DNA of 64,000 bases from Gammaproteobacteria bacterium (lineage in GTDB: Bacteria; Pseudomonadota; Gammaproteobacteria; JAJPIJ01), in NCBI GenBank assembly GCA_041395385.1, contig JAWLAN010000009.1, forward strand, positions 110,431 to 174,430, written 5' to 3'. Shown in pieces: positions 1 through 64,000 of this stretch. How positions within the stretch are numbered: position 1 is the first letter of the stretch; each line of letters begins with the position of its first letter. The notes below the pieces were generated by a model. The model made no database searches. It saw nothing but the letters and a program-made list of their open reading frames with translations, and had not been told where the DNA came from. The position numbers and the translations under genes were made by a program.

Positions 1-290
1 ACGATCTCGGCGACCTCGCTGCCGAACTCGCGCTTGATCTGGTCCTTGCCGATCGGCGTGTCCTCGATGACGTCGTGCAGCACGGCGGCGATGAGCGTCT
101 CGTGGTCCATGTGCATGTCGGCCAGGATGCTCGCCACCGCGATCGGGTGCTCGATGTAGGGCTCGCCGCTGGCGCGCCGCTGACCGTCGTGCGCGTCAGC
201 GCCGAACTGATAGGCCCGCGTGAGCGCGTCGATCTGATCCGCGTTCAGGTAGCCGCTGGCACGGCTGCGCAGGTCTTCTATCGCGAGCAT
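1..290 (-). CDS. spoT: bifunctional (p)ppGpp synthetase/hydrolase SpoT/RelA, N-terminal HD domain (partial; continues beyond window start)
   Basis: Reverse translation from ATG at 290 gives MLAIEDLRSRASGYLNADQIDALTRAYQFGADAHDGQRRASGEPYIEHPIAVASILADMHMDHETLIAAVLHDVIEDT, the HD-domain signature. Sits directly downstream of rpoZ, as in the conserved gmk-rpoZ-spoT order. Confidence 0.8.
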   Translation of the reverse strand, partial: MLAIEDLRSRASGYLNADQIDALTRAYQFGADAHDGQRRASGEPYIEHPIAVASILADMHMDHETLIAAVLHDVIEDTPIGKDQIKREFGSEVAEI

Positions 291-384
291 GGCGGCTGCC
301 CTCAGGCGGCGCGCCGCAGACGAAAACGCCCGCGCGAGGCGGGCGTTGACGCCGGAAAGACGACGCGTGCCTTACTGCGGCACA

Positions 385-675
385 TTACTCGTCCAGACCG
401 CCGCGCAGCGGGGGCTGCTCCTCGACGACCTCGGCGAACGGGTCGATGATCTCCTCGGTGCCCGCCTCCTTGGCGGCGATGGCGTCGTGGATCTCGTGCG
501 ACATCAGCCCGTCGGCGACCTCGCGCAGGGCGAGCACGGTGGGCTTGTCGTTCTGGGCATCGACCAGCGGGCGGGAGCCCATGGCGATCTGCCGCGCGCG
601 CTTGGCGGCGAGCAGGACGAGGTCGAAACGGTTGGCGACGTTGGGCAGACAGTCTTCTACGGTGATGCGGGCCAT
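385..675 (-). CDS. rpoZ: DNA-directed RNA polymerase subunit omega
   Basis: Internal Met of track ORF 385..906: [30 protein letters not shown]..., the canonical RpoZ N-terminus. Start set at the MARITV Met. Confidence 0.9.
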
Positions 676-751
676 GCTGACTCCTGGTGCTTGGACCGCC
701 CCGGAGGAGCCCGGGGCGGCGAAATCGTGGATTAAGCTAATGAAAATCTTA

Positions 752-2267
<1,516 letters not shown>

Positions 2268-2387
2268 CGTTGCACTCCCCCCTGATGTGGCCGCAAATGT
2301 TAATGCGCGCTGCCGACGAGCGCCAGAACCGTCCCCGCGCGGGCGGGCATGTCCCGCGGGAAGAGGACGTGAAGATTGCAGGCGCCC

Positions 2388-2999
2388 CTATCGTCCGTTC
2401 TCGACCTGCGGGTAATGCGCCGCCTGCTGCCAGCGGTACTTGTCGGTGCTGACGGCCCCCCAGTACAGGCAGCCGCTGTACCGCCAGCCATCCAGCACCA
2501 GGCCCTCGTGGAAACTCTCGCCGCGGGCGGCGATGACGACGGTACTGTGCTCGCTCAGCACGTTGCCCTCGTTGGCGATCCCCCAGTACAGGGTGAAGGT
2601 GCGCAGCTCGAGCGCGCGCAGCGCGTCCAGGAGATCGCGGGTCCAATGGATGCACAGCCCGCGGCGCTTCTTGCCGGAGACCACGGCCAGGTTGTGCGAG
2701 GTCGCGCCGCCCGTGACCTCGTAGTCGCGCCGCTGCAGGAGCGAGGTCTGAAGCGCGGTGGCGGCCGCCCTCCGGGCCTCCGCCGGGTCGACGCGCGGAC
2801 CGAGTGCGAGCAGGCGCCCGGTGAGCATCTGCAGGCGCGTCTGCTGCACATTGGCGGAGGAGACGTCATCGACGCCGTTGAAGCTGCAGGGCGGGGGCGT
2901 GTCCGACATCGTGGTGGCGCAGCCGCACAGCGCCAGGGCGCCCAAGGTCGGTACGGCGCGCAGCAGCCGATGGAGGGAGATTCGCGGGTGCGGAGGCAC
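2388..2999 (-). CDS. hypothetical lipoprotein (signal peptide + lipobox LALCGC)
   Basis: 203 aa ORF with a positively charged N-region, a hydrophobic stretch and a Cys-containing lipobox. No confident family assignment. Confidence 0.5.
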   Translation of the reverse strand: MPPHPRISLHRLLRAVPTLGALALCGCATTMSDTPPPCSFNGVDDVSSANVQQTRLQMLTGRLLALGPRVDPAEARRAAATALQTSLLQRRDYEVTGGATSHNLAVVSGKKRRGLCIHWTRDLLDALRALELRTFTLYWGIANEGNVLSEHSTVVIAARGESFHEGLVLDGWRYSGCLYWGAVSTDKYRWQQAAHYPQVENGR

Positions 3000-3171
3000 G
3001 GTGCGGCCAGTCTATCCTCGGCGCGCCTGGAAGCCAAAGCAGCCGCGAAACCGGCGATGTCGAGCCGCAGCCCGCGGCCGATCAAGCACCTATGCGCAAG
3101 CATGCATGTCGCTATAATGAAATTTTGCCGGCTTCCGCACTGCGTGTCGGCCACAATCGAGGATCCCCCGT

Positions 3172-3894
3172 ATGCGCCCGAGCGGCCGAGCCCCCAACGA
3201 ACTGCGCAGTATCAACCTGACCCGAAATTTCACCCGACACGCCGAGGGCTCGGTGCTGGTCGAATACGGCGACACCAAGGTGGTGTGTACCGCCACGGTG
3301 GAGGAGAAGGTTCCACCGTGGATGCGCGGTCGCGGCAACGGCTGGGTGACGGCGGAGTACGGCATGCTGCCGCGCTCCACCGGCGAGCGCACCAGGCGGG
3401 AGGCCGCCCAGGGCAAGCAGGGCGGCCGCACGCTGGAGATCCAGCGCCTGATCGGACGCTCGCTGCGCGCGGTCGTCGACACCCAGGCCCTCGGCGAGCG
3501 CACCGTGATCGTCGATTGCGACGTGTTGCAGGCCGACGGCGGCACGCGCACGGCCTCGATCACGGGCAGCTTCGTCGCGCTGAAGGACGCCATCGCCAGA
3601 TTGCGCAAGAGCGGCAAGCTGGCGAGCGACCCCATCCACGGGATGGTCGCCTCGGTCTCCGTCGGCATCTATCGCGGCACGCCGGTGGTGGATCTGGACT
3701 ACGCCGAGGACGTGGAGGCCGAGACTGACATGAACGTGGTCATGAACGACGCCGGCAATTTCATCGAGGTCCAGGGCACGGCCGAGGGCCACGCCTTCCG
3801 CATGGACGAGCTCGTCGCCATGCTCGAGCTGGCCCGAGGCGGCATCGCCTCGATCATCGAGCTGCAGTGCGCCGCGCTCGCCAAGGCCATGTGA
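3172..3894 (+). CDS. rph: ribonuclease PH
   Basis: 240 aa, [41 protein letters not shown]..., the RNase PH signature. SD gagga upstream. Confidence 0.9.
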
Positions 3895-4508
3895 TGGCGG
3901 TGCAGTCCTCCCGGCTGGTGCTGGCGAGCGGCAACCGCGGCAAGGTCCGCGAGATCGAGGCGATGCTCGCCGGCATGGGGCTCACGGTCCTGCCGCAGTC
4001 GGACTTCGACGTGCCTGCCGCCGCGGAGATCGGCCTCAGCTTCGTCGAGAACGCGATCCTGAAGGCGCGCAATGCCGCCATGCACACCGGCCTGCCGGCG
4101 ATCGCGGATGACTCCGGCATCGAGGTGCGCGCGCTGAACGGCGCGCCCGGCGTGCACTCCGCGCTCTACGCCGGCGCGGGCGCGAGCGATCAGGAGAATC
4201 TCGAGAAGCTGCTTAAGGCCTGCGAGGCGGTGCCCGAGGGAGAGCGCGCCGCGCGATTCGTGTGCGTGATGGTCTACATGCGTCACGCCGGCGACGCCAC
4301 GCCGCTCATCGCGCAGGGGACGTGGCATGGGGGGCTGCTGCGCGCCGCGGTCGGCGAGAACGGCTTCGGGTACGACCCCGTCTTCTTCGTCCCGGAGCAC
4401 GGTTGCTCCTCGGCGCAGCTGCCGCCGGAGGTCAAGAACCGCCTCAGTCATCGCGGCCAGGCCCTGCGCGCGCTGGTCGCCCTGTTGCGCGCCGCGGAGG
4501 ACTGGTAA
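3894..4508 (+). CDS. rdgB: dITP/XTP pyrophosphatase (RdgB/HAM1 family)
   Basis: [25 protein letters not shown]...FGYDPVFF motifs. Start at the ATG overlapping the rph stop (ATGA at 3892-3896); the track ORF's upstream start was trimmed. Confidence 0.85.
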   Translation: MAVQSSRLVLASGNRGKVREIEAMLAGMGLTVLPQSDFDVPAAAEIGLSFVENAILKARNAAMHTGLPAIADDSGIEVRALNGAPGVHSALYAGAGASDQENLEKLLKACEAVPEGERAARFVCVMVYMRHAGDATPLIAQGTWHGGLLRAAVGENGFGYDPVFFVPEHGCSSAQLPPEVKNRLSHRGQALRALVALLRAAEDW

Positions 4509-4578
4509 AGGCATGTCGGCCCGGGCGATACCGCGAATCGCGCGTTCACTCGGCGGCGCGAGCGAGGCGGCCGCGGTG

Positions 4579-5778
4579 ATGACCACGCCGCCGCTGTCGC
4601 TGTACGTGCACTTGCCCTGGTGTGTGCGCAAGTGCCCCTATTGCGACTTCAACTCCTACGAGGCCGGCGGCAGTCTGCCGGAGGAGGAATACGTCGCCGC
4701 GCTGCTTCGCGATCTCGATGTCGAGGTCGAGTCCGCCCGCGGACGCGCGGTGCAGACCATTTTCATGGGCGGCGGCACGCCAAGCCTGTTCTCCGGCCGC
4801 GCCATCGCGACGTTGATGGACGGCATACGCGCGCGTGTCGATCTCGCCGCCGATGCGGAGGTGACGCTGGAGGCCAACCCGGGCACGGCCGAGGCCGCGC
4901 GCTTCGAGGAGTACCGCCGCGCGGGGGTCAACCGGCTGTCGATGGGCGTGCAGAGCCTGCGCGATCCCCAATTGCGCGCACTGGGCCGCATACACTCGGC
5001 GCAGGAGGCCGTGCGGGCATACGCGGCGGCCCGCTCGGCCGGCTTCGAGAACGTCAACCTCGACCTGATGTACGCCTTGCCCGGCGACGGCGTGGCCGGG
5101 GCGCTGGTGGACCTGCGCGAGGCCATCGCGCTCGCGCCCGAGCATCTGTCCTGGTACCAGCTCACGCTGGAGCCCGACACGGCCTTCCATCGCCGGCCGC
5201 CGCGCGGCCTGCCCGACGAGGCGGCGGTGTGCGCCATCGAGGAGGCGGGCAGGGAACTGCTCGCGCGGCATGGCTACGCGCGCTACGAGGTGTCCGGCTA
5301 CGCCACCCCGGGACGCCAGTGCCGGCACAACCTCAATTACTGGCAGTTCGGGGACTATCTCGGCATAGGCGCCGGGGCGCATGCGAAGCTGACCATGGCG
5401 CGGGAGGGCCGCATCGAGCGACGCGCGCGCCAGCGCAATCCGCGCGGCTACATGCGCCAGGCCGGCACGCCGGCGGCGTACGCCGTCGAGAACGTTGCCG
5501 CCCCGGAGCAGCGCGTCGTGGAGTACATGATGAACGCGCTGCGGCTCCGCGAAGGGTTCGAGCGCCAGGCGTTCGAGGCCCGCACCGGTGTGCCCTGGAG
5601 TCGCATTGAACCAGCGGTTGCCGCGGCCGTCGACGGTGGGCTGCTCGAGTGCGACGGGCGGCGCGCGCGGCCGACCGCCGCCGGGATGCGGTACCTTAAC
5701 GATCTCGTCGCGGCGTTCGACGCCACGGCACAGCTCGCGCCCGGAACCGCCGGCCGGGCAGGTCGCGTGGAGGATTGA
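4579..5778 (+). CDS. hemW: radical SAM heme chaperone HemW (coproporphyrinogen III oxidase-like)
   Basis: MTTPPLSLYVHLPWCVRKCPYCDFNS radical-SAM CxxxCxxC motif and HemW-like length. Start chosen at MTTPP (alternative ATG at 4513). The longer track ORF from 4327 overlaps rdgB in another frame. Confidence 0.8.
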   Translation: MTTPPLSLYVHLPWCVRKCPYCDFNSYEAGGSLPEEEYVAALLRDLDVEVESARGRAVQTIFMGGGTPSLFSGRAIATLMDGIRARVDLAADAEVTLEANPGTAEAARFEEYRRAGVNRLSMGVQSLRDPQLRALGRIHSAQEAVRAYAAARSAGFENVNLDLMYALPGDGVAGALVDLREAIALAPEHLSWYQLTLEPDTAFHRRPPRGLPDEAAVCAIEEAGRELLARHGYARYEVSGYATPGRQCRHNLNYWQFGDYLGIGAGAHAKLTMAREGRIERRARQRNPRGYMRQAGTPAAYAVENVAAPEQRVVEYMMNALRLREGFERQAFEARTGVPWSRIEPAVAAAVDGGLLECDGRRARPTAAGMRYLNDLVAAFDATAQLAPGTAGRAGRVED

Positions 5779-5782
5779 GCAG

Positions 5783-6766
5783 ATGCGTGCAATGGTCCTG
5801 AAGGAGATCGGCAGGGCGCTGGAGCCCATGGACATCGGTCTGCCGATCCCGCGCGCGGGCCAGGCACTGGTGCGGGTGCGGGTCTGTGGCGTCTGCCGCA
5901 CCGACCTGCACATCCGCGACGGCGATCTGCCGCGCAAGAAGATGCCGGTCATCCTCGGGCACGAGGTCGTCGGCGAGGTCGTCTCGCTCGGCGCCCAGGT
6001 CACGGGTCTGCAGGTCGGTCAGCGCGTCGGGATCCCCTGGCTGGGGCACACCTGCGGCAGCTGCGCCTACTGTCAGCGCGGGCAGGAGAATCTCTGCGAG
6101 CGGGCCACCTTCACCGGCTATCACGTCGACGGCGGATTCGCCGAGTATGCGGTGGCCGACGCGCGCTTCTGCCTGCCGCTGCCGGCGGCGTACGGCGATG
6201 CCGAAGCGGCGCCGCTGCTGTGCGCCGGCCTCATCGGATACCGGGCCTTGCGCATGGCCGGCGAGGCGCGGCGCCTGGGGATATACGGTTTCGGTGCCGC
6301 GGCGCACATTGTCGCGCAGGTGGCCCGCCACCAGGGGCGCGAGGTGTACGCGTTCACACGCCCCGGCGATCGCGCCGGACAGGACTTCGCGCGCGAGTGC
6401 GGCGCGCAGTGGGCCGGCGCTTCGGACCAGACGCCGCCCGTCGCGCTCGAGGCCGCCGTGCTGTTCGCCCCGGTCGGCGAGCTGGTGCCGGCGGCGTTGC
6501 GCGCGGTCGGCAAGGGCGGCACGGTCGTCTGCGCCGGCATACACATGAGCGACATACCGGCGTTTCCCTACTCGCTGCTCTGGGGCGAGCGCACGCTGCG
6601 CTCGGTGGCGAACCTCACGCGCCAGGACGGGATCGAGTTCCTGGAACTCGCGCCGCAGGTGCCGGTGCATACGGCGGTGGAGACCTTCCCCCTTGCGGAG
6701 GCCAATGCCGCCATCGACCGGCTGCGGGGCGGCGAGGTGCGGGGCGCGGCGGTGCTCGTCATCTAG
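5783..6766 (+). CDS. zinc-dependent alcohol dehydrogenase (MDR superfamily)
   Basis: MRAMVLKE...GHEVVGEV...GHTCGSCAYCQRGQENLC zinc-binding motifs. ggagga SD immediately upstream; start 5 nt after the hemW stop. Confidence 0.8.
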   Translation: MRAMVLKEIGRALEPMDIGLPIPRAGQALVRVRVCGVCRTDLHIRDGDLPRKKMPVILGHEVVGEVVSLGAQVTGLQVGQRVGIPWLGHTCGSCAYCQRGQENLCERATFTGYHVDGGFAEYAVADARFCLPLPAAYGDAEAAPLLCAGLIGYRALRMAGEARRLGIYGFGAAAHIVAQVARHQGREVYAFTRPGDRAGQDFARECGAQWAGASDQTPPVALEAAVLFAPVGELVPAALRAVGKGGTVVCAGIHMSDIPAFPYSLLWGERTLRSVANLTRQDGIEFLELAPQVPVHTAVETFPLAEANAAIDRLRGGEVRGAAVLVI

Positions 6767-6908
6767 GTCATGGAGGGCGCGGCTCGAGAATCGCGGGGGC
6801 CGGCTGCCGGCAGGGCGGATCCGGGAGTCGGCGCGTGGAAGAAAGAATGGCGGAGGGATTGTCTCCGCCACGCATGCAACGATCGGTTGAGGCAGTCGGC
6901 CGCTGCCC

Positions 6909-7454
6909 TCACTCCATCTCGGTGCCGATCTCGTAGACCTCCACGTTGGCCTCTTCGATCTTGCCGGTCTCCGCGCTGACGTCGACCTTGATCTCCGGAC
7001 CCATGGTGGTCTGGATGTCGAACTCGTAGGTGGCCTCGCCGTCCTGGCCGATCTCGAACTCCTCCGCCACGACCTTGCCGGGGTGTACCGCCAGCGCGAA
7101 CTTGCGTGCCTCCTCCTGGCTCACCTTCGCCAGCGACTTGAACAGCGGGTCATCGGCCGTCACCTCCCGCTCGATCTCGGTGATGAGACCCTCCTCGGCA
7201 TTGCACTCGACGTTGTAGGTGTGGCCGTCCTTGGCCTCGATGTCGAACTCGTAGGTCGGGTCGTCGCCCTCGATCTTCAGCTCGAGCTTGCGCGGATTGC
7301 CGGGGACGGTGTCGAGCGCCTGGTCGAGGCAGGTCTCCACGGACACCAGCTTCCAGTTGGCCACGTCGTCCAGATCGAGCGTGTCGCCGGCCTGGGCCGC
7401 GACGGCTGCCAACGCCGTGAGCAGGGTGGTGGTGAACAGGGGTAGCTTGCGCAT
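6909..7454 (-). CDS. PepSY domain-containing secreted protein
   Basis: Start at MRKLPLFTTTLLTALAAVAAQA (signal peptide), followed by two PepSY-like repeats (...TYEFDIEAKDGHTYNVE... and ...ATYEFDIQTTMGPEIKVDV...). Confidence 0.6.
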   Translation of the reverse strand: MRKLPLFTTTLLTALAAVAAQAGDTLDLDDVANWKLVSVETCLDQALDTVPGNPRKLELKIEGDDPTYEFDIEAKDGHTYNVECNAEEGLITEIEREVTADDPLFKSLAKVSQEEARKFALAVHPGKVVAEEFEIGQDGEATYEFDIQTTMGPEIKVDVSAETGKIEEANVEVYEIGTEME

Positions 7455-7691
7455 TACTGGCTCCTTGGATTGCAGTGAAGCGGACACTCGTCGGGGGGGG
7501 GATTCCCAACTAAAGGGAAAATATCCCGAGAAAACGTACACGTCATTCCCAAAGGATAGGCGCAAATTTTGTGCTATGCAACAGGACGGCAACCGGGCGT
7601 GGTTCGCGGGCGCACTGTCAATGACAGGGCGTGCAAGCCGGGGGTCCCGCGTTTCGCCGCGGGTCCGGGCCTCGGTCCAACGGGCCGGCGC

Positions 7692-8366
7692 TCAGCCGGG
7701 GATGACGCCGGTGCGGCGCGCCAGCGCGCGCAGGTCCTCGCGCGTGGAGAGCTTCAGCTTGGCCTTGATGGTGCCGCCGTAGTTGGCGACGGTCTTGTAG
7801 CTGAGGTTGAGCAGCCGCGCGATCTCCTTCAGCGGCACATCCGCGGCCAACATGCAGAACACCTCGTACTCCCTCGGCGAGAGCCCGCGCAGGTTGCTGC
7901 TCTTGCCCATGAGCTTTTGCAGCGCGATGCGCTGCGCCAGGGCCGGGTCGAGGTAGTTACTCCCGTCGGCGACCAGGTGCATCGCCTTGATGATCTCCTC
8001 GAGCGCCGCCGAGCGGCAGACGTAACCGCCGGCGCCGCCCTGCAGCGCCACCTCGGCCTCGATGAGGTCCTCCCTGGCCGAGACCGCCAGCACGCGTATC
8101 GCCGGGTGGGCTGCAACCACCTCGTGGATGAGCTGCGTCCCGTGCAGGCGGTCGTCCGTCAGGTCCACCAGCAACAGGTCCGGCTTCGCGGACGCCAGTA
8201 TGCGCAGCGCCTCCTCGGTGGATGCCGCAATCCAGTCGAAAGTGATCGACGGGTCAGCCTCCTCGACGGCCCGGTAGCCGGTCTGGGCGATCCGGTTGGC
8301 GGCGACGAGCAATACGTGACGCACCGCACCCGTGCGCGTTCCCGGGCCGGCTGCATCAATGCTCAT
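7692..8366 (-). CDS. LuxR/NarL-family response regulator with atypical receiver domain
   Basis: Start at MSIDAAG. Receiver fold with phospho-acceptor Asp (LLLVDLTDD) but AAN replacing the DD acidic pocket and R replacing the conserved Lys. C-terminal LuxR HTH (LSPREYEVFCMLAADVPLKEIARLLNLSYKTVANYGGTIKAKL). Confidence 0.75.
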   Translation of the reverse strand: MSIDAAGPGTRTGAVRHVLLVAANRIAQTGYRAVEEADPSITFDWIAASTEEALRILASAKPDLLLVDLTDDRLHGTQLIHEVVAAHPAIRVLAVSAREDLIEAEVALQGGAGGYVCRSAALEEIIKAMHLVADGSNYLDPALAQRIALQKLMGKSSNLRGLSPREYEVFCMLAADVPLKEIARLLNLSYKTVANYGGTIKAKLKLSTREDLRALARRTGVIPG

Positions 8367-8598
8367 GGCGAGTACTGGAATCGGACGGGCATCGGGTGGA
8401 TGGTGTGTGCGGGTCCTGGGGGATCCCGGGAAATTATCCCATCCTAGCAGGAAATCCGGGAGGAGGCAGCCCGGACCGGGAGCGGCAATCAGCGTGGCCT
8501 GCCGCGGGCGCGCCAGATGGCCATAAGAGGCCGGGCAGGCCGGTGGCAACGTGAATTCGGTTACCATGGCCGCCAAAAAAAGGCTTGGCGGGTAGCGC

Positions 8599-10680
8599 AT
8601 GCAGAAACCGGATACACCGACATCCATGGGCTGGGGCCAGCGGCTGGCATGGGCCGTGGTCGCGGTGCTCGGGGCCGGCGCCGCCGGCGTCATCGCCCTG
8701 CATCGCGGCGAAAGCATCAACAGCATCTGGTTCATCGTGGCCGCCGTGTGCATCTATGCGCTCGGCTTCCGCTTCTACAGCGCCTTCGTTGCCGCGCGCG
8801 TGCTCGCGCTCGACGCCACGCGCGCCACGCCGGCGGAGCGGCTCAACGACGGCCGCGACTACCTGCCCACCAACCGCTGGATAGTCTTCGGCCACCATTT
8901 CGCGGCGATCGCCGGCCCCGGGCCCCTGATCGGGCCCACGCTGGCCGCCCAGTTCGGCTACCTGCCCGGGACGATCTGGATCCTCATCGGCGCGGTGCTG
9001 GGCGGCTGCGTGCAGGATTTCGTGATTCTGTTCTGCTCGTTGCGCCGCAACGGCCGATCGCTGGGCCAGATGGCCCGTGACGAGCTCGGGACGCTCGGCG
9101 GCGCGGTGGCGCTGATCGGGGTCATGGCGATCATGATCATCCTCATCGCGGTGCTCGGGCTCGTGGTCGTCAACGCGATGAAGCACAGCCCCTGGGCGAC
9201 CTCGACGGTGGCCGCGACGATACCGATCGCCGTGCTCGTCGGGCTGTACATGCGCAACCTGCGGCCCGGCCGGGTCATCGAGGGGACGGCGCTGGGCGTG
9301 GCGCTGCTCGTCTTTTCGGTCGTCGCGGGCGGCTGGATCGATCACCACCCGGTGCTGCGCGACTGGTTCGACTACGACGGTCCACAGCTCGCGCTCATGA
9401 TCATCGCCTACGGTTTCGCTGCGGCGGTACTGCCGGTGTGGCTGCTGCTCGCGCCGCGGGATTACCTCTCGACCTTCATGAAGATCGGCACCATCGTCGC
9501 GCTGGCCATCGCCATCGTGATCCTGCGGCCGGAGGTGAAGATGCCGGCGATGACGCAGTTCATCGACGGCACCGGACCGATCTTCGGCGGCAAGCTGTTC
9601 CCCTTCGTCTTCATCACCATCGCCTGCGGCGCCATCTCCGGCTTCCACTCTCTCATCTCATCGGGCACCACTCCGAAGCTGCTGGGCAACGAACGCGACG
9701 CCCGCTTCATCGGCTACGGCGCGATGGCGATGGAATCCTTCGTCGCCATCATGGCGATGGTGGCAGCCACGGTGCTCGACCCCGGGGTGTATTTCGCCAT
9801 CAACAGCCCCGCGGGCGTCGTCGGCGCCGAGGCCGCCAAGGCGGTGCAGACGATCTCGGACTGGGGATTCCCGGTGACGGTCGAGCAGATGACCGCGCTG
9901 GCCAGGGAGATGGGCGAGTCGACGCTGTTCGCTCGCACCGGCGGCGCGCCGTCGCTCGCGGTCGGCATGGCGAGCATCTTCTCGCAGGCCTTCGGCAACA
10001 CGCTGCTCGCGGTGTGGTACCACTTCGCGATCATGTTCGAGGCCCTGTTCATCCTCACGACGCTGGACGCCGGCACGCGGGTCGCTCGCTTCATGCTGCA
10101 GGACATGCTCGGCAACGTCTTCCCCGCCCTGGCCCGCACGAGCTGGTACCCGAGCGTGCTCCTCTGCAGCGCGCTGGTCGTCGCGGGCTGGGGATATTTC
10201 CTGTACATCGGAACCATCGACCCCCTGGGCGGCATCAACAGCCTGTGGCCGCTGTTCGGCATCGCCAACCAGATGCTGGCGGCGATCGCGCTGTGCGTCT
10301 CGACCACGGTCATCGTGAAGTCCGGCAAGCTTCGCTACGCCTGGGTCACGGCGGTGCCGCTCGCGTGGCTGGTCGTCATCACGACCGCCGCCGCGTGGGA
10401 GAAGCTCTTCAGCCCGGAGCTGCGGATCGGATTTCTCGCGCACGCGAGCGATCTCTCCGAGAAGCTCGCCGCCGGCGTGTTGCCGTCGGAGAAGGCCGCA
10501 CAGGCCCCGCAGCTCATCTTCAACGATCGGCTGGACGCGGTGCTGACGGCCTTCTTCCTGGTGACCACCTGGGTGCTGGTCATCGAGACGATGCGGGTCT
10601 GCCACGCGGCGGCCACGGGGCGCCGCTGTCCCCCGTCCACCGAGACGCCCTACGTGCGCACGCAACTCGCGGAGGCCTGA
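8599..10680 (+). CDS. cstA: carbon starvation protein A (peptide/pyruvate transporter)
   Basis: 693 aa polytopic membrane protein with CstA family motifs (FGHHFAAIAGPGPLIGP, GFHSLISSGTTPK). Confidence 0.85.
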   Translation: MQKPDTPTSMGWGQRLAWAVVAVLGAGAAGVIALHRGESINSIWFIVAAVCIYALGFRFYSAFVAARVLALDATRATPAERLNDGRDYLPTNRWIVFGHHFAAIAGPGPLIGPTLAAQFGYLPGTIWILIGAVLGGCVQDFVILFCSLRRNGRSLGQMARDELGTLGGAVALIGVMAIMIILIAVLGLVVVNAMKHSPWATSTVAATIPIAVLVGLYMRNLRPGRVIEGTALGVALLVFSVVAGGWIDHHPVLRDWFDYDGPQLALMIIAYGFAAAVLPVWLLLAPRDYLSTFMKIGTIVALAIAIVILRPEVKMPAMTQFIDGTGPIFGGKLFPFVFITIACGAISGFHSLISSGTTPKLLGNERDARFIGYGAMAMESFVAIMAMVAATVLDPGVYFAINSPAGVVGAEAAKAVQTISDWGFPVTVEQMTALAREMGESTLFARTGGAPSLAVGMASIFSQAFGNTLLAVWYHFAIMFEALFILTTLDAGTRVARFMLQDMLGNVFPALARTSWYPSVLLCSALVVAGWGYFLYIGTIDPLGGINSLWPLFGIANQMLAAIALCVSTTVIVKSGKLRYAWVTAVPLAWLVVITTAAAWEKLFSPELRIGFLAHASDLSEKLAAGVLPSEKAAQAPQLIFNDRLDAVLTAFFLVTTWVLVIETMRVCHAAATGRRCPPSTETPYVRTQLAEA

Positions 10681-10685
10681 TCGGG

Positions 10686-10940
10686 ATGAAAACGCCTTGG
10701 TCGCACGTGCTCGAGCTGTGGCGGTGCGCCGCGCGCGGGCCTGCGCCGGCCGGGCGGTTGCGCACGGCCGCCTCGGCGGCGTGGCGGGCGTTGCGCGCGG
10801 CGACCGGTGACGATGGCTACGAGCGCTATCTCGCGCATCACCGTCTGCACCATGGCGCGGGCGACGTTCCGATGAGTCGTGCGGAGTATTTTCGCGCCGA
10901 GCAGCGGCGCAAATGGGATGGCATCAGGCGCTGCTGCTGA
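10686..10940 (+). CDS. YbdD/YjiX family small protein (DUF466), CstA partner
   Basis: 84 aa: MKTPWSHVLELWRCAAR...MSRAEYFRAEQRRKWDGIRRCC, the characteristic YbdD C-terminus. Starts 6 nt after the cstA stop. Hidden inside the longer spurious track ORF 9438..10940. Confidence 0.65.
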   Translation: MKTPWSHVLELWRCAARGPAPAGRLRTAASAAWRALRAATGDDGYERYLAHHRLHHGAGDVPMSRAEYFRAEQRRKWDGIRRCC

Positions 10941-10943
10941 GAG

Positions 10944-11576
10944 CTACAACAGGCTGCCGAGGTAGGCCCAGGCCTGGTCGCCCAGCACCGCCACGACCGC
11001 GAGCACGACGCTGAAGTAGATCACGGTGACCGCCAGCCAGAACAGCGCGCCGAACAGCATCAGGCCGTCCTGTTCGAGCTCCGCGACGCAGACGAACAGT
11101 ATCGCCAGCCCGGGCAGCGCGTTGTTGAAGGGCAGGCCGAAGAACGGGATCGCCATCAGCAGGCCCCCCGCCATCAGCACGAGGCCGGAATTGCGGCGGC
11201 CGGGCGCGCCGCTCACCAGTCGCGTGTAGCGCGGCCGCGTCACCTTCCTGCACCAGCCGAGGATCTTCAGGCACACCCGGGTGGCCACCTCCCAGGTCTG
11301 GGCGCCGACCTCGATGCGACGCACCCGCTGCGGCAGCACCGGTACCTTGTGCCCGCGCCACATCTGCCAGCCCATCGCCGCGAACACCAGGCCCCCGGCG
11401 GTGGCGAGCGGCCCGAGCGACACCGGCGTCAGAAACGGCAGTACGAGAATGATGGCGAAGAAGCAGAAGCTCGCCTCCTCGATGGAGTCCAGCACCTCCC
11501 CGAGCGTGAGCGGCCGGCCCTGCGCGCGCTCCCGGAAGCCCTCGAGGGTGGCTACCAGCGTTGCATAGTCGGACAT
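10944..11576 (-). CDS. exopolysaccharide synthesis ExoD family protein
   Basis: 210 aa membrane protein with ExoD family features (LGEVLDSIEEASFCFFAIILVLPFLTPVSLGPLA). Confidence 0.7.
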   Translation of the reverse strand: MSDYATLVATLEGFRERAQGRPLTLGEVLDSIEEASFCFFAIILVLPFLTPVSLGPLATAGGLVFAAMGWQMWRGHKVPVLPQRVRRIEVGAQTWEVATRVCLKILGWCRKVTRPRYTRLVSGAPGRRNSGLVLMAGGLLMAIPFFGLPFNNALPGLAILFVCVAELEQDGLMLFGALFWLAVTVIYFSVVLAVVAVLGDQAWAYLGSLL

Positions 11577-11577
11577 G

Positions 11578-12387
11578 TCAGGATCCCCGCGGCCAGTAAT
11601 ACCACAGGCAGAGCGCGCCGAAGAGTATGCGATACCAGGCGAAGACCGTGAAGTCGTGCCGCGACACGAACCGGATGAAGGTCTTCACGGCCAGGACCGC
11701 CGTGATGAAGGACGCGACGAAGCCGATCGCCAGCACGACGACGTATTCGGCGTTCAGCTCGCCCAGGTTCTTGGCCAGATCGAAGCCCGTCGCCGCGAAC
11801 ATGACCGGGATGGCGAGGAAGAAGGAGAACTCCGTCGCCGCCGTGCGCGACAGCCCGAACAGCAGGCCGCCGATGATGGTCGCCCCGGAGCGCGAGGTGC
11901 CGGGAATGAGGGACAGCACCTGCACGCAGCCGATCTTGAAGGCGTCCCACGGTCGCAGCTCGTCCACGGTCTGCACGCGCACCGGCAGGTGCATGCGCTC
12001 GACGATCAGGATGATGACGCCGCCGATGATGAGCGCAACGGCCACGGTCAGCGGGTTGAACAGCGTCGCCTTGATCGCCTCGTGCGCGATGAGCCCGACC
12101 ACCGCCGCCGGCAGGAAGGCGACCAGCAGGTTGAGTACGAAGCGCTGCGAGTCGCGGTCGCTGCGGACGCCGCGCATCACGGCGAGCAGCTTCCCCCGGT
12201 ACAGCCAGCAGATGGCCAGGATCGCCGCCAGCTGAATGACTATCTCGAAATTCGATGCCAGCGGCCCGTGAAAATCGATGAGGTCGGCTGTTATGATGAG
12301 ATGTCCGGTGCTGGAGATGGGCAGGAACTCCGTTATGCCCTCCACGGCACCCATGACCACGGCCTTGAGGTATTCCAACCAGTTCAT
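11578..12387 (-). CDS. uppP: undecaprenyl-diphosphate phosphatase
   Basis: 269 aa with BacA/UppP motifs ([14 protein letters not shown]; [10 protein letters not shown]). Confidence 0.9.
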
Positions 12388-12508
12388 TCGCGATGTCCTC
12401 GGGGCGCTTCAGTAGCTTGATCCTTTATTGCGCGCAAAGTGGCGCCGGGCCGCAGCCGGGTCGGCAGTATGCACTGTTTGTCTCGTTATCTTGGGGGGGA
12501 GCGTTTCG

Positions 12509-13519
12509 ATGTTGATGGCCGACTTCGGCGAGCTGCTGGTCATGCTCGTCATCATTGTAATTGCCGCGGAGGTGTTCACAAACGCACTGGAGCATTTGGG
12601 TGAACGCCTTGGCATTTCCGAGGGCGTCACCGGCTCGCTGTTCGCGGCCGTGGGCACGGCCATGCCCGAGAGCATGGTGCCGATACTGGCCTTCTTCGCC
12701 GGCGGCAGCAATCCGGAGATCAACGAGGAGATCGGCGTCGGCGCGATACTGGGCGCGCCGCTGATGCTCTCGACGCTCTCCCTGTTCCTGATGACGCTGT
12801 CGGTGCTGAATCGCCGCGGCCTGGCGGGCCACCTGCGGCCCGAGCGTACGGGGCTCACGCGCGACCTCAATTTCTTCCTGCTGGCCTTCCTCATCGCCGC
12901 CGGCGCCCTGTTCATCCCGCACGAAGGCAAGGCGGTGCAATCGCTGCTGGCGATGGTTATGCTGGTCATCTATTTCGTCTACGTCCTGATGACGGTGCGC
13001 GCCTCCGCAGATCTCGTGCGCAACGGCCACGCGACCGAGGCGCACAGGGAAATGTACCTCTGTCGCGTCGGCTTGCCCGACAACATGCTCGTCGTACTGC
13101 TGCAGATTGCGCTGGGTCTCGCCCTGCTGATACTCGGCGCCAAGGGGTTCATCCATGGCGTGGAGCAGGCCTCGATACACCTCGGCGTTTCCGCGCTGTT
13201 CCTGTCGCTGCTGATCGTGCCCATCGCCACCGAGCTCCCGGAGAAGGTGAACAGCATCCTGTGGATACGGCGGGGCAAGGACACGATGGCCTTCGGCAAC
13301 ATCACCGGAGCGATGGTCTTCCAGGGAACCGTGCTGCCGGCCATCGGCCTGCTGCTCACCCCCTGGGAGCCTCGCAAGGAGGTGCTCGTCGGGATCCTCG
13401 TGGCGCTCGCGGCCTCCGTGTGGCTGCGGTACTGCCTGGCGCAGGGGCAGCTGGTCGTCTGGCAGCTCATGCTGAACGGCATGCTGTATGTCGGCTACAT
13501 CGTCGCCATGGTGATCTGA
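12509..13519 (+). CDS. sodium/calcium exchanger (CaCA) family membrane protein
   Basis: Start at MLMADFGELL with ggggga SD. Two alpha-repeat regions (GSLFAAVGTAMPE; GNITGAMVFQGT). Confidence 0.7.
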   Translation: MLMADFGELLVMLVIIVIAAEVFTNALEHLGERLGISEGVTGSLFAAVGTAMPESMVPILAFFAGGSNPEINEEIGVGAILGAPLMLSTLSLFLMTLSVLNRRGLAGHLRPERTGLTRDLNFFLLAFLIAAGALFIPHEGKAVQSLLAMVMLVIYFVYVLMTVRASADLVRNGHATEAHREMYLCRVGLPDNMLVVLLQIALGLALLILGAKGFIHGVEQASIHLGVSALFLSLLIVPIATELPEKVNSILWIRRGKDTMAFGNITGAMVFQGTVLPAIGLLLTPWEPRKEVLVGILVALAASVWLRYCLAQGQLVVWQLMLNGMLYVGYIVAMVI

Positions 13520-13554
13520 GCGGCGGCGGGGGCGGGCAGGCGAACGGAGATCCG

Positions 13555-15330
13555 ATGGCCACTGCGAGGCGCGCGATGCGGCGAGGGGTCGTGACCTTGA
13601 TGGGCGCGGCGGCCTTGGCGGTGCTGATCCCGTCCGCACCCGCGGGCGCGATGAGCGCGGAGGACCTGCTGCAGGCCGAGAGGCGCGGCGCGGACTGGCC
13701 GATGTACGGCCGCACGTACGGCAGCACTCGCTACAGCCCGCTGGCGCAGGTCGACCGGCGCAACGTGCACGAGCTGCGGCCGGTGTGGACCCAGTCGCTG
13801 GGGACGCTCGACGGCCTGGAATCCACGCCGCTGGTGGCCGGCGGCGTGATGTACGTCAGCAGCGCATGGGCACACGTGTACGCCTACGACGCCCGCAACG
13901 GCAGACGGCTGTGGCACTACGCGCCGCAGTATCCGCAGGGGTTCGGCAATTCGATCTGCTGCGGCCCGGTGCATCGCGGCGTGGCCCTGCGCGAGGATCT
14001 GGTTTACGTCGCGACGCTGGACGCGCAGCTGGTGGCGCTGGATCGGCGCACGGGCGCGGTGCGCTGGCGCCGTCCGATCGGCGAGTGGCAGCAGGGCGTG
14101 GTGACCAACAGCGCGCCGCTGGTCGTGGGCGATCGCGTCGTCGTCGGCATCTCCGGCGGCGAATTCGGCGTGCGCGGATACATCAAGGCCTTCGACGCCG
14201 ACTACGGCTACGAGTTGTGGACGACCTATACCATCCCGGCGCCCGGCGAACCCGGACACGAGACCTGGGAGAACGAGGCGTGGAGGACCGGCGGCGGCCC
14301 CACCTGGCAGACCGGGTCCTACGACGCGGGCCTGGGACTGCTGTACTGGGGCGCAGGCAACCCCGCGCCGTGGCTCGGCGATCTGCGCCCGGGCGACAAC
14401 AAGTGGACCAACTCGCTGCTCGCCATCGACCCGGGCGATGGCGTGATCCGCTGGGGATTCCAGTACACCCCGCACGACAGCTGGGACTACGACGGCAACA
14501 ATGCCATCGTGCTGGCGGATTTCCGTCTGGACGGCGCGCCGGTGAAGGCGGCGCTGCAGGCCAATCGCAATGGATACTTCTACGCAGTCGATCGCGTCAG
14601 CGGCAAATTCCTGTATGCCGAGCCGATGATCGAAGGCATCAACTGGGCGCACGGCATCGATCCGGTGACCGGCCGCCCCGAGGTCAACGAAGCGATGCGC
14701 CCGCATTTCGGCGGCGAGGAGGTCAAGGTCATCGTCCCGAGCATGTCCGGCGGCGCGAACTGGTTCCCGATGGCCTACAACCCGCAGACGCACGTCGCCT
14801 TCATCCCCGTCAATCACTGGGGAGTGGGGATGCGCCCGTTCGAGGCCGACGAGGTGATCCATGAGCCCGGCAAGAGCTTCGTCGGCGCGGAGTCCTGGAC
14901 CTACCGCATCGGCGAGAACATCGGTCACCTGAAGGCCTTCGACGTCGCTCGGCGCAGGTGGCTGTGGGACTTCGCGAGTCCGCAGCCCCTGCACGCCGGC
15001 GTGCTGGCGACCGCGGGCGGGCTGGTGTTCACCGGCGATCAGCTCGGCTTCTTCATGGCGCTGGACCAGGGCTCCGGTGCGGTGCTGTGGCGCTACCAGA
15101 CCGGCTCGGGCATCAACGCCTCGCCCGTTACCTACAGCGTCGATGGCAAGCAGTACGTGGCCGTGCTGTCCGGATACGGCGGCAATCTCACGCATTTCTT
15201 CCGCGGCCCGCGCGGCGGCACCCTGCATGTCTTCCGCCTGAGCAATCTCACCACGGAGGAGGCGGGCGCCGGGGAGTGGGGGCCGGAGGAAAACCCGCAC
15301 GTGGTGCAACCCTATCCCGAATCGCCGTAG
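13555..15330 (+). CDS. PQQ-dependent alcohol/methanol dehydrogenase family protein (periplasmic quinoprotein)
   Basis: Signal peptide MATARRAMRRGVVTLMGAAALAVLIPSAPAGA, beta-propeller W-repeats and the vicinal Cys pair (NSICCGPV) typical of PQQ-ADHs. ggaga SD. Confidence 0.8.
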   Translation: MATARRAMRRGVVTLMGAAALAVLIPSAPAGAMSAEDLLQAERRGADWPMYGRTYGSTRYSPLAQVDRRNVHELRPVWTQSLGTLDGLESTPLVAGGVMYVSSAWAHVYAYDARNGRRLWHYAPQYPQGFGNSICCGPVHRGVALREDLVYVATLDAQLVALDRRTGAVRWRRPIGEWQQGVVTNSAPLVVGDRVVVGISGGEFGVRGYIKAFDADYGYELWTTYTIPAPGEPGHETWENEAWRTGGGPTWQTGSYDAGLGLLYWGAGNPAPWLGDLRPGDNKWTNSLLAIDPGDGVIRWGFQYTPHDSWDYDGNNAIVLADFRLDGAPVKAALQANRNGYFYAVDRVSGKFLYAEPMIEGINWAHGIDPVTGRPEVNEAMRPHFGGEEVKVIVPSMSGGANWFPMAYNPQTHVAFIPVNHWGVGMRPFEADEVIHEPGKSFVGAESWTYRIGENIGHLKAFDVARRRWLWDFASPQPLHAGVLATAGGLVFTGDQLGFFMALDQGSGAVLWRYQTGSGINASPVTYSVDGKQYVAVLSGYGGNLTHFFRGPRGGTLHVFRLSNLTTEEAGAGEWGPEENPHVVQPYPESP

Positions 15331-15412
15331 CGGCCTGCCGGGCCCGGCGGGCGCGGACGGGGCCGGCGAGACGGCGCGCTATAATCGCGCCCTGGCAACA
15401 CGGTGCGCGAGC

Positions 15413-16069
15413 ATGGCTGAGAGGGGTTCCCGGCGGGACTGTTGTGGCGTCGCATGGCAGGGCAACCCCGTGCTCGTGCGGCTGTTGGGGCTGTGCCCGC
15501 TGCTCGCGGTTTCCGACCGCTTCGTCACCGGCCTGGCCATCGGCATCCTCTTCGCGCTGACCGTGCTGTGGACCCAGTGGCTGGTCGCCGCGCTGCGCGG
15601 CCTGGTCCCGGTGGCCGTGCGCCTGCCGTGCCAGGCCGTCGTCGCGGCCTGCGGGGTGACCGTGCTGCATACGGCAGTGCAGGCCGGCCTGCCGGCGCTG
15701 TCCGCGGCATTGGGTGTGTACCTGCCCGTGCTGGCCGGCTGCTGCCTCGTCCTGGTGCGTGCCGAGGAGTCCGCGTGGCGGCGGCCGGTTACGGCGGCGG
15801 TCCGCGACGCGGGAGCGCATGCCGTTGCCGTGCTCGTGTTCATGGTGGTGTTCTCCGCTGTCCGGGAAATGCTGGGCCACGGCACGCTGCTGCGGGACCT
15901 CACCTTGATCGTGCCGGACACCGACTGGAGCGGTCTGCGCGTATTGCCCCAGGGGTGGCGGCTGCCAATCGCGGCGATGCCGGCGGGGGCGTTGCTGCTG
16001 CTCGGCGCCGCGCTTGCGCTTCGCAACCACACCGCCGCAGGGCGCGACGGCCCGGCCGTGCGCCCATGA
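15413..16069 (+). CDS. rnfE: Rnf/Rsx electron transport complex subunit E
   Basis: NPVLVRLLGLCPLLAVSDRFVTGLAIG matches the RnfE/RsxE signature. Stop overlaps the nth start (ATGA). Confidence 0.75.
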   Translation: MAERGSRRDCCGVAWQGNPVLVRLLGLCPLLAVSDRFVTGLAIGILFALTVLWTQWLVAALRGLVPVAVRLPCQAVVAACGVTVLHTAVQAGLPALSAALGVYLPVLAGCCLVLVRAEESAWRRPVTAAVRDAGAHAVAVLVFMVVFSAVREMLGHGTLLRDLTLIVPDTDWSGLRVLPQGWRLPIAAMPAGALLLLGAALALRNHTAAGRDGPAVRP

Positions 16070-16719
16070 ATGCGGCCAAGCGCGCGGCCATCTTCGAGAG
16101 ATTGCGCTCGGCGAATCCCGCGCCGCGCACCGAGCTCGCCTATTCGACCCCCTTTGAGCTGCTCCTCGCCGTGATCCTCTCGGCACAGGCCACCGACGTG
16201 AGCGTCAACAAGGCCACCTCCAGGCTATTCAAGGTCGCCAACACGCCCGCTGCCATGCTCGCGCTCGGCGTGGAGGCGCTGAAGGAGCACATCAAGGCCA
16301 TAGGGCTTTACAACGCGAAGGCTGCGAACATCATCCGGACCTGCGAGATACTGCTGCGCGCTCACGGCGGCGAGGTACCGTCCGACCGCGAGGCCCTGGA
16401 GAAGCTGCCGGGTGTGGGGCGCAAGACGGCCAACGTCATCCTCAACACCGCGTTCGGCCAGCCGACCATCGCCGTGGACACGCACATCTTCCGGGTCGCC
16501 AACCGCACCGGGATCGCGCCGGGTCGCAATGTGCTGGAGGTGGAACGGCGGCTGCTCAGGCTCGTTCCCGCGGCCTACCGCCAGGATGCGCATCACTGGC
16601 TCATCCTGCATGGCCGCTACGTCTGCACGGCGCGCCGGCCGCGTTGCGCCAGCTGCCTTATCGGCGACCTCTGCGAATGGCCGGCGCGCATGAGACAGAC
16701 GGCCGGGGCGGAGGCCTGA
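16066..16719 (+). CDS. nth: endonuclease III
   Basis: HhH-GPD motif (LPGVGRKTANVIL) and the C-terminal 4Fe-4S Cys cluster (CTARRPRCASCLIGDLC). Confidence 0.9.
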   Translation: MNAAKRAAIFERLRSANPAPRTELAYSTPFELLLAVILSAQATDVSVNKATSRLFKVANTPAAMLALGVEALKEHIKAIGLYNAKAANIIRTCEILLRAHGGEVPSDREALEKLPGVGRKTANVILNTAFGQPTIAVDTHIFRVANRTGIAPGRNVLEVERRLLRLVPAAYRQDAHHWLILHGRYVCTARRPRCASCLIGDLCEWPARMRQTAGAEA

Positions 16720-16722
16720 GCC

Positions 16723-17154
16723 ATGTTCGTGCACGACAGGGATGCTGCCCGGCGCATGTTCGTCGAGGCCTGGCGCAAGCGCCAGGCCGGGGAGGTGCTG
16801 GAACCGATCGAGGCCCTGATCGCCGATGTCGTCGCCCTGCACCCGGAGTACCAGGGGCTGCTGACCTCCGGGGAGGCGTCGGTCGCGCAGGAGTACACCC
16901 CCGAGCACGGCGTGGCCAACCCCTTCCTGCACATGGGCATGCATATTGCGTTGCGCGAGCAGGTGAGCACCGACCGGCCCGCCGGCATCGCCGGCCTCTA
17001 CCGGCGGGCGGTCGAGCGGCGCGGCGACCCGCATGCCGTGGAGCATGACATGATGGAATGCCTGGGCGAGGCCCTGTGGCGGGCGCAGCGCGACAACGCG
17101 GTGCCCGACGAAGCCGCCTACATGGAGTGCCTGAACCGACGATTGTCGCGATGA
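16723..17154 (+). CDS. DUF1841 family protein
   Basis: 143 aa with the DUF1841 pattern (MFVHDRDAARRMFVEAWRKRQAGEVLEPIEALIADVVALHPEY...). Confidence 0.7.
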   Translation: MFVHDRDAARRMFVEAWRKRQAGEVLEPIEALIADVVALHPEYQGLLTSGEASVAQEYTPEHGVANPFLHMGMHIALREQVSTDRPAGIAGLYRRAVERRGDPHAVEHDMMECLGEALWRAQRDNAVPDEAAYMECLNRRLSR

Positions 17155-18434
17155 ATCTCCCCGTCGATCCCGACCGGACCGTGCCGCGCCAGGAGCGTGC
17201 CATCGAGCGGCAGGTGCGCGTGCTGGCCGAGGCCATACAGGAGTTCGCCACGTCGCTGAACCTGCAGGAGACGCTGCGCAGCGCCATCGCGACCTTCATC
17301 GAACAGATGAACGCCGATGCCGGTTCGATCTTCCTGCTCGAGAGCGACAATACCGAGCTGGTCTGCCAACAGTGCGCCGGTCCGGTGGACATCACCGGGC
17401 TGCGCATTCCCGCGGGCGAGGGCATTGTCGGGCGCACGGTGGCGGAGCGCCGCACGCAGATCGTCCGCAACGCGCAGGACGAATCGCAGTTCAACCCCGC
17501 CATAGACGCCGGCACCGGCTTTCTCACCCGCTCGATACTCTGCGCGCCGCTGGTCGTGCGCGGGCAGAGCATCGGCGCGCTGGAGCTCATCAACAAACGC
17601 ACCGCCGACGGCCAGTTCGAGGAGGAGGACAGGCACCTGGCGACCGCGCTCGCCTCGGCGGCGGCGCTCGCCATCCACAACGCCCGGATGGTTGCAAGGC
17701 TGGTCGACCAGGAGCGCGTGCGCAAGGAGCTGGAGCTGGTGCGCGAGGTGCAGGTAAACCTGCTGCCCAGCCCGACGCACCTGGAGCAGCTTCCGGTCGT
17801 CGCCATCAACATACCGGCGCGGGAGGTCTCGGGCGACTTCTACGACTATTTCGCGCTGGGGAGCTCTCGGGTCTACTTCAACATCGCCGACGTGTCCGGC
17901 AAGGGCATGAACACCGCGCTGTGGATGGCGAAGACGACCGGCCTGCTGCACTGCCTGGCCAAGACCACCGACGATCTCGGCCGTCTGCTCAGCCGCGTCA
18001 ACCAGGAGCTCTGCGAGACCTCCTCGCACGGGATGTTCGTCACCGTGGTCACCGGCTTCATCGACCTGCAGCGCGACGAGATCGTGCTGGCCAACGCCGG
18101 CCATCTGCCGGCGATGTATCGCGGTTCCGACGGCGTGTTCCGCGAGCTGCCCGCGGACGGGCCGCCGCTCGGCGTGGTGCCCGAGGCCGAGTTTCGCTGT
18201 ACCCGCTTCCCGCTCGCCGGCGGCAGCCTGTACATTTACACGGACGGCGTGACCGAATCGCCGGACGACCGCGGTCAGATCCTCGGCGCTGCCGGGCTCC
18301 GGGAGCTCATCGATTCGGTGGCTTCGTTGGCTCCGCGTGCCCGCCTCGAGGGGATGGTGGCGACCCTGCGCCGCAGGGGCCATCGCCAGCGCGACGACAT
18401 TACGCTGATGCTGATTGAACGGGACCTTCGATGA
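17151..18434 (+). CDS. GAF domain-containing PP2C (SpoIIE/RsbU-like) serine phosphatase
   Basis: Start at MNLPVDP, overlapping the DUF1841 stop (ATGA). N-terminal GAF domain; C-terminal PPM motifs (REVSGDFYDY; ADVSGKGMNTA; TDGVTES). Confidence 0.75.
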   Translation: MNLPVDPDRTVPRQERAIERQVRVLAEAIQEFATSLNLQETLRSAIATFIEQMNADAGSIFLLESDNTELVCQQCAGPVDITGLRIPAGEGIVGRTVAERRTQIVRNAQDESQFNPAIDAGTGFLTRSILCAPLVVRGQSIGALELINKRTADGQFEEEDRHLATALASAAALAIHNARMVARLVDQERVRKELELVREVQVNLLPSPTHLEQLPVVAINIPAREVSGDFYDYFALGSSRVYFNIADVSGKGMNTALWMAKTTGLLHCLAKTTDDLGRLLSRVNQELCETSSHGMFVTVVTGFIDLQRDEIVLANAGHLPAMYRGSDGVFRELPADGPPLGVVPEAEFRCTRFPLAGGSLYIYTDGVTESPDDRGQILGAAGLRELIDSVASLAPRARLEGMVATLRRRGHRQRDDITLMLIERDLR

Positions 18435-18847
18435 CCGGACAGCGCCTCCTGAAGGTCAAGTTCCCGGCCGACCCGCGCATACTGCGCAAGGTGCGCGAGC
18501 ACGTGCGCGAGGCCTGCGAGCGCGGCGGCTGCTGCGAGCAGGTCGTCAGCCAGATCGTGCTCGCCGTCAACGAGGCCTGCAGCAACATCATTCGCCACGC
18601 CTACAAGGGCAGCGGCGCAGGTGAAATCATCCTCGAAATCTTCAATAATGGCCGGGAACTGGAGTTTCATCTGCGGGACTTCGCCGAGCCCGTGGATCTC
18701 ACCTCGATAGGTCCGCGCGATCCGCGCGAGATTAAGCCCGGTGGTCTTGGAACGCTGTTTATCCGTGAGATCATGGATGAGTGCGCTTATGGTCACGTGC
18801 AGGGCAAGGCCGGGAATTTCCTGCACATGAAGAAGCGCATCGCCTGA
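18431..18847 (+). CDS. RsbW/SpoIIAB-like anti-sigma factor serine kinase (HATPase_c)
   Basis: 138 aa with N-box (VLAVNEACSNIIRHAY) and G-box (GGLGTLFIREIMDE). Start overlaps the phosphatase stop. Confidence 0.7.
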   Translation: MTGQRLLKVKFPADPRILRKVREHVREACERGGCCEQVVSQIVLAVNEACSNIIRHAYKGSGAGEIILEIFNNGRELEFHLRDFAEPVDLTSIGPRDPREIKPGGLGTLFIREIMDECAYGHVQGKAGNFLHMKKRIA

Positions 18848-18896
18848 TGGCGGCAGGCAGGTCATTTCCGGCTGAGTGCGGCGGGAGAGCGTTGAG

Positions 18897-19229
18897 ATGA
18901 GCTATGCGGTGCGCGATGACAGTGGCTATGCGGTCGTTGAGCTGACCGGCGACGTGGACTTGTCCGCCTCGCCGGAGGCGCGCTCCGCCATACTCGGCTG
19001 CCTGGCGCAGGCGCGAAACGTCCTGGTGGATCTGTCTCGCGTCACCTACATAGACAGCTCCGGCGTGGCGAGCCTGGTCGAGGGCTACCAGACGGCGAAG
19101 AAGAAAAAGCTGCGGTTCGGCCTGATCGGCGTGAGCGAGGCCGCGCTGAGCGTGCTGAAGCTGGCGCGTCTGGACAAGGTCTTTCCCATCCATGCGACGA
19201 TCAACGAACGCATCCGGGCGGATGGCTGA
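18897..19229 (+). CDS. STAS domain anti-sigma-factor antagonist (RsbV/SpoIIAA-like)
   Basis: MSYAVRDDSGYAVVELTGDVDLSAS...VTYIDSSGVASLVEG carries the phosphorylatable DSSG motif. gggagag SD 8 nt upstream of the ATG at 18897. Confidence 0.7.
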   Translation: MSYAVRDDSGYAVVELTGDVDLSASPEARSAILGCLAQARNVLVDLSRVTYIDSSGVASLVEGYQTAKKKKLRFGLIGVSEAALSVLKLARLDKVFPIHATINERIRADG

Positions 19230-20034
19230 CGCGGCCGGGCAATCCTCGGCGGTCCCCATCGAGCACCTCGGACGGGCCGCGGTCGCCGCCGTCGAGGAGT
19301 TCGGCTACTACTTCCTGCTCTGGCTCGAGAGCCTGTACTGGCTGCTGTTCGGCTGGATGAAGAAGCAGCCGGTTCGAATCTCGGCGATGGCCGCGCAGAT
19401 GGTGACCATCGGCATCGCCGCCACGCCCATCGTCACCATCCTCGCGTTCACCATCGGCGTGATGCTCGCCATCCAGGGCATCGCGACGCTGGAGACCTTC
19501 GGCGCCGAGGAGCAGGTCGTGATGGGCATCGCGCTGTCGGTCACGCGCGAGTTCGCCGCACTGATCACCGCGATCGTGGTCGCCGGCCGCTCCGGTTCGG
19601 CGCTCGCCGCGCGCATCGGCACCATGCAGGTCTCCCAGGAGATCGATGCGCTGCGGGTCATGAGCATCAACCCGGTCCGCTACCTCGCCGCTCCGGTGCT
19701 CGCGGCCATGATGGTGATGGTGCCGGCGCTGACCCTCATCGCCGACTTCGCCGCCCTGCTCGGCGGGGCGGTGTTCACCAATCTCGAGCTGGGCCTGTCT
19801 TACTCCGCCTACCTCGACCGCACGCTGAGCTCGCTGGTTTTCGATGACGTGCGGCAGGGGCTGATAAAGAGCCTGGTCTTCGCCACGATCATCACGGTGA
19901 TCGGGGTGAGCAACGGCTTCCAGGTCACCGGCGGTGCCGAGGGGGTCGGGCGCGCCACCACGCGCGCGGTGGTGTTGTCGATCTCCTATATCGTGGTGGC
20001 GGACATGTTGTTCACCTACTTCCTGAACCGCTGA
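19222..20034 (+). CDS. MlaE-family ABC transporter permease
   Basis: About 270 aa permease with the MlaE/YrbE topology. Start ATG overlaps the STAS stop by 8 nt. Confidence 0.75.
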   Translation: MADAAGQSSAVPIEHLGRAAVAAVEEFGYYFLLWLESLYWLLFGWMKKQPVRISAMAAQMVTIGIAATPIVTILAFTIGVMLAIQGIATLETFGAEEQVVMGIALSVTREFAALITAIVVAGRSGSALAARIGTMQVSQEIDALRVMSINPVRYLAAPVLAAMMVMVPALTLIADFAALLGGAVFTNLELGLSYSAYLDRTLSSLVFDDVRQGLIKSLVFATIITVIGVSNGFQVTGGAEGVGRATTRAVVLSISYIVVADMLFTYFLNR

Positions 20035-20040
20035 GTCGCC

Positions 20041-20841
20041 GTGACCCGGACCGAGACCCAGCCCGTCATCGAGGTCAGCGCGCTGACCGCCCATTACGGT
20101 TCGCGCAAGATCCTCGAGGGCATCGACTTCCACGTCGAGCCCGGGGAGATCCGCATCATCATGGGGGGCAGCGGCTCGGGCAAGAGCACGCTGCTGCGCC
20201 ATCTGCTCGGGCTCAACCTGCCCACCAGCGGCAGGGTCCGACTCCTCGGCGTCGACGTCGCCGGCGCCTCCGCCACGGAGCTGCACGAGCTGCGCAGGAA
20301 TATCGGCGTGGCCTTCCAGGGCGGGGCACTGTTCAGCTCGATGACCGTCGGCGAGAACATCAAGCTGCCGCTGCGGGAGCACGCGCGCCTCGACGAGACC
20401 ACCATGGACATCATGGTGCGCCTGAAGCTCGAGGTGGTGAACCTCGCCGGCTTCGAGCACCTGATGCCCGCGCAGCTCTCCGGCGGCATGATCAAGCGCG
20501 CCGCCGTGGCCAGGGCGGTCATCATGGACCCGAAATTGCTGTTCTTCGACGAACCCTCCGCCGGCCTGGATCCGGTCGTCTCGGCGGAGCTCGACGAGAT
20601 GATCCTGCGGCTGCGCGAGGCGATGAACATGAGCATCGTCGTGGTGACCCACGAGCTGGAGAGCGCCTTCAAGATCGCCGATCGCATCACCGTGCTCGAC
20701 CACGGCCGCATCCTCATGACCGGCACCGTCGCGGAGGTCCAGAGCTGCCCGCATCCGCGGGTCCAGGACCTGCTCAACCGCAGACCGCGCCGCTCGGAGG
20801 TCAACGCGGAGGACTACCTGCGGCGACTGACCGGCGGCTGA
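20041..20841 (+). CDS. ABC transporter ATP-binding protein (MlaF-like)
   Basis: Walker A GGSGSGKST, signature LSGGMIKR, Walker B LLFFDEPSAGLD. GTG start 6 nt after the permease stop. Confidence 0.8.
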   Translation: MTRTETQPVIEVSALTAHYGSRKILEGIDFHVEPGEIRIIMGGSGSGKSTLLRHLLGLNLPTSGRVRLLGVDVAGASATELHELRRNIGVAFQGGALFSSMTVGENIKLPLREHARLDETTMDIMVRLKLEVVNLAGFEHLMPAQLSGGMIKRAAVARAVIMDPKLLFFDEPSAGLDPVVSAELDEMILRLREAMNMSIVVVTHELESAFKIADRITVLDHGRILMTGTVAEVQSCPHPRVQDLLNRRPRRSEVNAEDYLRRLTGG

Positions 20842-20920
20842 CGCGCGAAATCACATGAGACGCGGTGGCCGTGGCGTGCGCGCCGCGGACGATCGCGACA
20901 GAGGGGGTTGGGGGAAAGGC

Positions 20921-21946
20921 ATGCGGCGCGACAACATCAATTACCTGGCGGTGGGCGTGTTCGTCCTGGCCGTCGGCGTGGCGTTCCTGTGGGTGCTATA
21001 CCGGCTCACCGGCAGCACCGGACCGACGGATCGCTACTACGCCATATTCGACAGCGTCGGCGGCATCAAGTACGGGACCGTGACCTACTACAAGGGCTAT
21101 CCCGTCGGCCAGGTCGAGTCGGTGCAGCCCGTGGTCACCGACAGCAGGGTCAATTATCGCGTCGAGTTCAGCGTCACCAAGGACTGGAAGATGCCGGTCG
21201 GGAGCGCCGCGGCCATCATGCTGCCGGGCCCCCTGGCGCCGGCGGTGATCGACATCCACGAGGGCAAAGGACCGGGCTGGATGAAGCCCGGCGATGAGCT
21301 CGACGGTGTGGAGCAGGCGGACATGTTCTCCGCGCTCAACGAGGCGGCGGCGGAATTCAAGAAGCTCACCAGCGAGGGACAGCCGCTGCTGCAGAGTCTC
21401 AACGACCGGATCACCGCGCTGAGCATCGAGTACGAGTCGCTGTCGAAGGAGCAGCTGCGGCCGCTGCTCGCCAGCCTGCGCCAGCGGGTGGACGATCCGG
21501 AGCTGTTCGACGAGCTCAAGAAGGTGGTCAAGAAGCTCGACGCCAGCGCCGAGGCGCTGCTGCAGACCGTCAACGCCGAGAACCGTCAGCATATCTCCTC
21601 CATCCTGACCAACGCCGACAAGGGTTCGGCGCAGCTGACCGAGCTGATGGGCCGCATAGAGGAGTCCCGCAAGCAGATGCACGAGCTGTTTCTCGCCATG
21701 GACGCGCTGGTCAGGGAGAACAGGGAGGGTATCAACCGGACCGTGGGCGACGCCTCGGTCACGATGCGGGAATTGCGCGGCAGCATCGAGGTGGTGGCAG
21801 ACAACATCGATGCGATCGTGCATTATCTGGAAGGCAGCGGCCGCAACATGCAGGAGTTCAGCCGCGAGGTGCGCGAGAACCCGAGCGTGCTCTTCCGCGG
21901 CGAGTCGACGCAGGACCCGCTGCCGGCCGGGAATAACAACAATTGA
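20921..21946 (+). CDS. MlaD/MCE domain protein
   Basis: N-terminal TM helix (NYLAVGVFVLAVGVAFLWVLY), then an MCE domain and a long coiled-coil tail. gggggaaagg SD. Confidence 0.7.
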   Translation: MRRDNINYLAVGVFVLAVGVAFLWVLYRLTGSTGPTDRYYAIFDSVGGIKYGTVTYYKGYPVGQVESVQPVVTDSRVNYRVEFSVTKDWKMPVGSAAAIMLPGPLAPAVIDIHEGKGPGWMKPGDELDGVEQADMFSALNEAAAEFKKLTSEGQPLLQSLNDRITALSIEYESLSKEQLRPLLASLRQRVDDPELFDELKKVVKKLDASAEALLQTVNAENRQHISSILTNADKGSAQLTELMGRIEESRKQMHELFLAMDALVRENREGINRTVGDASVTMRELRGSIEVVADNIDAIVHYLEGSGRNMQEFSREVRENPSVLFRGESTQDPLPAGNNNN

Positions 21947-21954
21947 GGAACTGG

Positions 21955-22587
21955 ATGATCGCTTCCGCACGGGCCATCTTGCCCATGCTGCTGGTGGCCG
22001 GAATGCTCGGCGGCTGCGGGCGCGGCGCGCCGATCCCCACCGACACGTACTATCGCCTGGCGGCGCCGCATATCGACGCCGAAGCCGGAGCGCCGCTCGC
22101 CGACGGCGGCATACTCGTGGAGGCATTCGAGGCCGATGCCCTTTACCGGGAGCGGCCGCTGCTTTTCAGCGAGGACGCGGCCAACCTGACGCTGAAGCAG
22201 TACCATCATCACCATTGGCAGGAATCCCCGCCGCGGCTGCTACGCGAGCAGCTCGTCCTGTACCTGCGCGCCGCCCACGCCGCGCCGTGGGTTGCCGGCC
22301 GCGCCGATCAGGCGCCGGCGATGGTCGTACGCGGACGCATCCGGCGCTTCGAGCACATCATCGGCGCGGATGCGGTGACCGCGCGTGTCGCCCTGGAGCT
22401 GCAACTGCGGGGGCAGGACGGAGAGATGCTGATGCTGCGCGACTATCAGCGTGACGAGCCGGCCGCGGGCAAGGACGTGGCCAGCGTGGTGGCGGCGACG
22501 GACGCCGCCCTGAACTCGGTGTTCGAGCAGTTTCTCGCCGACGCGCGCGCCGCCGTGCGCGCGCCCGCGACCGGCCGGTTGCCGTGA
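21955..22587 (+). CDS. ABC-type transport auxiliary lipoprotein (PqiC/DUF330-like)
   Basis: Lipobox LGGCG followed by the TDTYYRL motif typical of PqiC-family lipoproteins of Mce systems. gaggaa SD; 8 nt after the mlaD-like stop. Confidence 0.6.
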   Translation: MIASARAILPMLLVAGMLGGCGRGAPIPTDTYYRLAAPHIDAEAGAPLADGGILVEAFEADALYRERPLLFSEDAANLTLKQYHHHHWQESPPRLLREQLVLYLRAAHAAPWVAGRADQAPAMVVRGRIRRFEHIIGADAVTARVALELQLRGQDGEMLMLRDYQRDEPAAGKDVASVVAATDAALNSVFEQFLADARAAVRAPATGRLP

Positions 22588-24836
22588 AGGAATTCCTCGC
22601 CAAGTTCAGGCGGCACCGCGTGCGCATCATCGCGAGCCTCGCCACGCTCGCCATATTCCTGCTGCACGCGCGCGACGAGGAGGGCGGCCGCTTCCGCTGG
22701 GGCCTGATCGACAAGCTGGAGCACGTCGCCTACGACGCCCGCCTCGCTCTCAGCATGCCGCGCACGGTGGACCCGCGCATCGTCATCATCGACATCGACG
22801 AGAAGAGCCTCGCCGTGGAGGGGCGGTGGCCATGGCCGCGACAGCGGATCGCGGCGATGCTCGAGCAGCTGTTCGAGAAATACCGGGCGCGGCTGGTCGC
22901 CTTCGACGTGGTCTTCGCGGAGCCGGACCAGAGCTCCGGACTGCACGTGCTGGAGGGCCTCGCCGAAGGGGAGCTCAAGACCGTGCCGGAGTTCGGACAG
23001 ACCCTTGCCCGCCTGCGGCCGTCGCTGGACGGCGATGCCGTGCTTGCCGAGACGATGAAGAAGTACCCGGTGGTGCTCGGCTACTTCTTCAACGAGGCCA
23101 ATCCGGCGCGCTCCGGCGCCCTGCCGCCGCCGACCTTCGTGAAGGGCAGCTTCCCCGGCAAGCGCGTCGACTTCCTGAAGGCGGTGGGCTACGGCGGCAA
23201 TCTCGAACAACTGGTGAAGGTTGCCGCGGGAGCCGGGCACTTCAACCCCTCGCTCGACGTCGACGGGGTGGTCCGGCGGGTGCCGATGGTGTTCTCCTTC
23301 GAGGATGCGCAGTACGAGGCGCTCTCGCTCGCGGTCGCGCGGCAGTATCTCGCGGTGAAGGAGGTGCGGGCGGAGTTCGAGCCGGTGCCCGCGATGGCGC
23401 GGCGCAATTATTCGGGGCTGGAGTGGTTGCAGGTCGGCAAGGGGCGCATACCGGTCGACGAGTATGTGCAGGCGCTGGTGCCCTACCGTGGCGCGCAGGG
23501 CAGCTTTCCGTACGTCTCGGCCACCGACGTCATCACCGGCAAGGCCGATCCCGGCGTGCTGAAGGAGGGCGTGATCGTGCTGGTCGGAACGACCGCCGCG
23601 GGTCTGCTGGACATGCGGACCACGCCGGTGCAGCGCGCCTATCCCGGCGTGGAGATCCACGCGAACCTGGTCGCCGGCATACTCGACGGGAAGCTCATGC
23701 AGCGACCCGCCTACGTGCGCGGGCTGGAGTTCATCCTGCTGCTGCTGTTCGGAATCGTGTTCGCCCTGGCGCTGCCGGCGCTCAGCCCCCTGGCGGCCAC
23801 GCTCACGGCCGCCGGCATGCTGGCCGCCTACGTCGGCCTGAACCTGGTGTTCTGGCAGGTCGGCAAGATGGTCGTGCCGGTCGCCACCGGCATCTTCACC
23901 ATGCTGGCCATGTTCCTGTTGAACATGTCGTACGGCTACTTCATCGAGACGCGCGGCAAGCGCCAGCTGACGAGCCTCTTCGGACAGTACGTGCCGCCGG
24001 AGCTCGTCGACGAAATGGCCCGCGATCCGGAGAAATATTCGCTGGAGGCGGAATCCCGCGAGATGACGGTGCTGTTCTCCGACGTCCGCGGCTTCACCTC
24101 GATCTCCGAGGGGCTCGAGCCGAGGCAGCTCTCGGAGCTCATGAACCAGCTGCTCACGCCCATGACGCAGGTGATCCATCTGCAGCGCGGCACGATCGAC
24201 AAGTACATGGGCGACGCGATCATGGCCTTCTGGGGGGCCCCCGTGCCCGACCCCAACCACGCCGCCAACGCCGTCACCGCGGCGCTGCAGATGATGGCCA
24301 AGCTCGGGGAGATCAACGCCTCGTTCCGGCAGCGGCGCTGGCCGGAGATCCACATCGGCGTGGGCATCAACACCGGGACGATGAACGTCGGCAACATGGG
24401 CTCGGAGTTCCGCATGGCGTACACCGTGCTCGGCGACGCGGTGAACCTGGGGTCGCGCCTGGAAGGCCTGACCAAGGGCTACGGCGTGGGCATCATCGTC
24501 AGCGAGAGCACCGCAAAGGGTGCGCCGCAGTTCGCCTATCGCGAGCTGGACGTGGTGCGGGTGAAGGGCAAGGACAGGCCGGTGGCCATCTACGAGCCGC
24601 TGGGACCCCTCAGCAGCATGGACGCGCGCATGCGCGATGAGATCAAGCTGTATCGCCAGGCGCTGAAATACTACCGCGCGCAGGAATGGGACATGGCCGA
24701 GCTGCAGTTTCTCAACCTGGCGAAGTCCTCCTCCTCGCCGCAGCTGTACTCGATGTACGCGGAGCGGGTGGCGCACTTCCGTCGCGAGCCGCCGCCGGCC
24801 AACTGGGACGGCGTCTTCACCCACACCAGCAAGTAG
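22584..24836 (+). CDS. CHASE2 sensor domain-containing class III adenylate/guanylate cyclase
   Basis: N-terminal CHASE2 (RWPWPRQRIAAML...), TM helices, C-terminal CYCc (MTVLFSDVRGFTSISEGL...GDAIMAFWGAP). GTG start overlaps the lipoprotein stop (GTGA). Confidence 0.8.
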   Translation: MKEFLAKFRRHRVRIIASLATLAIFLLHARDEEGGRFRWGLIDKLEHVAYDARLALSMPRTVDPRIVIIDIDEKSLAVEGRWPWPRQRIAAMLEQLFEKYRARLVAFDVVFAEPDQSSGLHVLEGLAEGELKTVPEFGQTLARLRPSLDGDAVLAETMKKYPVVLGYFFNEANPARSGALPPPTFVKGSFPGKRVDFLKAVGYGGNLEQLVKVAAGAGHFNPSLDVDGVVRRVPMVFSFEDAQYEALSLAVARQYLAVKEVRAEFEPVPAMARRNYSGLEWLQVGKGRIPVDEYVQALVPYRGAQGSFPYVSATDVITGKADPGVLKEGVIVLVGTTAAGLLDMRTTPVQRAYPGVEIHANLVAGILDGKLMQRPAYVRGLEFILLLLFGIVFALALPALSPLAATLTAAGMLAAYVGLNLVFWQVGKMVVPVATGIFTMLAMFLLNMSYGYFIETRGKRQLTSLFGQYVPPELVDEMARDPEKYSLEAESREMTVLFSDVRGFTSISEGLEPRQLSELMNQLLTPMTQVIHLQRGTIDKYMGDAIMAFWGAPVPDPNHAANAVTAALQMMAKLGEINASFRQRRWPEIHIGVGINTGTMNVGNMGSEFRMAYTVLGDAVNLGSRLEGLTKGYGVGIIVSESTAKGAPQFAYRELDVVRVKGKDRPVAIYEPLGPLSSMDARMRDEIKLYRQALKYYRAQEWDMAELQFLNLAKSSSSPQLYSMYAERVAHFRREPPPANWDGVFTHTSK

Positions 24837-24884
24837 CGGGGCATGGTGGCCGCCTTACGGCGGTTCGCAGGCCGTACAAACGAA

Positions 24885-24912
24885 AAGGCCCGATGCGTGC
24901 GCGCCGGGCCTT
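24885..24912. terminator. bidirectional rho-independent terminator between convergent cyclase and FHA genes
   Basis: aaggcccg...cgggcctt 8-bp stem. A-tract on one side and T-rich run (ttttcgtttgt on the minus strand) on the other. Confidence 0.55.
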
Positions 24913-24945
24913 CTGTCGTGATCGTCGCGGGCGAGGGGGCGCCGT

Positions 24946-25683
24946 TCAGCGCGTCAGGGTGAACTCCATCTTGATGCCGGCCAGCTCCACGATGTCGCCG
25001 TTGCCCAGGCCGTAGGCCTGCGGACCGATCGGATTGCCGTTGACGATGGGGTAGTTGGTGCCGCCGCCGTCGCTCTCGATGTGGGTCAGGAAATAGCCCT
25101 GAGGCCGGCGGGAGATGACGGCAACCTGCACCCCCGGCTTGCCGAGCGTGATGAGCGCCTTGGTGAGTTCGAGTTCCCGGCCGGCGATGGGGCCGTTCAG
25201 CACGCGCAGCTTGCCGAGCGGCATGCCGGAGCTCGCGACCGCGGGCGCCACGCTCTCGCTCAGGTTGGGCGGGCGTTGCGGGTGCGCCGGCGCGACCCCG
25301 GCGGCAGCGGCGGCCTGCACGCTGGCCGCGGCGGCGCTGGCCGTGCCCGGGCGGATGATCATGGTCTTCTCGAAGTCCTCGTCATGCGCCGTGGCATGCT
25401 CGTTGACGTACTTCAGCTCGTGCTTGCCGATGGCGATTACGTCGCCGTCGCGCAGCGCGTGCTTCTTGATCAGCTTGCCGTTGACGTAGGTCCCGTTGGT
25501 GCTGCCCAGGTCTTCCAGGAAGGAGTCGTCGAGGATGGTGATGATGAGGGCGTGCTTGCCGCTGACAGCGAGATTGTCGATCTGGATGTCGTTGTCAGGC
25601 TTACGGCCTATCGTCGTCCGTTCCTTGGTGAGCGTGAATTCGCGCTGGACGGCACCGTTCAAACTGAGGATCAATTTAGCCAT
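24946..25683 (-). CDS. FHA domain-containing protein (two FHA domains, Ala-rich linker)
   Basis: N-terminal FHA (TIGRKPDNDIQIDNLAVSGKHA...GSTNGTYVNG) and a second C-terminal FHA-like domain. Confidence 0.75.
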   Translation of the reverse strand: MAKLILSLNGAVQREFTLTKERTTIGRKPDNDIQIDNLAVSGKHALIITILDDSFLEDLGSTNGTYVNGKLIKKHALRDGDVIAIGKHELKYVNEHATAHDEDFEKTMIIRPGTASAAAASVQAAAAAGVAPAHPQRPPNLSESVAPAVASSGMPLGKLRVLNGPIAGRELELTKALITLGKPGVQVAVISRRPQGYFLTHIESDGGGTNYPIVNGNPIGPQAYGLGNGDIVELAGIKMEFTLTR

Positions 25684-25697
25684 AGGCCCCTATCCCG

Positions 25698-26531
25698 TTA
25701 TCGCCCTTTCTTTATCCGACCCAAGACATTGTTATACCAGCTCGTTTTGGCCGGAAAGGCACTCAAGACACGTGCCAAGATCACGGACACGTTGTCCTTC
25801 CCCCCGTTCGCATTGGCGATGCGAACCAGTTCGCTACCCGCTTTTTCAAGATTAGCACTAAATTTTCTGAGGGTTAAGCGAATATCTTCATCAGACATCA
25901 TATCATTTAACCCATCCGAGCAAAGCAGGTAGACGTCCCCCGGCAGGGCCGGCTCCTCCTTGATGTCCACCTCGACGTTCTCCTCCACGCCCAGGGCGCG
26001 CGTAACGAGGTTCTTCGGGGTGTTGGCCAGCGCCTCTTCCTTTGTCAAAAATCCCCTTGTAACAAGCTCTTGCACCAGGGAATGGTCGCTCGTGACCTGC
26101 TCGAACAGCTCTCCGCGCAGGCGATAAAGCCGGGAATCGCCGACGTGTGCAACGCAAAAACGGTTGTCGTAGAAGAGCACCGCCAGGGCCGTGGTCCCCA
26201 TCCCGTTGCACTGCGATTCGGTATTGGCGGTCTTGTAGATGTGGAGGTTGGCGTCGCGGATGGCCTTGCGCAGCAGGCTCGCGCCGTGGCTCAGCCCGGT
26301 CTCGGCGTCCGGTGCGTAGGCCGGCCGTATGGCCAGGCCCTGCTTGACCTGGTTCACCGTGACGCTCACGGCAATGGCGCTGGCGACCTCGCCGGCCTTG
26401 TAGCCGCCCATGCCGTCGGCCACCATCGCGAAGCCCAGGGCGGTGTCGGTGGCGGTGCTGTCCTCGTTGCGCGTGCGCTTCTGGCCGGGATCCGAGAAAT
26501 TCGCCATCTGCAGCACGCTTGCCAAGCTCAT
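25698..26531 (-). CDS. PP2C-family Ser/Thr protein phosphatase (Stp-like)
   Basis: PPM motifs (RTRNEDS; MVADGMGG; CSDGL). ggggagag SD upstream of the ATG at 26531, 13 nt after the kinase stop. Confidence 0.8.
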   Translation of the reverse strand: MSLASVLQMANFSDPGQKRTRNEDSTATDTALGFAMVADGMGGYKAGEVASAIAVSVTVNQVKQGLAIRPAYAPDAETGLSHGASLLRKAIRDANLHIYKTANTESQCNGMGTTALAVLFYDNRFCVAHVGDSRLYRLRGELFEQVTSDHSLVQELVTRGFLTKEEALANTPKNLVTRALGVEENVEVDIKEEPALPGDVYLLCSDGLNDMMSDEDIRLTLRKFSANLEKAGSELVRIANANGGKDNVSVILARVLSAFPAKTSWYNNVLGRIKKGR

Positions 26532-26544
26532 CTTCTCTCCCCGG

Positions 26545-29091
26545 TCACGAGCTCTTCCTCTGCGCGCAGGCCTGCAGATCGCGCGCGAACTCCCCGCCGG
26601 TCTGATAGCGCTTGGCCAGGTCTTTCTCGAGGGCCTTGTTGATGACGGTCTGCAGGCACGGCTTGGTACGGGCCAGCTCCGGGCGCGCCTCCAGGATGTC
26701 GGTGTGCGGCTCGTTGGCGATCTTGTACATCAGCGTGGCCATGGAGTCGCCGCGGAACGGCAGGCGGCCGCAGAGCAGCTGGTAGAACGTCACCCCGAGC
26801 GAGAACAGGTCGGAGCGGCCGTCGATCTTGCGGCCGGCGAGCTGCTCCGGGGACATGTAGGAGGGGGTGCCGAGCACCATGCCGGTCTTGGTCTTGCTCG
26901 AATCGGTGATGCGCGCGATGCCGAAGTCCGTCAGCTTGATGGCCTTGGCCTGCGGGTCGTACATGATGTTCGCCGGCTTGATGTCGCGGTGCACGACGTG
27001 CTGCCCGTGCGCATAATCCAGTGCCAGCGCCGACTTGTAGATGATGCCCATCACCAGCGGCACCGGCAGCAGCGCGTCCTCCTTGGTGTAGCGGGTGAGG
27101 TCGTGGCCGGTGAGAAACTCCATGGCGATGTAGGCCAGATCGTGCTCCTCGCCGGCATCGTAGATGGTGACGATGTTCGGGTGCTGCAGGCGGCCCGCGG
27201 TCTCGGCCTCGCGGAAGAATCGCTGCTTCACCTCGTCGAGCTCGTCGGCGTCGAACTCCTGGGAGAGCGCCAGGGTCTTGATGGCCACCACGCGGTTGAT
27301 CTTCGGGTCGCGCCCCAGGTAGACGATGCCCATGGCGCCCTTGCCGAGCTCCTTCTCGACCTGGTAGCGGCCGAGCATCGGCTTCTGCAGCGAGCCGTCC
27401 TCCAGCAGCAGCGTTCCGCCCGGGTGCGGGTTGGCGCCGCCCAGGAGGATGGTGTCCTCCATCTGCTTGGAGCGCGTCATGCGCGTCTCCAGATCGCGGA
27501 ACTTCGGATCGTGGCCCGACATGTACTGGTAGACGGAGTAGGCCTTGGCGAACTGCCGCTTGCGCTCGAAGTCCAGCGCCAGGTTGTAAAGCGGGTCCAT
27601 CATCGAGTCCTCGAGCGGGCACTTGCGGAACTTCTCGAACGCCATGTCGTACTGGCCCTGCTGCTGGAACGCCAGACCGAGCATGCGATTGCTCTCCGCG
27701 GATTCGGTGTCGGCCTTGAGCTTGCCGCGCTCGGTCACCAGGAAGCGCTTGGTGGTCAGCAGCAGGTGCCCGCATACCAGCAGCAGCGCCGCGAGCATCG
27801 TCTGCAGCCAGTTCCCGGACTTCATCGAGAAGAAGCTCAGGGCCAGCAACGCGAGCAGCGCTCCGGCGGTGGCGATCGCGGCGTGACCGGCCTTCAGGCG
27901 CGGCAGCAGATAGGCGAGATACGCGCCGACCAGCAGGAACAGCAGGATCTCCACCCAGATGGCCCAGGCCGGGACCACGAAGAAATTCTCGTTGAGGATG
28001 CTCGCCACGGAGTGCGCGAGGATCAGCACCGGCGGCATCTCCGCCACCGGCGTGTGGAAGGAGTCGCCGACGCCGAATGCGCTGGCGCCGATCAGCACCG
28101 TCTTGCCGGCGTACTTCGAAGCGGGGATCTTGCCGGAGTAGACGTCGTAGAAGGAATCCACCTGGAAGGCCGGCTCGCCGGAGGGCTTGTTCTTGTAGAA
28201 GAACGTGTTCATCCGCGAGATCTGGTCCGTGCGGATCGCGAGCTTGCCCAGGTGCACCGACTCGCCCTTCACCAGCCTGATGTCGCCGCTGCCCAGGTTG
28301 AGCGTGCGGGCCGCGATCGCCAGCGCCATGGACGGGTAGTAACGGTTGTAATAGTTCACCGCCAGCAGATCGGTGCGGATGCCGCCGTCGGCGTCCTGCC
28401 ATTGATTGACGTGGCCGATGGCGCTGGCGCGCGAGCCCAGGCCTTCGATGGGGGTGAAGATCTGGCGGGCCGGGAAGGCGTCGAATCCCTCCACGGCACC
28501 GGAGGAGACATTGGCGTCGTCGATGGCGTTCTGCTCCATGAACGCCGGCGTCGGATTGTCCGGGTTGCCCAGGGGCTCGCCCAGCTCGAAGAGGTTGGCC
28601 ATCACCACGTTGCCGGCCTTCTCGATGGCCGTGGCCAGGTTCTGATCGTAGTCCAGCTCGGTCTTTGCCGCGGCGAGCTCGGTGCCGAGCTCGACTACGG
28701 CCGCGTCGCCGCTGCCCTCCAGCCCGCGTTGCTTGTAGAGATCCAGCAGCCTGTTGATGCGCTCCAGGCCCGGGTCGGCCTGCGGTTCGGTGTACAGCAC
28801 GGTGCTGGCGATGACCTTGGCGCCCGCGGCCGCCAGCATCTCGACCATCTCCGCATGGACCTTGCGGGCCCACGGCCAGCGGCCGATGTTGCTGATGCTG
28901 CTGTCGTCGATGGCGACCACGGCGATCTGGGTGCCGGGGTCGCGCGTGGAGGTGCGCGCCCCGAAGTCGTACGCGGCGCGCTCGATCGTTTCCACCCACG
29001 CCGGACGGTTGCCCATGAGGAACAGGGCAAGAAAGAGCAGCGTGAGGGCCACCCCGGCAAACCAGTCGGTAGTCCAGAACTTCTTGCGCAT
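26545..29091 (-). CDS. CHASE2 sensor domain-containing Ser/Thr protein kinase (Hanks-type) with TPR-like linker
   Basis: N-terminal CHASE2 (GRWPWARKVHAEMV), TM region, C-terminal kinase (GKGAMGIVYLG...VAIK...HRDIKPANIMY...DFGIA...SPE). Confidence 0.85.
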   Translation of the reverse strand: MRKKFWTTDWFAGVALTLLFLALFLMGNRPAWVETIERAAYDFGARTSTRDPGTQIAVVAIDDSSISNIGRWPWARKVHAEMVEMLAAAGAKVIASTVLYTEPQADPGLERINRLLDLYKQRGLEGSGDAAVVELGTELAAAKTELDYDQNLATAIEKAGNVVMANLFELGEPLGNPDNPTPAFMEQNAIDDANVSSGAVEGFDAFPARQIFTPIEGLGSRASAIGHVNQWQDADGGIRTDLLAVNYYNRYYPSMALAIAARTLNLGSGDIRLVKGESVHLGKLAIRTDQISRMNTFFYKNKPSGEPAFQVDSFYDVYSGKIPASKYAGKTVLIGASAFGVGDSFHTPVAEMPPVLILAHSVASILNENFFVVPAWAIWVEILLFLLVGAYLAYLLPRLKAGHAAIATAGALLALLALSFFSMKSGNWLQTMLAALLLVCGHLLLTTKRFLVTERGKLKADTESAESNRMLGLAFQQQGQYDMAFEKFRKCPLEDSMMDPLYNLALDFERKRQFAKAYSVYQYMSGHDPKFRDLETRMTRSKQMEDTILLGGANPHPGGTLLLEDGSLQKPMLGRYQVEKELGKGAMGIVYLGRDPKINRVVAIKTLALSQEFDADELDEVKQRFFREAETAGRLQHPNIVTIYDAGEEHDLAYIAMEFLTGHDLTRYTKEDALLPVPLVMGIIYKSALALDYAHGQHVVHRDIKPANIMYDPQAKAIKLTDFGIARITDSSKTKTGMVLGTPSYMSPEQLAGRKIDGRSDLFSLGVTFYQLLCGRLPFRGDSMATLMYKIANEPHTDILEARPELARTKPCLQTVINKALEKDLAKRYQTGGEFARDLQACAQRKSS

Positions 29092-29240
29092 GGTGGATTT
29101 CGCCGGATGACGGTCTTTATTGTTCTACGGCCTAGTCTAGCCGAAAGTGCCTTCGGCACTAAGCGCAGCATGGCGTCAGGACTGGGCGGGCGCGCCCGGA
29201 AGTGTGCCCCGTCGCACTGTTTCCCCGCGGTCGCGGCGTG

Positions 29241-29708
29241 TCAGCCGCCCTGCCCGCACCACTTGTCGGCTTCCTTCTGCGCCGCGGCCTCGGCCTCGGC
29301 GCGCTCCTCCTTGGTCAGGACCCGGTGGTCCTTGCCCTCGCCGTCTTCGTAGAGGTAGCTGGCATTCCGGTACTTCTCCAGCAGGTCCCTGGCCTTCAGG
29401 CAGTTCTCCCGGCGCATCGCCTTCTCCTCGGCGATCCGCGCCTGGGCCTCGGCGTCCTCCGCGCGTTCCTGCTCGAACTGCCTCAGCAGCCGCCGGGTCT
29501 TTTCATCGCGGGCGGCGGCATCTCCATCCGGGGACGGCTCCGCGGCCCGGACCTCGATCTTCTCCGCCGCCGCCGCGTCCGGCCGGTCGCCGTAATGGAC
29601 CTTCCCGTTCGCATCGACCCACTTGTACACGTCGCGCGCGGCCGCCTGCGGCCCCAGCAGCAGGATCGCCATCACCGCGGCAAAGGTCATGCGCAGCGTC
29701 ATCTTCAT
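29241..29708 (-). CDS. DUF4124 domain-containing secreted protein
   Basis: Signal peptide, then DVYKWVDANGKVHYGDRP (DUF4124), then a charged coiled region. Confidence 0.6.
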   Translation of the reverse strand: MKMTLRMTFAAVMAILLLGPQAAARDVYKWVDANGKVHYGDRPDAAAAEKIEVRAAEPSPDGDAAARDEKTRRLLRQFEQERAEDAEAQARIAEEKAMRRENCLKARDLLEKYRNASYLYEDGEGKDHRVLTKEERAEAEAAAQKEADKWCGQGG

Positions 29709-29900
29709 TTCCTTGAGGCTGTCGTCCCTCGCGCCGCCGCCCGCGGCGGTGCGCGTCCTTGGTTTTCGGAATTGTAGGCCAAAAGTTTAGTCGCAGCGGC
29801 GCCCCGGGGCGGTGGAAACGCGGCGCAAGCGGACGCATCAGGAACGAAAAAGCGGCCATCAGGCCGCTTTCTCAGGGTACGGCGGTCGCCGTGGGGATTC

Positions 29901-30224
29901 TCAGCGCTCCAGCTTGTCGAGCTTGCTCTTCACGTCCTTCCACTCTTCGGCCTCCGGCAGGGGGTCCTTGACCTCGTTGATCACCGGCCAGGCCTTGGAG
30001 AGCTCGGCGTTCAGGGCCAGGAAATGATTCTGGTCCGAGGGCAGGTCGTCCTCCGAGCAGATGGCGTTGACCGGGCATTCCGGTTCGCAAAGCGTGCAGT
30101 CGATGCACTCGTCGGGGTCGATGACGAGCATGTTGGGACCTTCGTGGAAGCAGTCCACGGGGCACACCTCCACGCAATCGGTGTACTTGCACTTGATGCA
30201 GGCCTCGGTGACGACAAATGCCAT
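29901..30224 (-). CDS. fdxA: ferredoxin (7Fe Azotobacter-type FdxA)
   Basis: [26 protein letters not shown]...[12 protein letters not shown], the [3Fe-4S][4Fe-4S] Cys pattern. Confidence 0.85.
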
Positions 30225-30340
30225 GACTTCTCTCGCTGGTGGGATCTGGTGAACCTACCCGGATTATATCGGTGTGGCGGCCATTTGCGAATCGCCCGGT
30301 CGCATTCCGAAACACGACCTGATTCGCATCGAGCCGCCTC

Positions 30341-32176
30341 TCAGTAGGCCTCCGGCACCCCGCGTGCGGGAGCCGGCGCGGGCTGCGCGCCGGCGCCGCC
30401 GGCATTCTGCTCGTCCTCCTCCTGCTGCTGCAGCTCCCACATCTGGGCGTAGGTCCCCCCGCGGGCGAGCAGCTCGCGGTGGGTGCCACGCTCGATGATC
30501 CGGCCGGCCTCCATGACGAGGATCTGCCCGGCGTCGACGATGGTGGAGAGGCGATGGGCGATGACCAGCGTCGTGCGGTTCTCGGCAATCTCGCGCAGCT
30601 CGGCCTGGATGAGCTTCTCGGTGCGGGAATCCAGCGCCGAGGTGGCCTCGTCGAAGATGAGAATGGCTGGCCGCTTGAGCAGGGTTCGGGCGATGGCCAC
30701 CCTCTGTTTCTCGCCGCCGGAGAGCTTCAGTCCCCTCTCGCCGACCATGGTGTCGTAGCCATCCGGCAGGGTCATCACGAAATCGTGGATATGCGCCGAT
30801 CTCGCCGCCGCGATCACCTCATCATCGCCCGCCTCCGGGTCGCCGTAGGCGATGTTGTACCAGAGCGTGTCGTTGAAGAGCACCGTGTCCTGCGGCACGA
30901 TGCCGATCGCCCGCCGCAGCGATGCCTGCGTGACCGTGCGGATGTCCTGCCCGTCGATGCTGATGCGGCCGCCGCTGACGTCGTAGAACCGGAACAGCAG
31001 GCGCGCGAGCGTGGATTTTCCCGCTCCGCTCGCGCCGACCACGGCCACCTTGTGGCCGGCCGGGACCTCGAAGCTGACGTCGTGCAGGATCTGCCGCTTC
31101 GCCTCGTAGGAGAAATCGACGTGTTCGAAGCGTATCGACGCGCCGGCGAGCGCCAGCGGCGGCGCGCCGGGCTCGTCGTCGACCTCGCGGTGCACCTCGA
31201 GCAGGCCGAAGAGCTTCTCCATGTCGGTGACGGCCTGCTTGATCTCCCGGTACATTACCCCCAGGAAATTCAGCGGCATGTAGAGCTGGATGAGCAGGAC
31301 GTTGACCAGCACGAGATCGCCGATGCTCATGGTCCCGGCGACCACCCCGCGGGCGGCGAGCGCCATCAGCGTGGTCACCGCGCTGGCGATGATGAAGGCC
31401 TGGGTGGAATTGAGCAGCCCGAGGGAGGTGCGGCTCTTCACCGAGGCCTCCTCCCAGCGCTGCAGACTCTCGTCGTAGCGGCGGGTCTCGAAGGCTTCGT
31501 TGCCGAAGTACTTCACCGTCTCGTAATTCAGCAGGCTGTCGATGGCGCGGGTGCTCGCCTTGGAGTCCAGCTCGTTCATGGCGCGGCGGAAGTGCGTGCG
31601 CCACTCGGTTATCACCACCGTGAAAAAGATGTAGCTCGCCAGCGCGAGCAGCGTGATGAGCGCGAACCAGACGCTGAAATTGCGCAGCAGCACGATGCCG
31701 ATGAGCGTGATCTCCACGAACGTGGGGATGATGCTGAAGATGGCGTAGCTCAGCAGCGTGTCGATGCCCTTGGTGCCGCGCTCCACGTCGCGGGTCATGC
31801 CGCCGGTCTGGCGCTCCAGGTGGAAGCGCAGCGACAGCGCGTGCAGGTGGCGGAAGGTCTTCAGCGCGACGTTGCGTATGCTCCGCTGCGCGACGCGCGC
31901 AAACAGGATGTCGCGCAGCTCGCTGAACAGCGTGCTAGACAGCCGCAGCAGCCCGTATCCGGCCACCAGCGAGACCGGCACCGCCAGCAGGGCCTGGCGC
32001 GGGTCCAGGCTGTCGACGATGGCCTTGAGCGTGAGCGGCAGGCCCACGTTGGCGACCTTGGCGATGACCAGACAGCCGAGGGCCAGCAGCAGCCGGGCGC
32101 GGTACTCCCAGACGTAGGGGAGCAGCGATCTCAGCGCCGTCCAGCTGCCGGTCGGGGCGGACCCGGATGTCTTCAC
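30341..32176 (-). CDS. ABC transporter ATP-binding/permease protein (ABCB-type)
   Basis: 611 aa with six N-terminal TM helices and an NBD with Walker A GASGAGKST, signature LSGGEKQR and Walker B ILIFDEATSALD. Confidence 0.8.
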   Translation of the reverse strand: MKTSGSAPTGSWTALRSLLPYVWEYRARLLLALGCLVIAKVANVGLPLTLKAIVDSLDPRQALLAVPVSLVAGYGLLRLSSTLFSELRDILFARVAQRSIRNVALKTFRHLHALSLRFHLERQTGGMTRDVERGTKGIDTLLSYAIFSIIPTFVEITLIGIVLLRNFSVWFALITLLALASYIFFTVVITEWRTHFRRAMNELDSKASTRAIDSLLNYETVKYFGNEAFETRRYDESLQRWEEASVKSRTSLGLLNSTQAFIIASAVTTLMALAARGVVAGTMSIGDLVLVNVLLIQLYMPLNFLGVMYREIKQAVTDMEKLFGLLEVHREVDDEPGAPPLALAGASIRFEHVDFSYEAKRQILHDVSFEVPAGHKVAVVGASGAGKSTLARLLFRFYDVSGGRISIDGQDIRTVTQASLRRAIGIVPQDTVLFNDTLWYNIAYGDPEAGDDEVIAAARSAHIHDFVMTLPDGYDTMVGERGLKLSGGEKQRVAIARTLLKRPAILIFDEATSALDSRTEKLIQAELREIAENRTTLVIAHRLSTIVDAGQILVMEAGRIIERGTHRELLARGGTYAQMWELQQQEEDEQNAGGAGAQPAPAPARGVPEAY

Positions 32177-32194
32177 GGTGGCTCCATCCTGCCT

Positions 32195-32686
32195 CTATTC
32201 GTCAGTCCAGTGACGAAAAGTGGCAGCCTGGCCGACGCGCCTGCCGTCGCGATCGCGCAGATCCCAGATCGTCACGTCGCGGATGCGAAAGCGCCGGCCG
32301 GTGGCGCTGACGCGCACGCCGGAGTAGCCGGTGACGTAGCCCTGCCGGCCGACCTCCTCGAGCACGCGCTGGCGCTCCTGGTGGCAAGCGGCCTCGGCGG
32401 TGTCGCGGGAAGGCGTGCGTACGAAGCGCTCCCACGGCAGCTCCCACAGGGCCAGTGCGGCGCGATTGCCGTAGTTGAGGATGGGCTCGGCGGCGGTGTC
32501 GTGCGAGGCGACCACGAACGGGGCCACGAACAGCCGCTCGGCCTCCTCGAGGGGGTCGCCGCTGCGGGCGATGAGCTCGCCGCCCGTGAGGCGGGCGTGA
32601 CTGTCGAGCAGAACCTGGGTCCAGGGGATGATGACGGTTGGATCGGGCAGATCGATGCGGCCGGAGACGGACATACAGACCGCCAT
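32195..32686 (-). CDS. MEKHLA domain-containing protein
   Basis: 163 aa with the MEKHLA pattern (...FVVASHDTAAEPILNYGNRAALALWELPWERFVRTPSR...SGRRFRIRDVTIWDL...). Confidence 0.7.
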   Translation of the reverse strand: MAVCMSVSGRIDLPDPTVIIPWTQVLLDSHARLTGGELIARSGDPLEEAERLFVAPFVVASHDTAAEPILNYGNRAALALWELPWERFVRTPSRDTAEAACHQERQRVLEEVGRQGYVTGYSGVRVSATGRRFRIRDVTIWDLRDRDGRRVGQAATFRHWTDE

Positions 32687-32819
32687 TGTACCGCCTCCCA
32701 GCCTCCCCGACGGTTCCTCGCCGCTGCCTGGCCCGGCCCGTGCCAGCGGCCGCGGAGGCCGTGCGCACGGTGCCGGAACCGGGGCGTGCCCTCAGGGGCT
32801 GGCCCCGGCGCCGTCGGAT

Positions 32820-33026
32820 CTACTTGAATTCCACCCTGGCGTGCGGCTGGCTGTCGTGATGGGCGCGATCGTGCGCATCGCAGTCGGCCTGGGCCTCGTC
32901 ACCGTTCGTGCGCCACTGCCCGATCCATGCGCCGCTGCCGTCGGCATGCACGGCATAGCACTCGCCGCGGAAGGAGGAAAATCGCATCGTCTGGTCCATC
33001 GGATCATCGGTTTGATCGGTGCTCAT
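32820..33026 (-). CDS. hypothetical small acidic protein (68 aa)
   Basis: ORF preceded by a strong aggaga SD about 6 nt upstream of the ATG. Lies in a 447-bp gap between the MEKHLA gene and mutS. No family assignment. Confidence 0.4.
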   Translation of the reverse strand: MSTDQTDDPMDQTMRFSSFRGECYAVHADGSGAWIGQWRTNGDEAQADCDAHDRAHHDSQPHARVEFK

Positions 33027-33133
33027 GACGGGTCTCCTGTGCTCTGGCTCGACCGTGCGCGTGGAACGGTGGCAAGTGCCGCCTTCTCGCCCGCCCGTGC
33101 CCGGTAGCGGCCCGGTGCGGCGCGATCTTTAGT

Positions 33134-35794
33134 CTAGTCCTCGAGCAGCCCGCGCAGGCGGTAGAGCAGATCGAGCGCCTCGCGTGGGGTGAGCGCGTCG
33201 GGATCGGCGGCGCGCAGCGCCTCGGCCACCCGGGCATGCGGCTGGAACAGCGACATCTGCGGCGTGGAGGCGGGCGCGCCAACGGCGCGCGGCGAGGACT
33301 CGAGGCTCTCCAGGTATTGCCGGGCCCGCTCGATCACCGCGCGCGGGACGCCGGCCAGCAGGGCCACGTGCAGGCCGTAACTGCGGTCGGCGGGTCCTTC
33401 CTTCACCCGGCGCAGAAATACGATCTGATCATGGTGCTCCACCGCGTCGAGGTGCACATTGGCCACGGCCGCGCTCTGCCCGGCGAGCGCGGTGAGCTCG
33501 AAGTAGTGGGTGGCGAACAGCGTCCAGGCGCGGATGTCGTTCGCCAGCGCCTGGGCCGTGGCCCACGCCAGCGCCAGCCCGTCGAAGGTGCTGGTGCCGC
33601 GGCCGATCTCGTCCATCAGCACCAGGCTTTCCGCGGTCGCGTAGTGCAGGATGTTGGCCGTCTCCGTCATCTCCACCATGAAGGTCGATCGTCCGGAGGC
33701 GAGATCGTCGGCCGCGCCGATGCGCGTGAAGATGCGATCGACGGGTCCTATCCGTGCGCTCTGCGCCGGCACGAAGCTGCCCGCGTGGGCGAGCAGCACG
33801 ATGAGCGCGACCTGGCGCATGTAGGTGGACTTGCCGCCCATGTTCGGGCCGGTAATGACCAGCATCCGGCGCGTCTCGTTCAGATCGAGATCGTTGGGGA
33901 TGAACGGCTCGCCGCCGCGTTGTTCGACGACCGGGTGCCGGCCCGCGACGATCGCGAGCCCCGGCCTGGCGTCGAGCTCCGGGCAGGCGAGATTCAACGC
34001 CTCGGCGCGCTCGGCGTAGCAGGCGAGGGTGTCGAGCGCGGCGATCGCCGCGGCACTGTCCTGCAACGGCCGCAGGTGGCCCTGCAGCTGCTCGAGCAGC
34101 GCCTCGTACAGATGCCGCTCGCGCGCCAGCGCGCGCTCGCCGGCGCTCAGCACCTTGTCCTCGTGCGCCTTCAGCTCCGGGGTGATGTAGCGTTCGGCGG
34201 CCTTCAGCGTCTGCCGGCGCTGGTAGCGCTCCGGAACCCGCCCGGCGTGGGCGCGGCTCACCTCGATGTAGAAGCCGTGCACCCTGTTGTAGCCGACCCG
34301 GAGGTTGGCGATGCCGCTGGCGGCGCGCTCGCGCCGCTCGAGCTCGGCCAGGAACTGCCCGGCGTCGCCGCAGAGCGCGCGCAGCTCGTCGAGCTCGGCG
34401 TCATGGCCGGCGGCGATGACGCCGCCGTCGCGCAGCCACAGCGGCGGGGACTCCACGATGGCGCGGGCGAGCAGCTGGTGCAGCCCCGGGAACTCGCCGA
34501 TGTCCTCGTGGATCGCGGTGAGCGCCGGCGCGTCGGCCGCGGCGATGCAGGCACGCAGCGCGGGCAGCGCCGCGAGCGCCTCGCGCAGCTGCGCCAGGTC
34601 CCGCGGCCGCGCCGACTTCAGCGCCACGCGCGCGAGGATGCGCTCGACGTCGCCGAACCGGCGCAGGCACTCGCGCACGCGCGGATGCCAGCCCTCCTCG
34701 AGCAGCGCCTGCACCGCCTGGTGCCGGGCGCGCACGCCGGACGGATCGCGCAGCGGGCGCGTGAGCCAGCGGCGCAGCGTGCGTCCGCCCATGGGCGTGA
34801 CCGTGCTGTCCACGACGGCCACCAGCGTGTTCTGCGGGTTGCCGGCGAGGCTCGCGTCGATCTCGAGGTTCCTGCGGCTGGCGGCGTCGAGCACGATCGT
34901 TTCGCCTGAGTGCTCCACCCGCGGCGGCTTCAGGTGCGGCAACGCCGACTGCTGGGTATCGGCGGCGTACTGCAGGGCCGCGCCGGCGGCCGCGATCGCC
35001 GCGGGCATCGCGTCGCAGCCGAAGCCGGCGAGGTCGCTCACGCCGAACTGCCGCATCAGCGCCCGCCGCGCCGTGTCCGTGTCGAAACACCATGGCGGCC
35101 GCGGCTTCACGCCGCGGCGCGCGATGAGCAGCGGCTGCAGCGGGGAGCCCTCGGCGAGCAGGATCTCGCTCGGCTGCAGGCGCTCGAGCTCGTCGGCGAG
35201 CGCGGACTCGCCATCGAGCTCGCCGAGTATGAACCGCCCGCCGCCGAGATCGATGGCGGCCACGCCGATGCGCCTGCCGGCGCCGTGCAGCGCGGCCAGC
35301 CAGTTGTCGCGCCTGCCCTCGAGCAGCGCCTCGTCGGTCGCGGTGCCGGGCGTGACGATGCGGGTGATCCGGCGCTCCACCGGTCCCTTGCTCGTGGCCG
35401 GGTCGCCCACCTGCTCGCAGATGACGACCGATTCGCCGAGCCGCACCAGCCGCGCGAGGTACTGATCGACCGCGTGCGCCGGCACCCCCGCCATCGGGAT
35501 GGGCTCGCCGGCGGACTGCCCGCGCGCGGTCAGCGCGATGCCGAGCAGGGCCGCGGCGCGCCGGGCGTCCTCGAAGAACAGCTCGTAGAAATCCCCCATG
35601 CGGTAGAACAGCAGCGTCTCCGGATGCTGCGCCTTGAAACCGAGGTACTGCCGCATGACCGGCGTGTGCTCGGCATGGGGCTCCGGCGCCGGGGCCGCGC
35701 CCCCGGGCGGGCGGCGGGCGGACCCTCCGCGGGGACTGCCCCGGGCGGCCGGTTCACCGGAGGGAGGCTTGAATTGGGCGGCCATCGCCCGCAA
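33134..35794 (-). CDS. mutS: DNA mismatch repair protein MutS
   Basis: [35 protein letters not shown], Walker [10 protein letters not shown] and C-terminal domains. Preceded by a roughly 40-aa Ala/Pro/Gly-rich N-terminal extension (start choice 35794 or 35785). Confidence 0.9.
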
Positions 35795-35837
35795 CTATAC
35801 GGCACCCGACCAAGCAGAAAATAGGGAGTGGTTTGGC

Positions 35838-37715
35838 ATGTCCGTCGACGTCAACAAGCAGACCCTGGGCTTCCAGGCCGAGATCCGGCAGCTGCTCGAT
35901 CTCATGGTGCATTCGCTTTACAGCAATCCCGATATCTTCCTGCGCGAGCTCATCTCCAATGCCTCGGACGCCTCCGAGAAGCTGCGCTTCGAGGCCCTGG
36001 GCAACGAGGCCCTTTACGAGGGTGACACCGATCTCGGCATCACCGTGGAGTACAGCGAGCAGCAGGGCACGATCACCGTGCGCGACAACGGCATCGGCAT
36101 GTCGCGCGAGGAGATCGTCACCAACCTCGGTTCGATCGCGAAGTCCGGCACCCGCGAGTTCTTCCAGCAGCTCACCGGCGACAAGCAGTCCGACACCCAG
36201 CTCATCGGCCAGTTCGGCGTCGGCTTCTATTCCGCCTTCATCGTCGCCGACAAGGTGACGGTGACCACCCGTCGCGCGGGGCTGCCGGCGGAGGAGGGCG
36301 TGCGCTGGGAGTCCGACGGCCAGGGCGAGTACACGGTGCAGGGCGTGCAGCGCAAGAAGCGTGGCACCGAGGTCGTCCTGCACCTGCGCGAGGAGCACAA
36401 GGAGTACCTCAGCGGCTGGAAGCTGCGGCAGATCATCCACAAGTACTCCGACCACATCACGCTGCCGATCCAGATGCCCAGGGAGGGCGAGAAGGAGACC
36501 GGCTACGAGCGGGTCAACTCGGCCACCGCGCTGTGGGTCCGCAACAAGAAAGACATCACGGAGGAGGAGTACAACGAGTTCTACAAGCACATCGCGCACG
36601 ACTTCGAGCCCCCGATGGCGCGCGTGCACACCCGGACCGAGGGCAAGCTCGAGTACACCACGCTGTTCTTCCTGCCCGCGCGCGCGCCGTTCGATCTCTG
36701 GGATCGCGAGGCCAGGCACGGCGGCATCAAGCTCTACGTGCGGCGCGTGTTCATCATGGACGACGCCGAGCAGCTCCTGCCGCGCTACCTGCGCTTCGTG
36801 CGCGGCATCGTCGACACCGCCGACCTGCCGTTGAACGTCTCGCGCGAGATCCTGCAGAAGAACAAGGTCATCGACACCATGCGCGCGGCCTCGGTGAAGA
36901 AGATCCTGGGCCTGATCGAAGGGCTCGGCGCCGAGGATTACGAGAAGTTCTGGAAGACCTTCGGCCGGGTGTTGAAGGAAGGCATCGTCGATGACACCGA
37001 CAATCGCGCGCAGATCGCCAGGCTGCTGCGTTATCCCAGCACGCACGAGGACAGCGAGGAGAAGCCGACCTCGCTCGCCGGCTACGTCTCCCGCATGACG
37101 GCCGACCACGAGGCCATCTACTTCCTCACCGCGGACAGCTTCTCCACGGCCCGCAACAGCCCGCACCTGGAGATCTTCCGCAAGAAGGGCATCGAGGTGC
37201 TGCTGCTGTGCGATCCGATCGACGAGTGGGTCGCGAGCTATCTCACGGAGTTCGAGGGCAAGCCGCTGAAGTCGGTGGCCAAGGGCGCGCTCGACCTCGG
37301 CAAGCTCGCCGACAAGGAGGAAGAGCGCAAGGAGACGCGCGAGGTCAAGGACCTGCTCGGCCGGCTGCGCAAGGCGCTGGAGACGCAGGTGTCCGACGTG
37401 CGCGCCTCCAGGCGCCTGACGAGCTCACCGGCATGCCTGGTCGCCGAGGATCACGGCATGAGCGCGAACCTCGAGCGCATCCTGAAGCAGGTCGGGCAGA
37501 AGGTGGAGAGCAGCAAGCCCATCCTGGAGATCAATGCCGAACACGCGCTGGTGCGGCGCCTGGCCGACGAGCACGACGAGCAGCGCTTCAGCGACTGGGC
37601 CCGGATCCTGTTCGACCAGGCCTTGCTCGCGGAGGGTGGAAAGCTGGAGGACCCGGCGAGTTTCGTGCGGCGGATGAACGAGATGTTCATCGCCATTGCA
37701 GCGGCGAGGACCTGA
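35838..37715 (+). CDS. htpG: molecular chaperone HtpG (Hsp90)
   Basis: Start [45 protein letters not shown] (GHKL ATPase N-terminus). agggag SD. Confidence 0.9.
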
Positions 37716-37794
37716 GGTAACGGGGCCGCCTGGCCGCGCCGAGTCTGGCGGGATCAGGCTTCCGCCGGCCTGCGGCGCGTCACCTTCAACGGCG

Positions 37795-37821
37795 GCGCGC
37801 CATGCTCGGTGCATGGCGCGC
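37795..37821. terminator. perfect 11-bp stem-loop downstream of htpG (terminator-like, bidirectional)
   Basis: gcgcgccatgc-tcggt-gcatggcgcgc, followed by gtcttt. Confidence 0.4.
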
Positions 37822-38511
37822 GCCCAGGATGTCTTTAACGCTTTGCTTCGGTTGCCTTTTTCGTGGGCGTGCCCTTGGCCACGAGCTTCAGGACGGGAGC
37901 CGTCGCAGGTTTGACGTTGGTCGCCGGGATCGTGGCGGACATTGCGTAGAGCCCGCGGAATTGCGTGGCGATCCGCGGTGTGGACTGGTGCTGCATGATG
38001 CCTCCGGAACTTTAAATAACTTTAAAAAACTTCTGTAACGCTATGTTTTCCAAGTTTAGCCAAGCTCCTGTTCTATGGCAAGCTCGGCTTCTACGTATAT
38101 TTTCGGACAGGACCGATGCGAAAGTCGCACCATGGTGCGACGCGTTTTGGCCGGAACGCGACAATCCGCGATGTATTTCCCATCGAGCCTCCCGCGCGCA
38201 GAGGATCTGTCGGGCGGGATCGTCGCGCCGCATGGCCCGTGCGACTTGGGGCTCCCGCATGACGGTGCCGTCCACACCCCCGAGCGAAAGTCGGCCGTGC
38301 CGGTCCCCCGCGCCGCAGCTCGATTTTTGGAGGATAGGCCCTCGCCGGGCCATCCGCGGTGATCCCGATCAGCGTCCCGGCGTCGTTACATGCCGGTGAG
38401 CACGCGCGGCCGGTACGCCGCCCATGTCAGCAGGGGATCGATGAACGCCGGGAGTGCATCCCGCGTACGCGACGCGATGCGCACGGGGTTCTCGGGCATA
38501 ATGCCGGCCCG

Positions 38512-39432
38512 ATGAAACAGGCCTCCCGCAAGCAGCCGCCCTCGACGGCCCGCGAGCTCATCCATTACGGCGAGCGAAAATTCAAGCGCAGCAGGATCTT
38601 CTACGGGCACGGCACGCGCGAGGCGCTGGACGAATCCGTCTACCTGGTGTTGCGCGGGCTGGGGCTGCCGTTCGGGTGCCCGGACGAGGATCTCGACCGG
38701 CCGTTGGCAAAGGAGCAGATCGACCGCGTGCGCGCGTTGTTGCAGCAGCGGATCGACAGCCGCAAGCCGGCGGCCTACCTGCTCAACGAGGCGTACTTCT
38801 GCGGGCTCAGCTTCTACGTCGACGAGCGCGTGCTCATCCCGCGCTCGCCGATCGCGGAGCTGATCGAACAGGGGTTCGGGCCGTGGGTGGAGGAGGCGCG
38901 GGTGCGATCGGTCCTCGACCTGTGCACCGGCAGCGGCTGCATCGCGATCGGATGCGCGCTCGCCTTTCCCGAGGCGACCGTCGTCGGCGCGGACATCTCG
39001 CCGGATGCGCTCGCCGTGGCCGCCATCAATGTCGAACGTCACGCGCTTGGCGGGCGCGTGCGGCTGGTGCAGTCCGATCTCTTCTCGGCGCTGGCCGGCG
39101 AGCGTTTCGATCTGATCGTCAGCAACCCGCCCTACGTGCCGGCCGGCGAGATCGCCGAGTTGCCGGCGGAGTACGCCTTCGAACCGCCGCTGGCGCTGGC
39201 CGCGGGCGACGACGGACTTGCGATCGTCACACGCATGCTCGAGGAGGCGGCCGATCATTTGAGCGCGCAGGGGGTGCTGGTCGTCGAGGTCGGTGATCGC
39301 GAGCAGGCGCTGGCGGAGAAATACCCCGAGGTTCCCTTCACCTGGCTGGAGTTCGAGCGCGGCAGCGGCTACGACGGGGTCTTTCTGCTCGACGCGGCCG
39401 TGTTGCGACAGCACTTCCCGTCCCGCGGCTAA
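38512..39432 (+). CDS. prmB: 50S ribosomal protein L3 N5-glutamine methyltransferase
   Basis: Start at MKQASRKQPP within track ORF 38359..39432. SAM motif (VLDLCTGSGCIAIG) and the catalytic NPPY motif (IVSNPPYV). Confidence 0.85.
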   Translation: MKQASRKQPPSTARELIHYGERKFKRSRIFYGHGTREALDESVYLVLRGLGLPFGCPDEDLDRPLAKEQIDRVRALLQQRIDSRKPAAYLLNEAYFCGLSFYVDERVLIPRSPIAELIEQGFGPWVEEARVRSVLDLCTGSGCIAIGCALAFPEATVVGADISPDALAVAAINVERHALGGRVRLVQSDLFSALAGERFDLIVSNPPYVPAGEIAELPAEYAFEPPLALAAGDDGLAIVTRMLEEAADHLSAQGVLVVEVGDREQALAEKYPEVPFTWLEFERGSGYDGVFLLDAAVLRQHFPSRG

Positions 39433-39460
39433 TAGTCGTTTTGCGGTCCGGCGAAGGCGG

Positions 39461-39765
39461 CCAGCCGGGGCTTGCCTGGCTACCGCTCGCGGTACTTCCG
39501 TGTACCGCTCGCTACCGCGGCGTCGTGCTCGCTGTCCCTGCTGCGCGCGCCGCCGAGGCGCGCCAGGCAAGCCCCGGCTGACCGCCCGAACGTTCGGCAA
39601 ACCCTGATGGCGGCCTCGTGCCGGCTAGAGGGCGACATGCATTTGCGATCACGGCGCGTCGGTGTTCTCCGCCGTGGGCGGCACAACGCCCGGCAGACCG
39701 CCCGAACGCTCGTGAAATCTCCAAAATGGAAGTACCGCGAGCGGTAGCCAAGCAAGCCCCGGCAG
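39461..39765. repeat. REP-like mosaic of inverted and direct repeats (intergenic)
   Basis: Inverted repeats 39478-39499 vs 39728-39749 (22/22) and 39462-39480 vs 39562-39580 (19/19). Direct repeats taccgctcgc (x2) and accgcccgaacg(t/c)tcg (x2). Shares the 15-mer ccgcgagcggtagcc with 61805-61819. Confidence 0.7.
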
Positions 39766-39831
39766 AGCGCTATTGCCCACGCCCCGCTTCCGTCATGTGA
39801 AGAAAACAGTTGTCGACAGCTGGGCGGCGCG

Positions 39832-40593
39832 TCAGTGCGGGGCGAGGCCGCGCGGCTTATATAACCGCACGGCATTGTTGTACAGCGCGTTCTCGGCGAC
39901 GGCCGCGTCGAGCGCGTCGCGCAGGCGCCTGATGTCAGCGGGCTCGAAGGGGCGCGGTGCGCGCGTGGACGGCAGGTCGGTGCCGAACAGCAGCGCGTGC
40001 GGGTTGATGCTGGCAATCTCGCGCACCACCGGCACCGGGTCGAAGTCCAGCCGCCCGAAGCCGGAGGCCTTCACCTGCACGCCGCGCTCAACCAGCTTGT
40101 AGATGCAGCTCAGTCCCGCGCGCGACAGGCCGAGATGGTCAATGATCACCCGTGGCAGTCCGAGCAGCGTGCGCAGCAGATCGGGCAGTTCGCCGCCGTC
40201 GATGTACAGCTCCACGTGCCAGCCGGCCAGCGCGTGCACCCGGCGCGCGAGCGTGGGCAACTGCGAGATGTCCGCGGACCCGCCGCGGCGGATGTTGAAG
40301 CGTATCGCCCGCACTCCGGCCGCGTTCAAACGCAGGATCTCCTCGTCGCCCACTTCGGGCGGCAGCTGCGTGACGCCGACGAAGTTGGGGCCCAGCGCAT
40401 CGAGGGCGGCCAGCAGGTAGCTCTGGTCGAATCCCTGGAACGAGGCGGAGACGACCGCCCCGCCGACGATGCCGAGCGGGCGCGTGCCCTCGCGGTAATC
40501 CCCGGAGGTGTAGGCGTCGGGCAGGTAGCCCTGGTTCACGACCAGCGGGAAGGCCGGGTCGATGATGTGCAGGTGGCTGTCGAAGATCATCAT
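39832..40593 (-). CDS. amidohydrolase-2 family metal-dependent hydrolase (TIM barrel)
   Basis: Start MMIFDSHLHI (metal-binding HxH) and a conserved Asp/His pattern of the amidohydrolase-2 family. Confidence 0.65.
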   Translation of the reverse strand: MMIFDSHLHIIDPAFPLVVNQGYLPDAYTSGDYREGTRPLGIVGGAVVSASFQGFDQSYLLAALDALGPNFVGVTQLPPEVGDEEILRLNAAGVRAIRFNIRRGGSADISQLPTLARRVHALAGWHVELYIDGGELPDLLRTLLGLPRVIIDHLGLSRAGLSCIYKLVERGVQVKASGFGRLDFDPVPVVREIASINPHALLFGTDLPSTRAPRPFEPADIRRLRDALDAAVAENALYNNAVRLYKPRGLAPH

Positions 40594-40712
40594 GTTTCTG
40601 CCCCCCGCCTCCACCATGCCTGACCTATGGCCCGTGTCGCGTCGCCCGCGGTCGTCGAGGACCGCTGGTCACCATCCCGAAGGATAACCCGAATCACCGG
40701 CGAGCCGCCCGC

Positions 40713-41861
40713 TCAGGCACTGGCGAGATACTCCGCGGCGCGCGCGAGGCTGTCCAGGCTGTGCGCGGAGCCGATGTAATCGAGCATCTCCCGCAACGCC
40801 GGCGGAAACTCCCCCGCCGCACTGATGCCCTCTCGCCCCAATAGCGGATTCAGCCACAGTATGCGGTGCGCGCGCTGCCGCAATGCCCGCACGGCCTCGA
40901 TCAGATCCTCCGGGGCATCGCTGTCCAGGCCGTCGCTCAGGACCACGACGACGGTGCGCCGGTCCACGTAACGGCCGGCGTACTGCCGGTTGAAGTGGGT
41001 CAGCGACTCGGCGATGCGCGTGCCGCCCAGCCACAGCTCGTTGCGGCCCTCCAGCCGCTTGCGCAGGGCGTCGGCATTCACCTCGCGGTACAGGCCGGTG
41101 ACGCGGAACAGCCGGGTGTGGAACACGAAGGCCTCCGCATCCGGAAAGACGCGCAGCAGCCCGCGGCCGAAGCGCGTGAGCAGCGGGCTGTAGCTCGCCA
41201 TGGAGTGCGAGACGTCCTGCAGCCAGATGAGCCGCGGCGGCTCGCGACGCCGCTCCATGAAACGCAGGTGCACCGGCAGCCCGCCGGTGGCGAGATTGCG
41301 GCGCATGGTCCGGCGCATGTGGATGTGCGTGCCGCGCGCCACCTCGCGCCGCCGGCGCGTCAGGCGCCGGCGTATGCGCAGCGCCAGCCGCTCGGCCAGC
41401 ACCTCGATCTCGCGCTGGTCGCGGCGATCGGTGAGAAAGCGGAAGTCGCTGCGCGAGAGGGTGTTCTGGCGGCTCGCCCCGGCGCCGATCTGATGGATCT
41501 CCGCCGAATAGACGTTGTCCGGATCCATGGCGTGCGCCAGGCCGGTCAGGCCGCCGCGCTGTTCCCGGCGGCGGGCGAGCAGGCGCGGGTCGATCGTCTC
41601 CGCCGCGCTCAGCTCGTTGGGCAGGGGCGCGCGCGCCGGGTACCAGTAGTTCTCGAACAGGGCATCGAAGCGATGCCACTGCGCGCTGTCGTGGCAGCTG
41701 AGCGCGCGCAGTCCGGTGCGCAGGAACTCGGCGTCGAGCGGTTCGCTCAGCCCCGCGGTGCGCAGCGCGTCCAGCGTCTCCTGCACGCCGATGCCGTAGC
41801 CCTCGCGCCGGAGCGCGCGCACGAAGCCGGCGATCCGCTCGGCGGGCGCGTCCGGACGCAT
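40713..41861 (-). CDS. VWA domain-containing protein (CoxE-like)
   Basis: 382 aa with a C-terminal von Willebrand A domain (VVVVLSDGLDSD). Immediately downstream of the MoxR ATPase (1-nt gap). Confidence 0.65.
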   Translation of the reverse strand: MRPDAPAERIAGFVRALRREGYGIGVQETLDALRTAGLSEPLDAEFLRTGLRALSCHDSAQWHRFDALFENYWYPARAPLPNELSAAETIDPRLLARRREQRGGLTGLAHAMDPDNVYSAEIHQIGAGASRQNTLSRSDFRFLTDRRDQREIEVLAERLALRIRRRLTRRRREVARGTHIHMRRTMRRNLATGGLPVHLRFMERRREPPRLIWLQDVSHSMASYSPLLTRFGRGLLRVFPDAEAFVFHTRLFRVTGLYREVNADALRKRLEGRNELWLGGTRIAESLTHFNRQYAGRYVDRRTVVVVLSDGLDSDAPEDLIEAVRALRQRAHRILWLNPLLGREGISAAGEFPPALREMLDYIGSAHSLDSLARAAEYLASA

Positions 41862-41862
41862 C

Positions 41863-42753
41863 TCAGCCGGCGGCCTTGAAGAGCAGGCCGCGCAGGGTGG
41901 CGCCGTCCAGCCGCTGGCGATCCTCCTGCGTCTTCATCAGGCATCCCAGCGTGTCGATGATGCGCTCGGCGTTCTCGGGCAGCGAGGGGATCTCCAGCGC
42001 CATCAGCGCCGCCGCCCAGTCGAGCGTCTCGGCCACGCCGGGGCGCTTGCGCAGGTCGAGCGCGCGCACGCCGTGCACGAACTTCACGACCTGGCGCGCG
42101 AGTTGCGCGTTGATCCCGGGCAGCCGGTTCTCGACGATGCGCAGCTCCTTCTCCACGCCCGGGTAGTCGAGGAAGTAGTACAGGCAGCGCCGTCGCAGCG
42201 CGTCGCTCAGCTCGCGGGTGCCGTTGGAGGTCAGCATCACGTGCGGGATCGAGCGTGCGCGGATGGTCCCGAGCTCCGGGATGCTCACCTGCCAGTCCGA
42301 GAGCAGCTCCAGCAGATAGGCCTCGAACTGCTCGTCGGCGCGATCGATCTCGTCGATGAGCAGCACCGGCGGCCTATCCTGCGTGATCGCCTTCAGCAGC
42401 GGGCGCGGCAGCAGAAAGCGCTCGCTGAAGATCTCCGCCTCGGTCTGCGCGAGGGGACGATCGGAGTGCTCCTGCAGCTTCATCGCCAGCAGTTGATGGG
42501 CATAGTTCCATTCATAGACGGCCTGGCCCACGTCCAGACCCTCGTAGCACTGCAGGCGGATCACCTGCGTGTCGTGCGCGGCCGCATAGGCCTGCGCCAG
42601 CGCCGTCTTGCCCACGCCGGCGTCGCCCTCGAGCAGCAGCGGGCGCTCGAGGCTTTCCATGAGCAGCAGCGTGGTGGCGAGCGGCCGGTCGGCGATGTAG
42701 CCGGCGCGGGCGAGGCGATCGCTCAGCGCAAGGATGTCCAGGTTCGTGGTCAT
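41863..42753 (-). CDS. MoxR-family AAA+ ATPase (CoxD-like)
   Basis: Walker A LLEGDAGVGKT, Walker B LLIDEIDRADE, sensor motifs; 296 aa. Confidence 0.8.
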   Translation of the reverse strand: MTTNLDILALSDRLARAGYIADRPLATTLLLMESLERPLLLEGDAGVGKTALAQAYAAAHDTQVIRLQCYEGLDVGQAVYEWNYAHQLLAMKLQEHSDRPLAQTEAEIFSERFLLPRPLLKAITQDRPPVLLIDEIDRADEQFEAYLLELLSDWQVSIPELGTIRARSIPHVMLTSNGTRELSDALRRRCLYYFLDYPGVEKELRIVENRLPGINAQLARQVVKFVHGVRALDLRKRPGVAETLDWAAALMALEIPSLPENAERIIDTLGCLMKTQEDRQRLDGATLRGLLFKAAG

Positions 42754-42754
42754 C

Positions 42755-43831
42755 TCAGCGGGCCTCGGCGCCGGCGGCGCGTTCGATGCGCGCGTGCAGC
42801 GCCTTGGTGCGATGGAAGGCGGCGATCGATTCGTGCACGAAGGTGAGCTTGCTGGTTATCTTCTCGGTGAGCACGAACGGATAGGCGTCGTGCTGGCCGA
42901 CGCTGCGGTTCATCTCGTTGAGCATGACGGTGAGCGAGGACCAGTCGGCGAGGCAGACCTGGAAGTCGTCCTCGCCGAGGGTCAGGTGCGTGAGCCCGAA
43001 GACGCCCGCGGTCTCCATGGCGTCGGCGATGTGCAGGTAATGCGCCCAGGTCTCGGCCCAGTCCTCCCAGGGGTGGGCGCGGGCGTAGGCGCTGATGTAG
43101 TCGCCGTGCCAGCGGCCCTTGTCGGCCTGTGCGTAATGCGCCTTCAGGGCGGCGGCGTAGTCGGCGCGCTCGTCGCCGAAGACGATGCGGAAGTTCTGCA
43201 GCCGGTTGGTCTCCTGCACCATCGGGCGCCAGTAGTAGTGACCGCTCTCGTGGCGGAAATGCCCGAGCAGCGTGCGGTAAGCCTCCACCATCTCGATGCG
43301 CGCGGACTCGCGCGCGGCCGGGTCGGCCTCCATCATGTTCACGGTGATGAGCCCGTTCAGGTGGCCGGTGCCGACGTATTCCTCATCGGCCCTGGGGTTG
43401 TAGCGCTTGTCGTCGCGGAAGGCGAAGGCCAGCCCCGATTCCGGATTCTGCAGCTTGCTGACGATGGGCAGCCGCAGCTCCAGCAGCGTGTACAGCATGC
43501 GGCGCTTGGCCGCCTCCATGTTCGTCCACCACAGCTGATAGCGCGGCTCCTCCAGGCTCGGCACCTCCTGGTTCAGGTTGCAGGCCAGGCAGTACTGCCC
43601 CGGGTCCTGCGCCGGCACCAGCCAGTTGCAGACGCTGTGGACGCGATAGTTGCGGCACAGGTGATAACCGCGCCGCGGGTCGCCGGCATCGCGGTAGGTG
43701 CGCCCCTCCTGCGGCTCGAGCGCGACCATGGCGCTGCGCGCCGGGTCGAAGCCCAGCTTGCGCTTGCAGCCCAGGCACTCGGTGTTCTCGAAGAACACCC
43801 GCCAGCCGCAGGTGCAGTAGTACGCCTTCAT
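42755..43831 (-). CDS. putative zinc-ribbon / HExxH zinc metallopeptidase family protein
   Basis: Start MKAYYCTCGWRVFFENTECLGCKRKLGF (zinc ribbon), then HESGHYYW (HExxH). Stop is 1 nt before the MoxR start. Confidence 0.55.
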   Translation of the reverse strand: MKAYYCTCGWRVFFENTECLGCKRKLGFDPARSAMVALEPQEGRTYRDAGDPRRGYHLCRNYRVHSVCNWLVPAQDPGQYCLACNLNQEVPSLEEPRYQLWWTNMEAAKRRMLYTLLELRLPIVSKLQNPESGLAFAFRDDKRYNPRADEEYVGTGHLNGLITVNMMEADPAARESARIEMVEAYRTLLGHFRHESGHYYWRPMVQETNRLQNFRIVFGDERADYAAALKAHYAQADKGRWHGDYISAYARAHPWEDWAETWAHYLHIADAMETAGVFGLTHLTLGEDDFQVCLADWSSLTVMLNEMNRSVGQHDAYPFVLTEKITSKLTFVHESIAAFHRTKALHARIERAAGAEAR

Positions 43832-44133
43832 TCGGGGTCGAGTCTCGCTTTTCGCCTTGGCAACCCCACGGCCGCCGAGGGGACGGCGCCGGGTCCGACG
43901 CACGATAACACAGCCGGGCGGCCCCGCCGTTTCGCCCCGGCTGGTCGATGCAGGTCGCTACAGGTTGCACCGCACCATGGGGCGCGGACCGGCCGGTTCC
44001 GGCCACGGCGACTCCGCCGGCCCGGGCCCTCGCCCATCGGCGGCGTGGCGGCGGCCCCGCGCCCCGACACGCACCGGTCACATTCCGGACCTATCGTCTG
44101 CGGCCATTCGCAACACTGCTCGCAAGGGTGGCC

Positions 44134-45336
44134 ATGCCCGTCAGACAGAAAGCCTCGTTCGCCGACCGGCTCGATCAGCGCATCTTCAACGCGATCTACG
44201 CCCGCAGCCTCGTCTACAACACCTGCTGGGAGGACCCGGCCGTGGACCGCCGGGCGCTGGCGCTCACGCCCGAGGACACCATGCTGGTCATCACCAGCGC
44301 CGGCTGCAACGTGCTCGATTACGCGCTGACGGGCGTTAAGCGGATCCACGCCGTGGACGCCAATCCGCGCCAGACGGCGCTGCTCGAGCTGAAGCTCGCC
44401 GGCATCCGGCGCCTGGATTTCGAGGACTTCTTCCAGCTCTTCGGACGCGGCCACCATCCGCGCGCCGAGGCGCTCTACCACTTCGCGCTGCGCCGCGAGC
44501 TGAGCGGCTTCGCGCGCGCGTGGTGGGATCGGCGCATCGTCTGGTTCGCGCGCCGCGACAACAGCTTCTACTACCACGGCCTCGCCGGGGTGGTGGCGCG
44601 CGGCTTCCGGCGCTTCCTCAAGCTGCGGCCGCGGCTGGCCGCCGAGGTGCACGCGCTGTTCGAGGCCGACACCGTGCAGGCGCAGCGGCGCATCTACGAC
44701 GAGCGCATCGAGCCGGAGATGTGGGGGCCGCTGATGAACTGGCTGCTGTCGCGCCAGCTCACCATGAGCCTGCTCGGCGTTCCGTACCCGCAGCGCAGGC
44801 TGGTGCAGGCCCAGCACGAGCGGGGCGTGGCGGGCTTCATCCGCGAGAGCATCGAATACGTGATGCGCGAGCTGCCGCTGCGCGAGAACTATTTCTGGCG
44901 CGTGTACATACACGGCCGGTACACGCGCGAGTGCTGCCCGGAGTACCTGAAGCCGAGGAACTTCACGGCGCTGAAGGAGGGCATGGCCGAGTGCGTCAAT
45001 CCGAACACGTGCACAGTGACGGAGTTCCTGCACCTGAACCGTGATCGACTCAGCAAGCTCGTGCTGCTGGACCACATGGACTGGATGAGCACCTATTACC
45101 CGGAGGCGCTGGCGGAGGAATGGCACGCCATCCTGGCGCGCGCAGCCCCCGGCGCGCGCGTCATCTTCCGCAGCGCGCACGTCGATCCCGGCTACCTCGA
45201 CGGCGTCAGGGTCGGCAGCCACCGGCGACCGCTGCGCGAGGTGCTGTCGCTCGAGGAGGCCGAGGCCCGCACCCTCACCGCCCGCGATCGCGTGCACACC
45301 TACGCCGGCTTTTTCATCGGCGACATCCGCCCGTGA
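44134..45336 (+). CDS. btaA: BtaA-like S-adenosylmethionine:diacylglycerol 3-amino-3-carboxypropyltransferase (DUF3419)
   Basis: MPVRQKASFADRLDQRIFNAIYARSLVYNTCWEDPAVDRRAL... matches the BtaA/DUF3419 family. About 400 aa. Confidence 0.7.
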   Translation: MPVRQKASFADRLDQRIFNAIYARSLVYNTCWEDPAVDRRALALTPEDTMLVITSAGCNVLDYALTGVKRIHAVDANPRQTALLELKLAGIRRLDFEDFFQLFGRGHHPRAEALYHFALRRELSGFARAWWDRRIVWFARRDNSFYYHGLAGVVARGFRRFLKLRPRLAAEVHALFEADTVQAQRRIYDERIEPEMWGPLMNWLLSRQLTMSLLGVPYPQRRLVQAQHERGVAGFIRESIEYVMRELPLRENYFWRVYIHGRYTRECCPEYLKPRNFTALKEGMAECVNPNTCTVTEFLHLNRDRLSKLVLLDHMDWMSTYYPEALAEEWHAILARAAPGARVIFRSAHVDPGYLDGVRVGSHRRPLREVLSLEEAEARTLTARDRVHTYAGFFIGDIRP

Positions 45337-46037
45337 ATCACTCGCCGGGCGCCGAGACGCGGACCCTGCTCGCCATGCTGCGCGGGCAGCCGCGCGCGGG
45401 CTCTCATGCCGAACGGCTGCAGGCCTTCTACGCGCCGCAGGCCGCGCACTACGACCGCTTCCGCGAACGGCTGCTGCAGGGACGCGACGGGCTCCTGCAG
45501 CGGCTGCCGCTCGCGCCCGGCGCCACGCTGATCGACCTGGGCGGCGGCACCGGCCGCAACATCGAGTTCCTGGCCGCGCGCGTGCCGGCGCTGGCCCGTG
45601 TCGAACTGGTCGACCTCTGCCCGGCGCTGCTGGCGCAGGCGCGGCAGCGCTGCGGGCGCTGGCCCAACGTGCACCTCGTCGAGGCCGACGTCACGCACTA
45701 CCGGCCGGCGCAGGCGGCCGACGTGGTGCTCATGTCGTACGCGCTGACGATGGTCCCGGATTGGCGCCCGGCACTGCACAATGCGGTTGCGATGTTGCGG
45801 CCGGGCGGCACGCTGGGGGTCGTCGACTTCTGCCTCAGCGAGTCGCAGCCGCGCTGGCTCGGCGCCTTCTGGCGGCGCTGGTTCGCGCACGACGGCGTGC
45901 GCGTCTCGCGCGAGCACGCCGCGGTCCTGCGCGCCCTGTTGCCCGCGCACGAGTACGCCGAGCATCGCGCGCCGGTGCCGTACCTGCCGCTGCTGCAGGT
46001 GCCTTACTACCACTTTCTCGGCGCGAAGCCTCGCTGA
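45333..46037 (+). CDS. btaB: BtaB-like SAM-dependent N-methyltransferase
   Basis: Class I SAM-MTase motif (LIDLGGGTGRN). GTG start overlaps the btaA stop (GTGA); alternative ATG at 45375. Confidence 0.65.
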   Translation: MNHSPGAETRTLLAMLRGQPRAGSHAERLQAFYAPQAAHYDRFRERLLQGRDGLLQRLPLAPGATLIDLGGGTGRNIEFLAARVPALARVELVDLCPALLAQARQRCGRWPNVHLVEADVTHYRPAQAADVVLMSYALTMVPDWRPALHNAVAMLRPGGTLGVVDFCLSESQPRWLGAFWRRWFAHDGVRVSREHAAVLRALLPAHEYAEHRAPVPYLPLLQVPYYHFLGAKPR

Positions 46038-46168
46038 CCGGCGGCGGGTATCGGCCACCGCCACGGTGGTCGACCGTGCGCGCGCCGGCGGCGGCGGGAC
46101 GCCAGAGGCCGCGGCCGGCCGCAGTGCGGATCGGGTATCCTAGCGGTCCAGCTCGCGACCGATTGCGC

Positions 46169-47575
46169 ATGCCCATACCGGAATCCGCCACTCCGCAGGA
46201 GCGCGCTACGCTGATCATGGTTTGGCTCAGCGCCTTCAGCACGCCGCTCATGCTCTCGGCGGTCAACGTCGCTCTGCCCTCCATCGCCCGCGCCGTGCAC
46301 CTGAACGCCGTCGTCCTGAGCTGGGTGCCCCTCGTCTACCTGCTCGCGAGCGCGATGTTCGTGCTGGTGTTCGGCAAGCTCGCCGACCTGCACGGCCGCA
46401 AGCGCGTCTTTCTCATCGGCAGCGCCGGGGTGATGGTGAGCTCGGTACTCGCCGCGCTCGCCGCCGACGGCGCGCAGCTGCTCGCGTTCCGGTTTCTCCA
46501 GGGCGTGTTCACCGCCGCGCTCTACGCCACGCAGATCGCCATCGTCTCGGCCGCCTTCCCGCCGTCCCGGCGCGGGCACGCGATCGGGCTGACGATCTCC
46601 AGCGTCTATGTCGGCCTGACCGCCGGTCCGGCCATCGGCGGCTATCTGCTGGAGGTCTTCGACTGGCGCGCCTGTCTGCTGGTGCAGGTGCCGTTTTCGA
46701 TCGCGATCCTGTGGCTCGGCCTCGCGCGCGTGGGCGCCGAGTCGGGCGGCGAGGGACACGGCAGCTTCGATTTCGCCGGCGCCGCCCTCTACATGCTCAC
46801 CCTCGCGGCCGTGATCGGCGGCAGCTCGCTCCTGCCGGCTACCGTTGGGTGGGCGCTGAGCGCGGTCGGCATCGTCGCGCTGGTACTGTTCGTCGTCGTC
46901 GAGCGGCGGCACGTGCATCCGATCTTCGATCTGAAGCTCTTCTTCACCAACCGCGTGTTCGGCATGTCGTGCCTGGCCGCGTTCCTCATGTACACGGCCA
47001 CCTTCGCCAACGTCGTGCTGGTCGGTCTGTATCTGCAGTACCTGCACGCGCTGCCACCGGGCAAGGCCGGGCTGGTGATGATGGCGCAGCCGCTGACGAT
47101 GGCGCTGTTCGCGCCGGTCGCGGGCCGCCTCTCGGATCGCTTCGAGCCGCGCTGGCTCGCTTCCGCCGGCATGGTGGTGACGTCGGCCGGGCTGCTGGCG
47201 CTGGGGGCGCTGCGGCCCGACAGCAGCATCCCGCACGTGGCCGGCGCCCTGGTCGCCACCGGCATCGGCTTCGGCCTGTTCTCGGCGCCGAACACGCACG
47301 CCATCATGAGCGCGGTGGACAAGCGCTACTACGGCACCGCCAACAGCAAGGTGGCGACGATGCGGCTGCTCGGCCAGATGTGCAGCATGGGCATCATCGC
47401 CGTGGTGTTCGCGCTCTTGCTCGGGCCGGTGACTATCGCGCCGGAGATCTACGATCGGCTGCAGGCGGCGCTGAGCGCGTGCTATTTCACCGCGGCGGCG
47501 CTCTGCATCCCGGCAATCTTCCTGTCGCTGGGGCGGGGCACCGTGCATGCCGGCGAGTCCCGCCATTCCGCGTGA
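46169..47575 (+). CDS. MFS transporter (DHA2/EmrB-like, 14 TM)
   Basis: MPIPESATPQERATLIMVWLSAF..., an MFS signature (GKLADLHGRKRVFLIG) and about 468 aa. Confidence 0.75.
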   Translation: MPIPESATPQERATLIMVWLSAFSTPLMLSAVNVALPSIARAVHLNAVVLSWVPLVYLLASAMFVLVFGKLADLHGRKRVFLIGSAGVMVSSVLAALAADGAQLLAFRFLQGVFTAALYATQIAIVSAAFPPSRRGHAIGLTISSVYVGLTAGPAIGGYLLEVFDWRACLLVQVPFSIAILWLGLARVGAESGGEGHGSFDFAGAALYMLTLAAVIGGSSLLPATVGWALSAVGIVALVLFVVVERRHVHPIFDLKLFFTNRVFGMSCLAAFLMYTATFANVVLVGLYLQYLHALPPGKAGLVMMAQPLTMALFAPVAGRLSDRFEPRWLASAGMVVTSAGLLALGALRPDSSIPHVAGALVATGIGFGLFSAPNTHAIMSAVDKRYYGTANSKVATMRLLGQMCSMGIIAVVFALLLGPVTIAPEIYDRLQAALSACYFTAAALCIPAIFLSLGRGTVHAGESRHSA

Positions 47576-47597
47576 CTCGCTGCGGTAGACTGGGCCG

Positions 47598-48845
47598 ATG
47601 GAATTCACCGCCTCGCATTACCTGTCCCTCGCGGTCGCCCTGGGCATAGGGCTGCTCATCGGCGCCGAGCGCGAGCGGCGCAAAGGCAAAGGGCCCTCGC
47701 GCGGCCCGGCGGGCATACGCACGTTCGCGATCACCGCTCTGCTCGGCGCACTCAGCCTGCAGCTCGGCGGCGAGATCATGCTCGCGGTCGCGACCGCCGG
47801 CGTCATGGTGCTGACGGCGCTCGCCTACTTCCGCAGCAGCGCGGAGGACCCGGGTCTGACGACGGAGATCGCCCTCGTGATCACGGTGCTGCTGGGCGGC
47901 TGGGCCGTGCGGGAGCCGGTGGTCGCGGCAGGCGCGGGCGTGGTCGTTGCCATCCTGCTGTCGGCGCGTGAGGAGATCCACCGCTTCGTGCGCGACGTCC
48001 TCACCGAGGGCGAGATGCGCGATGCGCTCATACTGCTGGCGGCGACGCTCGTCATCCTTCCGCTGGTGCCCGATCGCTATCTGGGACCGTACGATGCGCT
48101 CAACCCGCGCACCATCTGGGTCATCATGATCCTGATCATGACCATCAGCGCTGCCGGGCACGTCGCGGTGCGCGCCTTCGGCCCGCGCTATGGTCTGCCG
48201 ATGGCGGGGTTCTTCGGAGGCTTCGTGTCCAGCGCCGCGACCATCGGTGCGATGGGCGGGCGCGCATTGAAGCAGCCCGAAACGATGCGGCCGGCCGTTG
48301 CGGGCGCGGTGCTGTCGACCGTCGCGACGGTGCTGCAGATGGCCGCCGTGCTGGCGGCCACCAACCCGGCCAGCTTGCGGTTGATGACGACGGCGCTCGT
48401 CCTCGCCGGTATCGCGGCGCTGGGTTATGGCGCGTTGTTCACGATCCGCGCGATGTCGCCGGTGACGAAGCAGGACGCCCCTCCCGGGCGCGCGTTCAAT
48501 CTCGGGACGGCCGCGGTCTTCGCGCTGATGTTTTCGGTGGTGCTCATTGCGGCGGCGGCGCTGAGGGAACACATGGGGCAGACCGGCGTCGTCGTCGCGG
48601 CAGCCGCTGCCGGCTTCGTCGACACCCACTCGGCGGCCGCATCGATCGCCTCCCTGGTGGCCGCCGGCAAACTGGCGGCGGCCGATGCCGTGCTGCCGAT
48701 CCTCGCGGCATTCACGACCAATACCCTCACCAAGATGGGTTTCGCGCTAGTCAGCGGCGGCATGCGCTTCGCCATGCAGATTGTCCCCGGTCTCATCCTC
48801 GTCAATGCGGCCGCGTGGCTGGGCAGCGGTTTGGTCGAGTTCTGA
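47598..48845 (+). CDS. MgtC/SapB family + DUF4010 membrane protein
   Basis: 415 aa polytopic membrane protein with the N-terminal MgtC-like region (LAVALGIGLLIGAERERRK). Confidence 0.65.
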   Translation: MEFTASHYLSLAVALGIGLLIGAERERRKGKGPSRGPAGIRTFAITALLGALSLQLGGEIMLAVATAGVMVLTALAYFRSSAEDPGLTTEIALVITVLLGGWAVREPVVAAGAGVVVAILLSAREEIHRFVRDVLTEGEMRDALILLAATLVILPLVPDRYLGPYDALNPRTIWVIMILIMTISAAGHVAVRAFGPRYGLPMAGFFGGFVSSAATIGAMGGRALKQPETMRPAVAGAVLSTVATVLQMAAVLAATNPASLRLMTTALVLAGIAALGYGALFTIRAMSPVTKQDAPPGRAFNLGTAAVFALMFSVVLIAAAALREHMGQTGVVVAAAAAGFVDTHSAAASIASLVAAGKLAAADAVLPILAAFTTNTLTKMGFALVSGGMRFAMQIVPGLILVNAAAWLGSGLVEF

Positions 48846-49097
48846 TCCGCCGCCGCTCGGCCGTCGCTACGCGATCGCGAGATAGAGCGCGATGCCGAGC
48901 GCGCTGGAGGCTCAGTGCGAGTGCGGCTGCATCGCCGCCGTGCCGGTGGAGGAGGACAGCAGCGCCAGGACCGACCCGAATCGCGCCACGACGAAACCGG
49001 GCGCCATGACCGTGAGCCCGGAGCGCACCCAGGCGGGCAGCGTGCGCTCGGCGGCAAAGAAGACGCGCGGGTAAGTGGTCGTCATCACTTCAGGCCG

Positions 49098-49574
49098 TCA
49101 CGCGGGTGCCGGCCGCGCCTCGCGGCCCGGCGCATCGTCCGCGGCCAGCGCCTTGTACATGAATGTCGAGGACGCGGGGCACAGGCCGGAGAACTGCGCC
49201 GTTCCCGCGATGGCCGCCGGAGCGGAGGCACGAGTCGCGACCTCGTAGCCCAGCCGGGCAAAGAAGCCGGCGGCCGTGGTGGTCAGCAGGTACGCGCCGC
49301 GGACACCATGTTGCGCGGCCCAGCGCTCGACATGATCGACCAGCCGTCTGCCGAGTCCGATCCCGCGTGCGCCGTCGGCGACGGCCAGCGATCGGAGCAA
49401 CGCCACCGACCCATACCGCTCTATTCCGATCACGCCTGCCAGCGAGCCGTCACAACGGGCTGCGAAGAAAACCGCCGTCGAGCCGCCGCGCAGATCTGAG
49501 ACGGGCAGGCCGCTGTCCGCGAGCACGGCCTCGACCTCGGTGGAACAGGGGATCGGCCCGATGTCGTTGCTCAT
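49098..49574 (-). CDS. GNAT family N-acetyltransferase (ArsN2/ArgA-like)
   Basis: Start at MSNDIG within track ORF 49098..49724. Acetyl-CoA binding motif (RGIGLGRRLVDHVERWAAQHG). Confidence 0.65.
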   Translation of the reverse strand: MSNDIGPIPCSTEVEAVLADSGLPVSDLRGGSTAVFFAARCDGSLAGVIGIERYGSVALLRSLAVADGARGIGLGRRLVDHVERWAAQHGVRGAYLLTTTAAGFFARLGYEVATRASAPAAIAGTAQFSGLCPASSTFMYKALAADDAPGREARPAPA

Positions 49575-49587
49575 GTTCCACGGACGA

Positions 49588-50031
49588 TCACGCCAGGCCG
49601 CCGAAGCGGACGCCGACGCCGACCACCAGGAAGGCCACCGCGATGATCGTGACCGCGACGATGTGCATGGCGAGCACGGGCAGCGTGCGGGCATCGAGGC
49701 GCGGGATGACGCGCAGCCGCGCATTGAGGGCGAGCAGCACGGTCGCGGCCAGCAGGCCGAGCTTGGTCAGTATCAGCCAGCCCTGCGCGACGTTCGGCGC
49801 GAACCACGCGGATACGTCTGGCACCCAGTGGTGCGCGAGCCACAGGCCGGTCAGGACCTGGATGAGGAGCGCCGGCATGCCGACGCGCTCGTAGGCACCC
49901 TCGAAGTTCAACACCAGCGAGGGATCGCGCGTCCGCAGCGCGCGCGGCAGGATGGACAGTGCCAGCACGAGGTGCCCGCCGACCCATACCGCGGCGCCGA
50001 GCAGATGCAGAACGATAATGGTTCGGTACAT
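49588..50031 (-). CDS. CopD-family-like small membrane protein (4 TM)
   Basis: 147 aa hydrophobic ORF, MYRTIIVLHLLGAAVWVGGHLVLALSILP.... Confidence 0.5.
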   Translation of the reverse strand: MYRTIIVLHLLGAAVWVGGHLVLALSILPRALRTRDPSLVLNFEGAYERVGMPALLIQVLTGLWLAHHWVPDVSAWFAPNVAQGWLILTKLGLLAATVLLALNARLRVIPRLDARTLPVLAMHIVAVTIIAVAFLVVGVGVRFGGLA

Positions 50032-50146
50032 CGTCAGACCCGCTCCCGCCCGTTGCGATGGCGAGAGTCTGCCACGAACGCTGCCTGCCGTCTCCCCGTC
50101 GCGGGCGATCCTGCCGCCGCGCGCCTTTCACATACCTGCAGGGGCG

Positions 50147-50950
50147 TTAGCCGGCCGTCGCCGTGATCATCAGTACCGGCATGAGAAACTCGACCGAGCC
50201 GCCGGCAACGAGGAACGGCTGGAATTCGCGTTCGGCCTCCTGCGTCAGGCGCGCGAACTGCTCGTCATCGAGTATGCCGCCCAGGGTCCACACGCAGGCA
50301 CGCTCGGTGGAGATCATGGAGGCGATCGAGGCGAAACGGACCGTGCCGTCGTGCCGCGTCACCATCGCCCCGGCGATGCCCGCCTGCTCGCACAGCGCCA
50401 GCAGGCGTTGGGTGTTGCCGAGCACGAAGGGCGCGTGGAAGGCGTCGGCGACGCGCTGGCCGAACAGCCGCAGCAGCAGCGCCGAGAGCGCCGCATAGCC
50501 GGGCGAGCGCTCCACGGCATCGCACACGGCCACGGCCACCCGGCCGCGCGGCCGCAGCACGCGCATCATCTCGCGCAGCGCCGCGACGCGGTCCTCGAAG
50601 AACATGAGTCCGAACTGGCTCACCACCGCGTCGAAGCTTTCCTCCGGGAAGGGCAGCGACTCGGCACGGCCCTCGCGCCACTCGACGCGATCGCTCTTGG
50701 GCCGCGCCACCGCGAGCATCTCGGCATTCGCATCCAGGCCCACCACGGACCCGCGCGGACCGGCGCGCTCCGCCGCGGCGCAGGCCAGCACGCCGGTGCC
50801 GCAGGCGACGTCGAGCACGCGCTGGCCGGGCTCGATGCGTGCCGCCTCGGCGACCCGGTCGCCCCACTGGTGGAACAGCGCCGGGACGAAGAGCTCTTCG
50901 TAGACCTCGGCCGGGGAGCGCGAGGACAGCCTGGGTTGGCTCTCTTTCAT
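50147..50950 (-). CDS. class I SAM-dependent methyltransferase (UbiE/COQ5-like)
   Basis: Motif I VLDVACGTGVLA and post-I acidic residue. Confidence 0.7.
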   Translation of the reverse strand: MKESQPRLSSRSPAEVYEELFVPALFHQWGDRVAEAARIEPGQRVLDVACGTGVLACAAAERAGPRGSVVGLDANAEMLAVARPKSDRVEWREGRAESLPFPEESFDAVVSQFGLMFFEDRVAALREMMRVLRPRGRVAVAVCDAVERSPGYAALSALLLRLFGQRVADAFHAPFVLGNTQRLLALCEQAGIAGAMVTRHDGTVRFASIASMISTERACVWTLGGILDDEQFARLTQEAEREFQPFLVAGGSVEFLMPVLMITATAG

Positions 50951-51112
50951 GCGATCCCTCCTTTCGGGCGTCCACCGCGGGACGGCCGCGCGCGCAGGGG
51001 CGCGGCGTGCCGCGGGCTGTGCGCCTGTGGAGGTTAAAGCACAGATCCGCCGTCGCGGCCAGGTGGCGGGCGAGTGGCGAGCGCGCCGCCGCGGACTCCC
51101 GTGCGCCGAGGC

Positions 51113-51733
51113 CTACGCCACGGACTTGCGCAGATGGCAGTACACGAACCGCTGCACGGCGCCCGTGGGCGTGACGTGCTCTTCCCTTTCGCAACGATGC
51201 AGCGAGAAGGCCTCGCCGAACTCGGCGTGCAGCTCCTCGGGGCTGTAGCGCACGACCGGCAGACCGCTGCACTTCGTCGGGCCATCCTCGGCAAAGGTGG
51301 CGATGATCACGTGTCCGCCCGGCCTCACGGCGTGCAGGATCGCGCTGATGTAGGTCATGCGATCCTCGGACACCGTGAGGAAGTGAAACACCGCCCGGTC
51401 GTGCCACACGTCGATGCAACGGCGGGGGAGGTTGATCGCCGTGATGTCGGCCTCGATCCAGCGGACCTCCAGCGCGCGCTCGCCGAGCCTGGCCTTGGCG
51501 GCCGCGATCGCCGCGCCGGAGATGTCGAGCACGGTGACATCCGTGTACCCCTCCGCCAGCAGATCCTCGGCGAGCGTGGAGGCCCCGCCGCCCACGTCGA
51601 TGATCGATGCGTTCCTGCCTACGCCGGTGGCGCGGATCAGGCTCAGCGAACGATCCGCGTGCGCCTGGTACCAGCTCACCGCGTTCGCGGCCCGGCTGGC
51701 GTAGACCTGCTCCCAATGCTCTTTCGGTCGCAT
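51113..51733 (-). CDS. class I SAM-dependent methyltransferase
   Basis: Start MRPKEHWEQVY. Motif I IIDVGGGASTLAEDL. Confidence 0.7.
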   Translation of the reverse strand: MRPKEHWEQVYASRAANAVSWYQAHADRSLSLIRATGVGRNASIIDVGGGASTLAEDLLAEGYTDVTVLDISGAAIAAAKARLGERALEVRWIEADITAINLPRRCIDVWHDRAVFHFLTVSEDRMTYISAILHAVRPGGHVIIATFAEDGPTKCSGLPVVRYSPEELHAEFGEAFSLHRCEREEHVTPTGAVQRFVYCHLRKSVA

Positions 51734-51754
51734 GATGGCGCCTCGCACGGGCCA

Positions 51755-52216
51755 TCATACGCCGGCGATCCCACGGGCGTGAACGGCGCGCGCGGCCAGC
51801 AGCGCCACGGTCATCGCCAGCACCCAGATGGTGAAGGCCGCGAGCGGGTGATTGCCCACCGCGACCAGGCTCATGAGGAACGGCAGGAGGAACAACTCGC
51901 CCGCGTGGCGCGCGTCGCCCGTGCCGTGCAGGTAGGCGGTCGAGGCCGCCGCCACAATCAACGGCAGGACGAGACCGGCGAGGAAGAGCGCCAGCCGATC
52001 GGTGAAGCCGATGAACAGGACCCAGCAGTTGACGAGCATGGTCACCGGCACGATGACCACCGAGGCGGCCACCAGGGCGAGCGGCGCCCATTCCCTCCCG
52101 CGTCCCGTGACGACCACCAGGTAGACGATGAACGCCGCCAGCAGCACGATCGGCAGCGCATTGCCCAGCCAGAATTTCCTCGCGACCGTGGCGCGTGCGT
52201 CCATGCCGCCCATCAT
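51755..52216 (-). CDS. hypothetical membrane protein (4 TM)
   Basis: Hydrophobic ORF MMGGMDARATVARKFWLGNALPIVLLAAFIV... inside longer track ORF 51755..52435. Start uncertain. Confidence 0.4.
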   Translation of the reverse strand: MMGGMDARATVARKFWLGNALPIVLLAAFIVYLVVVTGRGREWAPLALVAASVVIVPVTMLVNCWVLFIGFTDRLALFLAGLVLPLIVAAASTAYLHGTGDARHAGELFLLPFLMSLVAVGNHPLAAFTIWVLAMTVALLAARAVHARGIAGV

Positions 52217-52307
52217 CCGGCGGCGGCCCCGTGCGAGGCAAGCGGGGCCGGGCCCGCGCCGTGCAGGCGTTCCTCCTGGTAAGTCTGTGCGGTCGGGTGA
52301 TTGCCCC

Positions 52308-52961
52308 TCAGTCGCGATCCGGCGCGCCGAGCGGGAAGTAATGGCGATACGGCCGCGCCTCGTCCACGGCGCGCGCGAAGGACGGCCGCGCCAGCAGCCG
52401 CTGCCGGTAGGCGCGGACGTTCGCGTGCGCCTCACCGATGGGGTGCACCCAGTCGGCGTAGAAGAGCGACGGCGCGGCGGCGCAGTCCGCGAGGCTGAAA
52501 TCGCCGCCCGCCGCCCACGCGCGCCCGTTCATGGTCTTCTCCAGCCAGCCGTAGGCGGTGTCGAGCATCGTGTGCGCGTCGGCCACGCCCGCCGGATCGC
52601 GGCTGTCCTCGGGGCGCAGCCTGTCGAAGACGATCTTCTGCATCGGCGTCATCACGTAGTTGTCGAAGAAGCGGTCCATGAACCGCACCTCGAGCGCCGC
52701 GCGCGGGTCCCCGGGGACGAGGCGCACGGGGCCGGGGTGATGCAGCCCCAGGTACTCGATGATGATGGTCGCCTCCGGCAGGGTGCGGTCGCCGTCCACC
52801 AGCACCGGCATCTTCTTGATGGGCCACAGCGCCGCGTGCTCGGCCGCGATCTGCGCATCGCCCACCGCGAGCAGGCGGTATTCGAACGGCGTGCCGTTCT
52901 CGTAGAACGCGATCAGCACCTTCTGGCAGTAGGAGGAAAAGGGGTGGGCGTAGAGCTTCAT
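52308..52961 (-). CDS. glutathione S-transferase
   Basis: MKLYAHPFSSYCQKVLIAFYENG (thioredoxin-like N-domain) and a C-terminal GST domain; 217 aa. Confidence 0.8.
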   Translation of the reverse strand: MKLYAHPFSSYCQKVLIAFYENGTPFEYRLLAVGDAQIAAEHAALWPIKKMPVLVDGDRTLPEATIIIEYLGLHHPGPVRLVPGDPRAALEVRFMDRFFDNYVMTPMQKIVFDRLRPEDSRDPAGVADAHTMLDTAYGWLEKTMNGRAWAAGGDFSLADCAAAPSLFYADWVHPIGEAHANVRAYRQRLLARPSFARAVDEARPYRHYFPLGAPDRD

Positions 52962-53018
52962 CGGTGTCTCCCGTGGTGGGGTGCTTGGTGTGTTCTTGTC
53001 AGGCGCGCCGCAGCGGTC

Positions 53019-53058
53019 TGCGGCCGTCCTCGATCTCTACGACGAACGAGGACGGCCG
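53019..53058. promoter_or_regulatory. perfect 13-bp inverted repeat (stem-loop) between GST gene start and DinB gene end
   Basis: gcggccgtcctcg-N14-cgaggacggccgc, with no adjacent U-tract. Confidence 0.35.
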
Positions 53059-53150
53059 CGATCGACATCGACGGGCCGCGCGGCGGGCGCCATGCGGCCG
53101 GCGCGGGCGCAGCCGCCCGTGTTTTCAGGCGGTTGCGCCCGCGAGCCGCT

Positions 53151-53663
53151 TCAGGTTTCGTTGCGCGCCCGCACCTGCGGCAGCCAGATGAGGTCCGTGA
53201 CCCCGTAGTCCTTGCCGCACTGGCTCAGCAGGGCCGTGACCTGACCGCGGTGGTGCGTCTGGTGGTTGAAGAACTGCGCCACGGCCACCCACATCTCGTA
53301 CGTGCGCGGCGCGGGATTGACGATGGTGGTGAACCGAAGCTGCCCGGCGAGCGCCTCGTCGGTGAGCGAGGTCGCCCAGCCGACGATGTCCCCGTCGGTG
53401 CGCTCGCGCTCGCGGCGCAGCTCATCGAAGTCGGCGTACAGCTCCTCATCGAGGCCCCTGGGCCTGAACTGAGTGCCCTGGAAGCGCGACAGCCACACCC
53501 GGTCGCCCACCAGCAGGTGATTGAGCGTGCCGTGGATGGACTTGAAGAACACGCCGCGGTCCTGGCGGCGCTCCGCGTCGCTGAGCTCGGCGCACACGGC
53601 GTACAGCCGCTGGTTCATCCACTGGTTGTAGGTTGCCAGGTCCCGCGCCAGGTTGGCGTGCAT
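53151..53663 (-). CDS. DinB/YfiT-family damage-inducible protein
   Basis: Start MHANLARDLATYNQWMNQRL; His triad of the DinB_2 fold. gaggga SD. Start 3 nt after the yciI-like stop. Confidence 0.75.
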   Translation of the reverse strand: MHANLARDLATYNQWMNQRLYAVCAELSDAERRQDRGVFFKSIHGTLNHLLVGDRVWLSRFQGTQFRPRGLDEELYADFDELRRERERTDGDIVGWATSLTDEALAGQLRFTTIVNPAPRTYEMWVAVAQFFNHQTHHRGQVTALLSQCGKDYGVTDLIWLPQVRARNET

Positions 53664-53665
53664 GA

Positions 53666-54055
53666 CTAGTCCCTCGGCGTCTCGTTGGTCACGTTGTAGG
53701 CGCTGGCGCGCTCCAGCTCGACGGGCCGCACCTCGTAATAAAGGCCGCAGGCGAGGCACGGATTCTCCGCCGCGATGCGCGCCGCCTCATCGAGGCTGTC
53801 GGCGAGGATGAACCAGTAGCCGCCGATCACCTCCTTGGACTCGCTGTAGGGGCCGTCGGTTACCACCTCGCGCCGGACGATCCTGCCCTCGGTCGCGAGC
53901 CGCTGCCCGGGCTTCATCCTACCCTCGGCCACGAGCCGATCCTTCCAGACGTAGAACGCGTCGATCGCGGCCTGGATCTCCTCCGGCGAGCGGTCCCTGT
54001 CCCACTGCCCGCGGGAGACGACGAGGTATTCCGACATGGCGGCATTCCTGTTCAT
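53666..54055 (-). CDS. YciI family protein
   Basis: 129 aa with the YciI/DGPF pattern (MSEYLVVSRGQWDRDRSPEEIQAAIDAFYVWKDRL...GGYWFILADSLDEA). Probable true start MSEYLVV at 54037. Confidence 0.7.
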   Translation of the reverse strand: MNRNAAMSEYLVVSRGQWDRDRSPEEIQAAIDAFYVWKDRLVAEGRMKPGQRLATEGRIVRREVVTDGPYSESKEVIGGYWFILADSLDEAARIAAENPCLACGLYYEVRPVELERASAYNVTNETPRD

Positions 54056-54165
54056 GGCGTGCTCCTGGCGCGTCGAGCAGACGCGCCCGTCATGTGCCCC
54101 TCATTTGTCTGTCGCGCTCCGGCGCGCGGCGCGGCCGGTGCAAGGGATCCGTAGCGTTCGCGGGA

Positions 54166-54858
54166 CTATTCTCCCGCGCGTATGAAGCGCAGCGGGTGCG
54201 GCTGGCCCGCCGCGTAGATGTAGAGAAAGGAATCCCTGATCTCGACGCGTTCGGCTTCCTGCAGCGCGCCCAGGTAGTCGCGCTCCTGGCGCATGACCTC
54301 CTCGCCGCAGGACATGCGCGTCGTCGCCAGCGGGCCGAAGGCGATGCGATGCCCCGCGACCGTCGCCCCGCCGCGGAACTGGTTGCAGGAGCCGTTGCCG
54401 ACGACCTGCCCCTGCTCGAGAAACTCCAGGGTGGCCTGCACGTCGTCGATCACGGCGCCACCGGCGAGCTCCTCCAGGCGCCAGGACGTCGACCACAATG
54501 CGGGGACGCCGGCCGCCTCGCCGCTCCGCTGCCTCACTCGCAGTAGTTCGATCATCGGCCCGACCATGCCGATCGACATCATGTCGTCGCGGCGACGCGC
54601 ATCGGCCTCGACCGCCATGCCCTCCTGCCGGAAGGCCTCGGGCAGGTTGGTGGGGTGGTATTGCGTGCCCTCCGCGTCGCGGATCACGAACAGGCCGCCC
54701 TCCACGTCGAGATGATGGACCGTCCCGGCGATACGCTCGACCGATCCGGGTTCCGGAGACGGTGTCTCGAGCTCCACCCAGCGCTCGCCGCCCATGCCGG
54801 CGCATGACGTGACGATGCTCATTGCGGCTGAAACCAGAACGATCCTCCAGGTCACCAT
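54166..54858 (-). CDS. META (HslJ-like) domain-containing lipoprotein
   Basis: Signal/lipobox (IVTSC) and a C-terminal META domain (WRLEELAGG...NQFRGGATVAGHRIAFGPLATTRMSC). Confidence 0.6.
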   Translation of the reverse strand: MVTWRIVLVSAAMSIVTSCAGMGGERWVELETPSPEPGSVERIAGTVHHLDVEGGLFVIRDAEGTQYHPTNLPEAFRQEGMAVEADARRRDDMMSIGMVGPMIELLRVRQRSGEAAGVPALWSTSWRLEELAGGAVIDDVQATLEFLEQGQVVGNGSCNQFRGGATVAGHRIAFGPLATTRMSCGEEVMRQERDYLGALQEAERVEIRDSFLYIYAAGQPHPLRFIRAGE

Positions 54859-54873
54859 CCGCCCCTCCGAAGG

Positions 54874-55332
54874 TCAGGCCTCTCCGCGCCCGTGCCGGGC
54901 GGCGAGTATGGCAAGCGTAGCGGGATCGGGCTTGCCCGCAAAGTACTTGTTCAACGCCTCGGCGAACACCTTTTCCGAGTCGGCGACCTCGGCGAAGAGG
55001 GTGCAGCAGGACCGGAACTTGGCCGCGTCGACCGAGCCGAAGATCTCCACGGCGCCGAGGCCATCGTGCGCGTTCACCGCCGCCACGCACTCGCGCAGGC
55101 GGGCGCCGAGGACCGGATGCCCGAGATACGCGCGCGCCTCGGCGGGCGAGCCGATGGCGTAGCGCCTGGACATCGCGCTGGTGCCCAGCCCCTCGATCTG
55201 CGGCAGGACGTACCAGATCCAGTGCGTGCGCTTCCGGCCCGCGCGCAGCTCGGCGAGGGCTTGCGGGTAGCTCGTCTCCTGAGCCGTTACGAAGCGATCA
55301 AGGTCGTAGGGATCCGATCGTGTCGTCGGCAT
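54874..55332 (-). CDS. DUF1810 family protein
   Basis: 152 aa with the DUF1810 pattern (PYDLDRFVTAQETSYPQALAELRAGRKRTHWIWYVLPQ). Confidence 0.65.
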   Translation of the reverse strand: MPTTRSDPYDLDRFVTAQETSYPQALAELRAGRKRTHWIWYVLPQIEGLGTSAMSRRYAIGSPAEARAYLGHPVLGARLRECVAAVNAHDGLGAVEIFGSVDAAKFRSCCTLFAEVADSEKVFAEALNKYFAGKPDPATLAILAARHGRGEA

Positions 55333-55460
55333 GTAACCGTTACGGCGGTTCGTGACGGAGAGTGAGATCCGATATCAGCAGGCGGCTCCTGCCGGAGACC
55401 TAACGACTGAGGTGTGCGGCGCGAGCCGCGTAGCGGCGAGGCGTCCGCACGGGCGATGTG

Positions 55461-55700
55461 TTACGCGACGTTCTGAAGCCTGTTGGCATAGTCGCGGCCC
55501 GATGTGGCGGGAGGCAATGGTTTCCCATCGGCCCGGTAAAGCTCAATCGCCTCTTCGACAATCTGGCACAGCTCGTCAAAGACCGCCTTCTCGTCTTGCC
55601 CATGACACCCGGCATAGATCAGCCCCGGGGCGCTCCCGACATAACATTGGTCCTCCTCGGACCACTCGACGATCTTTACGTACCTCGCACTGTCTTTCAT
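55461..55700 (-). CDS. hicB: HicB-family antitoxin (UPF0150/HicB N-terminal domain)
   Basis: 79 aa, MKDSARYVKIVEWSEEDQCYVGSAPGLIYAGCHGQDEKAVFDELCQIVEEAIELY, matching the HicB N-domain fold. ATG overlaps the upstream hicA remnant stop (ATGA). Confidence 0.6.
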   Translation of the reverse strand: MKDSARYVKIVEWSEEDQCYVGSAPGLIYAGCHGQDEKAVFDELCQIVEEAIELYRADGKPLPPATSGRDYANRLQNVA

Positions 55701-55892
55701 TTCTTCGATTCCTCAATCGCCAGATGCACGGCTCGGACTTGGTAATGCCGGGCATCCTCGCCCAGACTTCCTGAAATTGTAACCGGTTCCGCGACCTTCG
55801 GATGCACGAAGTTCCTGTGACTCCCTTTTCCTCCCCGGTCCACTTAGCCGGCGCGCTTCAGTTCAGCGATCAAACTCTGATCTTGCGCGCAT
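55697..55892 (-). pseudogene. hicA: hicA toxin gene remnant (frameshift + in-frame stop)
   Basis: Three-frame reconstruction: MRARSEFD (frame 1) / IAELKRAG* (frame 3, TAA where HicA has Trp) / VDRGGKGSHRNFVHPKVAEPVTISGSLGEDARHYQVRAVHLAIEESKK, which carries the HicA KGSHxxFxHP signature. Confidence 0.5.
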
Positions 55893-56104
55893 TTGTGCTC
55901 CCTGTCATTCAAATCGAATAACGTTGAGCATGACCGGCGCCCAAATAGCGGACGAAGGCCGCTGTTTAGGCGTCCGTGTCGATGCGCGTGTTAGAGCGCA
56001 CAAGCCTGTAAATTGACCGTAAATAGGTAGTGGCGACGGCGTTTGGGCCCGGGCCCTCACCGGCGCTGGTGCCTCCACGAAAAAGAATGCAGCAGCTTCT
56101 GATG

Positions 56105-57112
56105 TCAGATGCCCGAGGGCGGCATGGTGACGACGATCTTGCCCTTCGCGCGCCCCTGTTCCACATATGCCATCGCATCGAGCGTCTCGTCGAATGGGAA
56201 CGTGCGGTCGAGCACCGGACGCAGGGTGCCCGCATCATAGAGAGCGGCTAACGTCTTCAGTTGCGCGCCATCGGCCCGCATGAAGAAGAACGAGTAGCGC
56301 ACGCCTAGCTTCCTTGCCCGCGCCCGCACCTTGCGGCTCATCAGTGCCAACACAGGCCTCAGTAGTGGCCGGCCGACCTGCTCGGCGAACGCAGCGTCCG
56401 GTGGGCCGACGACGCTGATCGCCAGGCCACCAGGTTTGAGCACGGTCAGCGACTTCGCGAGGTTGTCGCCACCAAGGGAGTCGAGCACGACGTCGTAGCC
56501 GGAGAGCAACTCGGCGAAGTCTGCCTTGGTGTAGTCGATGACTTCGTTCGCGCCGAGGCCGCGCACCTTCTCCTCGTCGTTGCCGTGCGCAGTGGTGGCG
56601 ACGTATGCGCCCAGGTGCTTGGCGAGCTGGACGACTGTCGAGCCCAGTCCGCCCGCGCCAGCGTGAACGAGGACCTTCTGCCCCGGCTTGACCCGCGCGA
56701 GGTTGACCAGCGCCTGCCACGCGGCAAGCGCGACCAGCGGGACCGCCGCAGATTCTTCCATCGTGAGTGAGTTCGGCTTGAGGGCGATGTCCGCATAGTC
56801 GATGGCGATGTACTCCGCGAAGGCCCCGATACGCAGGTCGCGGGGTCGGGCGTAGATCTCGTCGCCGACTTTGTAGTCCCGCACCTCGGCGCCGACCCGC
56901 GTCACTACGCCCGCGACGTCGTGTCCGAGCACGAACGGCGTTTTGTACTTCAGGAGCAGCTTGAACTCGCCGTTGCGGACCATCTTGTCCAGCGGGTTGA
57001 TGCTGGCAGCACCCACCCGGACCAGAACGTCACGCGGCCCGATGGTGGGATCTGGCACTTGGGCAGCGCGGAGGCCGCTCTTGCCATAATTCTCGACGAC
57101 GAATGCCTTCAT
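56105..57112 (-). CDS. NADPH:quinone oxidoreductase / zinc-binding MDR family protein (Qor-like)
   Basis: 335 aa; GHDVAGVV and the NAD(P)-binding motif HAGAGGLGSTVVQLAK. Confidence 0.8.
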   Translation of the reverse strand: MKAFVVENYGKSGLRAAQVPDPTIGPRDVLVRVGAASINPLDKMVRNGEFKLLLKYKTPFVLGHDVAGVVTRVGAEVRDYKVGDEIYARPRDLRIGAFAEYIAIDYADIALKPNSLTMEESAAVPLVALAAWQALVNLARVKPGQKVLVHAGAGGLGSTVVQLAKHLGAYVATTAHGNDEEKVRGLGANEVIDYTKADFAELLSGYDVVLDSLGGDNLAKSLTVLKPGGLAISVVGPPDAAFAEQVGRPLLRPVLALMSRKVRARARKLGVRYSFFFMRADGAQLKTLAALYDAGTLRPVLDRTFPFDETLDAMAYVEQGRAKGKIVVTMPPSGI

Positions 57113-57201
57113 AACAGACCGCCTGTTGTGCGACGATTTCTGGGCTCTTGGTGGTGGTCGATGGTACGCTGCCGTTATCCCGTCATATGCGCTCTAACGT
57201 C

Positions 57202-57861
57202 CTAGCTAACCGGCGTGCCCAGCTGTTCGGGCACGTCCGGTTGAGCGCCTTGTTGGGCATTGAAGTTCATCGTTATGCGCGGCATTTTCACAGTGCTAAA
57301 GCATATCCGCGCATCGGCCTCTCGCCCCCACCACTCATCGATAGTGAATTGCATGGAGCCGCACGACAGCCAGTAGTGCCCATTGTTGATTCGTTGGCCG
57401 GCGTTGGCCTCTGAGAACACCACGGCCGCAAGCAGCGCAAAATTGATGGTGTCTGGAATGATCATTTCCTGCTGGCCGATGGTTATGGATCGGTGCTCGT
57501 TGCTCTGCCTCAGAACAACACCGAATCCTTTCGGAATATCGGTGCCATGAACGAGGTTGCACCGAAAGATTTCGTATACAACTTCCGAAAATAAAGATGG
57601 CCGATTCTTCAGCGCGATCCACGTGAACTTTGTTTCTTCCAAATTGATGCCAATTGCCAGCATGGGTTCGATAACCCACAGATAGCGATTGAAGGTATCA
57701 ACGAACCGGTCACGCACTCCTTTTTGTGGAAAGAGTAGCGCGCCAGTGCCGTCGAGTGCGGCGCACGCATGCATCAAGGCGGAGCCTAGCTTCCCATTTC
57801 CTGCATCATCGAGCGCGTAGGCGACTCGCTGCGCCATGTTCATCATAATGATGCCCAACAT
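57202..57861 (-). CDS. hypothetical protein in low-GC island (no recognisable family)
   Basis: ORF of 219-254 aa in the only roughly 50% GC segment of the window (about 57.2-58.0 kb). Start uncertain (Met at 57861/57846/57837; AT-rich promoter-like sequence at 57930-57990). Confidence 0.45.
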   Translation of the reverse strand: MLGIIMMNMAQRVAYALDDAGNGKLGSALMHACAALDGTGALLFPQKGVRDRFVDTFNRYLWVIEPMLAIGINLEETKFTWIALKNRPSLFSEVVYEIFRCNLVHGTDIPKGFGVVLRQSNEHRSITIGQQEMIIPDTINFALLAAVVFSEANAGQRINNGHYWLSCGSMQFTIDEWWGREADARICFSTVKMPRITMNFNAQQGAQPDVPEQLGTPVS

Positions 57862-58466
57862 TGAATTAGACAGTCGGCAGGAATAAATGAGATGGACAGA
57901 GTCCGTATAGTTCTTGTCATGGCGCGGTCTCGAAATCGTATATAACCGCCTATTTGTACAAGGCAACAGCCACGCAGATGCTTTTCAATTCCGACGGGAA
58001 ATGCAGCCGGTCCCGGCGTGAAGAGTCGAGCGACAGGAAGCTCAGGGCACACGACCACCGATCCTGCCGTCTTGGGCTTGCGCAATTGCACTGCGCAATG
58101 TCCGCTACAGGGGAATACGAACTGTCTCCTTCTGGCCGATTGGTCCGGCCCCTGCACACGGCCGTGCTGCGGTGTTGCGCCATGAGGCGGCGGGTGCCCG
58201 AGAGGGAAGCACTGAGAATGGAGGGCACAACCATCCGCATGACTCCTTGTCGGGGCGGCGCACGCGGCGCCGCGGTTGCTGCTAAAGCATAGCAGCCGGA
58301 TTTGGATTGGGGGAAGCGAATAGGGGGAATGGAAGTCGGGGTTGGCTTGGCGGCGCGGTGGAATCCCCTTGGCCCGCTCATTTAAAAGGTGGGAGCAACG
58401 CGATCTTCAAGGGGGAACCGGATGGGAGGCGGCGGAAGACGCGCGGCGAACTGGTAGAATGCCGCC

Positions 58467-59570
58467 ATGTCTGGGAATACCTTCGGAAAGTTGTTCACGG
58501 TGACCTCGGCCGGCGAGAGCCACGGGCCGTCCTACGTCGGCATCGTCGACGGCTGCCCGCCGGGCATGGCGCTGAGCGAGGAGGATCTGCAGCACGACCT
58601 CGACCGGCGCAAGCCGGGCACCTCGCGGCACACCACGCAGCGGCGCGAGGAGGACCGGGTGCGCATCCTCTCCGGGGTCTTCGAGGGCCACACCACCGGC
58701 ACGCCCATCGGGCTCCTCATCGAGAACCAGGACCAGCGCTCCAAGGACTACGGCAACATCCTTGATCGCTTCCGCCCCGGCCACGCCGACTACACCTACA
58801 ACCAGAAGTACGGCCTGCGCGACTATCGCGGCGGCGGGCGCGCCTCGGCGCGCGAGACCTGCAACCGCGTGGCGGCCGCGGGCCTCGCCCAGAAGTACCT
58901 GCGCGAGCGCTACGGCGTGCGCATCCGCGGCTATCTCGCCCAGCTCGGGCCGCTGGCCCTGGGATGCAACGATCTGGAGGCGGCGGATCACAACCCGTTC
59001 TTCTGCGCCGAGCCGGATCGGGTGCCGGAGCTCGAGGCCTACATGGACGCGCTGCGCAAGGAGGGCAACTCCATCGGCGCGCGCATCAACGTGATCGCCG
59101 CCGGCGCGCCGGCCGGGTGGGGCGAGCCCATCTTCGATCGCCTCGATGCGGACATCGCGCACGCGATGATGGGCATCAATGCCGTCAAGGGGGTCGAGAT
59201 CGGCGCCGGCTTCGCGAGCGTCGCGCAGAAGGGCACCGAGCACCGTGACGAGATGACGCCGCAGGGATTCCTCAGCAACCACGCCGGCGGCGTGCTGGGC
59301 GGGATCTCCACCGGCCAGGACATCCTGGTCAGCATCGCGCTGAAGCCCACCTCCAGCATCCGCCTGCCGGGCCACACCATCGACGTCGAGGGCAAGGCCA
59401 CCGAGGTCGCCACCCACGGCCGCCACGACCCGTGCGTCGGCATCCGCGCCACACCGATCGCCGAGGCAATGCTGGCGCTGGTGCTCATGGATCACGCCCT
59501 GCGCCACCGCGCGCAGAACTGCGACGTCACCCCCTCCACACCGGCGATCCCCGCCTCGCCCGAGCGATGA
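58467..59570 (+). CDS. aroC: chorismate synthase
   Basis: [33 protein letters not shown]... canonical AroC; 367 aa. Confidence 0.9.
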
Positions 59571-60751
59571 CACCGGCAGGGGGCGTGCCCTACGTCCGCC
59601 TGTCGGGGTTTTACTTCGTCTATTTCGCCGTCGTCGGCGCGCTGGTCCCGTACTTCAACCCCTACCTGCAGGCGAACGGCTACGACGCCGAGCAGATCGG
59701 CCAGGCCACCGCGCTGCTGCTGGTCGGGCGCATCGTCGCGCCGGGGATCTGGGGGTGGCTGGCCGATCGCACCGGCCAGCGCCTGCGCATGGTGCAGTCC
59801 ACCACGCTGATGGCGCTCATCGCCTTCGCCGGCGTCTTCTGGGCCGACAGCTTCGCGAAGATGGCGGTGGTGCTGTTGCTCTATGGCCTCTTCTGGAGCG
59901 CCTCGCTGCCGCAGTTCGAGGCGATCACGCTCAATCACCTGGGCGACCGGCTGCAGGACTACACCCGTATTCGCCTCTGGGGCTCCATCGGCTTCATCGT
60001 GACTGCGGGGCTGCTCGGCGCACTGCTGCAGCGCTGGGGCATCTCGCTGCTGCCGGCCATTCTCGTCGGGCTCATCGCGCTGGTGTATCTGGCGGGCGCG
60101 GCCATCCCGCCGGAGCCGCCGTCGCCGCATGTGCACGTGCAGAAGGCGTCGTTCATGGAGATTCTGCGCCGGCGGGGCGTGGCGGTGCTGTTCTTCTCCA
60201 CCTTGGTGATGCAACTCTCCTGCGGGCCGTACTACGCCTTCTACACGATCTTCCTCGAGGAGCGCGGCTACTCGCGCACGGTGGCGGGCCTGCTGTGGGC
60301 GCTCGGCGTCGCGGCCGAAGTGGTGCTGTTCACGGTCATGCACCGGCTGCTGCCGGCGTGGGGGCTGCGCCGGCTCATGCTCATCAGTCTCGCCGCCGGC
60401 GTCCTGCGCTGGCTGATGGTGGGCTACGGCGTGCAGTCCGCGCTCGTCATCGTGCTTGCGCAGCTCATGCACGCGGCGACCTTCGGCATGCATCACGCTG
60501 CCGCGGTGCAATACGTGCACCGATATTTCGTCGGCCGGCACCAGGGGCGCGGGCAGGCGCTGTACAGTTCAATCGCTTACGGCGTCGGCGGCGCGGTGGG
60601 CGCGCTCGTCACCGGTTATCTGTGGACGCACCTCGGGCCGGCGCGCACCTTCGCCGTCGCCGCCCTGGTGTGCGCGATCGGCCTGGTCGCCGCGTGGCGG
60701 TTCCTGGAGGACGACCCGGGCCATCACGCCGGGCGCGCCGCGGCCGCTTGA
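59567..60751 (+). CDS. MFS transporter (HcaT/PPP-family-like, 12 TM)
   Basis: Start [34 protein letters not shown] overlaps the aroC stop (ATGA). Confidence 0.7.
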
Positions 60752-60815
60752 CCTCTTCCGGGGTGCCGCCTAGGCTGGCTGCAACGATCCACGTTCAAAC
60801 CGTGCAGGCTCCGTC

Positions 60816-61577
60816 ATGACGTACTGTCTGGCCGTACAAGTGAAGAGCGGGCTCATCTTCGTCTCCGACTCGCGCACCAATGCCGGTGTCGATCAGGTCA
60901 GCATCTTCAGCAAGATGCACACCTTCGGCCGCGACGGCGATCGGCAACTGATATTGTTGTCGGCGGGCAATCTCGGCACCACGCAGGGTGTGGTCGCGCA
61001 GCTGCACCGCGACATACGCTCCAACGCCGACGAGAATCTCTTCACCATTGCCGATCTGAACGAGGCCGGCGACTACGTCGGCCGCCTCAATCGCGAGCAG
61101 CAGAGCAAGGTCACCGGCGGCGGCGCCACCTTCGAGGCGAGCTTCATCCTCGGCGGGCAGATCGGAGCCGAGCCGCCGGGCGTGCTGCGCATCTATCCGG
61201 AGGGCAACCACATCTGCGCCACCGACGAGACGCCCTACCTGCAGATCGGCGAGAGCAAGTACGGCAAGCCCATCCTCGATCGCATCGTCGCGCCGTCCAC
61301 CAGCCTAGAGCAGGCGGCGCTGTGCGCGCTGGTGTCGATGGACTCGACCATCCGCAGCAACGTCACGGTCGGCCCGCCGATCGAGGTGCTGGTCTACCGC
61401 CGCGACACGCTCACCGCCGGCGACTATCTGAAGCTCGACAACGACAGCGCCTACCTGCGCGATCTGAAGCGCAGCTGGGAGGAAGGCCTGCGGGATGCCT
61501 TCATGAAGCTGCCGCCCATCAACTGGGCGAGTGCCAAGGATCGCGCCGCGGACTCCCGCAACGTCGTCGCCCTCTAA
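60816..61577 (+). CDS. Anbu (ancestral beta-subunit) proteasome-like Ntn hydrolase
   Basis: MTYCLAVQVKSGLIFVSDSRTNAGVDQVSIF... with Thr2 nucleophile; 253 aa, typical Anbu. Confidence 0.8.
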   Translation: MTYCLAVQVKSGLIFVSDSRTNAGVDQVSIFSKMHTFGRDGDRQLILLSAGNLGTTQGVVAQLHRDIRSNADENLFTIADLNEAGDYVGRLNREQQSKVTGGGATFEASFILGGQIGAEPPGVLRIYPEGNHICATDETPYLQIGESKYGKPILDRIVAPSTSLEQAALCALVSMDSTIRSNVTVGPPIEVLVYRRDTLTAGDYLKLDNDSAYLRDLKRSWEEGLRDAFMKLPPINWASAKDRAADSRNVVAL

Positions 61578-61627
61578 AGCGGTCGCCGTGCCCGCGCAGG
61601 CGGTCATCGGCGGCAACTCACGAAAAT

Positions 61628-61840
61628 GGGTTCCCGCTTTCGCGGGAACGACGGGGAGAGGTTCCTTCCGCGCCGACCAAATATCAGAGCGGGAATGCCG
61701 ATCGCGGCTCATGCGCCGTTCCGATCGCGGGGCCGGCGCGCCTTGATGTCGAGCGTAGTCGGGAACGTAGCTCGACATCGCGGTAGCGCGCGGGACAGGA
61801 TGTCCCGCGAGCGGTAGCCGGCCCCGCGATCGGAATGGCG
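61628..61840. repeat. nested palindromic / REP-like element between convergent Anbu and alpha-E genes
   Basis: Hairpin gttcccgc-tttc-gcgggaac (61630-61649). Long IR 61716-61736 vs 61817-61838 (20/21). Inner palindromes gatgtcgagc...gctcgacatc and cgcgggacaggatgtcccgcg. 15-mer ccgcgagcggtagcc shared with 39735-39749. Confidence 0.65.
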
Positions 61841-61874
61841 CGGGCGGACTCGAATTACCGCCGTGCTGTTTGGC

Positions 61875-62831
61875 TCAGGGTTTCGGCGCGAAGGCGAACC
61901 AGTTCGCCGAGACCTCGTTGTGCACGCGTGCGAGCCAGCGCTGCATGGTGTCGATCTGCCTGCGCATCCCGTGGCTCATCAGCCGGGCGATGTCGCGCCG
62001 GCGGACGACGTCGCGCACCTTCTGCACCGTCTCCAGGGGCTGCTCGTGGCGGGGGAACTGCAGCAGGCAGGACTCGACCTCGTTCAGGCAGTGCATCACC
62101 GAGCGCGGGAAGTCCTTGTCGAGCACCAGGTACTTGACCACCTCCACCGCCTTCACGCGCGACTGCACGTGCTGGTGGTACATCTCGTAGGCGCTCATGC
62201 ACAGCAGTACGCTCATCCAGCGGATGTTGGTGAGCGGCGTGGCCAGCGCCCCGGCGACCTGCTGCTGGACGTCGGTGGCCTGCTGGCCGGCCACACCGAG
62301 ATCGATGACGCGCGTGGTCATGTCGGCGCGCTCGATGTTGCGGCCCAGGCGCGCGAAGTGATACGCGGCATCGTGGCTCATGGTGCCGGAGAGCAGGCCG
62401 TTCAGGAGCTGGCAGCGCTCCACCACGTCGCGCAGGAATCCGCTGCGGTGGTTGCGGGCCACCGCCTTGCCGGCATGCTCCTTCACCTGCCAGTAGGTGT
62501 CGTTGATGAGCTCCCAGGCCTCCGTCGGGATGACCTCGCGCGTGGTGCGCGCGTTCTCGCGGGCGTTCTGCACCGATTGCAGGATGGAGGAGGGGTTGTG
62601 CTCGTCGGGCAGCATGAAGCGCACGACGTGCCGCTCCTCGGCGACGCCATAGCGATCGACGTAGCTCGCGTGCACCCCCAGGACCTCCACCATCACCTCC
62701 CACAGCGCCGTGGCCTCGCGCGGCGCGCCGAGGATCATCTCGGTCACCGCGTTGACCATGCGTGCGGTGTTCTCGGCGCGCTCCATGTAGCGGCCGGTCC
62801 AGTACATCCTCTCTGCCACGCGCGAGAGCAT
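61875..62831 (-). CDS. alpha-E domain protein (DUF403)
   Basis: Start MLSRVAERMYWTGRYMERAENTARMV, the canonical alpha-E N-terminus; 318 aa. ATG 2 nt after the upstream ATP-grasp stop. Confidence 0.75.
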   Translation of the reverse strand: MLSRVAERMYWTGRYMERAENTARMVNAVTEMILGAPREATALWEVMVEVLGVHASYVDRYGVAEERHVVRFMLPDEHNPSSILQSVQNARENARTTREVIPTEAWELINDTYWQVKEHAGKAVARNHRSGFLRDVVERCQLLNGLLSGTMSHDAAYHFARLGRNIERADMTTRVIDLGVAGQQATDVQQQVAGALATPLTNIRWMSVLLCMSAYEMYHQHVQSRVKAVEVVKYLVLDKDFPRSVMHCLNEVESCLLQFPRHEQPLETVQKVRDVVRRRDIARLMSHGMRRQIDTMQRWLARVHNEVSANWFAFAPKP

Positions 62832-62833
62832 GA

Positions 62834-64000
62834 TCAGGCCTTCCTCCTGTCCTCGGGCGTGGCGACGATCCAGGTGTCCTTGCTGCCGCCGCCCTGCGAG
62901 GAGTTCACCACGTAGGAGCCCTTCACCAGCGCCACGCGCGTCAGCCCGCCCGCGGTCACGTAGGTGTCCTTGGCCTGCAGGATGAAGGGGCGCAGGTCGA
63001 CGTGACGCGGCTCGATGCGATTGCCGCACAGCGTCGGCACGGTCGACAGCGTGATGAGCGGCTGTGCGACGTAGTTGCGCGGGTCGGCCTGGATGCGGCG
63101 CTTGAATTCCGCGATCTCGCGCCGGCTCGCCTGCGGGCCGATCAGCATGCCGTAGCCGCCGGACTCGTTCGCCGGCTTGATCACCAGCTTGTCGACGTTC
63201 GCGAGCACGTGCTCGCGCTGCTTCTCGTCCATGCAGAGATAGGTCGGTACGTTCGGCAGGATGGGGTCCTCGTCGAGATAGTAGCGGATCATCTCCGGCA
63301 CGTAGGCGTACACCGCCTTGTCGTCGGCCACGCCGCAGCCCGGCGCGTTGACCAGCGCCACGTTGCCGTGGTGCCAGGCGCGCATCAGCCCGCGCACGCC
63401 GAGCATGGAGTCCGGGTTGAAGGTCTGCGGGTCGAGGAACAGGTCGTCGATGCGGCGGTAGATCACGTCCACGCGCGAGAGACCGGAGATGGTGCGCATG
63501 TACACGCAGTCGTCGTCGCTGACCACCAGGTCGGAGCCCTCGACCAGCTCCACGCCCATCTCGCGGGCGAGGAAGGCGTGCTCGAAGTACGCCGAGTTGT
63601 AGATCCCCGGGGTGAGCACCACGATCTCCGGCTTGTCCTGCTGCCGCGGGCTGAGCGACACCATCATCTCGAACAGCCGCTCGGTGTAGTCGTCCACGGG
63701 CAGGATCTCCTGGTCCGCGAACAGCTCCGGCAGCACGCGCTTGGTGAGCATGCGGTTCTCGATCATGTAGGACACGCCCGAGGGCACGCGCAGGTTGTCC
63801 TCCAGGACGTAGAGGGTGCCGTCCTTGTCGCGCACCAGATCGGTGCCGCAGATGTGGGCCCAGGCACCATATCGAGGCTGCATGCCCACGCACTGGGGGC
63901 GGAAATTCTTCGACTTGGCGAGCACCGCCTCCGGCACCACGCCGGCGCGCAGGATGCGCTGGGCGTTGTAGACGTCGTGGATGAAGCAGTTCAGCGCCGT
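62834..64000 (-). CDS. circularly permuted ATP-grasp type 2 protein (partial; N-terminus beyond window end)
   Basis: C-terminal about 390 aa of a CP-ATPgrasp_2 protein. The frame stays open to the window edge (...[29 protein letters not shown]...). Confidence 0.75.

Follow-up and report, generated by a model that had tools for sequence, protein, structure and literature searches.

A 19-kb zone of accessory genes between the core genes prmB and aroC in an uncultured gammaproteobacterial lineage

Classical genomic islands are associated with tRNA genes, bear integrases, are flanked by direct repeats and have an atypical GC content. Accessory genes are also found in hotspots of gene turnover, which are named regions of genomic plasticity or flexible genomic islets as well. 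In many hotspots no mobile elements can be recognized, and recombination is seen at the flanking core genes (Oliveira, Touchon, Cury & Rocha 2017, PMC5635113). In E. coli, prmB and aroC belong to one cluster (PMC11878033), and a bacterial btaA-btaB operon for the betaine lipid DGTS has been described (Riekhof et al. 2005, as cited in PMC10685587).

The locus described here lies in a window of 64,000 nucleotides (the whole stretch of DNA analysed) from an uncultured gammaproteobacterial lineage of roughly 68% GC. prmB and aroC have the same order and strand as in E. coli K-12, but they are 19 kb apart instead of 34 bp. Like the turnover hotspots, the segment has the same two core-gene bounds, a variable accessory or strain-specific content, and no integrase or transposase genes; unlike a typical species-level hotspot, most of its content is maintained throughout the sampled clade (81-94% nucleotide identity) and its turnover is slower, as judged from five metagenome-derived genomes and not from a species pangenome. 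It shares with classical islands a large accessory block that breaks synteny and, at one end, a toxin-antitoxin remnant and a low-GC gene with homologs near integrases elsewhere. It differs from them in the lack of an integrase, a tRNA and direct repeats, in the native composition of about 16 of the 19 kb, and in a gene order common to relatives with core-like divergence. The 19 kb very probably represent an old, vertically inherited chromosomal plasticity zone between two core genes, in which cassette turnover is ongoing.

Boundaries, composition and gene content

The prmB gene ends at 39432 (TAA stop at 39430-39432) and aroC starts at 58467, leaving 19,034 bp between them, in exact agreement with the preliminary description, which had placed the two plus-strand genes 19 kb apart. 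The 306-aa prmB product has the same sequence as P0001 of an NCBI Gammaproteobacteria MAG and scores 375 bits against TIGR03533 (cut-off 229.7). Pfam matches bore out the genes listed earlier (Amidohydro_2, VWA_CoxE, AAA/MoxR-like, Peptidase_Mx, DUF3419 (BtaA) with a SAM methyltransferase, MFS, MgtC/DUF4010, GNAT, CopD, two methyltransferases, GST, DinB, YCII, META and a Qor-like zinc-type dehydrogenase); the DUF1810 gene was missing from that list (Table 1).

Table 1. Features of the prmB-aroC interval and its core flanks, in window coordinates
Feature	Position	Strand	Evidence and remarks
prmB (50S ribosomal protein L3 Gln N5-methyltransferase)	38512..39432	+	left core flank; TIGR03533 equivalog
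REP-like nested palindromic repeats	39450..39785	.	between convergent prmB and amidohydrolase genes
Amidohydro_2 family hydrolase	39832..40617	-	PF04909 E 9.6e-22; putative oldest layer
VWA_CoxE protein	40713..41861	-	PF05762 E 1.3e-50
MoxR-like AAA ATPase	41863..42753	-	AAA_5/AAA domains; 94-99% aa identity in close relatives
Peptidase_Mx zinc metallopeptidase, N-terminal zinc ribbon	42755..43831	-	PF15887 E 2.1e-94, PF10005; putative oldest layer
btaA-like gene (DUF3419)	44134..45336	+	PF11899 E 1.9e-112; variable cassette together with btaB
btaB-like SAM methyltransferase	45333..46037	+	Methyltransf_25/11/23; start overlaps btaA stop
MFS transporter	46169..47575	+	PF07690 E 7e-45; 87-97% aa identity, all close relatives
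MgtC/DUF4010 membrane protein	47598..48845	+	PF13194, PF02308; variable, missing from R86 (blastn)
DUF202 remnant, residues 1-67 of 124	48885..49085	-	tblastn with R89 DUF202 protein, 76%
GNAT acetyltransferase	49098..49589 (left end approximate)	-	PF00583 E 2.4e-12
CopD-family membrane protein	49588..50031	-	PF05425; 90-94% aa identity in R89 and R86
SAM methyltransferase (UbiE/COQ5-like)	50147..50950	-	conserved in R89 and R86
Second SAM methyltransferase	51113..51748	-	89-90% aa identity in R89 and R86
Small conserved ORF (59 aa in R89)	51758..51931	-	tblastn 90% aa
Glutathione S-transferase	52308..52961	-	GST_N, GST_C; 91-96% aa identity in L089, R89, R86
DinB-family protein	53151..53663	-	PF05163 E 2.1e-27
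YCII-related protein	53666..54055	-	PF03795; variable, missing from L089
META-domain protein	54166..54858	-	PF03724; variable, missing from R86
DUF1810 protein	54874..55332	-	PF08837 E 2.7e-57; last shared gene before hypervariable site
hicB-like small ORF	55461..55700	-	by position only; 4-bp overlap with hicA remnant
hicA pseudogene	55697..55912	-	in-frame TAA 55844-55846 in place of conserved Trp
Zinc-type quinone oxidoreductase-like (Qor) dehydrogenase	56105..57112	-	ADH_zinc_N_2, ADH_N; window-specific at site
Low-GC Rv1289-family gene (PF27329)	57202..57861	-	likely start about 57843
Conserved, apparently non-coding stretch	57862..58466	.	directly upstream of aroC
aroC (chorismate synthase)	58467..59570	+	right core flank; PF01264 E 1.7e-132; ATG at 58467

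GC content is host-like (0.68-0.73) over 39.4-55.3 kb and falls only at 55.3-58.4 kb. The genes common to relatives resemble the backbone (GC3 0.87-0.95, CAI 0.66-0.84), and about 16 of the 19 kb have host-like codon usage. GC and codon-usage profiling, which had been proposed as a check on insertion, pointed to foreign DNA in the GNAT gene (GC3 0.81, CAI 0.60) and in 55405-57857, and not in the remainder. The atypical genes of the latter block are the hicB-like ORF (GC3 0.71, CAI 0.43), hicA (GC3 0.57, CAI 0.38), Qor (GC3 0.83, CAI 0.61) and the Rv1289-family gene (GC 0.535, GC3 0.645, CAI 0.40), the last confirming the low-GC gene reported upstream of aroC. Together these pieces amount to about 3 kb and are the only ones that look foreign and recently imported.

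At the left end, the repeat mosaic noted earlier is real: it contains complementary arms of 50 nt (86% complementary) and 25 nt (96%), neither of which occurred in shuffled sequences, and its RNA fold has z = -7.65. The element occupies the identical site in all close relatives, as about one unit in R89, L082 and R86; L081 and the window have a fuller array. Beyond the segment, at 61707-61847, there is a related copy. Being conserved at its site and present elsewhere, the element was ruled out as the mark of an island boundary.

Shared scaffold and cassette turnover among relatives

The close relatives are four independent assemblies whose PrmB is 98, 93, 89 and 86% identical. All relatives are metagenome assemblies, so that some calls of presence or absence could be due to assembly or binning. 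The relative at 93% comes in two contigs (L082/L083 and L089); between its CopD and GST genes lie a PAS-domain gene and a stretch that was not seen. We observed 98.8% identity to L081 over 20.5 kb, and an identical scaffold gene set and order in L082, R89 and R86. Nucleotide identity was 81-94% in the blocks of the segment versus 84-94% in the backbone, and protein identity 77-100% versus 84-99%. Four relatives thus keep the genes in order at backbone-like divergence. The preliminary description had named such shared order as a sign of ancient, stable organisation, and its proposal of an insertion does not hold for the bulk of the segment.

More distant loci contain part of this content. In L093 (PrmB 81%), prmB is followed by the amidohydrolase and Peptidase_Mx genes without VWA/AAA, and in L001 (PrmB 67%) a 5.4-kb gap holds both genes plus others. 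The amidohydrolase orthologs adjoin prmB or aroC (64% aa identity in L093, 66% in L001), and those of Peptidase_Mx are 79% and 70% identical, respectively. The two genes have a different relative order in L001, where they may have been acquired independently. The VWA_CoxE gene is present in all four close relatives and missing from L093 and L001; VWA/AAA and the remaining genes are restricted to the closer clade. This layered build, together with at least eight cassettes that differ between close relatives, agrees with the mosaic, accreted pattern described earlier.

Several cassettes illustrate this turnover. The btaAB pair occurs in the relatives at 98% and 93% (a 234-aa btaB ortholog was called in L081 and L082); in R89 an 862-aa P-type ATPase takes its place, and in R86 a 237-aa ATPase fragment. 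In its domains and arrangement, a DUF3419/BtaA-family gene followed by an overlapping SAM-methyltransferase gene, the pair resembles the btaA-btaB operon as cited in PMC10685587; unlike that operon, it behaves as an exchangeable cassette, for which sister genomes have a P-type ATPase instead. The MgtC, VIT1, VOC-type, YCII and META genes vary by presence or absence: VIT1 lies between the two methyltransferase genes in R89 and R86 and is lacking in the window, and 51932-52265 is not common to R89 or R86 (blastn), where a VOC (3-dmu-9_3-mt) gene occupies this place. The DUF202 gene is intact in L082, R89 and R86 and truncated here, where it adjoins the GNAT gene, which has no counterpart in R89 or R86.

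The content could also be read as a coherent adaptive islet, selected as a unit under nutrient- or metal-limitation stress and not a neutral dumping ground, with roles in membrane lipid remodelling, Mg/metal transport and detoxification. Such a reading is compatible with the hotspot mechanism, to which it adds co-selection or co-regulation. It would fit a phosphorus-free betaine lipid as the product of btaAB (BtaA/BtaB reaction, PMC10685587), the MgtC, CopD and MFS genes here, the P-type cation ATPase and VIT1 at matching positions in relatives, PsiE (PF06146) in L089, and the long same-strand run CopD-MT-MT-GST-DinB-YCII-META-DUF1810, which is maintained in relatives. However, the functions derive from domain families only, there are at least four transcription directions or units, and the cassettes are individually dispensable among close relatives, so we regard selection as a unit as rather unlikely.

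The window-specific block beside aroC

Homology to the relatives stops at about 55385-55405, and the block 55405-57857 was seen in one contig only, this one. The aroC-proximal site is filled in four different ways: the insert measures 2.45 kb here, 369 bp in R89 and 6.2 kb in L089, and in R86 it is a 273-aa membrane ORF. The Qor gene was not found at this site in L089, R89 or R86.

The toxin-antitoxin remnant reported at this end of the segment was upheld in part. A hicA-type frame, a 4-bp overlap and then a small acidic ORF, with low GC and a sporadic location, recall HicAB type II systems. The repaired hicA reading scored 33.6 bits to HicA_toxin (PF07927; cut-off 27), compared with 22.1 for the fragment alone, which supports a hicA remnant broken by the TAA. 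Unlike in HicAB, the toxin frame has a stop at the conserved Trp codon and the downstream ORF has no HicB profile match, so that only a remnant is present; the hicB label is positional, the ORF having found no support from Pfam, NCBIfam, PHROGs or PDB sequences. Moreover, the Qor and low-GC genes intervene before aroC. The PF27329 assignment of the low-GC gene comes from the precomputed label of its homologs (233 representative clusters); in L095 and L124 such homologs directly adjoin phage-type integrases. Taken together, the 2.45-kb block resembles what is left of the cargo end of an integrative element after decay.

Presence in a single contig of a MAG and a sharply different composition would also be expected of a chimeric join with DNA from another organism, and the nearest Rv1289-like copy (L096, 88.8% nucleotide identity) shares only the ORF, its flanks being different. 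Such a mis-assembly is quite improbable: both flanks (the DUF1810 promoter region and the aroC upstream region) are collinear with relatives, a chimera would need a clean 2.45-kb internal insertion, other relatives hold different insertions exactly there, which indicates a genuine variable site, and the hicA pseudogene suggests residence and decay.

Beyond the block, 57857-61596 is 91.7% identical to L089 in nucleotides, although the 105-aa ORF called in L089 is only 73% identical in amino acids. Since aroC is uncoupled from prmB by 19 kb, it must presumably have its own promoter, probably within 57862-58466, a stretch with no match in Rfam or to the sigma-70 consensus.

Ancestral contiguity and origin of the segment

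As the preliminary description had stated for other Proteobacteria, prmB and aroC are normally adjacent: among 37 diverse gamma- and betaproteobacterial loci carrying both genes, prmB directly precedes aroC in 27, with gaps of at most 150 bp. It had also proposed that the segment splits a contiguous pair, and this is what L088 and L002 reveal, where the two genes touch at a clean junction within the backbone of the window (kinase/ferredoxin/MutS/HtpG/prmB, then aroC/MFS). Because the genes are contiguous in E. coli, in these 27 loci and in the two same-backbone genomes, their separation is, on these comparisons, the derived state.

The opposite polarity, in which the ancestor had the genes apart and a deletion or a convergent rearrangement brought them together in L088, L002 and others, draws on the fact that the pair is not fixed, the available upstream sequence (3 kb or more) showing no prmB in 38 of 80 related loci, and on the quite different neighbourhood in L087 (PrmB 75%). 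It is nevertheless very improbable, as repeated precise deletions of 15-19 kb giving an operon-like junction of 20-70 bp would be unparsimonious, and identities of 58-67% versus 81-100% suggest that the contiguous genomes are outgroups to all those with the segment.

We found no integrase or transposase in the segment by Pfam over its ORFs, since every gene-sized ORF belongs to a non-mobility Pfam or homolog family and no gap could accommodate an integrase; no tRNA was found in it, and no direct repeats flank the segment or its cassettes. Together with the host-like codon usage, this argues against an island acquired horizontally in the usual sense. A single recent island, integrated in one event (site-specific or by an integrative element) and later deprived of its integrase, is hardly credible and appears largely refuted by the relatives: it would account for the heterogeneous content and for ends marked by a structured repeat on one side and, on the other, by a low-GC gene with a toxin-antitoxin remnant, but not for a gene order kept down to 86% PrmB identity, native composition, missing mobility features, intermediate relatives holding only part of the content, or a repeat of a native family.

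A plasticity zone of long standing would instead have formed in layers. Starting from aroC immediately after prmB, the gap would have opened long ago and received first the amidohydrolase and Peptidase_Mx pair, and then the VWA/MoxR genes, transporters, methyltransferases and small stress-type enzymes (GST, DinB, YCII, META, DUF1810). This scaffold would afterwards have been passed down vertically with the backbone, while single cassettes kept arriving, being exchanged and decaying at fixed junctions, most of all in the hypervariable site just upstream of aroC, the latest arrivals here probably being the GNAT gene and the 2.45-kb block (hicB-like, hicA pseudogene, Qor-like, Rv1289-family). Turnover may proceed by allelic exchange, through homologous recombination in the conserved flanks, and by illegitimate insertions and deletions, and aroC would now be transcribed from its own promoter. 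Because most genes are common to relatives in order and only small cassettes look recent, the zone is a known kind of feature, an ordinary gene-turnover hotspot and not a mobile island.

Boundaries and gene content of the prmB-aroC interval

The interval between the + strand genes prmB and aroC extends exactly from 39433 to 58466 in a window whose GC content is about 68%. The PrmB product (306 aa) is identical to P0001 of an NCBI Gammaproteobacteria MAG, and Pfam scans bore out the gene list of the preliminary description, including the aroC-proximal low-GC gene (57202-57861, GC 0.535).

Features of the prmB-aroC interval and its two bounding genes (window positions)
Feature	Position	Strand	Evidence
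prmB	~38512-39432	+	NCBIfam equivalog TIGR03533, 375.5 bits (cut-off 229.7)
Amidohydro_2	39832-40617	-	Pfam
VWA_CoxE	40713-41861	-	Pfam
MoxR-like AAA ATPase	41863-42753	-	Pfam
Peptidase_Mx with zinc ribbon	42755-43831	-	Pfam
DUF3419/BtaA	44134-45336	+	PF11899, E 1.9e-112
SAM methyltransferase overlapping btaA	45333-46037	+	Pfam
MFS transporter	46169-47575	+	Pfam
MgtC/DUF4010	47598-48845	+	Pfam
GNAT	about 49098-49589	-	Pfam
CopD	49588-50031	-	Pfam
Methyltransferase 1	50147-50950	-	Pfam
Methyltransferase 2	51113-51748	-	Pfam
GST	52308-52961	-	Pfam
DinB	53151-53663	-	Pfam
YCII	53666-54055	-	Pfam
META	54166-54858	-	Pfam
DUF1810	54874-55332	-	Pfam
hicB-like ORF, 79 aa, overlapping the hicA stop	55461-55700		label by gene order/position only
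Zinc-type dehydrogenase (Qor-like)	56105-57112	-	Pfam
aroC	starts 58467	+	PF01264, E 1.7e-132, 441.5 bits (cut-off 27)

The DUF3419 gene is followed by the SAM methyltransferase gene in one operon, with the start of the second overlapping the stop of the first at 45333-45336. No NCBIfam model matched BtaA; by domain content and operon layout, the two genes are a predicted betaine-lipid synthesis pair, btaA-btaB. PADLOC, applied to the MoxR/VWA/peptidase genes, hicAB, Qor and the low-GC gene, returned chance-level scores and no defence-system match. Outside the interval, a PP2C-type phosphatase-like ORF, judged only from its sequence, lies at 25698-26531 (- strand) between an FHA-like ORF and a CHASE2 Ser/Thr kinase gene, in a local GC dip (0.60 vs about 0.68). 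On the other side, to the right of aroC and an MFS gene, an Anbu-like (proteasome-type) gene is found within 60816-63900, after which the relatives carry Alpha-E and circularly permuted ATP-grasp genes.

The repeat mosaic at the left end of the interval is real, since the nested inverted repeats at 39450-39785 were absent from shuffled sequences and the RNA fold had a z of -7.65. It corresponds to a REP-like palindromic element (core GGCTACCGCTCGCGGnAC) placed between the convergent prmB and amidohydrolase genes. Its interpretation as an island boundary did not hold, because it belongs to a native repeat family that occupies the same position in relatives and has a related copy beyond the segment, at 61707-61847. 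This outer copy is also present in R86 (the relative with 86% PrmB identity) and is missing from L089 (right-flank contig of the 93% relative) and R89 (the 89% relative). At the prmB-amidohydrolase spacer, about one unit is found in R89, R86 and L082 (left-flank contig of the 93% relative), and a fuller array in the window and in L081 (the 98% relative). REP-like elements were also considered as marks of the cassette junctions and rejected, given that, apart from this spacer, the core motif is absent from them.

Ancestral state of the junction and conservation of the scaffold

A search of species-representative genomes with the AroC of the window yielded 80 loci with 70-83% identity. An upstream prmB on the same strand was present in 37 of them, at a distance of 150 bp or less in 27, of 0.15-3 kb in nine, and of 5.4 kb in L001 (PrmB 67%); in a further 38 loci, for which 3 kb or more upstream of aroC was available, prmB was not found there. 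In L088 (PrmB 66%) and L002, prmB and aroC are touching and the backbone of the window is retained on both sides, with the MutS and HtpG genes to the left (and, in L088, the CHASE2 kinase, DUF4124 and ferredoxin genes farther left), and the MFS and Anbu-like genes to the right. Since both loci keep this backbone with the pair together, the separation seen in the window would be derived, a polarity based on identity levels and parsimony. These two junctions, as well as the 27 loci with short gaps, support the earlier proposal that an ancestrally contiguous pair was interrupted. The same core flanks (left, HtpG-prmB; right, aroC-MFS-Anbu-like) enclose intervals of 19.0 kb in the window, 18.6 kb in R89, 14.6 kb in R86, 5.4 kb in L001, and about 20-70 bp in L088 and L002; for the 98% and 93% relatives, each contig shows one flank (L081 and L082 the left, L089 the right).

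Gaps of 0.7-2.5 kb between prmB and aroC were observed in nine other gammaproteobacterial lineages (L004, L006, L007, L011, L024, L031, L035, L047 and L052), and from these small insertions the junction may have taken up DNA repeatedly. The same backbone varies at another small site, the mutS-htpG junction (~35.8 kb in the window), where toxin-antitoxin modules are found in L088 (Phd/ParE, 5515-6113) and L092 (RES-Xre, 2756-3943), and none in the window.

Relatives were identified through a PrmB homolog search, which gave a graded series, and the AroC 90% cluster, and their neighbourhoods were read from their contigs; an exact look-up of the AroC of the window gave no match. All the compared genomes are metagenome assemblies: GCA_964464715.1 (98%, L081), ENA and JGI 3300025310 (93%, L082/L083 and L089), GCA_022071965.1 (R89, merged from L084 and L090) and GCA_022072255.1 (R86, merged from L086 and L091). 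R89 and R86 span the entire interval, L081 stops just past MgtC, and the 93% relative was seen up to CopD and again from GST. As far as these contigs reach, they share the order amidohydrolase-VWA-AAA-Peptidase_Mx, MFS, CopD and the two methyltransferase genes, GST-DinB-(YCII)-(META)-DUF1810, and aroC. This scaffold is present in the relatives with 98, 93, 89 and 86% PrmB identity, and its absence is limited to those with about 66% or less. The blocks of the insert are 81-94% identical in nucleotides to R89, R86, L082 and L089, and those of the backbone 84-94% (one L089 block reaches 95.7%); at the protein level, the identities are 77-100% and 84-99%, respectively. L081 is 98.8% identical to the window across 20.5 kb.

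According to these data, the segment is not a recently acquired island. The preliminary description had taken the same genes in the same order in relatives as evidence against a simple insertion, and this is the arrangement found in the four relatives, with a divergence similar to that of the backbone. No integrase, recombinase or transposase gene was detected in the segment or at its edges; all gene-sized ORFs belong to other families, and the gaps left between assigned ORFs are 605 bp or shorter. The tRNA/tmRNA scan of the 64 kb was negative, and Rfam gave no match at the gathering threshold over the entire window, nor at E values up to 1 over 55.3-58.5 kb. Direct repeats of 11 nt or more were found neither between the segment ends nor around the cassettes, and the only microhomology at segment or cassette ends was a 7-mer at the GNAT site.

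Composition, which had been suggested as a test for an island, led to the same result. The shared genes (GC3 0.87-0.95, backbone-referenced CAI 0.66-0.84) are indistinguishable from the flanking core genes, and the only outliers are GNAT and the region 55405-57857, exactly the window-specific pieces. Their GC3/CAI values were 0.81/0.60 for GNAT, 0.83/0.61 for Qor, 0.71/0.43 for the hicB-like ORF, 0.57/0.38 for hicA and 0.65/0.40 for the low-GC gene, a contrast with the shared genes far larger than the slight contamination of the codon reference by an HtpG row with coordinates one base out of frame. The segment thus differs from a classical integrase-mediated island in lacking an integrase, a tRNA/att site with direct repeats, a host-unlike composition, and absence from close relatives. 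The earlier interpretation as accreted island DNA is partly supported: the derived, accreted and mosaic character of the insertion stands, and a recent acquisition of the segment does not.

Cassette turnover within the interval

Two more distant loci indicate how the interval was layered. In L093 (PrmB 81%), prmB is followed by the amidohydrolase and Peptidase_Mx genes, with VWA/AAA absent, and the 5.4-kb gap of L001 contains both genes (Peptidase_Mx 70% aa, amidohydrolase 66% aa) together with Endo_dU and membrane ORFs; therefore, the amidohydrolase and peptidase pair would be the oldest tenant. Directly after Peptidase_Mx, L093 carries a transglutaminase/DUF2126 gene (6873-7802), which belongs to the same kind of system as the Anbu-like, Alpha-E and ATP-grasp genes.

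At least eight cassette differences were found among the close relatives. The window shares the btaAB block (43979-46124) with the 98% and 93% relatives, and R89 has instead an 862-aa P-type cation ATPase (15717-18305), of which R86 retains a 237-aa N-terminal fragment (15776-16489, L086 coordinates), a cassette in decay. Since btaAB is host-like in composition, it would represent an older gain or come from a donor of similar composition. MgtC is missing from R86. L082, R89 and R86 carry an intact DUF202, of which the window keeps residues 1-67 (48885-49085), adjoining GNAT, which was not seen in R89 or R86. These two relatives also carry VIT1 between the two methyltransferase genes and a VOC-type (3-dmu-9_3-mt) gene upstream of GST; the window is devoid of VIT1, and at the VOC position has 334 bp (51932-52265) that cannot be aligned to either. 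YCII is missing from L089, and META from R86. No remnants of the ATPase, VIT1, VOC or L089-block genes were detected in the window, where the only matches to the cassette sequences of the relatives were the DUF202 fragment, a 59-aa ORF and a 105-aa pseudo-ORF region.

The aroC-proximal site shows four different fillings. Homology with the relatives ends at ~55385-55405, in the DUF1810 promoter region, and restarts in the region upstream of aroC, at 57857 (vs L089), 58154 (vs R89) or 58406 (vs R86). R89 has 369 bp at this site, R86 a 273-aa membrane ORF, and L089 a 6.2-kb block (3217-9387) with SDR, DUF1428, two RibD_C, PsiE, VOC, DUF3825 and STAND (nSTAND1/AAA_16) NTPase genes; the DUF3825 and STAND NTPase genes recall defence genes. 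The filling of the window (2.45 kb), seen in this contig only, comprises the hicB-like ORF, a hicA pseudogene, the Qor-like gene and the low-GC gene.

The proposal of a hicB gene with a broken hicA was confirmed for its second element. Read on the minus strand from a TTG at 55912, hicA has an in-frame TAA (55844-55846) at exactly the position of the Trp conserved in HicA proteins; the repaired 71-aa product reaches 33.6 bits with PF07927 (HicA_toxin, cut-off 27), and the 48-aa fragment alone 22.1. The hicB label relies on position, and this ORF had no match in Pfam, NCBIfam, PHROGs or PDB sequences. Unlike a HicAB toxin-antitoxin system, this locus has no intact HicA_toxin frame and no HicB recognizable by profile or structure.

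The low-GC gene is a member of the Rv1289 family; we retrieved 39 homologs, all with the precomputed label PF27329 and up to 90% identical, from a family of 233 representative clusters that includes an Enterobacter member with 52% identity. In L095 and L124, a phage-type integrase lies directly upstream of the homolog; in L153 the neighbour is a Fic gene, and other homologs are beside housekeeping genes. In the closest metagenomic copy (L096, 88.8% nt), the common part is the ORF only, and the flanks differ. The protein has a conserved R-x4-H motif; its predicted structure (pLDDT 87) gave no convincing match among solved structures, tblastn against plasmid and phage collections gave no match, and a literature search on PF27329 found nothing. 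The integrase-adjoining homologs and the decayed hicA suggest that the 2.45-kb cassette was once the cargo end of an integrative element and has since eroded.

The last 605 bp before aroC (57862-58466) lie in a block with 91.7% nucleotide identity to L089, whereas the ORF called there reaches only 73% amino-acid identity, and for this reason the stretch is probably non-coding. It has a lowered GC content (about 0.56-0.6), no Rfam family and no sigma-70 consensus; in both boundary spacers, scanning for sigma-70 and terminator consensus sequences gave nothing informative. A promoter or leader of aroC may reside in these 605 bp.

Proposed mechanism and significance of the cassette exchange

These results show a prmB-aroC junction that was opened in the distant past and a vertically inherited scaffold, on which discrete cassettes are gained, replaced and decay at fixed junctions, with neither mobility genes nor target-site repeats. 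Related genomes would swap cassettes through homologous recombination within the conserved sequence on either side, the model proposed for hotspots devoid of mobile elements (PMC5635113), and illegitimate insertions and deletions may add to this exchange. Uncoupled from prmB, aroC would now be transcribed from the conserved 605-bp stretch. With the same core flanks and a content that varies among related genomes, the segment resembles a chromosomal hotspot or region of genomic plasticity, and is a further instance of this well-known, mobile-element-free kind.

A much broader reading considers the prmB-aroC junction as a recurrent insertion hotspot across Gammaproteobacteria, given that 10 of the 37 loci have inserts of 0.7-5.4 kb; here, the aroC-proximal sub-site would be where integrase-less cassettes of defence or toxin type land, and one of these carries an Rv1289-family protein, possibly a new HEPN-like toxin or abortive-infection factor encoded by a single gene and usually carried beside integrases. 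We consider this reading, taken as a whole, improbable. Only two leads are mildly novel, namely the uncharacterised Rv1289-family gene, a likely mobile cargo gene, and the possible repeated use of the junction in other lineages; current understanding is unchanged by these findings.

The prmB-aroC junction offers a worked example of an operon-like core pair that was pried apart, and of a gap that has long served for the storage and exchange of accessory genes without mobile-element machinery; for annotation, it illustrates that a large accessory block between core genes is not equivalent to a recent island. Judging by domain names, a functional theme of phosphorus-free lipid, Mg/metal transport and small detoxification enzymes is plausible. 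For this uncultured lineage, the cassettes indicate that strains differ in their membrane lipids (btaAB), in the transport of cations (P-type ATPase, MgtC, VIT1) and in their set of small detoxification enzymes.

Follow-up and report, generated by a model that had tools for sequence, protein, structure and literature searches.

We propose that positions 44,134–46,037 of the 64,000-nucleotide stretch analyzed here (the window) constitute a btaA-btaB operon for making DGTS (diacylglyceryl-N,N,N-trimethylhomoserine, a betaine lipid free of phosphorus), activated by PhoB and residing in the core chromosome of a high-GC gammaproteobacterium that is uncultured; we put the probability of this reading at roughly 85%. 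By analogy with the enzymes of Rhodobacter and Sinorhizobium, BtaA would take from S-adenosylmethionine (SAM) a 3-amino-3-carboxypropyl group rather than a methyl group and attach it through an ether bond to diacylglycerol, at the free hydroxyl, to form diacylglycerylhomoserine. BtaB would methylate the amino group of this product three times with SAM, yielding DGTS. The chemistry of BtaA and BtaB, together with PhoB control of btaAB in Sinorhizobium meliloti, is reviewed in PMC3972451, and PMC4796936 refers to Riekhof 2005 for the finding that these two enzymes suffice. In the window, a start/stop overlap probably couples translation of both enzymes, and transcription most likely proceeds from a PhoB-activated promoter composed of a direct repeat and a -10-like hexamer (Table 1), so that DGTS would be made, and would replace phospholipids, when phosphate is scarce.

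The gene structure can be read directly. An earlier note, made from the DNA letters, had described a DUF3419/BtaA-like gene joined by GTGA to a SAM methyltransferase gene, an arrangement that our analysis confirms far beyond chance. The ATG of ORF1 is conserved in an upstream alignment of the window with four close relatives, and homologues of its product are 398–400 residues long. The GTG start of ORF2 is supported by homologue lengths of 230–250 residues and by tblastn alignments that begin near residue 7. An identical 4-base overlap occurs in close relatives (L085–L089) and in the pair of Rhizobium leguminosarum pSK03. We further compared 80 more distant loci from Rhodocyclaceae, Chromatiaceae, Dokdonella and others, whose BtaA is 60–68% identical to ORF1. 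Here a methyltransferase gene lies directly downstream of btaA in 79 cases, the contig of the eightieth stopping at that point, and most junctions are a 4- or 14-nt overlap or a gap of a few bases, with overlap counts that are lower bounds. Because of the GTGA overlap, the near-invariant position of the methyltransferase gene and the short junctions, we read ORF1 and ORF2 as btaA and btaB, adjacent in that order on one strand and in one predicted transcription unit.

Table 1. Features of the predicted btaA-btaB operon, in window coordinates
Feature	Position	Strand	Details
Pho-box-like direct repeat CCGACAC-GCAC-CGGTCAC	44064..44081	+	two 7-base half-sites, 11-base period; candidate PhoB site
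-10-like hexamer TATCGT	44092..44097	+	10 nt 3' of the repeat; TAnnnT
btaA-type gene, ORF1	44134..45336	+	ATG 44134, TGA 45334-45336; 400 aa
GTGA start/stop overlap, 4 bases (cgcccGTGAatc)	45333..45336	+	direct sequence reading; predicted translational coupling
btaB-type gene, ORF2	45333..46037	+	GTG 45333, TGA 46035-46037; 234 aa

The upstream region and predicted phosphate control

The check for a Pho box at 43,832–44,133, raised by the earlier note, came out positive with a matrix derived from the family, which identifies the repeat at 44,064–44,081, and negative with the strict E. coli consensus. The matrix describes the motif GTCAY-N6-GTCAY and was trained on the sequences upstream of btaA in 79 relatives whose BtaA is at most 68% identical. 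Its information content is 15.2 bits, against 6.9–7.9 bits in shuffles, and under two-fold cross-validation 90–97% of the held-out loci score above the 95th percentile of shuffled sequences. These two tests replace a coding-region control, which we discarded because homologous coding sequence trivially gives a "motif". Scored with this matrix, the window site reaches 11.8 bits and ranks third among the window's 127,966 18-mers, both strands counted, a score attained by only 0.35% of 160-nt stretches (P ~0.0035 per 160 nt). It is located 52 nt upstream of the ATG.

Searching with the strict E. coli pattern, CTGTCATNNNNCTGTCAT with up to three mismatches, gave no site at 43,832–44,133 and two sites elsewhere in the window, where 3.1 are expected by chance; the repeat was missed because it departs from the E. 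coli consensus at 5 of 14 specified bases. A candidate chosen by eye, GGTCACATTCCGGACC at 44,075, was dropped with a score of only 2.2 bits. Downstream of the repeat, T1, A2 and T6 of the hexamer are invariant in the window and four relatives (TATCGT, TAGGCT or TACGCT; alignment columns T161, A162 and T166). PhoB promoters are activator-dependent, and a sigma-70 consensus scan found no -35/-10 pair, which fits a promoter of this kind. The single terminator-like match lies inside btaA and is at chance level.

DGTS could also be made constitutively or under a regulator other than PhoB, the repeat then either matching by chance or serving that other regulator. The five positions at which the repeat departs from the E. 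coli Pho box would agree with this, as would the lack of any pho regulon gene nearby in the window. Such control is nonetheless unlikely given the behavior of the site across relatives. Its offset from the ATG is identical in two relatives at 78–79% identity (L087 and L089), whose half-sites are nearer the consensus (TTGACAT....CGTCAT); the motif precedes btaA in nearly all held-out loci; its best instances (CTGTCATTGTGCTGTCAC in L023 and CTGTCATCAAATTGTCAT in L019) share 13 of the 14 bases specified by the E. coli consensus; and btaAB of S. meliloti is PhoB-regulated (PMC3972451). We regard 44,064–44,081 as a candidate Pho box, statistically unusual and positionally conserved, to which PhoB is predicted to bind.

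Neighboring genes and the question of acquisition

The earlier note had placed the pair, together with transporters, in a horizontally acquired accessory segment, a reading that now appears quite unlikely. In its favor, the genes around the pair differ wholly between genomes at or below 68% identity, and proteins at 60–68% identity are found in Beta- as well as Gammaproteobacteria, a distribution that old transfers of the two-gene module could fit. Composition, codon usage, flanking genes and retained neighbors all point the other way. GC content is flat at 0.69–0.71 with no step at the pair (window range 0.59–0.73), and codon usage is host-typical, with z values of +1.23 for btaA and +0.60 for btaB and GC3 of 0.93–0.94. 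No tRNA or tmRNA genes and no Rfam hits were found, nor was any integrase or transposase among the ORFs scanned against Pfam, which lie between 17 kb and the end of the window. The scanned ORFs are ordinary chromosomal ones, with the core genes mutS, htpG and aroC distributed on both sides. BtaA is 96, 89 and 79–80% identical to its nearest metagenome relatives, in parallel with AroC at 94, 87 and 86%. Local neighbors are also conserved among relatives with 78–96% identical BtaA, all represented by contigs rather than complete genomes, which keep the left neighbors (Peptidase_Mx, AAA) and/or the right neighbor (MFS). Recent acquisition of the pair from another organism is not supported by these sequence comparisons.

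The adjacent transporters, a DHA2-type MFS protein and an MgtC/DUF4010 protein, had been taken as companions of the lipid genes, a link that is not borne out. Neither they nor the Peptidase_Mx, AAA and VWA genes stand beside the pair in any of the 80 relatives at 60–68% identity, and we exclude all five from the system for this reason. The genes that do recur beside the pair in those relatives encode a calcineurin-like phosphoesterase of ~270 residues (19 loci), a HAD hydrolase (17 loci), a GT4 glycosyltransferase (10 loci) and a phosphonate-binding protein (10 loci), all of them further phosphate-starvation or lipid-remodeling genes, which speaks for the proposed reading. The 64-kb window contains no homologue of this phosphoesterase (PlcP-like), HAD hydrolase, GT4 or phosphonate-binding protein. 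Neither a homologue search of the window nor the Pfam scan from 17 kb to its end found PhoB, Pst, PlcP or another phosphate-starvation gene, and no phospholipase C or phosphatase gene that might constitute a linked diacylglycerol supply was seen in the window. Membership in the btaAB system does not require such a linked gene, because diacylglycerol-supply genes, of the PlcP type or phosphatases, are often located elsewhere in the genome (PMC4796936).

Family assignment and predicted lipid product

Assignment of the two genes to a btaA-btaB-type pair, as the earlier note had claimed, stands on profile score, reciprocal matches to Sinorhizobium and tree position, in addition to the pairing across relatives. 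ORF1 scores 377.4 bits on PF11899 (DUF3419), clearing the family threshold to which that note had tied the BtaA assignment (gathering cut-off 28.2), and its residues 18–395 cover profile positions 6–382 of 385. It aligns with Sinorhizobium BtaA over the full length at 31% identity (E 7e-42, 140 bits), and the two are reciprocal best matches, in contrast to the 24–26% identity and 59–70 bits obtained with DUF3419 paralogues (one at 25%, E 1e-17). A neighbor-joining tree places ORF1 among the methyltransferase-linked BtaA proteins, apart from DUF3419 paralogues that have no methyltransferase. ORF1 carries the methyltransferase-linked state at all 18 columns that are invariant in the linked sequences and different in the paralogues, and these subfamily-specific columns are also common to Rhizobiaceae BtaA. 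The subfamily placement draws on only three paralogues and three Rhizobiaceae sequences, with the R. sphaeroides protein left out. NCBIfam offers no model naming ORF1.

The AlphaFold2 model of ORF1 (pLDDT 89, pTM 0.90) shows a Rossmann fold of the class I SAM-binding type, split by a helical insert of ~190 residues; the fold has a glycine-rich loop, and an acidic residue follows strand 2. The insert, which probably holds the lipid acceptor, is the least confident part of the model (pLDDT 68–79 around residues 200–240). A sequence search of the PDB with ORF1 returned no BtaA-family structure; its sole matches, two engineered proteins at E ~1e-4, are not meaningful. We designate ORF1 a predicted S-adenosylmethionine:diacylglycerol 3-amino-3-carboxypropyl transferase (BtaA, K13622).

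ORF2 belongs to the class I SAM methyltransferases by its Pfam domains (Methyltransf_25/23/11/12). It shares 36% identity with S. meliloti BtaB (E 2e-28), and in a search of the 3.7-Mb S. meliloti chromosome record btaB was the only match below 1e-8. The reciprocal search of the window with BtaB returns ORF2 at 95 bits; the next methyltransferase reaches 43. Homologues of ORF2 carry the JGI name SAM-diacylglycerolhomoserine N-methyltransferase, and among its nearest relatives of known structure are N-methyltransferases that act on head groups (phosphoethanolamine and PE N-methyltransferases, NodS). NCBIfam, which has no curated BtaB model, gave generic methyltransferase matches only, all below curated cut-offs. 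ORF2 is a predicted diacylglycerylhomoserine N-methyltransferase (BtaB, K13623) and a predicted ortholog of the characterized BtaB.

The alphaproteobacterial enzymes studied by experiment share only 31–36% identity with the window pair, and searches of the accessible literature found no member of the beta/gammaproteobacterial clade with a measured lipid product and no report of DGTS in these taxa. Both points, as well as the low model confidence at the probable acceptor site, could be taken to mean that enzymes of BtaA/BtaB lineage make a different lipid in this clade, such as a partly methylated homoserine lipid or one built on a non-diacylglycerol acceptor (lyso-, ether- or ceramide-type). 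We consider this very unlikely, since the alignment is full-length, the invariant subfamily columns are those of Rhizobiaceae BtaA, the genes are paired and overlap as in the characterized system, and the PlcP-like phosphoesterase and HAD hydrolase beside the pair in relatives could supply diacylglycerol. We offer, as a speculation of low probability, the suggestion that BtaAB of the clade makes a non-canonical betaine/homoserine lipid and that many members may obtain diacylglycerol from phosphatidate through the adjacent HAD-family phosphatase (for example L009:7729-8556), by a lipin-like route, rather than through PlcP; were it true, this wiring would be a second bacterial route of phosphate-sparing lipid remodeling. 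Already largely refuted, and extremely improbable, is the reading of ORF1 as a DUF3419 paralogue outside membrane-lipid metabolism (in secondary-metabolite tailoring, for example) next to an unrelated methyltransferase, for which one could cite the paralogues found in clusters lacking a BtaB-type methyltransferase, and against which stand the bit scores, the separate tree group, the 18 BtaA-specific residues and an ORF2 that is the reciprocal best match of BtaB and keeps its place next to btaA in the relatives.

Significance and relation to known systems

The window pair is an operon of a routine, already annotated kind, made up of ordinary btaA and btaB relatives and implying no new chemistry or mechanism. 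If our reading is correct, the source gammaproteobacterium can exchange phospholipids for DGTS at scarce phosphate, a trait relevant to deciding which organisms produce the betaine lipids of sediments and stratified waters. The wider distribution has more value than this one locus. The operon, nearly always with the Pho-box-like repeat 5' of it, occurs in Rhodocyclaceae, Chromatiaceae, Gallionellaceae, Dokdonella and others, which predicts phosphate-controlled DGTS synthesis well beyond the Alphaproteobacteria, where it is established.

Among proteins related to ORF1, the DUF3419 paralogues (for example Rhizobium sp. pMK-2 QDG93773.1, Roseinatronobacter WP_277807337.1) share its Pfam family and core residues (E33, D34, G57, D75, P78 and others), but are ~40 residues shorter, have no BtaB partner, differ at all 18 BtaA-specific columns and adjoin CoF synthetase, AMP-binding, UbiA or PEP-utilizing genes. 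Solved class I SAM-dependent transferases, including MccD (5fcd), show 7–16% sequence identity to BtaA and lack its ~190-residue helical insert; MccD is itself a SAM 3-amino-3-carboxypropyl transferase, and its tie to ORF1 is one of generic fold only. Eukaryotic BTA1 of Chlamydomonas and fungi (K13621) has the same two catalytic modules and the same product as the BtaA/BtaB system. It is a single fused polypeptide, whereas the window has separate, presumably translationally coupled genes; in fungi, phosphate starvation induces BTA1.

The closest counterpart is the BtaA/BtaB system of Rhodobacter (Cereibacter) sphaeroides and S. meliloti (K13622/K13623). From these the window pair is set apart in a well-populated clade of its own among Beta- and Gammaproteobacteria, 60–70% identical within itself and with cultured members such as Dechloromonas sp. 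ARDL1, Thiocystis violacea DSM 208, Lamprocystis purpurea DSM 4197 and Dokdonella soli JCM 15421, and its neighbors differ from the cell-wall hydrolase genes that surround the pair in Rhizobiaceae. The systems are alike in combining a DUF3419 transferase with a small class I SAM N-methyltransferase and in having btaA precede btaB, the stop codon of one overlapping the start of the other, and a Pho-box-like site lies upstream in the window, as has been reported in S. meliloti.

Assignment of the two open reading frames

The earlier note recognised a betaine-lipid (DGTS) synthesis pair in these two genes and was right on this main point, an ordinary finding: the pair belongs to the known btaA-btaB kind, and its homologues have already been named by public pipelines. 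Coordinates, co-direction and overlap are confirmed, with ORF1 ending and ORF2 starting within the four bases GTGA (45333-45336), as read from the sequence. In Pfam, ORF1 scores 377.4 bits with PF11899 (DUF3419; gathering score 28.2) over nearly the whole profile, far above the BtaA-HMM threshold set beforehand as a refuting test, and ORF2 matches generic class I SAM methyltransferase domains. NCBIfam holds no model naming ORF1 and places ORF2 under every curated cut-off, so further tests were needed for subfamily assignment.

DUF3419 membership by itself is insufficient to assign BtaA, since a tblastn search against the plasmid collection also found DUF3419 paralogues (24-26% identity) in unrelated clusters, among CoF synthetase, AMP-binding, UbiA and PEP-utilising genes and with no BtaB-type neighbour. 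The same search supplied reference btaA-btaB loci from Sinorhizobium, Shinella and Rhizobium records, in which a DUF3419 gene precedes a class I methyltransferase gene, the stop of the first overlapping the start of the second. Sinorhizobium BtaA aligns end to end with ORF1 (31% identity, E 7e-42) and S. meliloti BtaB with ORF2 (36%, E 2e-28); btaB is the sole ORF2 match below 1e-8 in the S. meliloti chromosome record. Reciprocally, ORF1 and ORF2 are the best window matches of the Sinorhizobium, Rhizobium and Chondrinema proteins, and the window's other methyltransferases, at 38.3 and 50.1 kb, score lower. A neighbour-joining tree sets the methyltransferase-linked proteins (window clade, Chondrinema, Rhizobiaceae) apart from the paralogues, and 18 alignment columns are invariant in 15 methyltransferase-linked sequences and differ in all three paralogues; the window protein carries all 18. 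The nearest homologues bear BtaA/BtaB enzyme names in JGI annotations, and head-group N-methyltransferases are among the nearest solved relatives of ORF2.

Two plasmid paralogues that lack BtaB, L004:2995-4068 (Rhizobium) and L091:2953-4053 (Roseinatronobacter), share their clusters with CoF synthetase, MBL hydrolase, AMP-binding, UbiA prenyltransferase and PEP-utilising genes; this subfamily probably has a function other than DGTS synthesis. Locus L001 (CP090106.1, 2457982-2467150) comes from a record titled 'S. meliloti Ak57 plasmid pSymB' that looks like a mislabelled chromosome, because it spans 3.7 Mb and contains the btaAB locus; btaA is broken there into a pair of overlapping ORFs at 3938-4678 and 4603-5187, owing to a frameshift or to an error in sequencing.

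Features of the window and of comparison loci (handles beginning with L)
Feature	Position	Strand	Remarks
ORF1 (btaA-type)	44134 (ATG) to TGA 45334-45336	+	400 aa
ORF2 (btaB-type)	GTG 45333 to TGA 46035-46037	+	234 aa
Pho-box-like direct repeat CCGACACGCACCGGTCAC	44064-44081		best upstream site of window, 11.8 bits
Hexamer TATCGT	44092-44097		10 nt downstream of repeat
GAF-SpoIIE phosphatase	17049-18434
MlaE/F/D-like genes	19159-21946
Signalling cluster	22455-29124		CHASE2-adenylate/guanylate cyclase, FHA-domain protein, CHASE2-Ser/Thr protein kinase
mutS	33137-35794		among Pfam-scanned ORFs
htpG	35607-37712		among Pfam-scanned ORFs
Operon divergent from btaA	40713-43831	-	Peptidase_Mx/zinc-ribbon protein, AAA ATPase, CoxE-type VWA protein
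DHA2/EmrB-like MFS transporter	46169-47575	+	131 nt 3' of btaB; 184 bits against cut-off 230
MgtC/DUF4010 membrane protein	47598-48845	+	next after MFS gene
ORF without Pfam family	57202-57966	-	254 aa, within 56000-58450
aroC	58467-59570		among Pfam-scanned ORFs
Calcineurin-like phosphoesterase (Pfam Metallophos)	L073:7887-8702; L084:5002-5832	+; -	~270 aa; adjoins btaAB in 19 loci
HAD-family hydrolase	L009:7729-8556; also e.g. L011, L020, L038	+ (L009)	~270 aa; directly after btaB in 17/80
GT4 glycosyltransferase	e.g. L035:3510-4847		beside pair in about 10 loci
Phosphonate-binding protein	e.g. L062:7306-8280		beside pair in about 10 loci

Genomic context and descent

Scanning a single genome per species yielded 80 loci with ORF1 homologues 60-68% identical, from Rhodocyclaceae, Chromatiaceae, Gallionellaceae, Hydrogenophilaceae, Methylophilaceae, Dokdonella, Tahibacter, Steroidobacteraceae and unclassified MAGs. 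An ORF2 homologue (50-61% identical) directly follows btaA in 79 of them, and the contig of the 80th stops there; in most, the two genes overlap by 4 or 14 bases or are separated by a few. The pair's remaining neighbours in the window do not lie beside it in any of these loci. Clustering of all their flanking ORFs defined four recurrent neighbours (table), including the HAD hydrolase, found for the most part in Betaproteobacteria. Phospholipase PlcP belongs to the calcineurin-like phosphoesterase family, and the Metallophos protein is possibly PlcP-like; the HAD hydrolase could be a phosphatase giving diacylglycerol from phosphatidate, a route differing from that of PlcP. All four are of kinds that would be expected to accompany a phosphate-sparing lipid-remodelling module (PMC4796936, PMC3972451). 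Homologues of the four are absent throughout the 64-kb window, and we saw no evidence tying its MFS transporter or MgtC/DUF4010 protein to the lipid operon. NCBIfam MadB/MadC matches of the divergent operon fall well under their cut-offs.

The proposal that the pair lies in a horizontally acquired accessory segment with transporters found no support. GC content is flat across btaA-btaB, codon use of both genes is at or above the window average (z +1.23 and +0.60), the window contains no tRNA genes or known RNA families, and there are no mobility genes among the Pfam-scanned ORFs, ~17 kb to the window end. Metagenome contigs retain the left divergent Peptidase_Mx-AAA genes (BtaA 96% and 78% identical) and the right-hand MFS gene (96% and 79%). 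Best BtaA matches fall off (96, 89, 79-80, 70%) much like those of AroC (94, 87 and 86%, followed by uncultured Gammaproteobacteria and Chromatiales MAGs at 81-83% and Thioalbus denitrificans at 77%), the pattern that recent vertical descent would produce. A distinct claim, that the two-gene module was transferred between Beta- and Gammaproteobacteria at an older date, is plausible because the module's context varies and its identity across the classes is high. Only one stretch of the window looks compositionally foreign: 56000-58450 (GC 0.59-0.64 against about 0.69), which separates aroC from an alcohol dehydrogenase gene.

A candidate PhoB site upstream of btaA

The Pho-box search suggested for 43832-44133 gave no site by the strict E. 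coli consensus (three or fewer mismatches) but a candidate site with a matrix derived from relatives. Upstream of btaA in relatives, the best matches to the consensus have markedly fewer mismatches than in control sequence and fall 36-88 nt 5' of the start codon on the coding strand. Refinement on the 160 nt upstream yielded a direct repeat whose core is GTCAY-N6-GTCAY (consensus CTGTCAT GGCG YCGTCAC). Its information content is 15.2 bits, compared with 6.9-7.9 bits in ten shuffled sets; when the loci were split for two-fold cross-validation, 90% and 97% of those held out scored above the 95th percentile of shuffled sequences.

We scored the window with a matrix trained solely on the 79 loci whose identity does not exceed 68%. 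The repeat upstream of btaA scores close to the held-out median (12.2-12.8 bits), ranks third of 127,966 18-mers on both window strands, and its score is reached by 0.35% of the window's 160-nt stretches. Four close relatives, when aligned, carry the repeat at the identical offset of 52 nt, and relatives at 78-79% have better half-sites (TTGACAT....CGTCAT) than the window. T1, A2 and T6 of the downstream hexamer are invariant with the four relatives. No -35/-10 pair was detected upstream, which would fit an activator-dependent promoter. Taken as sequence evidence, the site suggests that the pair is likely under PhoB control. Only two window sites outscore it, 57914-57931 (+) and 54087-54104 (+), with TTGTCATGGCGCGGTCTC at 13.1 bits and CCGTCATGTGCCCCTCAT at 12.1 bits; neither is obviously 5' of a same-strand gene.

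Relation to the characterised system

We found no lipid measurements in the literature for any member of the window clade. In the alphaproteobacterial system, BtaA moves the 3-amino-3-carboxypropyl group of SAM onto diacylglycerol and BtaB then makes three N-methylations (PMC3972451); by analogy, the window pair would carry out the same chemistry. Its proteins are 31-36% identical to the studied enzymes, and it resembles the characterised btaA-btaB system in gene order, overlap and Pho-box-like site.

Follow-up and report, generated by a model that had tools for sequence, protein, structure and literature searches.

The canonical operon of Anbu (ancestral beta-subunit), known from Pseudomonas aeruginosa (where Anbu is PA1733) and Yersinia bercovieri (PMC5666114, PMC6376114, PMC3235984), has as its predominant order in the literature ATP-grasp, alpha-E, transglutaminase-like gene and Anbu (PMC6376114). 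Anbu proteins are recognized by a Thr1 without propeptide, Asp17 and Lys32/33 (PMC5666114, PMC6376114). A dodecameric assembly in an open ring (lock-washer) is a further mark of the family. The S1 pocket of P. aeruginosa Anbu (T20/F30/T48/L52/S55) is of the amphiphilic Anbu-1 type, whereas that of Anbu-2 is basic (PMC5666114). In some genomes Anbu lies outside the operon of its partners; separated genes share regulons, and no Anbu genome was found wholly without a transglutaminase domain (Valas and Bourne, PMC3235984).

We describe an Anbu locus at the end of a 64-kb stretch of gammaproteobacterial DNA, termed here the window. In contrast to the canonical operon, its Anbu gene lies on the opposite strand, after aroC and an MFS transporter gene, converging on alpha-E, and the neighbourhood contains no transglutaminase-like gene. 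Iyer, Abhiman, Burroughs and Aravind reportedly described in 2009 a broader set of circularly permuted ATP-grasp/alpha-E neighbourhoods with alternative peptidases, said to be transglutaminase-like, NTN-hydrolase/Anbu or Zn-metallopeptidase proteins. The locus shares with these a constant ATP-grasp and alpha-E core and a variable peptidase complement.

The locus belongs to the known system as an ordinary and intact example, in a layout typical of its lineage, so that no special rearrangement event needs explaining. Its Anbu, alpha-E and circularly permuted ATP-grasp genes very probably form an intact cluster whose layout was inherited by a broad gammaproteobacterial Anbu-1 branch.

Genes of the locus

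Features of the locus and its distal partner are collected in Table 1.

Table 1. Features of the Anbu locus, in window coordinates
Feature	Position	Strand	Basis or remark
Zn-ribbon + Peptidase_Mx metallopeptidase, 358 aa	42755..43831	-	PF15887 1.7e-94, PF10005 1e-27
aroC (chorismate synthase)	58467..59570	+	PF01264 1.7e-132; heads the co-directional aroC-MFS-Anbu block
MFS_1_like transporter, 394 aa	59567..60751	+	PF12832 3.6e-109
Anbu, 253 aa, intact	60816..61577	+	Matches to solved Anbu structures
Anbu/alpha-E convergent spacer, 297 bp	61578..61874	.	Palindrome-rich, strain-variable; 22 inverted-repeat pairs
Module 1, short GC hairpin GGGTTCCCGCTTTCGCGGGAAC with minus-strand T-run	61608..61656	.	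REP-like; terminator-like for the alpha-E transcript
Module 2, nested palindromic element, ~198 bp	61677..61874	.	Inverted-repeat arms; flipped in L001
alpha-E, 318 aa, convergent with Anbu	61875..62831	-	PF04168 1.5e-86, profile positions 1-294 of 294
Circularly permuted ATP-grasp (amidoligase-type)	62834..64000, continuing past window end	-	PF14403 1.7e-159, PF04174 6.3e-133

The Anbu reading frame had no Pfam or NCBIfam match at E<=0.01, so its identity was set through solved structures. These matched over a range of E 3e-76 to 4e-57: 5loy (3.3e-76, residues 2-237), 5nyw (1.2e-64), 5lox (1.4e-64), and 5nyj and 5nyf (both about 1e-57), the best PDB match being an Anbu-1 consensus design. The protein starts MTYC, with threonine directly after the initiator methionine and no propeptide. 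With the methionine included in the numbering, D18 and K33 are invariant and T2 nearly invariant in our alignment A1, and the Thr1, Asp17 and lysine of the canonical proteins are in place. Its S1 pocket (T20/F30/S48/L52/T55, counted from Thr1) fits Anbu-1 and not the basic Anbu-2 type. Judged by these sequence features, the product is a proteasome-like Thr1 Ntn hydrolase of the Anbu-1 type, the type of the canonical operon.

The aroC stop and MFS start codons overlap as ATGA, and the MFS gene is translationally coupled to aroC; the MFS start was fixed through this overlap and the orthologous gene calls in the sister assemblies L001 and L002. From the MFS stop to the Anbu start is a gap of 64 bp, and a scan for sigma-70-type sites found none in 60600-62000. 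Because of the short gap, the lack of a sigma-70-like site and the conservation of the block (see below), Anbu is probably co-transcribed with aroC and MFS, and would be the last gene of their co-directional block.

As in the canonical operon, the circularly permuted ATP-grasp and alpha-E genes are coupled to each other and adjoin Anbu, here 297 bp away. The positions of the ATP-grasp TGA (62836-62834) and the alpha-E ATG (62831-62829), with 2 nt between, bear out the coupling that the preliminary description had reported for the minus strand. The window contains the C-terminal 388 codons of ATP-grasp in a frame open to its end, with a PF14403 match spanning profile positions 22-374, and the N-terminus lies beyond; the orthologue has 487 aa in L001 and L002, and the gene is 98.9% identical in DNA to that of L001. 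Past the window end in these two sister assemblies, ATP-grasp is adjoined by divergent glcE/glcF-like genes, which are beside it in L001-L004. They stand where the preliminary description had allowed for a transglutaminase just past the window end. The ATP-grasp-alpha-E pair, on which the Anbu block converges, would be transcribed from the region shared with glcE/glcF.

Gene order among relatives

All relatives examined, which reach down to 70% Anbu identity, have the aroC-MFS-Anbu block facing alpha-E-ATP-grasp without transglutaminase. Anbu is identical to that of the window in L001, 98% identical in L091, 96% in L094, 94% in L002, 86% in L003, 72% in L004 and L009, and 70% in L005 and L008. 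All of these keep the aroC-MFS-Anbu block, and none has a transglutaminase in the flanks searched (+-3 to 10 kb). The linkage of aroC-MFS to Anbu is confined to this small clade.

The preliminary description had reported Anbu on the plus strand after aroC and MFS, facing alpha-E over a palindrome-rich spacer, in departure from the canonical order. These observations are confirmed, and the order it took as canonical is indeed the one described in PMC6376114. Its interpretation, that the locus is rearranged, is partly supported overall: the part that stands concerns the spacer (see below), and the part that concerns gene order does not stand. It had itself noted that a convergent arrangement shared by relatives would be the normal architecture of the lineage; the relatives do share it, and so this is what it is.

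For the wider clade we used the best-scoring 80 of the loci listed in a scan, among which the representative of this species did not appear; they include 53 species-representative loci with adequate flanks. The comparison genomes are mostly metagenome-assembled and the 80 loci are a best-scoring subset, so the following class frequencies are indicative and not a census. Among the 53 loci from the best-scoring 80, the layout of the window (convergent, transglutaminase-less) is the commonest class, with 21; 7 more are convergent and have a transglutaminase at some point of the locus, 6 are co-directional, 5 have Anbu alone, and in 2 Anbu is followed by a large transglutaminase, facing alpha-E and ATP-grasp. 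The textbook order, in which ATP-grasp, alpha-E, a small transglutaminase and Anbu are separate genes, was found in none of the best-scoring 80. Anbu is convergent with alpha-E-ATP-grasp in 29 + 8 of the best-scoring 80 loci and in all 7 closest relatives. In a neighbour-joining tree (without bootstraps) the convergent layout extends over most branches, and the clade of the window is uniformly convergent and transglutaminase-less. Our literature search found no description of a convergent or metallopeptidase Anbu layout.

The co-directional placement of Anbu 64 bp after aroC-MFS, in a block kept by relatives of at least 70% identity, together with the 5/53 related loci (from the best-scoring 80) where Anbu stands alone, could suggest that Anbu is beside alpha-E/ATP-grasp by accident and works with aroC-MFS or alone, outside the amidoligase system. 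We consider this very improbable, since Anbu stays beside alpha-E/ATP-grasp, whether convergent, divergent or co-directional, across ~50 species with different upstream genes, and the aroC-MFS linkage is limited to the small clade of the window. The conserved adjacency suggests rather that Anbu and the ATP-grasp/alpha-E amidoligase pair still act together, tied by neighbourhood and not by co-transcription.

Across about 80 species (best-scoring loci) the constant core is Anbu, alpha-E and circularly permuted ATP-grasp. A transglutaminase in the neighbourhood is optional and often replaced by a metallopeptidase, and co-transcription with Anbu is not required. This comparative by-product is modestly useful for Anbu research; the result for the window itself is of little weight.

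The palindromic spacer

The inverted-repeat pairs of the spacer include 25-nt arms that are 96% complementary, and its predicted RNA fold has z = -7.15 against shuffled sequence. Two modules can be distinguished. Module 1 contains the one terminator-like hairpin found (61649-61630, minus strand, tail CCATTTTCGT); it occurs in the window, L002 and L094-L103 but not in L001 or L091-L093. Module 2 has inner 25-nt arms at 61713-61737 and 61817-61841, with a 79-nt core of two hairpins between them, and outer arms that reuse native sequence right downstream of the alpha-E stop.

Spacer length among close strains is 48, 64, 183, 219 or 296-297 bp. In L001, whose Anbu protein is identical to that of the window and whose flanking DNA is 95-99% identical, module 2 is flipped: its reverse complement aligns with the L001 spacer over ~198 nt, and blastn aligns the two at 93.5% along 199 nt, in opposite orientation. 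The orientation of the window is common to L094-L097, L101 and, in partial copies, L088, L089 and L103. That the flip is an assembly artefact is unlikely, as the inverted segment does not stop at the 25-nt perfect arms: it runs ~35 nt further, into imperfect repeats, and has substitutions of its own. L003, L005 and L091-L093 have this gene order too, with spacers that measure 43-64 bp and are free of the palindromic element, so the palindromes came after the gene order was set.

The palindromic part of the spacer very probably consists of recent insertions that vary between strains, namely the REP-like hairpin of module 1 and the nested palindrome (~198 bp) of module 2. These would have landed in a convergent gap of originally ~45-65 bp, to be deleted and once inverted among strains while the genes stayed untouched. 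Between the two convergent units they would probably do no more than terminate transcripts as hairpins or stabilise 3' ends, a terminator role being suggested by the hairpin and T-run of module 1. The preliminary description had read the repeats as a sign of inversion or deletion. Given the variable spacers and the flipped L001 element, this is correct for spacer modules of roughly 80-250 bp and incorrect for the genes, the L001 flip lying inside the spacer.

A recent break of the canonical four-gene operon, in which inversion or deletion at the spacer repeats flipped Anbu and removed the transglutaminase, would draw on the long inverted repeats, on their association with a real inversion and deletions between strains, and on the predominance of the four-gene order in the literature (PMC6376114). 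However, the inverted or deleted segments are entirely inside the spacer, the same gene order goes down to 70% Anbu identity and includes loci with palindrome-free 43-64 bp spacers, neighbouring clades are also convergent, and the aroC-MFS-Anbu block to which Anbu belongs is conserved; we regard such a break as having next to no probability. The spacer illustrates in miniature how convergent gaps gain, invert and lose palindromic insertions between strains with gene order unaffected.

REP/BIME, ERIC/IRU and MITE-like elements are close described counterparts: they too are imperfect palindromes, tens to about 200 bp in length, placed in transcribed gaps between convergent genes, polymorphic between strains in presence and orientation, and prone to breaks of metagenome assemblies inside the element. 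As regards copy number, motif searches of the 64-kb window matched only the spacer itself, no further module copies were found among 130 loci beyond the orthologous spacers, and a scan of metagenome contigs with exact 29-mers gave no match to the spacer element, so the multi-copy property that defines dispersed repeats is not seen in the sequences covered. A 19-mer scan of the metagenome contigs gave 24 single matches of only 20-22 nt, which we judged to be chance. Against a plasmid database, blastn of the spacer returned nothing but 43 nt of module 1, matched weakly (88%) to Neisseria gonorrhoeae chromosomal sequence, and an Rfam scan of 60500-62100 gave far-sub-threshold matches, with no family at threshold.

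Invertons are likewise DNA segments bounded by inverted repeats and present in both orientations at one locus. A functional switch of this kind, with the orientation of the ~198-bp element controlling read-through or antisense transcription between the Anbu and alpha-E units, would be in keeping with its inverted-repeat flanks, the occurrence of both orientations at the same site in nature and its position exactly between two convergent transcription units. Unlike invertible promoters, though, the element has no sigma-70-like promoter site inside and no invertase or other recombinase gene among its neighbours; its orientation varies between diverged strains and not within one population; and it is dispensable, being wholly missing from close strains. 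The flip occurs in only 1 of ~8 assemblies, in a copy 6.5% diverged, and so resembles a difference fixed between strains more than a switch in active use. Such a switch is very improbable.

Transglutaminase and metallopeptidase partners

Searches of the 64-kb window uphold the absence of a transglutaminase noted in the preliminary description: when two large transglutaminases served as tblastn queries the lowest E was 1.5, and with an HMM of 57 Anbu-associated transglutaminase cores it was 9.3. None was found within 10 kb around the cluster in L001 and L002, and the absence thus covers ~71 kb of the lineage: 60.8 kb upstream (window) and 10 kb downstream (L001, L002). In some cousins a large transglutaminase adjoins the cluster. 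It is a protein of ~1100 aa with Bact_transglu_N, Transglut_core and DUF2126, not the small COG1305 protein. In the sub-lineage of the window this gene is missing from the neighbourhood. Querying with the large transglutaminase of the nearest cousin gave at least 120 matches, those listed being all 62-69% identical and all proteins of other organisms, and hence uninformative on the transglutaminase content of this genome.

The system may instead be complete and dispersed, with a transglutaminase-like partner encoded elsewhere in the genome and acting in trans. In favour of this, Valas and Bourne found no Anbu genome devoid of a transglutaminase domain and saw separated genes share regulons (PMC3235984). 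The large transglutaminases beside the cluster in cousins point the same way, as does the displacement of Peptidase_Mx in this lineage, which indicates that cluster partners can move away. Against it, neither the 64-kb window nor the next 10 kb (sister assemblies) contains a transglutaminase, in 21/53 related species there is likewise none within +-10 kb, and among the matches listed for the cousin transglutaminase none is attributable to the lineage, though such a search cannot prove absence. We consider a dispersed partner a serious possibility, short of probable. Either type would be admissible in that role, the large Bact_transglu_N + Transglut_core + DUF2126 protein or a small COG1305 one.

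A broader proposal is put forward tentatively: that in a large gammaproteobacterial Anbu-1 branch the four-gene operon is not the rule, Anbu is usually convergent with alpha-E/ATP-grasp, the commonest extra partner is the zinc-ribbon Peptidase_Mx and not a transglutaminase, and sub-lineages, including this one, may wholly lack a transglutaminase. If genome-wide absence were true, transglutaminase would be dispensable for Anbu function, in conflict with its presence in all Anbu genomes as observed in 2008, and the search for the Anbu substrate would be redirected to the ATP-grasp/alpha-E product.

The inherited cluster, as we read it, would have its clade's other frequent partner at a distance. 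Peptidase_Mx, with an N-terminal zinc ribbon, lies between Anbu and alpha-E in ~21 of the best-scoring 80 related loci, and the zinc-ribbon Peptidase_Mx gene of the window, 72% identical to its L004 orthologue, is likely a distal partner of the cluster. The placement in those loci and the presence of the gene in the window are likenesses to the neighbourhoods attributed to Iyer and co-workers; the distance of 17 kb from the core in this lineage is a difference. Within the window the gene is coupled to those of a MoxR/CoxD-like AAA+ ATPase and a CoxE-like VWA protein.

The Anbu gene and its neighbors

The locus is a cluster of Anbu, alpha-E and circularly permuted ATP-grasp genes, a known kind of system, and all of the gene calls of the preliminary description were confirmed by the list of open reading frames (ORFs) and by domain searches. 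The canonical Anbu operon is co-directional and has an adjacent transglutaminase gene, whereas this locus, like most of its clade, has neither feature. Anbu, of the Anbu-1 type, and alpha-E are both intact. The ATP-grasp frame stays open to base 64000, so that the gene is cut by the window rather than truncated, and it is complete in the sister assemblies; the orthologue in one of these, L001 (GCA_964464715.1, encoding exactly the same Anbu protein), has 487 aa. The ATP-grasp gene stops (TGA) only 2 nt before the ATG of alpha-E.

The Anbu ORF had no match in Pfam or NCBIfam at E ≤ 0.01. Its best structural hit is 5loy, an Anbu-1 consensus design (3.3e-76); 5nyw and 5lox come next (∼1e-64). The protein begins MTYC, placing the catalytic Thr directly after the initiator Met, and an alignment with eleven relatives shows no variation at D18 or K33. 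Its S1-pocket residues (T20/F30/S48/L52/T55) have the amphiphilic Anbu-1 pattern, as does the pocket of Pa-Anbu (T20/F30/T48/L52/S55; PMC5666114).

Features of the Anbu locus and of other segments of the window
Feature	Coordinates	Strand	Remarks
Peptidase_Mx block	39832-43831	-	1-nt gaps
CoxE-like VWA gene	41861-40713	-	
MoxR/CoxD-like AAA+ ATPase gene	42753-41863	-	
Peptidase_Mx orthologue	42755-43831	-	PF15887, 1.7e-94; 72% identity to protein of relative L004
HicB/HicA-like pair	about 55461-55894	-	
∼1.9-kb segment	55919-57853		GC ∼0.50 (∼0.68 around it)
Zn-dependent dehydrogenase-like gene	56105-57112	-	
Orphan ORF	57202-57966	-	254 aa; no Pfam match
aroC	58467-59570		Upstream of Anbu; overlaps MFS_1_like gene in ATGA
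MFS_1_like gene	59567-60751		Upstream of Anbu; stop 64 bp before Anbu start
Anbu	60816-61577	+	253 aa; full-length match to five solved Anbu structures
Spacer	61578-61874		297 bp; 22 inverted-repeat pairs, including 25-nt arms 96% complementary
Module 1	about 61608-61656		T-run on minus strand; short GC hairpin AATGGGTTCCCGCTTTCGCGGGAACG
Module 2	61677-61874		∼198-bp nested palindrome between Anbu and alpha-E stop codons
alpha-E	61875-62831	-	PF04168 full-length, 1.5e-86
Circularly permuted ATP-grasp	62834 (gene end) to open frame at 64000	-	Domain searches and ORF

Gene order and the missing transglutaminase

The reported absence of a transglutaminase-like gene was borne out in the window, where tblastn with two large transglutaminases of related loci gave a best E-value of only 1.5, and a hidden Markov model (HMM) trained on the cores of 57 Anbu-associated transglutaminases only 9.3. 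Nor does such a gene lie just past the window edge, where the preliminary description had suggested looking: beyond the ATP-grasp gene in L001, and likewise in the second sister assembly L002 and the relatives L003 and L004, there are divergent glcE- and glcF-like genes. A homologue search with the enzyme of the nearest cousin gave at least 120 matches; those listed are all proteins of other organisms at 62–69% identity. That the whole genome should lack a transglutaminase seems doubtful; were this confirmed, it would contradict a 2008 remark that there is no Anbu genome without one (PMC3235984).

The preliminary description had also taken the convergent arrangement for a rearrangement, which as an event specific to this genome does not hold. 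The row aroC-MFS-Anbu facing alpha-E and ATP-grasp, with no transglutaminase in the flanks covered (±3 to 10 kb), recurs in L091 (98% Anbu identity), L094 (96%), L002 (94%), L003 (86%), L004 and L009 (72%) and L005 and L008 (70%). The more distant cousins L006 and L007 are convergent, yet carry a ∼1100-aa transglutaminase (Bact_transglu_N, Transglut_core and DUF2126), which is divergent from the ATP-grasp gene in L006 and lies between Anbu and alpha-E in L007.

A scan with an Anbu alignment, taking one genome per species, gave at least 80 loci (47–72% identity), classified with HMMs built here; those whose flanks reached at least 3 kb on the upstream side and 5 kb on the downstream side were tabulated by layout. 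The order known from the literature (ATP-grasp, alpha-E, a small transglutaminase and Anbu, each as a gene of its own) occurred in none of 80 loci among the matches listed. In a neighbor-joining tree of Anbu proteins the convergent layout falls on most branches, and every locus in the clade of the window is convergent and lacks a transglutaminase. The layout departs from the textbook picture but, being shared by relatives and clade, is not a genome-specific rearrangement; very probably it is inherited and normal for the lineage rather than the product of a recent event.

Layouts of 53 Anbu loci among the matches listed
Layout	Loci
Convergent, transglutaminase absent from locus	21
Convergent, transglutaminase present in locus	7
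Anbu and, after it, a large transglutaminase, opposite alpha-E and ATP-grasp	2
Divergent	5
Methylococcales type: co-directional, ATP-grasp fused to alpha-E, with small transglutaminases	5
Co-directional in the order ATP-grasp, alpha-E, Anbu and large transglutaminase	1
Anbu alone	5
Other mixtures	7

A second, different system was seen in Methylococcales (L055, L056, L059, L061, L063, L065, L078), co-directional upstream of Anbu, and in Cellvibrio (L028, L046, L048, L049), downstream of it; it combines a large transglutaminase (TGcore and DUF2126) with an ATP-grasp-alpha-E fusion of ∼860 aa and with one or two small transglutaminases. Both this system and the convergent alpha-E/ATP-grasp pair are present in L062 and L078. 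Two genomes have Anbu paralogue pairs <10 kb apart, L014 (10001-10750 and 19502-20302) and L077 (2018-2809 and 5426-6232), with one paralogue of L077 inside a co-directional row of ATP-grasp, alpha-E, Anbu and large transglutaminase. The alpha-E calls of L003 (4270-5313, 347 aa) and L004 (10673-11734, 353 aa; overlapping the Anbu end by 87 nt) are 29–35 aa longer than the 318 aa of the window protein. The extra length is either a genuine C-terminal extension or comes from gene calls that are too long in these short-spacer genomes.

Another frequent partner is the Zn-ribbon and Peptidase_Mx gene found between Anbu and alpha-E in about 21 of 80 loci among the matches listed. The window orthologue is 17 kb away from Anbu, and that of L004 just 1.2 kb upstream of aroC; with Peptidase_Mx so far off, the partner set near Anbu in this lineage is reduced to alpha-E and ATP-grasp. 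In the window Peptidase_Mx is followed by AAA+ ATPase and VWA genes and then by Amidohydro_2, a block (5320-9319 in locus L128) kept in a sister assembly and a Logan contig. Other genomes of the clade have Peptidase_Mx between Anbu and alpha-E unaccompanied by these genes. The literature remarks that Anbu has no AAA+ partner, so the coupling of Peptidase_Mx to an AAA+ gene may deserve attention.

Palindromic modules of the spacer

The predicted fold of the spacer has z = -7.15 relative to shuffled sequence. The window, L094-L097 and L101 have spacers of 296–297 bp, L001 has one of 219 bp, L002 of 183 bp, L091 and L093 of 64 bp and L092 of 48 bp; in L003 and L005, which are more distant, the length is 43–58 bp. 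The gene order predates the palindromes. In the 64-bp form, 16 nt of the element's right arm remain.

Module 2 reuses as its outer arm the native sequence beside the alpha-E stop codon. In L001 (8405-8602) it is found flipped at the corresponding position, its reverse complement aligning over the whole element (blastn, 93.5% over 199 nt, opposite strand) between flanks 95–99% identical to those of the window; all remaining assemblies carrying the element have the window's orientation. Given this flip and the variable lengths, the proposal that the repeats mark an inversion or deletion was right for the spacer itself, and fails for the genes, since the events end at the flanking stop codons.

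Module 1 was the sole terminator-like site detected in the region; the window, L002 and L094-type strains carry it, and L001 lacks it. Its 61615-61656 portion matches Neisseria gonorrhoeae chromosomes (from the plasmid collection) at 88% over 43 nt with a weak E-value (5e-4), reminiscent of the short REP-like repeats of beta- and gammaproteobacteria. This match excepted, no further copies of either module were found in the window, about 130 loci or metagenome contigs, and no Rfam family matched the spacer. Several short metagenome contigs terminate inside the palindromes, as expected for repeats or strain heterogeneity.

Proposed transcription units and a probable insertion nearby

The 64-bp gap, the lack of any sigma-70-like site found in 60600-62000 and the conserved block suggest that Anbu would be read as the last member of a three-gene unit with aroC and the MFS gene. 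ATP-grasp and alpha-E may be a translationally coupled pair transcribed from a region shared with glcE. Both units would stop within the spacer, whose hairpins may terminate or stabilize the transcripts. Anbu stays beside alpha-E and ATP-grasp in dozens of species, whether convergent, divergent or co-directional, which argues for a functional link that needs no co-transcription. Neither peptidase activity of Anbu nor stable complexes with its operon partners were detected in published work (PMC6376114).

Upstream of aroC, the ∼1.9-kb segment of low GC is absent from L001 and is probably a strain-specific insertion. The dehydrogenase-like gene lies inside it, the orphan ORF starts within it, and the HicB/HicA-like pair adjoins it.
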